A stretch of 32,000 nucleotides of DNA from Pseudoalteromonas tetraodonis (lineage in GTDB: Bacteria; Pseudomonadota; Gammaproteobacteria; Enterobacterales; Alteromonadaceae), in assembly GCF_002310835.1 (NCBI RefSeq), contig NZ_CP011041.1, positions 450,001 to 482,000 on the forward strand. Reading direction: 5' to 3'. The notes under the pieces are model-generated. The model was not told where the DNA came from, made no database searches, and saw only the letters and a list, made by a program, of their open reading frames with translations. A program made the position numbers and the translations under genes. Positions 1 to 32,000 of this stretch are shown piece after piece. Position 1 is the first letter of the stretch. Every line of letters starts with the position of its first letter.

Positions 1-419
1 TCTGAGGGTCTATCACCACTTGCTACACCTAAAATTAATCGGTTGTTGCTTAGCTCAGCCATTGTGTTCGCTGATTTTTTCACAAGCCAAGGCTGTCTTA
101 ATGGCAGAACAATAGCCGCAGTACCTAGTAAAATATTGTTTGTAATACCCACTAGGTAGCCTAAGTATGTAAACGCTTCAAATACTTGTGCAGCATCGCC
201 AAAGTTAGGGTCGTACAGTGGCACGTCTCTTACCCATGCAGTACTAAAGCCAAGCTCATCGGCTAATATAATGCGCTCTTTATGCTGTGACATATCAGGC
301 ACACCAAAAGGCTTGCCTTCTTTAATTCGTTTTTGTTGGCCATCTCTTGACCAGTCATTGTCTAGTGGCAGTTCAACACCAATTGAAAAGCCCAAGTTTT
401 TTAATTTATCAATAGTCAT
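1..419 (-). CDS. Luciferase-like (LLM class) flavin-dependent oxidoreductase, N-terminal part. The gene runs off the left edge of the window.
   Basis: Absent from the ORF track because there is no stop in the window. Reading the minus strand from ATG (419-417) gives MTIDKLKNLGFSIGVELPLDNDWSRDGQQKRIKEGKPFGVPDMSQHKERIILADELGFSTAWVRDVPLYDPNFGDAAQVFEAFTYLGYLVG..., open to position 1. An AAGAGG RBS lies 6 nt upstream. The family call rests on recognised sequence pattern only. It sits 37 nt downstream of the MFS gene on the same strand. Confidence 0.7.
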   Translation of the reverse strand, partial: MTIDKLKNLGFSIGVELPLDNDWSRDGQQKRIKEGKPFGVPDMSQHKERIILADELGFSTAWVRDVPLYDPNFGDAAQVFEAFTYLGYLVGITNNILLGTAAIVLPLRQPWLVKKSANTMAELSNNRLILGVASGDRPS

Positions 420-456
420 AATCAGCCTCTTTCGAAGAAAAAATTCGGGATTAAAT

Positions 457-1632
457 TTAAATAGCTTTCACTTGTTCGCGTGAATCTAGAAAACCCGATA
501 GTCGTGTTAATACAATGGCAAATATAACGATTGATGCGCCCACCCAAGGGGTGTCCATTAACTCCATGTCTTCTACAACAACACCGCCAATGATTGAGCC
601 AATTGCAATACCGACATTAAAGGTCGCTATATTTAAACCTGATGCAACATCTACAGCATTAGGCGTATGTTTTTGTGCTAGCTGCACAACATAGACTTGC
701 AGACCTGGTACGTTACCAAAAGCGAAGGCGCCCCAGATAAGTAGTGTTAAAACAGCGCCAATTTGATTACCAGCTGTAAATGTAAATACAAAAAGAATGA
801 TAGCGAGTGCGCTAAAAATACCTGTTAACGCTTTTACTGGCCCCATGCGGTCAGCTAGTTTTCCACCCCAAATATTGCCTATTGCTACTGAAACTCCATA
901 AACAAGCATAATTAAGCCAATTGAACTGGATTCGAAACCAGAAACCTGCTCTAAAATTGGGGCTAAATAGGTAAAGGCTACGAAAGTGCCGCCGTAGCCA
1001 ACAGCTGTAATAGCGTAAACTAAAAGTAATCTAGGCTGTGTTAGCACTTTTAGTTGCTCTGAGATTTTTGCCGGTACCGCTTTTTTTAAGTTTGATGGTA
1101 CAAGAATCGCGCTACCAATAAGTGCGATTAAGCCCAATATAGAAACGATTAAAAATGTTGCTCTCCAGCCCAGCTCTTGCCCAATCCACGTACCTAAAGG
1201 CACACCGGTCACTAAGGCTACGGTTAAGCCCGTAAACATGATTGCGATTGCGCTGGCTTCTTTTTCTTTAGCAACTAAGCTCGTTGCAATGGTTGAACCA
1301 ATAGAGAAAAACACACCATGAGCCAATCCTGTTAGGATTCGGGCTACTATTAGGGTTTCATAACTTGGGGCTTGCCAAGCAAGTAGGTTACCTGCGACAA
1401 ATAAAGCCATTAAAACTAATAAAACAGATTTACGATTCCAACGACCGGTTAATGCTGTTAGCACTGGCGCTCCAATAGCGACACCGAGTGCGTATAAGCT
1501 GACTAATAAGCCTGCTGATGGTAGTGAAACACCTAAGTCTGCTGCAATAGTTGGTACTAAGCCAACAATTACAAACTCAGTTGTTCCTATAGCGAATGCG
1601 CTGAGTGTAAGCGCCAATAATGCTAAAGGCAT
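457..1632 (-). CDS. MFS transporter (DHA1-type, YdhP/AraJ-like, about 12 TM segments)
   Basis: ORF 457..1692 is hydrophobic throughout, with an MFS-like N-terminus (LALTLSAFAIGTTEFVIVGLVPTIAADLGVS). The track start at 1692 is GTG. The internal ATG at 1632 (MPLALLAL...) has a GAGGAA RBS and is the more likely start. Confidence 0.85.
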   Translation of the reverse strand: MPLALLALTLSAFAIGTTEFVIVGLVPTIAADLGVSLPSAGLLVSLYALGVAIGAPVLTALTGRWNRKSVLLVLMALFVAGNLLAWQAPSYETLIVARILTGLAHGVFFSIGSTIATSLVAKEKEASAIAIMFTGLTVALVTGVPLGTWIGQELGWRATFLIVSILGLIALIGSAILVPSNLKKAVPAKISEQLKVLTQPRLLLVYAITAVGYGGTFVAFTYLAPILEQVSGFESSSIGLIMLVYGVSVAIGNIWGGKLADRMGPVKALTGIFSALAIILFVFTFTAGNQIGAVLTLLIWGAFAFGNVPGLQVYVVQLAQKHTPNAVDVASGLNIATFNVGIAIGSIIGGVVVEDMELMDTPWVGASIVIFAIVLTRLSGFLDSREQVKAI

Positions 1633-1864
1633 TTGTAGTTCCTCAATAATTAATGTGGGGTAATTTTCATTTAATTTAAGGGGAAGAAACACAGCGTATT
1701 TCTCAAAACAATTTTGTTAAAAATGCAAAAGTAAAAATGTTGGCTTGTTATTTTCAATAAAATAAGGGGCCCAGTAGTAGGTTTAATAAAGCTGTTAAAA
1801 CGGCAGGTTTTATGCGGGTTCAGAGTATGGGGTATTGGCTAGTATAAATGGGGGAGGGAAGCCA

Positions 1865-1908
1865 CAAAAAAACGGCAAACAGGGTGCGGTTGCATCTCGT
1901 TTGCCGTT
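1865..1908 (-). terminator. Rho-independent terminator after the cyclase-family gene
   Basis: A 10-bp perfect stem, AACGGCAAAC (1871-1880) pairing with GTTTGCCGTT (1899-1908). On the minus strand it is followed by a T-run (the A-run at 1866-1872 on plus). It lies 24 nt past the stop at 1932. Confidence 0.75.
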
Positions 1909-1931
1909 AAATAACTATGTCTAAATGGGTG

Positions 1932-2873
1932 TTACAAAATAGCGACAGGGTTAATTTGCACCTGAGTAGAGCCTTCGTATAGAGGGTGGCCAAGTACGAA
2001 CATAAATTCCCAGGCTTGATCTTTTGCTAGGTCGTCACACAAAATGTTTTCAAGCACGTGTACGCCGTAATTAGTGGCCATCATTTGGTTTACAGGAAAT
2101 GAAAGACTAGGATCTTCATGCGGAACGGCTTCAGATGACCAGTTATCGGCACCTACTGCAATAACGCCTTTTTCGGCAAGGTACTTACCACCTTCAACGC
2201 CAATACCTGGGCCGCCCGCAAGGTAACGTTCGTTATCTTTACCCATTAAGTCAGACCAACCGGTACAAAATAAAACAACATCGCCTTTTTGAATATCTAC
2301 GCCTTGTTGTTTGGCTACTGCGTCAATTTCTTTTTTATTAAAGGTGGTGCCCTCGTTCACTATATCTTGGTTAAAATAAGGACGCATGTCTAATAATACA
2401 CCACGATAAACCATTGGTGGGACTTTCTCTAGACCGAGTTTTTTAACGCCTGTTACAGTCATAAAATCAGATACTTTATGGCCGTTATAATGAACGTTGT
2501 CGCGGCCATAGTGCGCTAGGCCATTAATTTGAGAGCCTACACCAGTCCAGCCAATAATTTGGTCATCGATATAAGTAAATTTATTTGTACCAAATGTTTT
2601 AGGTTCAGGCTGCGACGTATGAACTTCAAAGTAACGGTGACGAAATGCTGGGGTATCTTTATTTACCGCCATGCCTAAACCGTACACTTTACCTTGTTTT
2701 ATTAATTTTGATGCTGTTAATACAGAGCTTGGAGTAATGTAATTCATTGCGCCAATTTCATCATCGGCCCCCCACTTTGAAGTAGGTACTTGATCGGCCG
2801 CGTTAACACCAGCAGAAAGTGTAAGTACTGCACTTAGAGCAGTGGCTATTTTCAATTTTTTATGTGCTTTCAT
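1932..2873 (-). CDS. Cyclase-family protein (arylformamidase-like fold) with an N-terminal signal peptide
   Basis: A 313-aa ORF. The N-terminus MKAHKKLKIATALSAVLTLSAGVNA/ADQ looks like a Sec signal peptide. The body resembles the putative cyclase family (recognised by pattern, not searched). Confidence 0.7.
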   Translation of the reverse strand: MKAHKKLKIATALSAVLTLSAGVNAADQVPTSKWGADDEIGAMNYITPSSVLTASKLIKQGKVYGLGMAVNKDTPAFRHRYFEVHTSQPEPKTFGTNKFTYIDDQIIGWTGVGSQINGLAHYGRDNVHYNGHKVSDFMTVTGVKKLGLEKVPPMVYRGVLLDMRPYFNQDIVNEGTTFNKKEIDAVAKQQGVDIQKGDVVLFCTGWSDLMGKDNERYLAGGPGIGVEGGKYLAEKGVIAVGADNWSSEAVPHEDPSLSFPVNQMMATNYGVHVLENILCDDLAKDQAWEFMFVLGHPLYEGSTQVQINPVAIL

Positions 2874-3214
2874 ATTGCTATTACCTTGTATTTAATTTTA
2901 GAGGTGCAAAGCATATTTGCTATGACGTGGCCTACTATATTTAAAACAACGTGAATAATTGATAGTTGAAAACACAAAACTCTTTTTCATTTTTTGCAAT
3001 TAACGAGCATATTAAATAATAGTGAATACACCTAATTAAAGCTTATGTAATCACTGTAAATAAGAATTAGTTTAATTTTATTATTTCATTTTTAACAAAA
3101 TAGATTTAACAACAATAGCGTTTTTAACATTTGGAAACCCTTACATAATCTCCTTGCTTTAAAAAAGAGGGCTCACTATAGAGCTTTCTAAATAATTAAT
3201 TTAGGAGATACACA

Positions 3215-3313
3215 ATGAAAATGAAAAAACACGTACTTGCTATTGCTGCAATCGTTTCAGCCTCACTCAGCTCTGCATCTGTAATGGCAGCAGATTTTGT
3301 TCTGCACAACTAA
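3215..3313 (+). pseudogene. Small signal-peptide ORF cut by the IS insertion
   Basis: AGGAGA RBS followed by ATG at 3215. The product is MKMKKHVLAIAAIVSASLSSASVMAADFVLHN*. Its last codons and stop lie inside the IS left end, which starts at 3303. The original continuation after 4523 is short or lost. Confidence 0.5.
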
Positions 3314-3314
3314 A

Positions 3315-4214
3315 TCAGGACACTTTTTTTAAGGAACTTTGCTCATACTTTACTGGCGATAGATCACCATGAGCAGTATGAAGTCGCTCTAAGTTGTAAT
3401 AGCGCATATACGCTGCCACATCATTTCTCATATGCTCACGAGTTGGTTGCGGAACTTTCAACAGCCAATCATGTTTTAAGCTGCCGAAGAATCATTCAAC
3501 AACCGCATTATCCCAACACGCACCGACATCGCCCATACTGGCTCTGACGCCATAACTCCATAGTAATTGTCGATATTGTTTACTGGTGTACTGTGAACCT
3601 CTATCACTGTGAAACACCAAGCTTTTTGGTGGCTGCCGTAAGTTATAAGCTTTCATCATCGCCTTGCTAACTAAGTCAGTCGTCATGCGTTTATCAATAT
3701 GCCAACCAACAATACGACGTGAATATAAGTCCATGACGATAGCCAGATACATCCAACCTTCGCCAGTTCTTAGATAAGTCACATCACCAGCCCACACCTG
3801 ATTTGGCGCAACAGGATTAAAGTTCTGATTCAAAAGATTATCAGCAACGGCATCACTGTGTTTACGCTTGGTTGTTACCTTGTATGCCACTCGTTGAGTA
3901 ACGACTAAACCAAGTGTTGCCATTAATTTCTGAACGCCATAATCACTGACGCTAAAGCCCTCACTGCGTAACTTCTTTCTAAGCTCTCGGTAGCCTAAGC
4001 TATTTCTGCTTTTCTTGAAGAAATACTTGGCCTTTCGATATAAATTAAGCTGCTCTACAGTAATTACTTTTGCTGGCCGCTTAAGCCAAGCATAATAAGC
4101 ACTGCGGCTTACTTTCATCACTTTGCAGAGCTTAACCACGGGAAACACCGAGGATAACTGCTTAATCGTTTTAAACGTTACTTGGTTTCTTTTAGCAGGA
4201 GGGCGCTGGCCTTT
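3315..4214 (-). pseudogene. IS3-family transposase OrfB (DDE), disrupted
   Basis: The track ORF 3492..4148 ends ...CWDNAVVE at a TGA (3494-3492). The same frame continues FFGSLKHDWLL...YYNLERLHTAHGDLSPVKYEQ... to a stop at 3317-3315 inside the IR. This is a nonsense codon in the conserved NAxxE(R/S)FFxxLK motif. In addition, the canonical -1 frame after the slippery site reads KKASALLLKETK and then hits TAA (4180-4178). OrfB proper is in the other frame, so one more frame change is needed. Confidence 0.65.
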
Positions 4215-4464
4215 TTAAAATTTCTTTTTCCATCCTTAGCTCTTTATTTTCCTTGCGAAGCCTTAACAGCTCAGCCCGCTCATCAGCATGCAAACTGGCA
4301 CCAGATTGTTCTGCTTCAACTTTAGCTTTCCAGTTATAAAGTAATTTATCTGTGATACCTAAAGACGCTGCTGCCTTAGGTACGCTGTAACCTTGCTCGG
4401 TTACCAATGCCACAGCTTCTTGTTTAAATTCTGCTGTGTAACTTCTGTTTGTTCGTTTTGTCAT
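4192..4464 (-). CDS. IS3-family transposase OrfA (HTH domain)
   Basis: A 90-aa ORF, MTKRTNRSYTAEFKQEAVALV...ENKELRMEKEILK, showing the classical IS3 OrfA pattern (helix-turn-helix plus leucine zipper). The slippery-like sequence TTTAAAAAGG lies at 4219-4210. Confidence 0.85.
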   Translation of the reverse strand: MTKRTNRSYTAEFKQEAVALVTEQGYSVPKAAASLGITDKLLYNWKAKVEAEQSGASLHADERAELLRLRKENKELRMEKEILKRPAPSC

Positions 4465-4590
4465 TTAACACCTCAATAATTGGATTATATTCCATTATTA
4501 AAGTGTCCTGTTTGATTAAAGCAGATCAGGGTTAGGTGATGAATAAATAAATGACGAATTGCTTTTAATTAATCCCAAACACAATCCTGC

Positions 4591-4625
4591 CGAACCCCGA
4601 ACCCCGAACCCCGAACCCCGAACCC
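4591..4625 (+). repeat. Heptamer array (GAACCCC)x5
   Basis: Five perfect tandem 7-nt units read directly. The array lies between the IS right end and trmJ. Confidence 0.95.
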
Positions 4626-4793
4626 CGCAATTAAGCTATTAGTTTCTCCGCAAGGTTGAGTTCCATTGTTGCTTTTAATAAACGGTATAAGTTAATTGAT
4701 GCGTCTATTTCTTCTTCTATTGAATATAGGATCTCAGCGCGTTTTCATGCTAGAATTTGCGCAATTTTTTTGTACTCGATAAGTAGCACTGTA

Positions 4794-5519
4794 ATGATCT
4801 TAGATGATATTCGCATCGTTTTAGTAAACACATCACACTCTGGTAACATTGGTTCAGCGGCGCGCGCCATGAAAACCATGGGATTATCAAAGTTATACCT
4901 TGTTGATCCAGCCTGTGAAATAGACAGTCATGCAAGTGCGCTTGCTGCAGGTGCGACTGATGTACTAGGTAATGCTGTTATTGTTGATAGTGTTGCAGAT
5001 GCGATTGCTGATTGTGCATTAACGATTGGTACTAGCGCCCGCTCGCGTACATTGTCGTGGCCTATGGTAGAGCCGAGAGAATGTGGTGAAAAGCTTGTTG
5101 GCGAAGCCGTAAACGGCCCTGTAGCGCTTGTGTTTGGCCGTGAAAACAGTGGCTTAACTAATGAAGAATTACAACTGTGTAATTACCATGTGTGTATTCC
5201 TGCTAACCCAGAATACAGCTCACTTAATTTAGCCATGGCTGTGCAAACCTTATGTTATGAAACGCGTATGGCGTTTTTAAATCAGCAACCTAAGGCTGTT
5301 CAAGAAGAAGACGACACCCAATATCCATCGTCTAAACAAACAGAACTGTTTTACGAACATCTTGAAGACACTTTGTTTAAAACAGGCTTCATCATTAAGC
5401 AGCACCCAGGCATGGTAATGACTAAGCTACGTCGCTTGTTTAATCGTGCTCGCCCTGAAGATGCTGAAATGAACATATTACGAGGTATTCTTACCTCAAT
5501 TAATAAGTCTATAAAATAG
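4794..5519 (+). CDS. trmJ: tRNA (cytidine/uridine-2'-O)-methyltransferase TrmJ
   Basis: The SpoU-type sequence [31 protein letters not shown]... closely mirrors the enterobacterial TrmJ N-terminus. The position just upstream of iscR is the conserved one. The track ORF starts at 4656, but its 46-aa extension is low-complexity and not TrmJ-like, so ATG 4794 is preferred. Confidence 0.85.
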
Positions 5520-5556
5520 CAATTAGTTATAAATAGCGCCCTTTATTGCTCTACTA

Positions 5557-5695
5557 ATACTTGACTAAATTACTCAGGTAATTACAATAGACTCAATACT
5601 TGACCAAAACAGTCGGGTATTACAAGTTTATCGGCTGGCATTCGAGGCTAGCCAATCAGGATAATACTTGACTAATCTACTCTGGTAATTAAAAT
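5557..5695 (+). promoter_or_regulatory. Three IscR type-1 boxes, each overlapping a sigma70-like promoter; the iscR promoter region
   Basis: The boxes are ATACTTGACTAAATTACTCAGGTAA (5557-5581), ATACTTGACCAAAACAGTCGGGTAT (5596-5620) and ATACTTGACTAATCTACTCTGGTAA (5664-5688). They fit the E. coli type-1 consensus ATASYYGACTRWWWYAGTCRRSTAT with about 1-4 mismatches. The proximal box contains TTGACT (5668-5673), then 16 nt, then TAAAAT (5690-5695), about 27 nt before the iscR ATG. Confidence 0.7.
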
Positions 5696-5721
5696 TTGCA
5701 CTCTTTTGTGCGGGGGGCGTT

Positions 5722-6213
5722 ATGAAGTTAACATCAAAAGGCAGATACGCCGTTACAGCCATGCTGGATGTTGCACTACATGCAAATATAGGCCCTGTAG
5801 CGCTTGCAGATATTTCGCAGCGCCAAGAAATTTCTTTGTCTTATCTTGAGCAATTATTTGCCCGTTTACGTAAAAATGGGCTAGTGAGTTCTGTTCGAGG
5901 TCCTGGTGGGGGCTATTTACTAGGACGTGAGGCTGACGTAATTTCAGTTGGCGATGTTATCAATGCGGTAGATGAATCTGTTGACGCTACACGGTGTCAG
6001 CGAAGCAATACTGGTTGTCAAAGTGGTATGCGTTGTTTAACCCATACATTGTGGTCAGACTTAAGCGCACGAATTGAAGAATTTTTAAATAATATTACCT
6101 TAGCTGAACTGGTTGAAAAGTCGGACGTTAAAGCGGTCGCTCTTCGCCAAGAAAACAGCGTTAATGATGCAATTAAGCAGTTGGAAAATATTCAAGTAAG
6201 CTGTCAACTTTAA
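5722..6213 (+). CDS. iscR: Fe-S cluster assembly transcriptional regulator IscR (Rrf2 family)
   Basis: [20 protein letters not shown]... is an Rrf2 wHTH N-terminus. Cys residues in ...[15 protein letters not shown]... could ligate a cluster. It is the first gene of the isc operon. Confidence 0.95.
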
Positions 6214-6237
6214 GGTTGACCTGCAGCGGAGAGAGAA

Positions 6238-7455
6238 ATGAAGTTACCGATTTATTTAGATTACGCAGCAACTACGCCTGTTGACGAACGAGTTGCCAAA
6301 GAAATGATGCAGTGCCTGACTATGGACGGTAATTTTGGTAATCCAGCATCGCGTTCACACCGTTTTGGTTGGCAAGCTGAAGAAGTCGTTGACCAAGCAC
6401 GTACTGACATTGCCGATTTAATTAATGCAGACCCTCGTGAAATTGTATTCACATCGGGGGCAACAGAATCAAATAACCTTGCTATTAAAGGTGCGGCTCA
6501 GTTTTACAAGAAAAAAGGTAAGCATGTTATTACCGCTAAAACTGAACACAAAGCGGTTATCGACACATGTCGTGAGCTTGAGCGTCAAGGGTTTGAAGTA
6601 ACTTATATGGACGTTGAAGAAAACGGCCTACTTGATCTGCAAAAATTAGCAGATACGATGCGTGACGACACCGTGCTTGTAAGTATTATGCATGTAAATA
6701 ACGAGCTAGGTGTAATCCAAGACATCAATACTATTGGTGAAATGTGTCGCGAACGTAAAATTATGTTCCACGTAGATGCAGCACAAAGCGCAGGTAAAGT
6801 TTTAATTGACGTGCAACAAACCAAAGTAGATTTTATGTCATTCTCGGCGCACAAAGTATACGGCCCTAAAGGCGTAGGTGCTTTGTATGTTCGTCGTAAA
6901 CCACGTGCTCGTTTAGAAGCACAAATGCACGGTGGCGGCCATGAACGTGGTATGCGTTCTGGTACATTAGCAACCCATCAGTTAGTAGGTATGGGCGCAG
7001 CATTTAGAATTGCAAAACAAGATTTTGAAAAAGATCACGCACACATCAGTGCGTTACGTAAACGCCTAATCGACGGCATTTTAACAGATATGGACGAAGT
7101 GTACTTTAACGGCACACAAGACCAATCAGTACCTGGTATTGTTAATATCAGCTTTAACTTTGTTGAAGGTGAGTCGTTACTAATGGCCGTTAAAGATATT
7201 GCGGTATCGTCAGGTTCAGCCTGTACATCTGCAAGTTTAGAGCCTTCTTACGTATTACGTGCATTAGGCCGCAACGACGAATTAGCGCACAGCTCAATTC
7301 GTTTTAGTATTGGCCGCTTTACCACCGAAGAAGAGATTGATTACACCGTTGAGCTAATGAAAAACTCGATTGGCCGTTTACGTGAAATGTCTCCTCTTTG
7401 GGAAATGCACCAAGAAGGTGTTGATTTAGATTCAGTTGAATGGGCGCACCACTAA
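6238..7455 (+). CDS. iscS: Cysteine desulfurase IscS
   Basis: 405 aa. It has the [15 protein letters not shown]-terminus, the [15 protein letters not shown]-lysine motif, the SSGSACTS active-site Cys loop and the C-terminal WAHH. All are hallmark IscS features. Confidence 0.97.
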
Positions 7456-7495
7456 TTAGTGGAGCCCATACCTAGCAGGTAGTGAGGATAGAATT

Positions 7496-7879
7496 ATGGC
7501 TTACAGTGATAAAGTAATCGACCACGTAGAAAACCCACGTAACGTAGGTGCTCTAGATAAAAACGATCCGTCAGTGGCAACGGGTATGGTAGGCGCACCA
7601 GCATGTGGTGACGTAATGAAACTGCAAATTAAAGTTTCAGCAGAAGGCGTGATTGAAGATGCAAAATTCAAAACGTACGGCTGTGGTAGTGCAATTGCTT
7701 CATCTTCACTGGTAACAGAGTGGGTTAAAGGCAAAACATTAGACGAAGCGTCTACTATCAAAAATACTGATATCAGCGCAGAGCTAGAATTACCACCAGT
7801 GAAAATTCACTGTTCAATTTTAGCCGAAGATGCAATTCAAGCAGCAATTGCAGATTACAAAAGCAAACATACAAACTAA
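7496..7879 (+). CDS. iscU: Fe-S cluster scaffold IscU
   Basis: 127 aa, with MAYSDKVIDHVENPRNVG, GAPACGDVMKL, YGCGSAIASSS and LPPVKIHCS motifs. Confidence 0.97.
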   Translation: MAYSDKVIDHVENPRNVGALDKNDPSVATGMVGAPACGDVMKLQIKVSAEGVIEDAKFKTYGCGSAIASSSLVTEWVKGKTLDEASTIKNTDISAELELPPVKIHCSILAEDAIQAAIADYKSKHTN

Positions 7880-7888
7880 GAGATATTC

Positions 7889-8212
7889 ATGGCAGTGACA
7901 TTGACAGATGCGGCAGCAAACCGCGTACAATCATTTTTAGCAAACCGTGGTAAAGGCATAGGCCTGCGAGTTGGCATTAAAACGACGGGCTGTTCAGGTC
8001 TTGCTTATGTATTAGAGTTTGTTGATGAGCTAAACGATGACGATGAAACATTTGCGGCCAAAGGCGTTACCTTAATTGTTGACGCTAAAAGCTTAGTTTA
8101 TATCGACGGCACTGAGCTCGACTACACTAAAGAAGGCTTAAATGAAGGGTTTAAATTTAACAACCCTAATCAAGCTGATGAGTGTGGTTGTGGCGAAAGC
8201 TTTACCGTTTAA
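7889..8212 (+). CDS. iscA: Fe-S cluster insertion protein IscA (A-type carrier)
   Basis: 107 aa, with GCSGLAY and C-terminal CGCGESF motifs. The operon position fits. Confidence 0.95.
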
Positions 8213-8298
8213 GCTCAAACTTGTTTTGGATACCTAAGCTACTTGGGTATAACTAAGCCCTGCCAATTAATGTAGGGCTTTGTCATTTGTGAGAAGTT

Positions 8299-8826
8299 AT
8301 GCGTTATTTTGAGTTATTTGCAATTCCCGTTGACTACAATATTGATTTAGCAACGATTAACAAGCACTACTTAGAACTTCAACGTGCTGTTCACCCTGAT
8401 CGCCATGCTAACGCTAGCAGTCGTGATAAATTAATGGCCGTACAAAGTACTGCCGAAATTAATGATGCACTGCAAACACTTAAGCATCCGGTTAAACGTG
8501 CAGAATATATGCTGAGCGAGCTAGGCGTAGATATTCGTGCTGAGCAGCAAACATTGCAAGATCCCATGTTTTTAATGCAGCAAATGGAGCTTCGCGAAGA
8601 ACTTGAAGAGTTAGCGAGCGCAAGCGATCCTGATTCTGCTATTGCCCATTTTGAAAAACAAATCAAACAGCTTGATCAGCAATACAGTGCGCAATTGGCA
8701 GAGCAGTTAGCAAGTAACGATGAGCAGCAATATCAACAAGCAGCAGACAGTATCCGTAAGCTAAAGTTTGTTTATAAGTTACGCGACGAACTTGAACGCA
8801 TTGAAGACAGTTTATTTGACGATTAA
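8299..8826 (+). CDS. hscB: Co-chaperone HscB
   Basis: 175 aa. It has a J-domain with an HPD motif (AVHPDRHA). It lies between iscA and hscA. Confidence 0.93.
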   Translation: MRYFELFAIPVDYNIDLATINKHYLELQRAVHPDRHANASSRDKLMAVQSTAEINDALQTLKHPVKRAEYMLSELGVDIRAEQQTLQDPMFLMQQMELREELEELASASDPDSAIAHFEKQIKQLDQQYSAQLAEQLASNDEQQYQQAADSIRKLKFVYKLRDELERIEDSLFDD

Positions 8827-8868
8827 TTCACTTGCTGCAAAGCGAGCAACACGAGTTTAAAGAGCATT

Positions 8869-10731
8869 ATGGCATTATTGCAAATTGCTGAGCCGGGGCA
8901 GAGCGCGGCACCACATGAACATAAATTAGCAATTGGAATTGACTTAGGTACCACGAATTCATTAGTGGCAACCGTACAAAGCGGCGAAGCTCGTACTATT
9001 ACTGATGAGTCAGGCGAAGCAATGTTGCCGTCTGTAGTGCGTTACCAAACTGGTGGCATAACCGTGGGTGCAGACGCGATGCAAGCAGCTACACTCGATC
9101 CGGTTAATACGCTTATTTCAGTGAAGCGTTTTTTAGGTAAAACGCAAACCGAAATAGAACAAAGCTATGGTCAACTGCCTTATCAGTTTTGTGATGATGA
9201 TGGTGCACTTGCAATAGCAACTGAAGCCGGGAAAATCAGCCCAGTAAAAGCATCAAGCCATATTTTAGGTGCTTTAAAAGTACGTGCAGAACAAAGCTTT
9301 GGTAATCAAGATATTTTAGGCGCAGTTATTACCGTACCAGCCTATTTTGATGATGCACAACGCCAAAGCACTAAAGATGCGGCTGAACTTGCCGGCATTA
9401 ATGTACTGCGTTTATTAAACGAGCCAACTGCCGCTGCCGTTGCTTATGGTTTAGACTCAGGCCAGGAAGGCATAATTGCTGTTTATGACTTAGGTGGCGG
9501 TACTTTTGATATCTCTATTCTGCGTCTTAATAAAGGCGTGTTTGAAGTGCTGGCCACCGGTGGCGATTCAAGCCTAGGCGGCGACGACTTTGACTCATTA
9601 TTAGTTGATTACCTAAAACAAGAAACCGGCGTGACAGGCTTATCTCCTTCGGTATTACGCTTATTCATTAATAAAGCCAAAGCCTGTAAAGAAGCACTCA
9701 GCCAATACGAAAAAGTGAATGTTGGCCTTGAGTTTGACGATGAAAAATACATGGTTGAAGTAACGCGAGAAAAATTTAATGAGCTCGCTATGCCACTGGT
9801 CAAAAAAACGCTCCGCTCATGTCGTCGTGCAGTAAAAGATGCCGGTATTGAAAACCAGGAAGTATTACAAGTTGTAATGGTTGGTGGTTCAACCCGCATG
9901 CCGTTGGTTCGTACTCAAGTTGGCGAGTTTTTTGATAAACAGCCACTCACTTCAATTGACCCTGATCGTGTTGTTGCACTTGGTGCTGCGCTTCAAGCTG
10001 ACGTATTGATTGGTAACAAGCCAGATTCAGACATGTTATTACTTGATGTGTTACCGTTGTCGTTAGGCCTTGAAACAATGGGTGGCTTGGTTGAAAAAAT
10101 CATTCCACGCAATACCACGATTCCGGTTGCGCGTGCGCAAGAATTTACTACGTTTAAAGATGGTCAAACGGCTATGTCGTTGCATGTTTTACAAGGTGAA
10201 CGTGAACTGGTTGACGATTGTCGATCGCTGGCTAAATTTAGCTTAAAAGGCATTCCTCCTATGGCGGCGGGGGCGGCGCATATTCGCGTTACCTTTAAAG
10301 TAGACGCTGATGGTTTATTAAGCGTGTCGGCAATGGAAAAATCAACGGGTGTTCAAGCAGAAATACAAGTAAAACCGTCGTTTGGTTTGTCTGACGACCA
10401 AGTTGCTAATATGCTTAAAGAGTCGATGAGTAACGCTAAAGGCGATATGCAAGCGCGTATGCTTAAAGAGCAACAAGTTGAAGCGCTTCGTGTAATAGAA
10501 GCGATGGAAGCCTCATTAGCTGCTGATGGCGATTTACTTGAGCCTGAGCAATTAGCGACGCTAAAAGTGGAAATAAGCGAACTTGCGAAAGTACGCGAGA
10601 GTGCGCAAGAGCCAAGCGAAATTAAAGCGGCCATTGAAAAAATGGATAATGCGAGCAGTGATTTTGCCGCGCGCAGAATGGACGCGTCAATTAAAAAAGC
10701 CTTAACGGGTCAGTCAGTAGACAATATATAA
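8869..10731 (+). CDS. hscA: Fe-S protein assembly chaperone HscA (Hsp70 family)
   Basis: 620 aa. Hsp70 ATPase motifs are present ([26 protein letters not shown]). The N-terminus [10 protein letters not shown] is typical of HscA. Confidence 0.97.
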
Positions 10732-10742
10732 GAGAGATTAGA

Positions 10743-11081
10743 ATGCCACAAATTGTTTTTCTTCCCCATCCGGAGTTGTGTCCTGACGGTGCAGCAATAG
10801 AAGCGCCCGCTGGCGAAACGGTACTTGATATCGCGCTTAAAAATGGCATTAGCATTCCTCATGCCTGTGAAAAATCATGTGCATGTACAACGTGTCATTT
10901 AGTGATCCGTGAAGGTTTTGACTCATTAGATGAAAGTGATGACCTAGAAGATGACATGCTAGATAAAGCATGGGGTTTAGAGCCTGAATCGCGCTTAGGT
11001 TGCCAGGCAATTATTAGAGATGAAGACTTAGTGGTTGAAATACCTAAGTACAATCTCAATATCGTTAATGAAGAACACTAG
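10743..11081 (+). CDS. fdx: ISC-system [2Fe-2S] ferredoxin
   Basis: 112 aa, MPQIVFLPH..., with the adrenodoxin-type Cys pattern CEKSCACTTCH ... C. It is the last gene of the isc operon. Confidence 0.95.
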   Translation: MPQIVFLPHPELCPDGAAIEAPAGETVLDIALKNGISIPHACEKSCACTTCHLVIREGFDSLDESDDLEDDMLDKAWGLEPESRLGCQAIIRDEDLVVEIPKYNLNIVNEEH

Positions 11082-11106
11082 TTTTTAATTAATGACTATC
11101 ATATTA

Positions 11107-11137
11107 AAAGCCGCTGTTTGATACAGCGGCTTTTTTG
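11107..11137 (+). terminator. Rho-independent terminator of the isc operon
   Basis: AGCCGCTG (11109-11116) pairs with CAGCGGCT (11123-11130) and is followed by TTTTTT. Confidence 0.8.
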
Positions 11138-11147
11138 TTTGTATTTG

Positions 11148-11491
11148 GTAGCAGCGGGTTTACCCCGCGTCTTTTTAAAGTTAAAGGCGAAAGGTTAAAG
11201 GCGAAAGGTTAAAGGGTTACGAGCTTCGGGTGACGGGCCTCGAACCTAGTACCTGCGCAAGCTTTTTTCTCTGTGTAGCGCGCAGCGCCTCGGTGCACTC
11301 TGTGGTAAAAAACATTTTGTAGCAGCGGGTTTACCCCGCGTCTTTTTAAAGGTTAAAGGCGAAAGGCAAAATGTTACGAGCGACGGGCGGCGGGTAAATT
11401 AAAATTAAAAAGTCTTGTAGCGTTAACCACAAGGCTTTTTTAATTTATCGAAGCCCGAAGCCCAAAACCCGAAGCCCAAAACCCAAAACCC
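11148..11491 (+). repeat. Composite intergenic repeat: 2 REP-like hairpins, 7/14-nt arrays, a CTCTGTGG box, a conserved hairpin and a heptamer array
   Basis: GTAGCAGCGGGTTTACCCCGCGTC occurs at 11148-11171 and 11319-11342, each followed by TTTTTAAAG and (GGTTAAA/GGCGAAA) units. TTCTCTGTGTAGCGCGCAGCGCCTCGGTGCACTCTGTGGT lies at 11267-11306. An 11-bp-stem hairpin lies at 11407-11441. (CGAAGCC/CAAAACC)x6 lies at 11449-11491 and ends 10 nt before the gabD RBS. Confidence 0.9.
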
Positions 11492-11507
11492 ATTTTGGAG
11501 GTATATT

Positions 11508-12935
11508 TTGAGTGATCTTATTTTTTCAGACTCGTTTATTAACGGTGAATTTTATCAAACCAACTCACGCTTTAGCGTTGATGATCCGGCCACCGAACAA
11601 AGTATTGTTGATGTAAGTGATATTGACGAGCAAGGCGTAAAAAATGCCATAACAGCAGCACAAGGCGCTTTTGTAAAATTAAAAGCCACCAATGCGACCG
11701 AGCGAAGCGAAACCCTGATGCGTTGGTATGATCTAGTAATAAAGCACAAAAAAACGCTAGCTACACTTATGACTAAAGAGCAGGGAAAACCGCTTAAAGA
11801 ATCTCTTGGTGAAATAGATTATGGCGCCGGTTTTATTAAATGGTTTGCAGAGGAAGCTAAACGCAGCTACGGCGATGTGATCCCCGCCACCGATAACAGT
11901 CATCGTTTAACTAGCTTCAAGCAACCTATTGGCGTGGTAGCAGGTATTACGCCATGGAATTTTCCTGTTGCTATGGTGACTCGAAAAGTCGCGCCGGCTT
12001 ATGCCGCGGGCTGTAGTTTTATACTCAAGCCTTCTGAGCACACACCATTATGTGCTATCGCTTTAGCTTATTTAGCTGATCAGGCTGGCTTTGTTAAAGG
12101 TGCATTTAATGTGCTTGTGTCACAAGATGCCAAAAAGGTTGGCAAAATGCTGACAGACTCAGAGGTGGTACGTAAGTTTACTTTTACTGGCTCTACAGGT
12201 GTAGGTAAGCAGTTACTCTCTCAATGTGCATCTACAATAAAGCGTACTTCAATGGAATTGGGGGGAAATGCCCCGTTTATAATATTTGATAATGCTGATA
12301 TTGACGATGCGATTGATGGATTAATGGCGGCCAAATTTAGAAACTCAGGACAAGCTTGTGTTGCAGCAAATCGTATTTTTATTCAGCGTAATATATTAAA
12401 TGACGTGCTTGAAAAAATTACACCCAAAGTCGCTGCGCTCAAAGTTGCGAACGGTTTTGATGAAAATGCCGACATAGGGCCGCTTATTTACCCCAAAGCA
12501 AAAGAGAAAGTGCAACAACTGATTAAAGACGCTCTTGATAAAGGCGCTACGCTAATTGGAGATAACAGCAATTTAGGTGGCAGTTTTCAAAACCCATTAA
12601 TAGTCACCAATGTCACTACACAAATGGATATTTATCACGAAGAAGTGTTTGGTCCTGTATTAACGGTGATCCCATTTGATGAAGAAAGCGAAGTACTTGC
12701 GCTCGCTAATGACGTCCCTTATGGGTTAGCTGCGTACTTTTATAGCCAAAACATTAAACAAATCTATCGTATAAGCGAAGGGCTAGAGTTTGGCATGGTA
12801 GGTGTAAATGAGGGAGTTATATCAAACCCAGTTGCGCCGTTTGGTGGTGTAAAGCAATCAGGTCTTGGTCGTGAAGGCGGGCATCAGGGTTTAGATGAGT
12901 ACTTAGAAGAAAAATACGTATGTATTAAGCTGTAA
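11508..12935 (+). CDS. gabD: NAD(P)-dependent succinate-semialdehyde dehydrogenase (aldehyde dehydrogenase family)
   Basis: 475 aa. ALDH motifs are present (ITPWNFP, FTGSTGVGK, ELGGNAP with the catalytic Glu, GQACVAANR with the catalytic Cys, EEVFGPV). Overall it resembles GabD. The start is TTG, preceded by GGAGG. The subfamily assignment is less certain than the family. Confidence 0.85.
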   Translation: MSDLIFSDSFINGEFYQTNSRFSVDDPATEQSIVDVSDIDEQGVKNAITAAQGAFVKLKATNATERSETLMRWYDLVIKHKKTLATLMTKEQGKPLKESLGEIDYGAGFIKWFAEEAKRSYGDVIPATDNSHRLTSFKQPIGVVAGITPWNFPVAMVTRKVAPAYAAGCSFILKPSEHTPLCAIALAYLADQAGFVKGAFNVLVSQDAKKVGKMLTDSEVVRKFTFTGSTGVGKQLLSQCASTIKRTSMELGGNAPFIIFDNADIDDAIDGLMAAKFRNSGQACVAANRIFIQRNILNDVLEKITPKVAALKVANGFDENADIGPLIYPKAKEKVQQLIKDALDKGATLIGDNSNLGGSFQNPLIVTNVTTQMDIYHEEVFGPVLTVIPFDEESEVLALANDVPYGLAAYFYSQNIKQIYRISEGLEFGMVGVNEGVISNPVAPFGGVKQSGLGREGGHQGLDEYLEEKYVCIKL

Positions 12936-13084
12936 TGATTAAGACTGTTCCGATGAGTTAATGGTTGTAAGATAAAACTCGGTTAAATGTTGCTAGATAA
13001 TGGGCTAAATGTTACCTTTTTAATATATATTTTTCGTAACAAAATAGTAAAAAAATTTCTATAAGTAGAAATACCCCCGTGTGT

Positions 13085-13113
13085 AAATGCCACCATTTGG
13101 TGGCATTTTTTTT
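13085..13113 (+). terminator. Rho-independent terminator
   Basis: AAATGCCACCA (13085-13095) pairs with TGGTGGCATTT (13098-13108) and is followed by a T-run. It lies about 150 nt after the gabD stop. Confidence 0.7.
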
Positions 13114-13408
13114 AGCCACTTTTGTGGCGAACCTTATCGCTTCGGTCTAAAATTACTCTATAAGCAGTGATTGGTGTTTAAACTTTGTATATAAGCTTAA
13201 AATAAAGTAATAACTATTCTCGTTTGTTTTTGTGAGTTTTTGTAACCTTATGTTTTTAAATGTATATTTTTACTAAGCTGAGGTGTAATATGAAGTTTCA
13301 GGCTCTTTTGAACTGTTAGAATATAGTAATAATGTATAATTGTGTTTTATACATTTATAAATTAACATCCCGCAAATTCACCCATTAAAAAATAATGAAG
13401 CACCCACT

Positions 13409-14950
13409 ATGAGTAGAAGAAATCAAGCAACGGTAGACCAGGAAGTTTCGTTTGGCATTGACGAAGAATTAGTTTCTACAACAGATTTACGAGGGGTTAT
13501 CACCTATGCAAATGATAGCTTTTGTAAAGTTTCAGGGTATACCATCAATGAGTTAAAAGGGAAAAATCATAATATGGTTCGTCACCCAGATATGCCACCT
13601 GCGGCATTTGGTGATATGTGGTCTAATTTAAAAAGCGATACCGCATGGCGAGGAGCTGTAAAAAATAGATGTAAAGATGGGCGTTATTACTGGGTTGATG
13701 CATTTGTTACCCCTATTTACGAAAACGGTAAAAAAGTAGGTTATCAATCAGTTCGCCAACAACTCCTTCCAGAATATAAACACCGCGCAGAAAAGCTTTA
13801 CCAACGTTTAAACAACGGTCAATCAATTACGCCTTTAAGTGAAAAATTAGCTGCATTTAAATTGCCTCTATTTATTGGGTGTGCCGCTTTAATTGCTTGG
13901 TTAACAAGTTACATGTTCTGGTTATGTTTGCTGTTTGTTCCTCTGCCTTTTGTTATTTTTTATGAAGAGTTAATTCGCTCGCAAAGCAAAATCAAAAAAA
14001 CCAAGGCAGGCCCAGATAGCGTATCTCGGCATATTTATTCTGGTAGCGATAGCCTCAGCTATAGTGATTTTCGGATTAAATTACTTGAGGGTAAAGTAAC
14101 GACCATTGTTGGGCGTATTATTGATGGCACTTTAAGCCTTAGCAAAGGAGCTGATTCGCTTAAAGTTTGTGCTGAAGCTGCGCAGGCTGGCGTTGAAAAA
14201 GAAGCATCTGAATTACATCAGGTATCGTCTGCGGTCGAAGAAATGGTGCATTCAATTGACGAGGTAGCAAAAAACACCTTAGTCACTAATCAACGAGTGC
14301 AACAAGCTCACCAAGATTGTGAGTCAGCAACGCAAGCCATGTCTGGGACAATGCGAGAGGTGTCGTTACTTGCAACTGAAGTTGATAACTCAGCAAGCTC
14401 TGCGAGTGAGTTAGCAACAGAGGCTGAAAAAATTGGTGGTATAATGCAAGAGATACAAGGGATTGCCGATCAAACAAATTTACTTGCACTCAATGCCGCT
14501 ATTGAGGCTGCGCGTGCTGGTGAACATGGTAGAGGCTTCTCGGTTGTTGCTGATGAGGTACGTGCACTCTCAAGCAGAACGCATACCGCCACAGAGCAAA
14601 TTCAAGTCTCAATATCTGAAATGCAATCTACGCTACTCAACTGGTCCAAAACAATGGAAGCGGGTAAACACGCTGCTGAAACATGTGTTAAAGAAACCCG
14701 TAATAGCCAAGATATCGTCTCAAAAGTCTATGCGGCAATTACAGATATTTCCGATTTAGCAACGCAAATATCAACCGCTGCGGAAGAGCAAAGTATGGTA
14801 TCGCAAGAAATTAGCCGCAATATTTCCAATATTAGTAGTGCGTCTTCAGAAAATTTAGCCCAAGCGCATTGTGTAGGGGCAGAGTCTGATGCGATTGAAA
14901 AGCACTCTAAAGCATTAGCGTCATTAGGTCTTTCTTTCAAAGTAGGTTAG
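13409..14950 (+). CDS. Methyl-accepting chemotaxis protein with an N-terminal cytoplasmic PAS domain (Aer-like topology)
   Basis: 513 aa. A PAS motif is present ([20 protein letters not shown]...MVRHPDMP...[12 protein letters not shown]). A hydrophobic hairpin lies around aa 150-190. The highly conserved MCP signalling tip is present ([37 protein letters not shown]). Confidence 0.92.
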
Positions 14951-14954
14951 TAAA

Positions 14955-17507
14955 GTGAGCAAGGATAGCAAGCAGTTAGATATAGGTGCAGCCTATGATG
15001 TATCGTATTCTCAATGTGCAAATTTAAGTGCACAATTGAGAGTACTGCAGCACGAAATTAAAGCCGATTACTTATTTATTGCCTCTGTAAATGAAGATAA
15101 ATTAGCAACTACGCAGTTGGTTTTATATAACGCAGAGGTCGTTGATAACTTTTCTTATTCGCTAGAAGGCTCGCCTTGTGAACAGCTGCCTTCAAAAAGT
15201 GCGTGTTTTATAACGGATGAATTACAACAACACTATCCTGAAAATAAGCTACTAAAAACTATAAATGCGCAAGCTTACATTGGCGTCTCTATAAGCAATG
15301 ATGAAGGCCAATTAAGCGGCGTACTGGTTGGTCTTTATTTAAATAGTGATCCAACAATCGAACGCTACCTACCAAGGCTAATTAGCTTTGCGAGTTATAC
15401 AGCAGTGTTCTTGCAAAAGTGTTTTTTAGAAGATAAATCAAGCTCACAGCAATCACTATTTAGTGCTGTTGAAGCTATGTCGAAGGTAGGCACGTGGGAA
15501 TACACAATTTCAACCGGCGAGCTAAATTATTCACCCGAGGTTTATAATATTTATGGCCTTGATAAGCACAAACCGCTCACGACCACACAAGCGATTGCGC
15601 ATTATGCTGGTGAAAAAGAGCAAGCGCGTATTCGTGATTTTTTTAATCGTTTGCAAACACATGGTCTTCCTTATTGTGAAGACTTTGAGTTTGTAGATGC
15701 TCATGGCAATAAAAAGTGGGTACGGACGAGTGGTCACCCTGTTTTTAATGATGATCATCAGGTTATTAAAGTGCATGGTGCTTTTGAAGATGTCACTTTA
15801 GAGTATGAATTAAAGGCCAAGGTTGATGATAAAAATAATCGCCTTGAAGCTATTTTAAATAACTTAAATGATGCAGTGATCACTATTAATCAGCAAGGCG
15901 TTATTGTTCACTGTAACTCAACCGCATTAACTATGTTTGGCTATAAGCAAAATGAAATGCTTGGCTTGTCGATTAACAACTTAATGCCTGAGCCTTATGC
16001 ATCTAAGCATCACTCGTATATGCGAAATTATGAGCAAACAGGTGAGGCTAAAATTATTGGTGTTGGTAGGCAACTACCTGCAAGAAAAAAAGACGGCACT
16101 ATTTTTCAAATAGAATTGTCACTTACCAAAGCCGTTAATGAGCAAAGCGTTGAATATATTGGTGTAGTTAGAGATATTAGTGAAAAACTCAAAGCGCAAG
16201 ATACCATTTATAATTTAGCTTATTCAGATCCCATAACAGGATTAAAAAATAAGCGGTGGTTTGAGCGCGAATGCAGAAGTTTACTTCAAAGTGCCAGCAT
16301 TAATAATGGCTATATATATGCTGCATTATTAGATATGGATAAGTTAGCGCAATTTAACTTTAAGTACGGTATTGAGGCGGGCAACGAAGCACTCATTTTA
16401 ACGGCTAAAAAACTATCAAATGCGGTACAGGGCGAGTACAAGCTATACAAAAGCGGAGTCGATTCTTTTTTAATTATAAGCGCCAATATAAGTAATGACT
16501 TATCCTACCTAGAGCAACAACAACCAAGTATAGACTCTAAAATATTAGCGCTAGATAACTTCTCACATAAGATCAGTGATCTTGATGTGGTACTAAGCGC
16601 CTCGTTGGGCAGTACAATTATTAATGCGAGTAGAGACTCCTATAGCTCTATGTTTGATAAGTTGGAATACGCACTAAAACAAGCCAAAAAGTTGTCTCCT
16701 TTTGGTTATTACTTTGCAGATTTAGATGCATTAAAACGTTACGAACGTACCAATAAAATTCGTTACTTACTAATAAATGTTGATAAAAGTGATGAATTAA
16801 CACTGGTACTACAGCCACAATTTATTAATGAAAATACCTTTAATTCAGCCGAAGCATTATTACGTTGGGATTCTGAGGAATTAGGCGTAATAAGCCCTGG
16901 GGAATTTATACCCCTAGCAGAAGAGAGTGAAGCCATTATTAAAATTGGCGATTGGGTGGTTGATCAAGTATGTAAGTTGCTGCATGAAGTCAGCCGAGCA
17001 GGAAAAAACACCTGTATTGCCGTTAACATTAGCGCTAAACAAATTGTAGCCCCCGATTTTAAGGAAAAATTGCTCGCCAGTGTTCATAAGTGGCAAGTGT
17101 CACCACGTAACTTAGTGATAGAGCTGACCGAAACGACTTTAGTGTCAGACATCGAACTAGTAAAAGAGACTATGCTTGAACTTAATAAAAAGGGCTTTAG
17201 GTTTTCAATTGATGACTTTGGAACGGGTTATTCAAGCCTGAGTTATTTGAAAGAGTTGCCAATTTCTGAGCTTAAAATAGATAAATACTTTGTCGATGGC
17301 ATTATGGATACTGACGATAATTCAAGTAAAACTATTGTGAATATGATCATCGACATGGCCAGTGCTTTAGGCGTAAATAGCGTTGCTGAAGGCGTTGAGG
17401 AACCTGCGCAATTTAATTATTTAAAGCAGCGCGGTTGCAACTTATTTCAAGGCTATTTATTTTCAAAGCCACTGCCTATTGCACAGTGGAAAGAACGCCT
17501 TAAATAA
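14955..17507 (+). CDS. Sensor c-di-GMP phosphodiesterase: GAF-like, PAS, PAS, degenerate GGDEF, EAL
   Basis: 850 aa, with a GTG start 4 nt after the MCP stop. The GGDEF signature is replaced by SGVDSF. The EAL domain looks intact (EALLRW, IELTE, DDFGTGYSSLSYL, KIDKYF, AEGVE, QGYLFSKP). Confidence 0.9.
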   Translation: MSKDSKQLDIGAAYDVSYSQCANLSAQLRVLQHEIKADYLFIASVNEDKLATTQLVLYNAEVVDNFSYSLEGSPCEQLPSKSACFITDELQQHYPENKLLKTINAQAYIGVSISNDEGQLSGVLVGLYLNSDPTIERYLPRLISFASYTAVFLQKCFLEDKSSSQQSLFSAVEAMSKVGTWEYTISTGELNYSPEVYNIYGLDKHKPLTTTQAIAHYAGEKEQARIRDFFNRLQTHGLPYCEDFEFVDAHGNKKWVRTSGHPVFNDDHQVIKVHGAFEDVTLEYELKAKVDDKNNRLEAILNNLNDAVITINQQGVIVHCNSTALTMFGYKQNEMLGLSINNLMPEPYASKHHSYMRNYEQTGEAKIIGVGRQLPARKKDGTIFQIELSLTKAVNEQSVEYIGVVRDISEKLKAQDTIYNLAYSDPITGLKNKRWFERECRSLLQSASINNGYIYAALLDMDKLAQFNFKYGIEAGNEALILTAKKLSNAVQGEYKLYKSGVDSFLIISANISNDLSYLEQQQPSIDSKILALDNFSHKISDLDVVLSASLGSTIINASRDSYSSMFDKLEYALKQAKKLSPFGYYFADLDALKRYERTNKIRYLLINVDKSDELTLVLQPQFINENTFNSAEALLRWDSEELGVISPGEFIPLAEESEAIIKIGDWVVDQVCKLLHEVSRAGKNTCIAVNISAKQIVAPDFKEKLLASVHKWQVSPRNLVIELTETTLVSDIELVKETMLELNKKGFRFSIDDFGTGYSSLSYLKELPISELKIDKYFVDGIMDTDDNSSKTIVNMIIDMASALGVNSVAEGVEEPAQFNYLKQRGCNLFQGYLFSKPLPIAQWKERLK

Positions 17508-17510
17508 TAT

Positions 17511-17695
17511 GTAGCAGCGACTTTATTTTGCGTTTATTAAGTTTATATGTTCAAAGCTTCAAATGCGGGCATCGGGCTTCGAGACGCGGGGTAAATCCAC
17601 TGCTACGTGTGTAGTTTTTAAATCTATGGTAGCAGCGACGTTATGTCGCGTCAGGTTTAAGATCTAATAAATGCGTAAGGTAAACTCATGCCTAC
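17511..17695. repeat. Cluster of four REP-like hairpins in alternating orientation (BIME-like)
   Basis: GTAGCAGCGACTTTATTTTGCGT (17511-17533) is in forward orientation. GACGCGGGGTAAATCCACTGCTAC (17583-17606) is inverted. GTAGCAGCGACGTTATGTCGCGTC (17629-17652) is forward. GCGTAAGGTAAACTCATGCCTAC (17673-17695) is inverted. Confidence 0.85.
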
Positions 17696-17796
17696 AGACA
17701 AGTTGGCGTAGTTTCTTTATTTCTGACTTGGCTTTGTATCGGGTAAATATAATTTAGAGATTAGCTTTAGATATTACTGAGGAGACTTAGAAATAG

Positions 17797-17873
17797 TGGG
17801 GCGATTGACGGGGCTCGAACCCGCGACAACCGGAATCACAATCCGGGGCTCTACCAACTGAGCTACAACCGCC
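17797..17873 (-). tRNA. tRNA-His (anticodon GTG) with encoded G-1 and CCA
   Basis: The minus strand reads G-GCGGTTG-TA-GCTC-AGTTGGTA-GAGC-C-CCGGA-TTGTGAT-TCCGG-TTGTC-GCGGG-TTCGAGC-CCCGT-CAATCGC-C-CCA. It folds into a full cloverleaf with a 7-bp acceptor stem. The extra 5' G pairing with C73 is the tRNA-His hallmark. Confidence 0.95.
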
Positions 17874-17903
17874 ACTACATACACCTTGTTTGGTGTGGCG
17901 CGC

Positions 17904-17932
17904 ATAATACATAATATCCCCATGCTTGTGAA
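17904..17932 (-). promoter_or_regulatory. Sigma70 promoter of tRNA-His
   Basis: On the minus strand: TTCACA (17932-17927), a 17-nt spacer, TATTAT (17909-17904), then the GC-rich discriminator GCGCGCC typical of stringently controlled stable-RNA promoters. It lies about 30 nt upstream of the mature 5' end. Confidence 0.6.
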
Positions 17933-18032
17933 GCAAAAAATCAAAAAAATTAAACTTATTTTAAGTATTCTATATTTAAGCTATTGGCAACGGGTAACGG
18001 GCAGCTCGAATCCCTAATTCCGCGCAAGATTT

Positions 18033-18722
18033 TCTTCTCTGTGTAGCGCGAAGCGCCTCGGTGTACTCTGTGGTTCAAAATGGTTTTTTAGGCGGGGGTT
18101 ATCACGCGCAGGTGGTTTTAGGCAATAAACTTATTCACAAAGAGGTTAAGAGACGCTGCTCTTTTAGAGCTAGTGAAAAAACAATTAATCACTCGGGCTC
18201 ATGGTTATTGTTTTCTCATTTACTCCTCATTCACCTCTCTTTGTGCAAAAAGATCTTAAAGAGATTTTATTCACCACAGAGGGTTAGTGCACACAGAGGA
18301 AATGATTAAAGACATGTTTTATTTGTTTTGTCTTCTCTGTGAAGCGCGTAGCGCCTCGGTGTACTCTGTGGTTCAAAATGGTTTGTAGGCGGGGGTTATC
18401 ACGCGCAGGTGGTTTTAGGCAATAAACTTATTCACAAAGAGGTTAAGAGACGCTGCGCTTTTAGAGCTAGTGAAAAACAATTAATCACTCGGGCTCATGG
18501 TTATTGTTTTCTCATTTACTCCTCATTCACTTCTCTTTGTGTAAAAAGATCTTAAAGAGATTTTATTCACCACAGAGGGTTAGAGCACACAGAGGAAATG
18601 ATTAAAGACATGTTTTATTTGTTTTGTCTTCTCTGTGAAGCGCGTAGCGCCTCGGTGTACTCTGTGGTGCAAAAAATTAAAACACTATTTACCACAGAGG
18701 TCACAGAGGAAGAGATTAAAGA
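18033..18722 (+). repeat. Tandem MITE-like elements: two 296-298 bp units plus one about 95 bp minimal unit, each bounded by CTCTGTGG-box inverted repeats
   Basis: The anchor CCTCGGTGTACTCTGTGG recurs at 18056, 18354 and 18650. Units 1 and 2 differ at about 9 positions, including 2 single-nt indels. Left arm: TTCTCTGTG..CGCCTCGGTGTACTCTGTGGT. Right arm: ACCACAGAGGGTTAG(T/A)GCACACAGAGGAA. The third unit keeps only the two arms (18627-18712). Confidence 0.9.
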
Positions 18723-18779
18723 CAAAGATTTTAGGTTTTAGGTAGAGATTAAGCCAAGCATGATGTTTGTATTGAACGT

Positions 18780-18837
18780 GAGCGGTGGTTATCCCGCGCA
18801 TTTCACTAAACCCTGCGCGAGGTAAACTCCCGCCTAC
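18780..18837. repeat. Pair of REP-like hairpins (convergent)
   Basis: GAGCGGTGGTTATCCCGCGCA (18780-18800) and CTGCGCGAGGTAAACTCCCGCCTAC (18813-18837) belong to the same family as the 11148, 17511 and 23519 copies. Confidence 0.8.
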
Positions 18838-18844
18838 GGGTATA

Positions 18845-18876
18845 AAAAACCTTGCTATATTAACCGTAAGGTTTTT
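18845..18876. terminator. Conserved terminator-like hairpin (homologous to 11407-11441)
   Basis: AAAAACCTTGC pairs with GTAAGGTTTTT (11 bp, one G-U). The 10-nt loop TATATTAACC is flanked by an A-run and a T-run, so it is bidirectional in form. Confidence 0.65.
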
Positions 18877-18881
18877 AAATT

Positions 18882-18923
18882 CCTCGAACCTCGAACCTCG
18901 AACCTCGAACCTCGAACCTCGAA
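18882..18923 (+). repeat. Heptamer array (CCTCGAA)x6
   Basis: Six perfect units read directly, about 90 nt upstream of the mscS start. Confidence 0.95.
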
Positions 18924-19015
18924 CCTTGTAAAACGCTGTTGCAAACACGTATTAAAGATTTACAATACAATAAACAACACCGCTAAACTGCTTAATAACA
19001 CTATCAGGAGTTAAT

Positions 19016-19834
19016 ATGGATTCAATACTCAATTGGCTGAATGAAAATTCAGGCTTAATCTTACACTACGGTATTCAGGCAGTTATAGCGCTTGTTATAT
19101 TTTTACTGGGTGGACGAATTGCTAAATTTTGTGCAAAGTTAACCGAAAAAGCATTCGACAAGAAAAAAGTAGATAAAGCGGTTTCATCGTTTGTCTCTAG
19201 TATTGTATATGCCATTGTATTTGCAGCCACTATTTTAATGGCGCTGTCACAAATTGGTATCGAAACTACGTCATTTATTGCTATTTTAGGTGCGGCAGGT
19301 TTAGCCGTTGGCTTAGCACTGCAAGGGTCGTTATCTAACTTTGCGTCAGGCGTATTAATTATTCTACTTCGCCCATTTAAATCAGGTGACTATGTTGAAG
19401 CGGGCGGTAAAGCCGGTACGATTAAAAAAATCGAAATATTCTCAACTGAAATGCGCACACCCGATAACAAAGTTATTGTAATGCCTAATTCAAAAATCAT
19501 GTCAGATGCGATCATTAATTACTCGCGCGAATCAACACGCCGCGTTGATCTTGTGATTGGTGTTGGCTACGACGCCGACTTACGAAAAGCAAAAGAAGTA
19601 CTTAAATCAGTGCTTGATAACGAATCGCGTATTTTAAAAGATCCTGCATACAATGTATCAGTTTCTGAACTTGCCGATTCAAGCGTTAACTTTATAGTGC
19701 GCCCGTGGGTTAACTCAGAGGATTACTGGCCAACATATTGGTCGTTAATGGAAAACATTAAAATAGCGTTAGACGACGCAGACATTACCATTCCATTCCC
19801 GCAAATGGATGTACATTTACACAAGCAAGACTAA
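19016..19834 (+). CDS. mscS: Small-conductance mechanosensitive channel (MscS family)
   Basis: 272 aa. It has three N-terminal TM helices. The pore helix and beta-domain signature is present (AAGLAVGLALQGSLSNFASGVLIILLRPFKSGDYVE...GTIKKIEIFST). The RBS is AGGAG. Confidence 0.9.
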   Translation: MDSILNWLNENSGLILHYGIQAVIALVIFLLGGRIAKFCAKLTEKAFDKKKVDKAVSSFVSSIVYAIVFAATILMALSQIGIETTSFIAILGAAGLAVGLALQGSLSNFASGVLIILLRPFKSGDYVEAGGKAGTIKKIEIFSTEMRTPDNKVIVMPNSKIMSDAIINYSRESTRRVDLVIGVGYDADLRKAKEVLKSVLDNESRILKDPAYNVSVSELADSSVNFIVRPWVNSEDYWPTYWSLMENIKIALDDADITIPFPQMDVHLHKQD

Positions 19835-19940
19835 TTTTTTAAAATACTTATTTATTAAGGCTGCGCTCAAATTCGATTTATTAATATGCGCGCTGCCTTT
19901 TTAATAGGTATTAATACATTTTTTACAGGGTTATTTTTTA

Positions 19941-20723
19941 ATGAAACTTAAGCTTTTATCAATTTTAGTAGCAGCCTCAGCTACAACCAATGCATTTGCA
20001 GCAGAAGAAGAACAAAAAACCTGGGAAGTTACCAGTGAAGTAGGCGCTATTATTACCAGCGGTAATACCGAAACAACCACCCTCAAAGGCGGTATTAAAG
20101 TATTACATAACTTAGAAAATTGGAACAACGAGTATAAGTTAGACGGCATCTACAAAGAAGACGAAGTAGAAAACGACGACGGTACTAAAGAAAAGCAGCG
20201 TACTAACGAAAAGTACTCTATTTCAGCGCAGGGTAATTACAAATTAAATGAGAAACACGCTCATTTATTTATTTATGGGTCGCACGTATCTGATTACTTT
20301 GGCGCATACCGAAGCGAGTCGGTTATTTCAGCGGGTTATGGTTTACGTTTATTAAACGAGTCAAACATGAAACTAAACGCTGAAATTGGTCCAGGTTATA
20401 AGTACTTTAAATACCCAGATGTAAGCGAAGAGGTTGATGAAAACGGCAACTCACTAGCGGGTGAATACGAAGGTGAAGTAATTGCGCTAGGTAAAGTAGA
20501 CTTTAGCTGGAAAATTTCAGACAACGCACGTTTTACTCAGTTAGTATCGGTAGAATATGGTGATACCAATACCAAAACGCGCTCAGAAACCGCACTTCTG
20601 ACTAAAATTAATGGCTCACTACAAATGAAAGTAGCCTACAATATTACTAATAACTCAGATGTTGCTGACGATAAAGAGGCAACTGATACAGAGACCTCAT
20701 TAACATTGGTGTATAGCTTTTAA
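19941..20723 (+). CDS. DUF481 (YdiY-like) outer-membrane beta-barrel protein
   Basis: 260 aa. It has the signal peptide MKLKLLSILVAASATTNAFA/AE, an alternating beta-strand pattern and a C-terminal ...LTLVYSF aromatic terminus typical of OM barrels. Confidence 0.75.
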   Translation: MKLKLLSILVAASATTNAFAAEEEQKTWEVTSEVGAIITSGNTETTTLKGGIKVLHNLENWNNEYKLDGIYKEDEVENDDGTKEKQRTNEKYSISAQGNYKLNEKHAHLFIYGSHVSDYFGAYRSESVISAGYGLRLLNESNMKLNAEIGPGYKYFKYPDVSEEVDENGNSLAGEYEGEVIALGKVDFSWKISDNARFTQLVSVEYGDTNTKTRSETALLTKINGSLQMKVAYNITNNSDVADDKEATDTETSLTLVYSF

Positions 20724-20756
20724 CATCAAGTAGTAAATTAATTGTAATAAAACTAT

Positions 20757-20781
20757 GAAAGGGGCTAAAGTCCCTTTTTTA
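20757..20781 (+). terminator. Rho-independent terminator
   Basis: GAAAGGG pairs with CCCTTTT around the loop GCTAAAGT and is followed by a T-run. Confidence 0.7.
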
Positions 20782-20845
20782 TTTGCTCATAAATAATGTA
20801 TGATACCCACCAATTTTGGTTGTAGACCTAGGGAAATACCTACTC

Positions 20846-23512
20846 GTGAACGTTATTAAACATTTATTAAGTGCTTTTGTACTTATATGTAGCTTTAGCA
20901 CATTAGCATTTGCGCCAACAGCCGCTCAACTTGAGCAGTTTCAAAAGTTGCCTAAGTCTCAACAGCAGGCACTTGCAAAGCAATATGGCGTAGACATTTC
21001 AAGCCTTGAAGGTGCAGGCAATGCCAGTGGCAAAAATAACGAACAAGATAAACCCACAGTAGGTGAGCGTAATACCGCCGACGAACAAGCTTTTACAGAT
21101 GAAGAACGCTTTAAGCCCGAAGATAACACGGTAAAACCATTCGGTTATGACTTATTTGCCGGCGAACCCACCACATTTATGCCCAACGAAAATGCTGCAG
21201 TACCCGATACGTATTTAGTGGGGCGTGGCGATCAGCTATTAATCAACTTTTACGGTAAAGAAAGCGCAAGCTACGAAGTCATCGTTGATAGGGAAGGACG
21301 TATTAACATTCCCGACTTAAGTCCTGTTCAGGTAGCTGGTTTAACCTTTGCTGAAGTTAAAGAGTTAATAAAAGTAAAAGTTGAACAAGAGATTATAGGT
21401 GTTAAAGCGTTCGTATCGCTTGGTAAACTTCGCAGCATTCGTATTTTAGTATTGGGTGAAGCATACAAACCAGGTAGCTATAGTGTGTCGTCATTGACTA
21501 CAGTGTCGCATGCATTATTTGTAAGTGGTGGCGTGTCGGATATTGCCTCACTGCGTAATATTCAAGTAAAGCGCGGTGGTAAGGTTGTTACTAACTTTGA
21601 TTTATACGACTTACTTATTCGCGGTGATAGCAGCAACGATATTATTTTAAAACCGGGTGACGTGGTATTTATACCGTCGGTTGGCGAGCAAGTAACCGTT
21701 GATGGTTTAGTAAAACGCCCTGCTATTTTTGAGCTTAAAAAAGGCGAAACGGCAGAACAATTATTAAAAATGGCGGGCGGCATCAAGCCAAATGCTTACG
21801 CTAAAAGCGTGATAGTTGAACGTTTTAATAACCAACATAAAGAAGTGCTTTCGGTAGATTTTAGCAAAGAGCAAGTTAACTACATTCCACAAGATGGCGA
21901 TCGTATTCGTTTTAGCGCGATTGGTGAGCAATACCAAACTTCAATTAGTTTAATTGGTGCTGTAGTACGCCCTGGTAATTACCAGTGGTACAAGGGTAAG
22001 CGCATTTCAGACATATTAGGCTCAGTACGTGGTGACTTACTACCGCAAGCCGATTTAGATTATGCATTAGTAGTGCGCGAAACCAACGTAAATGGTGATA
22101 TTGAAATTCATCAGTTCGATTTAGCAAAAGCTATTACAAAAGATACTGAGAACAACTTACAACTTAACCCTAACGATAAAATTATTGTATTCAGTCGTTT
22201 TGAAGAAAAAGCATTAGAAGATATAGCGCTTGCAAATTTAGCGTTAACTAAAGAGCAGCAAGATCAACAACGCAAAGCAGAGCTTTGGCATGAATACCAA
22301 CAAAAAGAGTTCGAAAAGTATGTTGGTGTAGCGACTAAAAAGTCAGAGTTTGAAGAGGTAAACCCAAATTTAAGCATGGCGGAAATGCTTGAGAAAAAGC
22401 TTAAAGAACAAGAAGAAGATGCAAAAAGCTATGCCTTGTTCAGCCGCCATAATTTACTTAAACCGGTAATTGCTAAGTTAGAGCAGCAGGCCGGTGTAAT
22501 GCAGGCGATGCAAATAGTGGAAATTAGCGGCAGTGTAATGTACCCAGGCATTTACCCGTTAATGGAAGGCGGTGAAGTAAAAGACCTAATTACTGCTGCG
22601 GGGGGCTTATTAGAGTCGGCTTATACACAACAAGCTGAAGTAACAAGAATTGCCAATAACGATGTATCAAACATTGAGCATATTAAGTTTGATTTAAAAA
22701 GTGCTATGCAAGGTAAAGCGGCATCTAATATTTCATTACAAAGTAAAGACAGCGTAAATATATTTGCTATACCAAACTGGCAAGAAAACCTAAAAGTAGA
22801 GCTAAGGGGGGAGCTTAAATTTCCGGGCACCTATACTATTCGCCGCGGTGAAACCTTAAGTAACTTACTTGAGCGCGCCGGTGGCTTTTCTGAGTTTGCT
22901 GCAACCAATGCCGCTGTATTTACTCGCCAATCAATTAAAAAGCAAGAGCAACAACAGCTAGCGCGTTTATCTACCGAGCTTCGCCGTGATATAGCATCAA
23001 AAAGCTTTCAAAGTTCAGTTAGTAGCAACACACTTACTTACGATGAAATGAATAAACTTCTCGCAGATTTAGCAAATGTAGATGCCGTAGGCCGTTTAGT
23101 TATAGATTTACCGCTTATTGTTAATAATGAGCAAAACCTAGTACTGCAAGATGGCGATGTACTTTATGTGCCTAGTGAACGCGACTCAATCAGTGTAATA
23201 GGTGAGGTTAATTACTCTACCTCGCATCTATATAAAGCAGGCATAAGCGTAGACGAATACATAGACCTAAGCGGTGGCTTAAAAGAGCGCGCTGCTGATG
23301 ACCGTATTTATATAATTAAAGCAAATGGCTCAGTAAAAATACCAAATACCGGCAACTGGTTTGCAGTTAATAACTCAAACCAACTTGAACCTGGCGATAC
23401 CATTGTTGTCCCACTAGATGCAGGCCATATGGATAAGCTAACGCTTTGGAGCACCGCAACACAGATTCTATATCAACTAGGTGTAGCAGTAGCAGCCATA
23501 AGCGGTATTTAA
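20846..23512 (+). CDS. Large polysaccharide export protein (Wza/OtnA-like; Poly_export plus multiple SLBB domains)
   Basis: The track ORF runs 20816..23512 with a TTG start. GTG at 20846 gives MNVIKHLLSAFVLICSFSTLAFA/PT, a clean signal peptide. A Poly_export motif is present (YLVGRGDQLLINFYGKE...GRINIPDLSPVQVAGLTFAEVKELI). GDxxxVP SLBB-type repeats recur along the protein. Confidence 0.85.
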   Translation: MNVIKHLLSAFVLICSFSTLAFAPTAAQLEQFQKLPKSQQQALAKQYGVDISSLEGAGNASGKNNEQDKPTVGERNTADEQAFTDEERFKPEDNTVKPFGYDLFAGEPTTFMPNENAAVPDTYLVGRGDQLLINFYGKESASYEVIVDREGRINIPDLSPVQVAGLTFAEVKELIKVKVEQEIIGVKAFVSLGKLRSIRILVLGEAYKPGSYSVSSLTTVSHALFVSGGVSDIASLRNIQVKRGGKVVTNFDLYDLLIRGDSSNDIILKPGDVVFIPSVGEQVTVDGLVKRPAIFELKKGETAEQLLKMAGGIKPNAYAKSVIVERFNNQHKEVLSVDFSKEQVNYIPQDGDRIRFSAIGEQYQTSISLIGAVVRPGNYQWYKGKRISDILGSVRGDLLPQADLDYALVVRETNVNGDIEIHQFDLAKAITKDTENNLQLNPNDKIIVFSRFEEKALEDIALANLALTKEQQDQQRKAELWHEYQQKEFEKYVGVATKKSEFEEVNPNLSMAEMLEKKLKEQEEDAKSYALFSRHNLLKPVIAKLEQQAGVMQAMQIVEISGSVMYPGIYPLMEGGEVKDLITAAGGLLESAYTQQAEVTRIANNDVSNIEHIKFDLKSAMQGKAASNISLQSKDSVNIFAIPNWQENLKVELRGELKFPGTYTIRRGETLSNLLERAGGFSEFAATNAAVFTRQSIKKQEQQQLARLSTELRRDIASKSFQSSVSSNTLTYDEMNKLLADLANVDAVGRLVIDLPLIVNNEQNLVLQDGDVLYVPSERDSISVIGEVNYSTSHLYKAGISVDEYIDLSGGLKERAADDRIYIIKANGSVKIPNTGNWFAVNNSNQLEPGDTIVVPLDAGHMDKLTLWSTATQILYQLGVAVAAISGI

Positions 23513-23518
23513 TATAAT

Positions 23519-23544
23519 GTAGCTGCGGGTTTATCCCGCAGCTG
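23519..23544 (+). repeat. REP-like hairpin, possibly the terminator of the export gene
   Basis: GTAGCTGCGGGTTTATCCCGCAGCTG has a 9-bp perfect stem, AGCTGCGGG pairing with CCCGCAGCT. It lies 7 nt after the stop and has no T-run. Confidence 0.7.
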
Positions 23545-23616
23545 TTCTAAGGTTTTAGGCACAAGGTACTAGGTGCGAGGAAAGCCTAGAACCTAGAACT
23601 TAAAAAAGGAATTACT

Positions 23617-24006
23617 ATGAAGTTTGAACAGTTGGATGTTTGGAAAAGAGCTTCAAGGCTGGCTTGTGATATTTATAAAGCAACAGCCAAATGTAAAGAC
23701 TATGGTTTTAAGGATCAAGTTACGCGTTCTGCTATTTCAATTCCTTCTAACATAGCGGAGGGCTTAGAAAGAGACTCGCAGGCCGATCAAGCTAGGTTTT
23801 TATATTATGGCAAAGGCTCTGCCGGTGAGCTGGTAACGCAGATATATATAGGTATTGAAATAGGTTTTATAGAGCGAGAACTGGGTTTGAAATTGATTAA
23901 TGAATCGAAAGAAGTTGCTAGTATGCTTGCAGCATTAATTAACATTAGGAAAAGTCATATTAAAGAGCCTGAGCCGAATTATAATTTTGACGAACCTAGA
24001 ACCTAG
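23617..24006 (+). CDS. Four-helix-bundle protein (23S rRNA intervening-sequence protein / Avd-like family)
   Basis: 129 aa. MKFEQLDVWKRASRLACDIYKAT...SIPSNIAEG..R.S..D..RFLYYGKGSAGEL.TQ is the characteristic pattern of this family. An AAGGA RBS is present. The last 14 nt, including the TAG stop, are AACCTAG repeat units. Confidence 0.8.
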   Translation: MKFEQLDVWKRASRLACDIYKATAKCKDYGFKDQVTRSAISIPSNIAEGLERDSQADQARFLYYGKGSAGELVTQIYIGIEIGFIERELGLKLINESKEVASMLAALINIRKSHIKEPEPNYNFDEPRT

Positions 24007-24587
24007 AACCTAGAACCTAGAACCTAGAACCTAGAACCTAGAACCTAGAACCTAGAACCTAGAACCTAGAACCTAGAACCTAGAACCTAGAACCTAGAAC
24101 CTAGAACCTAGAACCTAGAACCTAGAACCTAGAACCTAGAACCTAGAACCTAGAACCTAGAACCTAGAACCTAGAACCTAGAACCTAGAACCTAGAACCT
24201 AGAACCTAGAACCTAGAACCTAGAACCTAGAACCTAGAACCTAGAACCTAGAACCTAGAACCTAGAACCTAGAACCTAGAACCTAGAACCTAGAACCTAG
24301 AACCTAGAACCTAGAACCTAGAACCTAGAACCTAGAACCTAGAACCTAGAACCTAGAACCTAGAACCTAGAACCTAGAACCTAGAACCTAGAACCTAGAA
24401 CCTAGAACCTAGAACCTAGAACCTAGAACCTAGAACCTAGAACCTAGAACCTAGAACCTAGAACCTAGAACCTAGAACCTAGAACCTAGAACCTAGAACC
24501 TAGAACCTAGAACCTAGAACCTAGAACCTAGAACCTAGAACCTAGAACCTAGAACCTAGAACCTAGAACCTAAAACCTAGAACCTAA
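23993..24587 (+). repeat. Heptamer array (AACCTAG)x85, 595 bp
   Basis: There are 82 consecutive perfect units (23993-24566), then AACCTAA, AACCTAG, AACCTAA. Phase continuity was checked line by line. A two-unit copy of the same motif lies at 23585-23599, upstream of the four-helix-bundle gene. Confidence 0.97.
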
Positions 24588-24626
24588 AACAATAACTTGA
24601 CCTAATGTTCTCGTTATTCAATTTTT

Positions 24627-24689
24627 GATAGCTGATAGCTGATAGCTGATAGCTGATAGCTGATAGCTGATAGCTGATAGCTGATAGCT
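24627..24689 (+). repeat. Heptamer array (GATAGCT)x9
   Basis: Nine perfect units read directly. The array ends 17 nt before the wzz ATG. Confidence 0.95.
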
Positions 24690-24706
24690 GAACTTATGAG
24701 ATTTAA

Positions 24707-25678
24707 ATGGAAAACAACTCAAACAATCTAAATCAGGCAAATACACCAGTGGTTAATTATAATGCTGCTGATGACGAAATAGATCTACGCGAACTATTTA
24801 CCGCTATTTGGCAAGGCAAGTGGATTATCATTGCTGTAACTACCTTATTTGCTGTTGCATCTGTTTTTTACGCCATTAACCAGCCTAATATTTATAAATC
24901 AGAGGCGTTACTTGCTCCTGCAGAGCAAGACAAAGCGGGTGGCTTAGGTGCATTAGCCGGCCAGTTTGGTGGCCTAGCAAGTTTAGCTGGGGTTAACTTA
25001 GGTTCCGGTGGCAGGGTCGATAAAACGCAAATGGCGCTTGAGGTACTAAAATCACGCCAGTTCACCAGCGAGTTTATTAAAAAGCACAATATACTACCCG
25101 ATTTAATGGCAGCTAAAGCGTGGAACCGTGAAACTAATACAGTTATTTACGACGATAAGCTTTATATTGCAGAGCAAAATAAATGGATACGTAAAGTTGA
25201 ATTACCCTTTAAACCCGAGCCTTCAATGCAAGAGGCGTATAAAGAATTTAGTAAAACTATTAGTGCAAATAAAGATAAAGAAACTGGCATGGTTAAAATT
25301 GCCATAGAGCACGTATCGCCTTATGTAGCGCAGCAATGGGTAAACTGGTTAATACAAGACATAAACGCCACCATGAAACAGCGCGAAGTGCTAGAGGCAA
25401 ACAAAAGCACCGATTTTTTAACTCAGCAATTAGAGCAAACTAAAATAGCTGACATACGAGCTGTACTTTATAAGCTAGTAGAAGAGCAAACAAAAACAAT
25501 TATGTTTGCCAATGTGCGTGATGAATATGTGTTTAAAACGATTGACCCAGCGATAATTCCAGAGCAAAAGTTCAAACCTAAAAGAGCCCTGATTTGTATC
25601 TTAGGGACATTAATAGGTGTCTTTTTAAGTAGTGTACTTGTGCTAATAAAGTACTTTCTTAAACAAGACAAAGAATGA
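24707..25678 (+). CDS. wzz: Polysaccharide chain-length determinant protein (Wzz family, PCP-1)
   Basis: 323 aa. The Wzz N-terminal motif is present (DDEIDLRELFTAIWQGKWIIIAVTTLFAVASVFYA). It has a long periplasmic coiled region and a C-terminal TM segment (LICILGTLIGVFLSSVLVLI). Confidence 0.85.
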   Translation: MENNSNNLNQANTPVVNYNAADDEIDLRELFTAIWQGKWIIIAVTTLFAVASVFYAINQPNIYKSEALLAPAEQDKAGGLGALAGQFGGLASLAGVNLGSGGRVDKTQMALEVLKSRQFTSEFIKKHNILPDLMAAKAWNRETNTVIYDDKLYIAEQNKWIRKVELPFKPEPSMQEAYKEFSKTISANKDKETGMVKIAIEHVSPYVAQQWVNWLIQDINATMKQREVLEANKSTDFLTQQLEQTKIADIRAVLYKLVEEQTKTIMFANVRDEYVFKTIDPAIIPEQKFKPKRALICILGTLIGVFLSSVLVLIKYFLKQDKE

Positions 25679-25791
25679 CAAGGTAAAAACAAATTAGACC
25701 TAGTTGGTAAATGATAAGGAACCGAGGTTTAGGTCTTTAATCATTATAGGCAAGGTGTTCACTAGCATATTAGACTAATTGGAAGTTTTCA

Positions 25792-26727
25792 TTGTTTACT
25801 AAGAGTTTTAAGTCAAAAAAAGAGGCGTTAAAGCAAAATATAATTTATGTATTTTGCCCAGATGAATGTGCTTCTAATATAATAGAAATTATTAATGATC
25901 ACACATTTGAGCTCGTTATTAATGATTTTTCGATAACTGACTTTACAGAAAAAGTAATATGCCACTATAGAAGTGCGCATTTGACCAAAGAGCAACGTGC
26001 ATTTTTAGTTAGAGCAACTGAAAGTGGTGCCTGGGTTGAGCCGTTAGTAAGCTACTTAGACGATAGATTAAAGTATACTGAAGTGCGCTTATTACATAGT
26101 AGCTATTTTCTACACCAAAAAGCTTTTTCAATTTTATCTAACAAAAGAACTCAAATAACGAAAAGAGCTTTAGACGTAGTAAGTTCAGTTTTTTTACTTT
26201 TTGTAACTATGCCTCTTTCGTTAATAGCGGTTTTGCTTATAAAGTTAGAAAGCCCTGGGCCTGTTTTATATAAACAGAAAAGGACTGGCCAATATAATGA
26301 AGAGTTTAAAGTTTATAAGTTTAGGTCGATGCGAAATGATGCTGAAAAAAATGGCGCGCAATGGGCTAGCGAAAATGATGCCCGCATTACTAAAGTAGGT
26401 AAGTTTATTCGTAAAACACGTATTGATGAAATACCGCAGCTTATAAATGTTTTGCAAGGAACTATGTCAATAGTTGGTCCAAGGCCTGAAAGAGAAGTTT
26501 TTATTAAGGATCTTGAGCAAGAAATTCCATATTATCGTTTCCGCCATGCTGTTAAGCCGGGTGTTACAGGATTGGCCCAAGTCAGCTATCCTTATGGGGC
26601 CTCTGTTGAAGATGCTGTTTGGAAACACAAATATGATATTTATTACATTAAACATCATTCAAGTATGCTGGATCTGAAAATATTATTGCTGACGGTTAAA
26701 ACTGTAATCTTTGGTATGGGGCGATGA
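25792..26727 (+). CDS. Initiating sugar-phosphate transferase (bacterial sugar transferase family, WbaP/EpsL-like C-terminal domain)
   Basis: 311 aa, with a single TM segment followed by ESPGPVLYKQKRTGQYNEEFKVYKFRSM...IDEIPQLINVLQGTMSIVGPRPE...KPGVTGLAQV. The TTG start at 25792 is uncertain. Confidence 0.85.
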   Translation: MFTKSFKSKKEALKQNIIYVFCPDECASNIIEIINDHTFELVINDFSITDFTEKVICHYRSAHLTKEQRAFLVRATESGAWVEPLVSYLDDRLKYTEVRLLHSSYFLHQKAFSILSNKRTQITKRALDVVSSVFLLFVTMPLSLIAVLLIKLESPGPVLYKQKRTGQYNEEFKVYKFRSMRNDAEKNGAQWASENDARITKVGKFIRKTRIDEIPQLINVLQGTMSIVGPRPEREVFIKDLEQEIPYYRFRHAVKPGVTGLAQVSYPYGASVEDAVWKHKYDIYYIKHHSSMLDLKILLLTVKTVIFGMGR

Positions 26728-27476
26728 TAGAAAATAAACCTTTAGTTTCGATTATTATGCCTGCATATAACTCAGAGCTATATATAGGCGAAGCGATTAA
26801 ATCCGTACTTTCGCAAACTTATGATAATTGGCAGTTATTAATAACTGATGATTGCTCAACCGATAATACAAGAGATATTGTAAATGCATTTATTGCTACA
26901 GATAATAGAATAAAACTTTTTATAAGCAATGAAAATGGTGGAGCTGGAAAGGCACGGAATAATTCTATAGAGAAGGCAAAAGGGAGGTTTGTAGCTTTTT
27001 TAGATGCTGACGATCAATGGCTCCCTGAAAAGTTAACTACTCAAATTAGTTTTATGCTCCAACATAATTATGCTTTTACATTTACAGCATATCAAAAAGT
27101 TGAAGGTGGTGTTAGAAAACGAAAAGTGCTGCCTCCTAAATCTACTTGTTATAAAAGGTTGTTAAGTAGTAATGTTATAGGCTGCCTCACAGTAATATAT
27201 GACACTTACACTTTGGGAAAGAGATACATGCCTATAATACGGAAAAGGCAAGATATGGGGTTATGGTTAAATATATTAAAGGATGTACCCAATGCATATA
27301 GTATAAATAAAGTTCTAGCACTTTATCGCGTAGATTCAGGTATGACTCAAAATAAGTTTAAAATACTTAAATGGCAATGGTTATTTTATAGGGATGTAGT
27401 CAAATTAAGTCTCCCCCAAACGATTTATCATTTTTTCTTTTATTCACTCAAAGGCTTTTCAAAGTATTTTAGTTGA
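26724..27476 (+). CDS. Family 2 glycosyltransferase
   Basis: 250 aa, with VSIIMPAYNSELYIGEAIKSVLSQTY...LITDDCSTDNT...FLDADD motifs. Its start overlaps the upstream stop (ATGA), suggesting translational coupling. Confidence 0.9.
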   Translation: MIENKPLVSIIMPAYNSELYIGEAIKSVLSQTYDNWQLLITDDCSTDNTRDIVNAFIATDNRIKLFISNENGGAGKARNNSIEKAKGRFVAFLDADDQWLPEKLTTQISFMLQHNYAFTFTAYQKVEGGVRKRKVLPPKSTCYKRLLSSNVIGCLTVIYDTYTLGKRYMPIIRKRQDMGLWLNILKDVPNAYSINKVLALYRVDSGMTQNKFKILKWQWLFYRDVVKLSLPQTIYHFFFYSLKGFSKYFS

Positions 27477-27572
27477 GATTGATAGATTAAATAATAGAAC
27501 ATTAATCACAAGGTATTTAGTTACCAAAGTCACTACTTAACAATACTGCTTAAATTTTTAATGAGGAAAAAA

Positions 27573-28739
27573 ATGAGAATAACAGTTGTAGGAACAGGAT
27601 ATGTTGGCCTTTCTAATGCGATGCTATTAGCGAAGGAAAATGAGGTTATAGCGTTTGATATTGATGAAAAAAAAGTAGCACTTTTAAATAATAATAAATC
27701 TCCTATAGTTGATAAAAATATCAGTGAATACTTAACTCGAGCTAATTTAAATTTTGAAGCTACTTCAAATAAAGAGTTCGCGTATAAAAACGCTGATTTC
27801 GTAATTATTGCTACACCTACTGATTATGAGCCCACTACAAATCACTTTAATACCAGCACGGTTGAGTCTGTTATTGCTGATGTTTTAAAAATAACTCCAA
27901 AGGCTGTTATAGTCATAAAATCGACCGTACCGGTGGGTTACACGCAATCGGTTAAAGAGAAGTTTGCTAGTAATAATATAATATTTTCTCCTGAATTTCT
28001 TCGCGAAGGTAAAGCGCTACACGACAATTTATACCCATCTCGAATTGTAGTCGGTGAGCAAAGCGAACGCGCTATTGTATTTGCGGAGTTGCTTAAACAG
28101 GGCGCTATTAAGAAAAATGTTGAGGTTTTGTTCACAGATTCAACAGAAGCTGAGGCAATTAAATTATTCTCTAACACTTATCTTGCAATGCGTGTTGCCT
28201 ATTTTAATGAACTCGACAGCTACGCTGAGGCACATGGCTTAAATAGCAAGCAAATTATACAAGGTGTTAGCTTAGATCCACGTATAGGTGACCACTATAA
28301 TAATCCGTCGTTTGGTTACGGTGGTTATTGTTTACCTAAAGATACCAAACAGCTCCGCGCTAATTATGCCGATGTACCAAACAACATTATAGGCGCAATC
28401 GTTGATGCTAATACGACTCGTAAGGATTTTATTGCAGATTCAATTATTAAACGTAACCCAAAAGTGGTTGGTGTATACCGATTAGTAATGAAAACAGGGT
28501 CAGATAATTTTAGAGCTTCAGCCATACAAGGTATAATGAAGCGCATTAAGGCAAAGGGAATTGAGGTTATAGTATTCGAGCCTGAGCTTCGAGAAAACGA
28601 GTTTTTCCATTCGCGTGTAGTTAATGATTTAAATGAGTTTAAACAGCTTTCAGATGTTGTTTTATCAAACCGTATGGTTGATGAGTTAAATGATATTGTT
28701 GATAAAGTATATACACGAGACTTGTTTGGAACTGACTAA
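27573..28739 (+). CDS. ugd: UDP-glucose 6-dehydrogenase
   Basis: [16 protein letters not shown] is a Rossmann N-terminus. The catalytic [10 protein letters not shown]-type motif is present as [11 protein letters not shown]. The track start is 27561, but ATG 27573 sits behind the GAGGA RBS. Confidence 0.92.
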
Positions 28740-28834
28740 CTAAGTTTAGTTAAGTTCCTCCTTAGATGAATAACTTTGTGTGGTTTTAAGTAATAATGAT
28801 CACAAAATATCAACTATTTCTATTTGAATTAAAC

Positions 28835-29305
28835 ATGCTCTCACTTGATACGTTTAAAACAGTTATAAAGTCAACACCGTTAGTGTCGATAGATCTAATT
28901 ATAAAGAACAAAAAAAAGCAAATTCTATTGGGTAAGCGCACTAACCGCCCAGCTAAAAGCTTATGGTTTGTGCCAGGTGGAAGAGTATTGAAAGATGAAT
29001 CACTTGAAGCAGCTTTTAAGCGCTTAATTAAAGATGAATTAGACTTATTAAACGTCAATTCACATTTTAAAGGTGTATATCAGCATTTTTATAATGATAA
29101 CTTTACAGGTGATGACTTTACCACTCATTACGTGGTACTTGCTTATGAAATTAATTTTAATATTGAATTATCAACATTACCTAAAGAGCAGCACTCAGCT
29201 TATAAGTGGTTTACAGAAAGAGAGTTGTTATTAAATGAGGAAGTGCACGAACACACGAAATGGTACTTTGAAAGTGATAAACAAGCAGATAGTCTGTTTA
29301 AATAA
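28835..29305 (+). CDS. gmm: GDP-mannose mannosyl hydrolase (Nudix)
   Basis: MLSLDTFKTVIKSTPLVSIDLII... parallels the E. coli Gmm/WcaH N-terminus. A Nudix-like core is present (WFVPGGRVLKDESLEAAFKRLIKDELD). The track start at 28796 adds 13 non-conserved residues. Confidence 0.8.
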   Translation: MLSLDTFKTVIKSTPLVSIDLIIKNKKKQILLGKRTNRPAKSLWFVPGGRVLKDESLEAAFKRLIKDELDLLNVNSHFKGVYQHFYNDNFTGDDFTTHYVVLAYEINFNIELSTLPKEQHSAYKWFTERELLLNEEVHEHTKWYFESDKQADSLFK

Positions 29306-29349
29306 TTAATATTCAAGTTTCACTTAAATTATAAATTGGAAAATACTTT

Positions 29350-30768
29350 ATGATCACTCCTATTATTATGGCTGGCGGGACTGGCTCTCGATTATGGCCA
29401 CTTTCGCGTGAGTTATACCCAAAACAGTTTTTAAAAGTAATTGGGGAGCAATCGATGCTTCAACAAACAATAGCGCGTCTGTCAGGTTTAGAGCATAAAG
29501 CTCCTGTGTTAATCTGTAATGAAGAACACCGCTTTATTGCCGCTGAGCAAATGAGAATAGGTGGCTTTGAGCATAGCGGAATTATTTTGGAGCCCATAGG
29601 GCGAAATACAGCTCCTGCAATTGCATTAGCCGCTTTACAAGCTGTCAGTAATGCAGCAGAAGGGGAAGAGCCTATTCTATTAGTACTTGCAGCGGATCAT
29701 GTTATTGAAAATATAACTGCTTTTGAGAGCGCAGTACAAAGAGCGCTACCTTATGCGTTAGAGGATCAACTAGTCACTTTTGGAATAGTACCTACAGCTC
29801 CAGAAACAGGTTACGGCTATATAAAAGCGGGTAAGCAAAATGGTAATGCATTTACAGTTAGTGAATTTGTTGAAAAGCCTAACTTAGCAACCGCCCAAAA
29901 GTATATATCAAATGGTAGTTATTATTGGAATAGTGGAATGTTTTTATTTAAAGCTAGTCGCTACCTTAAAGAGTTGGAAGTATTTTCACCTGAAATATTA
30001 AGTATTTGTAAGCAAGCAATAGCAAACCCTAAGCAAGACTTAGACTTAGACTTTGTAAGGGTAGATAAAGATATATTTGAAACCTGTCCTGATGACTCTA
30101 TTGATTATGCGGTAATGGAAAAAAGTCAAAATGTAATGGTTGTTCCAATGGATGCAGGCTGGAGCGATGTCGGATCTTTTTCATCTTTATGGGAAGTATC
30201 AGCTAAAGATAATAATAAAAATGTTATAAAAGGCGATGTAATTTCTGTTGATTCGACTAATAACTATATTTACGCTGAAAATAAACTCGTTTCTACAGTT
30301 GGGGTTGATAACTTGGTCATTATTGAAACTAAAGATGCCATTTTAGTAGCAGATAAAGATCAAGTACAAAATGTTAAGACGATCGTAAAAAAATTAAAAG
30401 ATGCGGGTCGGACTGAGCATAAATTACACCGTGAGGTTTATCGACCTTGGGGTAAGTATGACTCAATTGATTTTGGTAAACGAGATCAGGTGAAGCGAAT
30501 TACGGTTAAGCCGGGTGAAAAGCTGTCTATTCAAAAACATCATCATCGTTCAGAACACTGGATTGTAGTATCAGGCACTGCAAGCGTATTAAATGGAGAT
30601 AAAACTATTTTAGTAACTGAAGATGAGTCTACTTATATCCCTTTAGGTACAATACATGCGTTAGAAAACCCAGGTAAAATTCCTCTTGAAATGATAGAAG
30701 TTCAAACGGGTAGCTACTTAGGTGAAGATGATATTGTACGTTTTGAAGACCGCTATGGTCGAGTATAA
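29350..30768 (+). CDS. manC: Bifunctional mannose-1-phosphate guanylyltransferase / mannose-6-phosphate isomerase
   Basis: 472 aa. The nucleotidyltransferase motif is present ([24 protein letters not shown]). The C-terminal type-II PMI cupin is present (RPWGKY...[28 protein letters not shown]). Confidence 0.93.
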
Positions 30769-30802
30769 TAGGTCGATTCAGTTTAAATAAGTATGGATGA
30801 TA

Positions 30803-32000
30803 ATGAATAAGATATTGGTAAGCACAGATGTTTTAGAACAAAGTGGTGTTACTTTTGGTACCAGCGGTGCAAGAGGATTGGTGACCCAGCTAACATCTAA
30901 TGTTTGTGCTGCATTCAGCGTTGCGTTTATTCAAAGTATGCAACAAAGCTTTAGCTTCAGTACAGTAGCACTTGCAATTGATAATAGGCCTAGTAGTTAT
31001 GCAATGGCGCAAGCATGTGCAACAGCGTTACAACAGCGTAACATTCATGTTGTATATTACGGAGTAATACCCACCCCAGCTCTAGCATACAAAGCAATGC
31101 AAGATAATATACCTGCAATAATGGTAACGGGAAGTCATATTCCGTTTGATCGCAACGGGCTTAAGTTTTATCGACCTGATGGCGAAATTAGCAAAGTAGA
31201 CGAACGAGCAATTATTACTGAACAAGTTGAGTTTTTTGAACTTACAGAGCTTGTTGAACTAACTGTAAGTAACCAAGCCACTGAAGAATATATTAATCGT
31301 TACACATCTTTATTTACTAAACAATGGCTTACTGGTAAGCAGATCGGTATATATGAACACTCTAGTGCTGGTCGTGACCTCTACTTTAGAATATTCGAAG
31401 CACTAGGCGCTGATGTTTTTCGTTTAGAGAGAAGTGATAAGTTTGTACCTATAGATACAGAGGCTGTTTCCGAGCAAGACACTATCAAAGCAATAAATTG
31501 GTCAAAAGAATATAATTTAGATATGGTGTTTTCAACAGACGGTGATGGTGATCGGCCCCTCGTATCCGATGAAAATGGAAACTGGTTACGTGGCGATATT
31601 TTAGGCTTATTATGTGCAGACATACTGGGTATTGAAGCCTTATCCGTACCTATTAGTTGTAACACTGCTATTGAAACTAGTCATAAATTTAAGCATGTTG
31701 AAAGAACGAAGATAGGATCGCCATACGTTATTGCTGAGTTTTCTAAGCTATCTAAAAGGTTTAACACTGTTGCGGGTTTTGAGGCTAATGGTGGTTTTTT
31801 ATTAGGTAGTGACGTTCTATTAAATAATAAGCAATTAAAAACACTACCGACTCGCGATGCTATGTTACCAGCTATTATGCTTCTGCTTGCAGCCGATGAT
31901 ACTAAAATTTCAGCCTTAGTAAATGCACTTCCAGAACGATTTACCTACAGTGAGCGAGTTCAAAACTTTGCTACCCAAAAAAGCCAAGAAATTATTTCCC
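30803..32000 (+). CDS. manB: Phosphomannomutase / phosphohexomutase, 5' part. The gene runs off the right edge of the window.
   Basis: Not in the ORF track because there is no stop in the window. My translation from ATG 30803 is open to 32000. It contains [14 protein letters not shown] (phosphoserine loop), [10 protein letters not shown] (metal loop) and GFEANGGF (sugar loop). Confidence 0.85.

Follow-up and report, generated by a model that had tools for sequence, protein, structure and literature searches.

The heptanucleotide arrays of the 32,000-nt stretch of Pseudoalteromonas tetraodonis DNA analysed here (contig NZ_CP011041.1, positions 450,001 to 482,000; hereafter the window) can probably be accounted for, with a probability of about 0.55, by the heptad arms of small cassettes, complementary in part, together with replication slippage and a stem like that of the intervening sequences (IVSs) of 23S rRNA. 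The largest of them, an x85 array that an earlier note on this DNA had assigned to wzz while overlooking the four-helix-bundle (4HB) gene at 23617-24006, is the 3' arm of the cassette of this gene and not a wzz element. The gene belongs to the family PF05635, whose members, as a rule, sit between 7-periodic, co-varying and complementary arms.

Both Tandem Repeats Finder and direct reading find period-7 tandem arrays in the window at the loci where they had been noticed in the bare sequence (Table 1). Five arrays have 100% or 99% matches and mixed arrays can be found in addition, all made of head-to-tail 7-nt units in at least three copies; their location is non-coding, except that the x85 array overlaps the stop-proximal coding end of a gene by 15 nt at its start. 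Perfect arrays of at least three copies number four at period 7 and one each at periods 4 and 6 in the window, with none at period 5 or at periods 8-15. For the window and ten syntenic Pseudoalteromonas loci taken together the count is 28 at period 7 vs 0 at periods 8-15, which bears out the suspected enrichment over neighbouring periods. Among 120 cross-phylum loci, each picked for one GAACC-type array so that only further arrays there are unselected, 53 unselected period-7 arrays of unrelated motifs were found, vs 6, 10, 10, and 1 arrays at periods 5, 6, 8, and 9. A CRISPR array was rejected, as the units are contiguous and 7 nt long with no spacers, vs repeats of 25-40 nt with unique spacers.

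Table 1. Features of the window related to heptad arrays (GGAGG, ribosome-binding site; SSADH, gabD product)
Feature	Position	Strand	Remarks
(CCGAACC)x5.4	4590-4627	+	upstream of trmJ promoter region; solo array, without partner arm in window
REP hairpin (GTAGCAGCGGGTTTACCCCGCG)	11148-11170	+	G-rich heptads directly 3'
G-rich heptad tract (GGTTAAA/GGCGAAA, then degenerate units)	11170-11255	+	
GGTTAAA/GGCGAAA array	11175-11215	+	degenerate copy at ~11337-11396
Second REP (11319-11341) and degenerate G-rich heptads	11319-11411	+	AAAGGTT AAAGGCG AAAGGCA ... GCGACGG GCGGCGG
Terminator-like hairpin with T run	11409-11443	+	5-10 nt 5' of gabD array
Mixed CGAAGCC/CAAAACC array	11449-11492	+	stops 5 nt 5' of SSADH/gabD GGAGG
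Degenerate heptads GGCAACG GGTAACG GGCAGCT CGAATCC CTAATTC	17986-18020	+	decayed copy of (GGCAACG) array
(TTTTAGG)x2	18729-18743	+	5' arm of ORF-less cassette
Non-coding cargo module (GATTAAGCCAAG..., REP-like hairpin, terminator-like hairpin 18844-18876)	18747-18877	+	
(CCTCGAA)x6.4	18882-18926	+	3' arm of ORF-less cassette
REP hairpin	23519-23543	+	left edge of export-gene/wzz spacer
5' arm of 4HB cassette	23550-23599	+	AGGTTTT AGGCACA AGGTACT AGGTGCG AGGAAAG, then CCTAGAA x2
4HB gene (PF05635/TIGR02436, "S23p / 23S rRNA IVS protein")	23617-24006	+	profile matches
(GAACCTA)x85.6	23992-24590	+	99% matches; expanded 3' arm of 4HB cassette
(TGATAGC)x9.4	24626-24691	+	adjoins wzz start

The Pseudoalteromonas arrays form one related family of strict period 7. 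The motifs CGAAGCC, CGAACCC, CGAACCT, and AGAACCT had been proposed to form a chain, and each neighbour pair is indeed one substitution apart; a heptamer drawn at random comes as close as one substitution to a given motif (any rotation, same strand) with p ~0.009, so the three links are not due to chance. Other regularities of the earlier note fared less well. That the arrays share one orientation and all stand 5' of plus-strand genes is not independent evidence, because nearly every gene between 4.6 and 31 kb is coded on the + strand. Across phyla, the orientation relative to genes is unbiased (26 vs 17). The 4-bp palindromes pointed out in several motifs are not significant, as one is present in ~36% of arrays built from random heptamers, and the gap between the gabD array and its ribosome-binding site, given as 10 nt, is shorter by half.

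The same intergenic sites were compared in ten syntenic Pseudoalteromonas genomes, where they hold 0-24 copies and sometimes a different motif, the copy-number and motif turnover for which a strain comparison had been suggested. Length polymorphism between strains comes in 7-nt steps. At the trmJ site, the ten relatives display from ~2 to 24.4 copies of CCGAACC, or CTGACCG x6-21, while the gabD array is found in 10/10 of them with varying mix and number of units. The mscS array is missing from L131 and L132 and down to two units in L125. In L126, L127, and L133 a (GGCAACG)x8.6-10.4 array takes the place of the decayed heptads at 17986-18020, and in L126 the (TGATAGC) array at the wzz start reaches 17.4 copies; in the window, this array (24626-24691) is a point at which short-read assemblies of the window strain are interrupted. 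The arrays are homogenised locally, with copy number and motif differing between orthologous sites, as had been supposed of each locus independently. They are real, strain-variable heptanucleotide microsatellites of an already-known bacterial kind.

The protein encoded at 23617-24006 matches TIGR02436 (2.6e-30), NF008912 (6.6e-56), and XCC0516 in the PDB entry 2GSC (4.9e-15), and all of its homologues match PF05635. The x85 array starts inside its gene, of which it codes the last five codons (DEPRT), and the whole cassette is located in the spacer that separates wzz from a polysaccharide export gene. Its 5' and 3' arms are predicted to form a duplex of -35.8 kcal/mol (z -5.3; further z -6.7), the local fold of the 5' arm having a z of -6.7, and the ORF accordingly lies between complementary termini predicted to form a stem. 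The neighbouring (TGATAGC) array is self-complementary via AGCU cores (fold z -3.8). With Rfam, no rRNA was found in the window, and the cassette does not lie in helix 25 or 45 of a 23S rRNA gene. In other genomes, the same cassette carries GAACCTA in 5.5 (L507), 4.5 (L509), 5.7 (L510), and 16.7 copies (L511), with arm duplex z of -9.4 in L507, -5.3 in L509, and -6.4 in L511. The arm motif is thus retained even where the cassette occupies another locus: in L507 the same gene with its arms, encoding a protein 97% identical to that of the window, is found between wzc and ugd.

A cassette harboring a non-coding module instead of an ORF can be found upstream of mscS. The module occurs in three independent copies (the window; L125 at 3750; L126 at 19298), associated with three different complementary pairs of arm motifs. 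In the window, the (CCTCGAA) array, which ends 13 nt 5' of a promoter-like site (18939-18966), pairs with the 5' arm in the minimum-free-energy fold (z -3.3); as a duplex the arm pair is weak (z -2.1), and the centroid folds do not keep the arm pairing. The hairpin-plus-array of mscS is 93% identical to one at the unrelated locus L027, and hairpins related to the one at 11409-11443 stand 5' of arrays in L027 as well as at 18844-18876. The arrays of trmJ and gabD share the motif family of the cassette arms but stand alone: the former has a fold z of +0.68 and a duplex z of -0.85, and the pairing of the latter with the G-rich tract upstream is not significant (z -1.6 to -1.7).

The arms of PF05635 genes were examined in 80 metagenomic loci whose sole selection criterion was that they encode a relative of the window 4HB protein, a sample that represents a single part of PF05635, at 43-75% identity to the protein of the window. 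These loci contain 34 period-7 arrays no farther than 150 nt from the 4HB gene vs 10 elsewhere, and 0-2 at other periods. In the flanks of the 4HB genes the lag-7 match is 0.57/0.61 vs 0.34-0.42 at other lags, and lag 7 ranks first for 76% and 79% of 66 non-redundant genes (binomial p 6e-26 and 2e-28). A lag-7 match of at least 0.6 characterizes 41-51% of the 4HB flanks vs 15% of the other intergenic regions of the same loci. Within a locus, the core of one arm is the reverse complement of that of the other, and cores differ from locus to locus (Mann-Whitney p 7e-8), with G exceeding C in the upstream arm in 86% of loci and C exceeding G in the downstream arm in 84%, and distant heptad tracts on the same contig carry the locus's own core (p 1e-9). 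The predicted arm duplex has a z below -2 in 60% of 75 cassettes; in a minority (L512, L558, L585, L586, and L593) the arms are direct, not inverted. Heptads CTGATAA/CTGACAA flank the 4HB genes in L520 and L522. In a plasmid sample of cyanobacteria only, 10/10 4HB genes have heptad arms (z -4.4 to -9.0), and in Xanthomonas (GGGAATC)x4 overlaps the start of XCC0516; the heptamers beside S23p in the 23S IVS of Coxiella fall in line with this. The heptad-armed architecture around PF05635 genes spans very different, unrelated bacteria, with a GC content in the flank set from 26% to 68%. Conversely, most heptamer arrays are not found beside a 4HB gene, which is the case in 1/120 cross-phylum loci and in 0/204 viral period-7 loci.

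A mechanism can be proposed along the following lines. The arrays would grow and shrink in 7-nt steps via replication slippage. In the window genome the heptad arms bracket small intergenic cassettes, with a G-rich arm 5' and a C-rich, partly complementary arm 3'. The cargo is either the PF05635 gene, from the family of the ORF inside 23S rRNA IVSs, or the non-coding module at 18747-18877, for which the CCTCGAA array serves as 3' arm. Once transcribed, the arms may zip into a stem tolerant of register changes, resembling the RNase III-cut stem of the 23S IVS and releasing or insulating the cargo, while the G-arm-first order may avoid exposure of C-rich RNA able to load Rho. Effects on the expression of trmJ, gabD, mscS, and wzz would then be by-products of array length. 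The dedicated mechanism invoked in the earlier note is borne out insofar as the paired, co-varying arms of PF05635 cassettes go beyond generic slippage, but not in the particular forms of a promoter-spacing rheostat or a RAYT.

The arrays may instead be a pure mutational by-product, i.e., neutral slippage microsatellites with an intrinsic 7-nt preference, the 4HB genes merely sharing permissive DNA with them. This rather unlikely alternative, close to the slippage hypothesis already published (Mrazek, 2007, as summarised in PMC4679880 and PMC4692102), would be in line with the hypervariable copy number and the loss of whole arrays at orthologous sites, with the unbiased orientation to genes across phyla, with the want of a common position relative to promoters or ribosome-binding sites, and with arrays far more numerous than 4HB genes. 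It leaves unexplained, however, that the reverse-complementary arm cores change together between loci, that the arms have a G-first polarity and have accompanied the gene when its locus changed, and that they show a ~3-fold excess over other intergenic DNA on the same contigs. If the arrays were contingency or tuning loci, they would be kept since their copy number switches or tunes the downstream gene. Precedent for this exists in the 7-bp repeats upstream of hmw1A/hmw2A of Haemophilus influenzae (PMC8262952; PMC12721329), copy number does differ between strains, a surface-polysaccharide cluster lies 3' of the largest arrays, and arrays adjoin the ribosome-binding sites of gabD and wzz or stand just 5' of promoter-like sites of mscS and trmJ. 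Such a role is nevertheless improbable: housekeeping genes (trmJ, SSADH) are among the downstream genes, the x85 array is part of the 4HB cassette upstream and not of wzz, and the same array types also occur where convergent genes meet at their 3' ends (L013, L027). Because array positions relative to genes differ, those of trmJ and mscS being upstream of the promoter and those of gabD and wzz adjoining the ribosome-binding site, no single promoter-spacing role fits them.

It is also conceivable, if doubtful, that the heptads are iterated sites of a protein-binding lattice, each with a core of 4-5 bp and 2-3 variable bases, for a DNA- or RNA-binding protein, perhaps the pentameric 4HB protein itself. 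Units with a conserved core and variable positions, the occurrence of both direct and inverted arrangements, and the joint inheritance of protein and GAACCTA arm in the subfamily of at least 75% identity would agree with this, although the link between protein and core could come from shared ancestry alone and PF05635 is not known to bind nucleic acids sequence-specifically. A genome-specific core common to 4HB arms and other tracts points to a trans-acting core-specific factor or to ongoing copying between sites; the factor is possibly the 4HB pentamer, a relative of Avd from diversity-generating retroelements. The analogy for a lattice is the omega repressor of inc18 plasmids, which binds contiguous 7-bp heptads, direct or inverted, in a cooperative manner; this system differs in having a ribbon-helix-helix protein encoded nearby, plasmid promoter and partition sites, and a single fixed motif. 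That the arrays were made or spread by a REP-associated tyrosine transposase (RAYT) is very improbable. REP hairpins do stand directly 5' of G-rich heptads (11148-11170, 11319-11341, and 23519-23543), and RAYT genes, flanked by REPs of the 11148-11170 type, occupy this region in L124 and L131. Their flanks, however, are clusters of REP palindromes with a period of ~96 bp and not heptads, the window has arrays without a RAYT, and no Y1 transposase was seen beside the heptad arms of many phyla; the arrays, being neither imperfect palindromes of 20-40 nt with GTAG nor RAYT flanks, fall outside the REP/REPIN-RAYT class. Hardly more plausible are regulatory G-quadruplexes or i-motifs, a role suggested for the GGGAATC repeats of Xanthomonas and the GGGGAYT repeats of Nostoc. 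While the complement of (CGAACCC)n, (GGGGTTC)n, fits the G3+ N1-7 pattern (PMC4692102), it is the only one to do so under a requirement of at least four runs of at least three G separated by short loops, as CCTCGAA, GAACCTA, TGATAGC, CGAAGCC, CTGACCG, and GGCAACG have G runs of one or two.

The reading as cassette arms can be set beside several known systems. An excess of period 7 in prokaryotes was already published (Mrazek, 2007, as summarised in PMC4679880 and PMC4692102). Like the long simple sequence repeats (SSRs) of that study and the STRR heptamers of Calothrix PCC 7601, the window arrays are intergenic 7-nt tandem repeats with over-represented period 7, lineage-specific motifs, and polymorphic length; in their tandem units, period-7 excess, non-coding location, and polymorphism they are intergenic heptanucleotide SSRs/STRRs. 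The summaries of that work, in contrast, contain neither a description of Pseudoalteromonas nor a link to PF05635, and give polymerase slippage as the sole proposed cause. For the GGGAATC repeats of Xanthomonas and the GGGGAYT repeats of Nostoc, ~186 arrays with 2-26 units each have been reported from intergenic DNA, of which 83% are position-conserved between species with differing length and sequence and 70/186 are in convergent inverted pairs (Rehm et al., 2015, PMC4692102). They were read as G-quadruplex elements, which most motifs of the window type cannot form, and although one of the arrays overlaps the start of XCC0516, a crystallised PF05635 protein, no connection with the 4HB gene was drawn (PMC4692102). 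The TAACTGA repeats of marine Beggiatoaceae, cyanobacteria, and Bacteroidetes, for which a role as translational regulator was proposed, are likewise short heptamer arrays just 5' of start codons, with related heptamers mixed in and 7-nt indels, but there one motif is common to all the phyla and the arrays are reported to point strongly forward relative to start codons (MacGregor, 2015, PMC4679880). The CTGATAA/CTGACAA heptads beside the 4HB genes of L520 and L522 are a further point of resemblance.

Also close to the 4HB cassette is the 23S IVS of Coxiella burnetii, where a PF05635-family ORF is likewise found in the loop of a terminal inverted-repeat stem, with two or three strain-variable GACAGAT heptamers directly 5' of this S23p ORF and an RNase III cut at the first of them (Warrier et al., 2016, PMC4990558). 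This IVS is in helix 45 of the 23S rRNA, whereas the window cassette lies between protein-coding genes, and its stem is a near-perfect 28-bp duplex instead of long heptad arrays, the heptamers having been reported as a local curiosity (PMC4990558). The hmw1A/hmw2A repeats, too, are 7-nt arrays of changing copy number 5' of a gene for a surface structure, and involve an RNase III-targeted 5' UTR element (PMC8262952; PMC12721329). They differ from the window arrays in belonging to a host-adapted pathogen, in being a proven graded expression switch, and in having no cassette gene and no paired arms.

Regarding practical consequences, heptamer arrays disrupt short-read assemblies, and they adjoin polysaccharide, cas, and tRNA loci, where changes in length could alter expression. 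The period-7 excess, the PF05635 genes in operons and rRNA IVSs, and the convergent heptamer pairs of Xanthomonas were previously without link or function. It can tentatively be suggested, as a possibility that we would not yet favor, that the STRR, GGGAATC, and TAACTGA families and the window arrays are the footprint of one widespread IVS-like cassette system, of which the autonomous form would have a PF05635 gene between complementary heptad arms and most arrays would be ORF-less derivatives or solo arms. If this were true, the orphan protein family PF05635 would gain a function, and the origin of a class of repeats left unexplained for 35 years would be accounted for.

The (GAACCTA)x85.6 array in front of wzz begins within the last five codons of a gene that the earlier note had overlooked, encoding a 129-aa four-helix-bundle (4HB) protein of family TIGR02436/PF05635. 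On its 5' side the gene is preceded by five AGGNNNN heptads and two CCTAGAA units, and the predicted duplex between these upstream heptads and the array reaches -35.8 kcal/mol (z -5.3). A 97% identical 4HB protein is encoded at a different locus (L507), in a wzc/ugd interval, where the gene has similar upstream heptads and (GAACCTA)x5.5 downstream. Since the same gene and arms, i.e., its 5' and 3' heptad tracts, recur there, the x85 array belongs to a cassette keeping its arms across loci, of which it is an expanded arm allele; GAACCTA also follows the 4HB gene in further relatives (x4.5, x5.7, and x16.7). At the same site in syntenic Pseudoalteromonas, a non-coding module replaces the 4HB gene between the same outer heptads (L126), or a different, decaying 4HB gene is found (L127).

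Heptad arms were found around 4HB genes well beyond this genus. Eighty metagenomic loci, forming 71 clusters at 80% identity with a GC content of 26-68%, were sampled on the sole criterion that they encode a relative of the window 4HB protein; the 4HB samples represent part of the PF05635 family, and gene prediction in foreign loci is rough. Period-7 arrays numbered 34 within 150 nt of the 4HB gene and 10 elsewhere, other periods 0-2. The best-window match at lag 7 was 0.57 upstream and 0.61 downstream (0.34-0.42 for lags 5, 6, 8, 9, and 10), and 7 was the top lag in 76% (upstream) and 79% (downstream) of the non-redundant genes (p ~1e-26). A lag-7 match of 0.6 was attained by 41-51% of 4HB flanks vs only 15% of the intergenic regions elsewhere on these contigs. 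The arms are period-7-specific and, where both are periodic, they co-vary: their cores are reverse complements that differ at each locus, e.g., CAAGG/CCTTG, GCAAGT/ACTTGC, GCTGAGG/CCTCAGC, or TTTTAGG/CCTAAAA, and own pairs outscore cross pairs (p 7e-8). Predicted duplexes joining the two flanks of a 4HB gene score a median z of -2.4, with z below -2 in 60%; a minority of 4HB loci show direct instead of inverted arms. Base composition is polarized, G exceeding C in 86% of upstream arms and C exceeding G in 84% of downstream arms, and the same G-first polarity is found in 13/14 ORF-less inverted pairs of other phyla.

All 17 PLSDB plasmids with a homologue of the window 4HB protein (E<1e-8) are cyanobacterial, and each of the ten 4HB genes inspected on them has heptad arms, such as (GGGAACA)x4 ... 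(TGTTCCC)x7, with predicted duplexes at z -4.4 to -9.0. Cyanobacteria are the phylum in which the heptamer STRR repeats were first described. The closest solved structure is XCC0516, whose gene start is overlapped by repeat #15 of Rehm et al. (PMC4692102), and in the Coxiella 23S rRNA intervening sequence (IVS) strain-variable GACAGAT heptamers precede the S23p ORF, and RNase III has a site at the first of them (PMC4990558). These plasmid, XCC0516, and Coxiella cases are independent replicates that agree with the 4HB arm rule. In the literature found, a link between PF05635 and heptamers is published for Coxiella alone, and the general rule is stated nowhere.

Regarding cassette location, in six or seven metagenomic loci the 4HB cassette lies between a conserved gene end (...RKRPQYSKR*) and tRNA-Gln(CTG) (L527, L532, L538, L539, L546, L549, and L531), which suggests a recurrent insertion site. 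In a Pseudanabaena plasmid (L593, NZ_CP112875.1 45977-46918), the 4HB gene is flanked by cas6 and cas4, with direct arms, (AAAGCTA)x14 upstream and (AAAGCCA)x10 downstream, consistent with an earlier report of 23S_rRNA_IVP genes within cas operons (PMC3936711).

Features of the window and their counterparts in relatives, ten syntenic Pseudoalteromonas chromosomes found via an identical Fdx protein. Arrays and the GGTTAAA/GGCGAAA tract of the window were located by Tandem Repeats Finder and direct reading.
Feature	Window position	Relatives
IS3-family transposase fragment, adjoining trmJ array	4192-4464 (-)	L129, L130, L132 (~2540-3730): full-length 383-aa IS3 transposase at this site, upstream synteny replaced
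(CCGAACC)x5.4, trmJ	4590-4627	CCGAACC at ~1.9, 5.4, 16.9, 18.9, 22.9 or 24.4 copies; CTGACCG x6-21 instead in 4 strains, 5' flank different, 3' flank same
GGTTAAA/GGCGAAA tract	11175-11215	
Mixed CGAAGCC/CAAAACC array, gabD	11449-11492	array in every relative; unit mix varies
PAS-GGDEF-EAL gene	14955-17507	missing in L124, L126, L127, L133; present in the others
tRNA-His(GTG)	17797-17872 (-)	same tRNA in L124, L131
Decayed GGCAACG trace near mscS	17986-18020	(GGCAACG)x9-10 in 3 strains
296-bp unit, 2.2 tandem copies, 97% identity	18033-18674	kindred pieces in several (also window 11265)
(CCTCGAA)x6.4, mscS	18882-18926	x6.4-7 in 4 strains; two units or none in others
AGGNNNN/CCTAGAA heptads	23550-23599	
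4HB gene	23617-24006	
(GAACCTA)x85.6, wzz; copy number from one assembly	23992-24590	
(TGATAGC)x9.4, wzz	24626-24691	x17.4 in L126

Every array listed in the earlier note was recovered, and its chain of single substitutions, CGAAGCC-CGAACCC-CGAACCT-AGAACCT, is correct and well beyond chance (p ~0.009 per link). The chain can be generalized, since distant heptad tracts share their core with the 4HB arms of the same contig (p 1e-9), the heptad core being genome-specific. Perfect arrays of at least three copies in the window number four at period 7, one each at periods 4 and 6, and none at periods 5 and 8-15; with these masked, the lag-7 signal is modest (0.285 vs 0.26-0.28 overall), with 13 local tracts at period 7 vs 1-11 at other periods. 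Differences in copy number and motif at orthologous sites indicate that the arrays stay at their sites while their length is unstable and their motif can be replaced. The position of all arrays 5' of plus-strand genes holds within the window, although it is confounded there, nearly all genes between 4.6 and 31 kb lying on the plus strand; across 120 array loci of many phyla, GAACC lies on the same strand as the flanking genes in 26 and on the opposite strand in 17 (crude gene calls), i.e., no orientation bias. The 4-bp palindromes noticed in the motifs are not enriched over expectation. Placement relative to expression signals also varies: the trmJ and mscS arrays lie upstream of promoters, those of gabD and wzz abut the RBS, and in L013 and L027 arrays are found at the 3' ends of convergent genes. 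A scan for consensus promoters and terminators, which gives positions only, found no common placement.

The mscS array forms the 3' arm of a cassette that lacks an ORF and whose internal module (GATTAAGCCAAG...) occurs with three different complementary arm pairs (TTTTAGG/CCTCGAA, GTCAG/CTGACCG, and AGGTTTT/CCTAAAA). Predicted folds of this module pair the arms (z -3.3); the mscS duplex of the window is weak (z -2.1). Fold and duplex prediction gave no significant partner arm for the trmJ and gabD arrays, which may belong to the same motif family as solo arms.

The window, which is Pseudoalteromonas DNA, runs from the IS3 fragment through trmJ, the isc operon as far as fdx, an SSADH (gabD-like) gene, and a chemoreceptor to the PAS-GGDEF-EAL gene, whose absence from four relatives indicates strain-variable presence, then tRNA-His, mscS, polysaccharide export, 4HB, wzz, and a polysaccharide cluster. 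Its spacers are dense with REP hairpins (GTAGCAGCGGGTTTACCCCGCG), terminator-like hairpins, and the 296-bp tandem element, composed of MITE-like pieces with ends CTCTGTG...CACAGAG. The tRNA-His, sole match to known RNA families in the window and the lone minus-strand gene of a long plus-strand stretch, lies in the GGDEF-EAL/mscS spacer, crowded by REP and MITE sequences. In ten Shewanella loci (L134-L143, ~100-1040), the export-gene/wzz spacer likewise contains a 4HB gene, its flanks bearing CTAGAA-rich 27-nt hairpin repeats instead of clean heptads, and the polysaccharide export gene is preceded by a 9-nt array (TGCTTTAAA x3-6). Three short-read (Logan) assemblies (L001-L003), apparently of the same strain and 100% identical to the window over 7.3 kb, all begin within the TGATAGC array (vs window 24662), which indicates that such arrays break assemblies.

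Among long SSRs, heptanucleotide repeats were reported to be the commonest class in many genomes, an excess for which polymerase slippage was offered as the cause (Mrazek 2007, as cited in PMC4679880 and PMC4692102). Known families include cyanobacterial STRR, Xanthomonas GGGAATC, and Nostoc GGGGAYT, with many arrays in convergent pairs and conserved in place, not in length (PMC4692102), and Beggiatoaceae TAACTGA (PMC4679880); the arrays as the earlier note gave them therefore belong to a known class. That neutral slippage alone produces them is still a substantial alternative because most arrays have no 4HB neighbor. By HMM search, iterated rounds included, a 4HB gene was detected in just one of the 120 cross-phylum array loci (L113, where it lies exactly between inverted arrays) and in 0/362 viral loci; such rarity indicates that a 4HB gene predicts arms, whereas an array does not predict a 4HB gene. 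A scan of viral contigs for relatives gave only three loci. GAACC was rejected as a privileged motif, viral-contig counts showing a merely modest preference ((GAACCYN)4 n=108, two scrambled cores n=72 and 24, period 8 n=40) in a poor test bed whose period-6 matches are swollen by coding Glu-Pro repeats.

Contingency switching, a protein lattice, G-quadruplexes, and REP/RAYT elements were also weighed. RAYT genes (PF01797 Y1 transposase) occur in the mscS-upstream spacer of L124 (14144-14590, minus strand) and L131 (17286-17732, minus strand), next to which REP doublets are repeated about seven times in tandem at ~96-bp intervals (17733-18400); a link to the heptad arrays was rejected, both genes being flanked by REP pairs and not by heptads.

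For the 4HB cassettes, replication slippage would alter array length, and the arms may pair in RNA like the stem of an IVS; cutting of this stem by RNase III is established for 23S IVSs (PMC4990558). The repeat structure could let the arm stem outlast register shifts, and the G-first polarity may keep C-rich RNA, which could load Rho, from exposure. Any influence of the arrays on neighboring genes would be incidental.

Follow-up and report, generated by a model that had tools for sequence, protein, structure and literature searches.

A hyper-expanded heptanucleotide array upstream of wzz in Pseudoalteromonas tetraodonis as the probable 3' arm of a cassette resembling rRNA intervening sequences

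Eighty-five nearly identical AACCTAG heptamers lie in front of wzz, the chain-length determinant gene, in a polysaccharide locus of Pseudoalteromonas tetraodonis, raising the question of whether the array serves wzz and the glycan genes behind it or belongs to some other element. We analyzed the array within a window of 32,000 nucleotides (NCBI RefSeq assembly GCF_002310835.1, contig NZ_CP011041.1, positions 450,001 to 482,000 of the forward strand), to which all coordinates refer. A regex scan located 82 unbroken AACCTAG units on the plus strand at 23993..24566, followed on the same strand by three end units (AACCTAA AACCTAG AACCTAA) at 24567..24587. TRF returned a single period-7 array at 23992-24590, with 85.6 copies, 99% matches and a score of 1184. 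These results confirm the 82 perfect and three terminal units given in a preliminary description of this DNA. Perfect period-7 identity over 574 bp cannot have arisen by chance, and the array has the head-to-tail unit of 1-11 nt and the length far beyond chance expectation that characterize a bacterial long SSR or VNTR.

The array fills most of the 700 nt separating the stop codon of a four-helix-bundle gene (24006) from the wzz ATG (24707). A second plus-strand array, (GATAGCT)x9.4 at 24626..24691 (TRF), takes up much of the rest. The only non-repetitive sequence before wzz is a 38-nt plus-strand spacer at 24588..24625 and a short stretch at 24692-24706, about 53 nt together, close to the roughly 55 nt first estimated. 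The spacer holds a TTGACC motif (24597-24602), for which the promoter scan found no acceptable -10 element downstream, and the scan returned no match to a sigma-70-type promoter anywhere in 23400-24800. A transcript reaching wzz from upstream must therefore cross the array, so the proposal that wzz transcripts read through the repeats holds for transcripts arriving from that side. The JUMPStart/ops motif GGCGGTAG is absent from the window, and the Rfam scan of the window found a tRNA alone, with no rRNA and no family in the wza-wzz gap.

Two other statements in the preliminary description needed adjustment. It had held that the array cannot be coding. Because the unit has TAG on either strand and its length, 7, is coprime with 3, a stop closes each frame within 21 nt, and to this extent the statement stands; the first 14 nt of the array, however, are the last four codons and the stop of the four-helix open reading frame (ORF), 23617-24006, which ends ...GAC GAA CCT AGA ACC TAG. 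The description had also treated CTAG as a strongly avoided tetranucleotide, which goes too far for this genome: the rest of the window contains 70 copies against 83 expected under a Markov model or 111 under a mononucleotide model, a mild under-representation.

The array is embedded in a run of polysaccharide genes. Upstream lies a gene for a Wza-like polysaccharide export protein of 898 aa (20816..23512, plus strand; Pfam Poly_export, SLBB and SLBB_2). Just past its stop codon, sequence inspection shows a GC-rich REP-like hairpin at 23521..23543 (AGCTGCGGG-TTTAT-CCCGCAGCT), which gave a terminator-like scan match on the minus strand only; similar hairpins occur at about 11150, 11320 and 18785. 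It is followed on the plus strand by about five degenerate heptamers at 23543..23581 (TTCTAAG GTTTTAG GCACAAG GTACTAG GTGCGAG G, with AGG every 7 nt), which are complementary to the end of the large array and which we refer to as the 5' arm. Two direct CCTAGAA units in the orientation of the large array come next (23585..23599, plus strand; TRF, 2.1 copies), then a ribosome-binding site, AAGGA, at 23606-23610. The four-helix-bundle gene itself (23617..24006, plus strand) encodes a 129-aa protein of the S23p or 23S rRNA intervening-sequence type (PF05635, 1.8e-31) that also matches TIGR02436 and NF008912, as well as XCC0516 (PDB 2gsc) at 4.9e-15. With a dN/dS of 0.04-0.08 against homologues, the ORF is under strong purifying selection; it gave no match to the PADLOC anti-phage defence models. 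Beyond the repeats, wzz (24707..25678, plus strand; Pfam) is followed by genes with Pfam assignments to Bac_transf (sugar transferase), GT2, UDP-glucose dehydrogenase, NUDIX and ManC. Both the four-helix protein and Wzz are identical to the proteins of Pseudoalteromonas tetraodonis GFC.

The two sides of the four-helix ORF are complementary. The duplex of 23543-23581 with 24547-24584 has a predicted energy of -38.7 kcal/mol (z = -7.2 against 500 shuffles), matched by none of 825 other 76-nt windows, and the degenerate 5' stretch complements the last units of the array with both G>A variants included; the three end units pair with GGTTTTAGG...TTCTAAGG of the 5' arm. Given this complementarity, the end units resemble what remains of the original arm, and the 82 perfect units, the expanded portion, resemble a recent internal expansion. 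The end units are the same in two further assemblies of this locus and are probably the ancestral terminus of the 3' arm. In the allele with 12+3 units carried by those assemblies, the minimum free energy fold closes around the ORF through 29 long-range pairs; as in a 23S rRNA intervening sequence (IVS), the complementary termini thus form a predicted stem around the reading frame. The arms are unbalanced here, with about five decayed units on the 5' side and 85 on the 3' side, and the two direct units also precede the ORF. Mismatches between arms showed no G-U bias (5 sense-wobble, 8 antisense-wobble and 23 other), and sense and antisense duplex energies showed no difference, so that the complementarity could be a property of the DNA. 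Arm symmetry could accordingly reflect terminal inverted repeats or templated correction of a quasi-palindrome. The arms are inverted, the cassette has no transposase, and by inspection there is no target duplication at 23543/24587.

The same cassette was found at other loci. Homologues about 67-97% identical in protein sequence share a layout of (CTAGGNN)n, a ribosome-binding site, an ORF ending in "EPRT*" and (AACCTAG)n. Two metagenome loci carry it as wza-wzb-wzc-ORF-ugd with AACCTAG x5 (L212) and as ugd-ORF with at least 18 units running to the contig end (L214). In Pseudoalteromonas sp. D48 (L215) the order is ORF-wzz with AACCTAG x4 and no GATAGCT array, in Vibrio alginolyticus (L216) ugd-ORF-epimerase with AACCTAG x5-6, and in P. 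shioyasakiensis permease-ORF-cysC with AACCTAG x22. The CCTAGAA units followed by a ribosome-binding site recur in L212-L215. A Shewanella locus (L218) reads wza-(x27)-ORF-(x13)-wzz, with 27 units upstream and 13 downstream; there and in L066 both arms are direct, not inverted. More distant examples include a Colwellia locus with (NTAAGCT)x4-ORF-(AGCTTAT)x4 between cysD and cysN, an Acidobacteriota MAG with (GTTCCAC)x20-ORF-(GTGGAAC)n, and a Dehalococcoidia MAG in which AACCTAG-type arrays flank the ORF on both sides. Near-identical cassettes in different loci suggest mobility.

On this sequence evidence, we assign the array to the upstream PF05635 gene and not to wzz: the stop codon of the ORF lies in the array, the end units complement the 5' flank of the ORF, and the same ORF with an AACCTAG tail stands before ugd, an epimerase gene, cysC or wzz. 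The suggestion that the array is a control element specific to wzz and the glycan genes is not upheld, since the tail follows the ORF into other gene contexts. A related possibility is that the array is a contingency locus or rheostat, selected because slippage in its length switches or tunes wzz and the downstream glycan genes. Its position directly 5' of wzz with no promoter match downstream of it would suit such a role, as would the length differences between assemblies, shared by the GATAGCT array (9 versus at least 13 units). Surface-polysaccharide loci are classic targets of phase variation, and the 7-bp repeats that precede hmw1A/hmw2A in Haemophilus influenzae (PMC8262952; PMC12721329) offer a precedent. 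We nevertheless consider this explanation unlikely, because the array accompanies the four-helix ORF rather than wzz, with the same tail standing before ugd, the epimerase gene and cysC, and because Pseudoalteromonas sp. D48, with the same ORF-wzz order, has only four units and lacks the GATAGCT array. The family-wide occurrence of the repeat brackets, described below, weighs against it as well.

The placement of the cassettes also bears on whether the ORF and its arrays could be a portable patch of homology, marking module boundaries at which downstream serotype-specific genes are exchanged by recombination. In Pseudoalteromonas and Vibrio alginolyticus, polysaccharide loci that otherwise differ do carry ORFs 84-97% identical at different junctions (wzc|ugd, ugd|epimerase, wza|wzz and DegT|Polysacc_synt_2). 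Cassettes are, however, also located beside rpsI, metK, ahcY, cys genes and tRNA genes, and we regard this role as improbable.

We evaluated the association between repeats and PF05635 genes in 80 homologous loci on metagenome contigs, which were found via a six-protein alignment and picked regardless of repeats. Period-7 arrays of at least 2.5 copies within 200 nt of the ORF were counted; 71 homologues were scored, with 97 ORFs from the same contigs as controls. An upstream period-7 array was present in 44 of the 71 homologues compared to 8 of the 97 controls (p = 6e-14) and a downstream array in 38 compared to 9 (p = 3e-10), while arrays on both sides occurred in 29 of 71 homologues and a single control of 97 (p = 5e-12). 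The period was 7 in 75 of 103 flanking arrays, the remainder being mostly 6, 8 or 9. Upstream units were G-rich and downstream units C-rich, and the downstream unit was a rotation of the upstream unit's reverse complement, with at most one mismatch, in 22 of the 45 loci that had heptamers on both sides, compared to 4% of random pairings. Pairing between the upstream and downstream flanks was likewise better than pairing with the reverse-complemented downstream flank (Wilcoxon p = 1.6e-6; controls, p = 0.79). In an independent sample of 34 homologues on viral contigs, 25 loci had an upstream array, 22 a downstream array and 15 both; where heptamers stood on both sides (18 viral loci), the units were exact reverse complements in 13 and one base off in 4 (17/18). 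The median arm length was 4.4 copies, and 20 of 26 viral upstream arms had 4.x copies. Flanking arms of about 4-5 heptamers, one arm the reverse complement of the other, therefore span phyla and extend to viral contigs, which makes them a property of the ORF family in many contexts and counts further against an array selected for the control of wzz.

The bracketed ORFs resemble operon genes in their arrangement, being co-oriented with the upstream neighbour in 57 of 62 loci and with the downstream neighbour in 49 of 65, across median gaps of about 70 nt. The commonest neighbours were nucleotide-sugar or polysaccharide genes; rpsI, metK, ahcY and APS kinase genes were also found. Rfam searches placed tRNA genes by the cassette in 4 of 20 homologous loci and no cassette inside rRNA among 20 metagenome loci. 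The correlation between protein identity and unit similarity was weak (Spearman -0.08). The units evolve fast, and sharing of a unit tends to be confined to homologues above about 65% identity. Some of the units flanking PF05635 genes (AACTGAT, ACTGATA and CTGATAA) resemble the TAACTGA repeat.

Heptamer arrays also occur away from the gene. The window contains at least five further heptamer arrays away from any PF05635 gene, and period 7 accounts for 4 of its 6 perfect short tandem repeats (at least 3 copies, unit of 4-12 nt). In species-representative genomes, (AACCTAG)n with n of at least 3 was present at a minimum of 120 loci, mostly without a PF05635 gene; in Shewanella sp. KJ2020, for example, an array of 18 AACCTAG units precedes wza. 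The hosts of the listed loci were mostly Pseudoalteromonas, Shewanella, Vibrio and Photobacterium, but also Acidobacteriota, Chloroflexota and CPR, and none of the listed arrays lay inside an ORF. We considered whether most AACCTAG arrays are cassette arms and rejected the idea: a PF05635 ORF was adjacent in 2 of the 120 listed loci and within the fetched 8 kb in 6. Since heptamer arrays exist without the gene, cassette arms are one context of a wider repeat phenomenon.

These arrays raise the possibility of a generic neutral microsatellite: marine gammaproteobacteria would gain intergenic heptamers by polymerase slippage, and the neighbouring four-helix gene would be incidental. Besides the gene-free arrays in the window and elsewhere, this possibility draws on the standing of heptanucleotides as the commonest class of long SSRs in prokaryotes (Mrazek 2007, as quoted in PMC4679880). 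We find it hard to accept, since arrays show an 11- to 66-fold enrichment next to PF05635 ORFs relative to control ORFs from the same contigs, the arrays on either side of the ORF are reverse complements of each other, the unit stays with the ORF at different loci, and the terminal variant units match the 5' arm.

The number of units is variable. The window has 82+3 AACCTAG units, compared to 12+3 in both L002 and L008. L002, a draft assembly, comes from the same type strain and is 100% identical in its flanks, and its 15 units may be a short-read collapse; it traverses the AACCTAG array and ends where the GATAGCT array begins. L008, a contig from a metagenome, represents a different strain (98.2% identical). 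The GATAGCT array is also polymorphic, with 9 units in the window and at least 13 in L008, a surplus that collapse of L008 could not have produced. Homologous cassettes have 4, 5, 5-6, 13, at least 18 and 22 units, and with arms ranging from 4 to 27 units overall, evolutionary instability is not in doubt. In line with the expected variability in copy number, and as in a VNTR, the number varies among relatives (4-27 units), and two assemblies of the same type strain differ as 15 to 85, a contrast to which short-read collapse may contribute. The 85 units of the window represent a runaway expansion, about 20 times the norm.

It could be argued that the 85-unit length is an assembly error and that the true array has about 15 units, the number found in the same-type-strain draft, with its identical flanks, and again in the different strain. 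We think this very unlikely. The array is present in every assembly, leaving its length alone at issue, and arrays of 13-27 units were assembled in relatives. The end of L002 at the start of the GATAGCT array and the extra GATAGCT units of L008 point to differences beyond collapse alone, and collapse of repeats by short-read assemblers is a commoner error than their inflation by long-read ones.

Our preferred explanation, which we consider probable as a whole, is that the tract is a hyper-expanded heptamer microsatellite forming the 3' arm of an IVS-like cassette, with an origin by slippage, pairing of the arms into a stem and a lowering of downstream expression. The cassette consists of a 5' arm of purine-rich heptamers, then a ribosome-binding site, a PF05635/S23p ORF of about 125 aa, a stop codon supplied by the array and a 3' arm of C-rich heptamers, the reverse complement of the 5' arm. 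Cassettes of this kind sit co-directionally between operon genes, often in polysaccharide loci. The 82 perfect units may have come from replication slippage (slipped-strand mispairing) of one unit in an arm that normally has 4-5 units. In the transcript the arms would pair, much as they do in 23S rRNA intervening sequences, where RNase III cleaves the stem. Any message running from wza to wzz would also include 0.6 kb of untranslated RNA containing two C residues for every G. This RNA might lower or uncouple downstream expression in a length-dependent manner, via RNase III processing and/or Rho loading; the long C-over-G stretch separating the ORF from wzz could plausibly serve for Rho loading. 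Our best guess at function is therefore an IVS-like stem combined with a long untranslated C>G spacer between wza and wzz. The largest feature before wzz would then be an inserted cassette with a 0.6-kb runaway tail and not a dedicated regulator. As a practical matter, assemblies built from short reads break at the array, or may collapse there, in this capsule/O-antigen locus.

A broader proposal, which we offer tentatively and with some doubt, is that PF05635 genes with inverted heptamer arms form a widespread, undescribed class of operon-embedded elements of which the rRNA IVS is a special case. The arms might be the protein's own binding sites or ends used in mobility or processing, and expanded or orphaned arms might be one source of the STRR, TAACTGA, GGGAATC and AACCTAG repeats. 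In this proposal, the typical 4-5 heptamers per arm match the homopentameric ring of the protein. PF05635 is a very common family related to Avd and to the ORFs of rRNA IVSs, and the bracket rule provides a handle on two old puzzles: the role of the IVS protein, and the dominance of heptanucleotides among prokaryotic long SSRs. Within the searchable open-access literature, the AACCTAG array sequence appears in no paper, and PF05635, TIGR02436 or S23p is tied to heptamer repeats only in a paper on the Coxiella IVS.

Several known systems resemble the array or its cassette in part. In H. influenzae, the repeat copy number at hmw1A/hmw2A tunes expression, with involvement of an RNase III-targeted element in the 5'-UTR (PMC8262952; PMC12721329). 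Both are heptamer SSRs 5' of a surface-structure gene; the hmw repeats, however, lie in the genes' own promoter region, vary within populations and have measured effects on expression, whereas the AACCTAG array lies in an inserted cassette and is known from sequence. The four-helix protein also shares the PF05635 family and the pentameric four-helix-bundle fold of Avd from diversity-generating retroelements (the relative XCC0516 is PDB 2gsc). In contrast to those retroelements, the genes of the window include no reverse transcriptase or template/variable repeat pair; a Pfam scan found a reverse-transcriptase domain in none of 20 window ORFs.

The array itself is a new, extreme member of the heptanucleotide long SSRs of prokaryotes (PMC4679880, PMC4692102). 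These include the cyanobacterial STRR, the TAACTGA repeats of Beggiatoaceae, cyanobacteria and Bacteroidetes (PMC4679880) and the GGGAATC repeats of Xanthomonas, which form about 70 convergent (inverted) array pairs (PMC4692102). Like them, the AACCTAG arrays are intergenic, accompanied by other heptamer units in the same genome and different in length between relatives; the longest reported TAACTGA array has 43 copies (PMC4679880), compared to 85 for AACCTAG here. A text search of PMC4679880 and PMC4692102 found no PF05635 terms.

As an element, the cassette is IVS-like but lies outside rRNA. The 23S IVS of Coxiella burnetii contains an S23p ORF, and its stem is cut by RNase III; just upstream of the ORF are 2-3 GACAGAT heptamers whose number varies between strains, and the ORF has been judged expendable (PMC4990558). 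The cassette shares with the IVSs of Coxiella burnetii and Leptospira (PMC4990558) a PF05635 protein encoded within complementary termini, and with the Coxiella IVS the tandem heptamers upstream of the ORF, variable in number between strains. Unlike the 23S IVSs, it is located between wza and wzz and not in helix 25 or 45 of 23S rRNA, its arms consist wholly of tandem heptamers, one of them reaching 85 copies, and its ORF, unlike the Coxiella ORF, is strongly conserved by selection. RNase III cuts the stems of 23S IVSs and may also act on the arms of the cassette.

We found a solo (AACCTAG)x18 array in Shewanella sp. KJ2020 (L126, 4328-4453), about 60 nt 5' of wza, with no PF05635 (four-helix-bundle) gene adjoining it. 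The solo array is possibly a relic of recombination between direct arms, the heptamer arrays flanking the ORF, like those of a Shewanella cassette (L218). In the Vibrio alginolyticus cassette (L216, about 2780-2990), a close homologue, the 5' arm is made up of approximately nine copies of a AAGGAACTAGGAAGTG-like 14-mer, followed by direct CCTAAAA-type units. Because the L216 5' arm is a repeated 14-mer, cassette arms can double their period.

Sulfate-assimilation operons host PF05635 cassettes as well: one separates cysD from cysN in a Colwellia MAG (L075, 1276-1638), and another, in P. shioyasakiensis (L031, 983-1372), has a permease gene on one side and cysC on the other. Other cassettes neighbour genes that are probably transcribed at high levels, namely rpsI, metK and ahcY. 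A tRNA gene was located 40-60 nt downstream of the ORF in four of the 20 homologous loci scanned, all metagenomic (L135, L138, L144 and L151).

Four further intergenic heptamer arrays in the window, CCGAACC x5.4 (4590-4627), TTAAAGG/14-mer (11175-11215), CGAAGCC/CCCAAAA (11449-11492) and CCTCGAA x6.4 (18882-18926), differ in their units; no PF05635 gene lies near any of them in the window, and each is followed at a short distance by a gene on the plus strand (SpoU methylase, aldehyde dehydrogenase, MscS). The SpoU methylase gene and a cyclase gene also bracket IS3-family transposase remnants (3492-4464), comprising rve and HTH_21 domains and a separate 90-aa ORF. REP-like GC-rich hairpins of the form GCGGGTTTAYCCCGC recur in intergenic regions of the window, at about 11150, 11320 and 18785 and at 23521-23543, directly 3' of the wza stop. 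Adjoining a minus-strand tRNA gene (17800-17872) is a 296-bp unit in 2.2 tandem copies of 97% identity (18033-18674). Parts of this unit occur again at 11255-11346 and, with 81-95% identity, in other Pseudoalteromonas genomes (L114, L012 and L040), and the unit therefore belongs to a dispersed intergenic repeat family.

The second array before wzz, (GATAGCT)x9.4 (24626-24691), is polymorphic, with at least 13 units in a metagenome contig from a different strain (L008); Pseudoalteromonas sp. D48 (L215) lacks it between the ORF and wzz. The GATAGCT unit is similar to the CTGATAA/ACTGATA units beside other PF05635 genes and to the unit of the published TAACTGA repeats.
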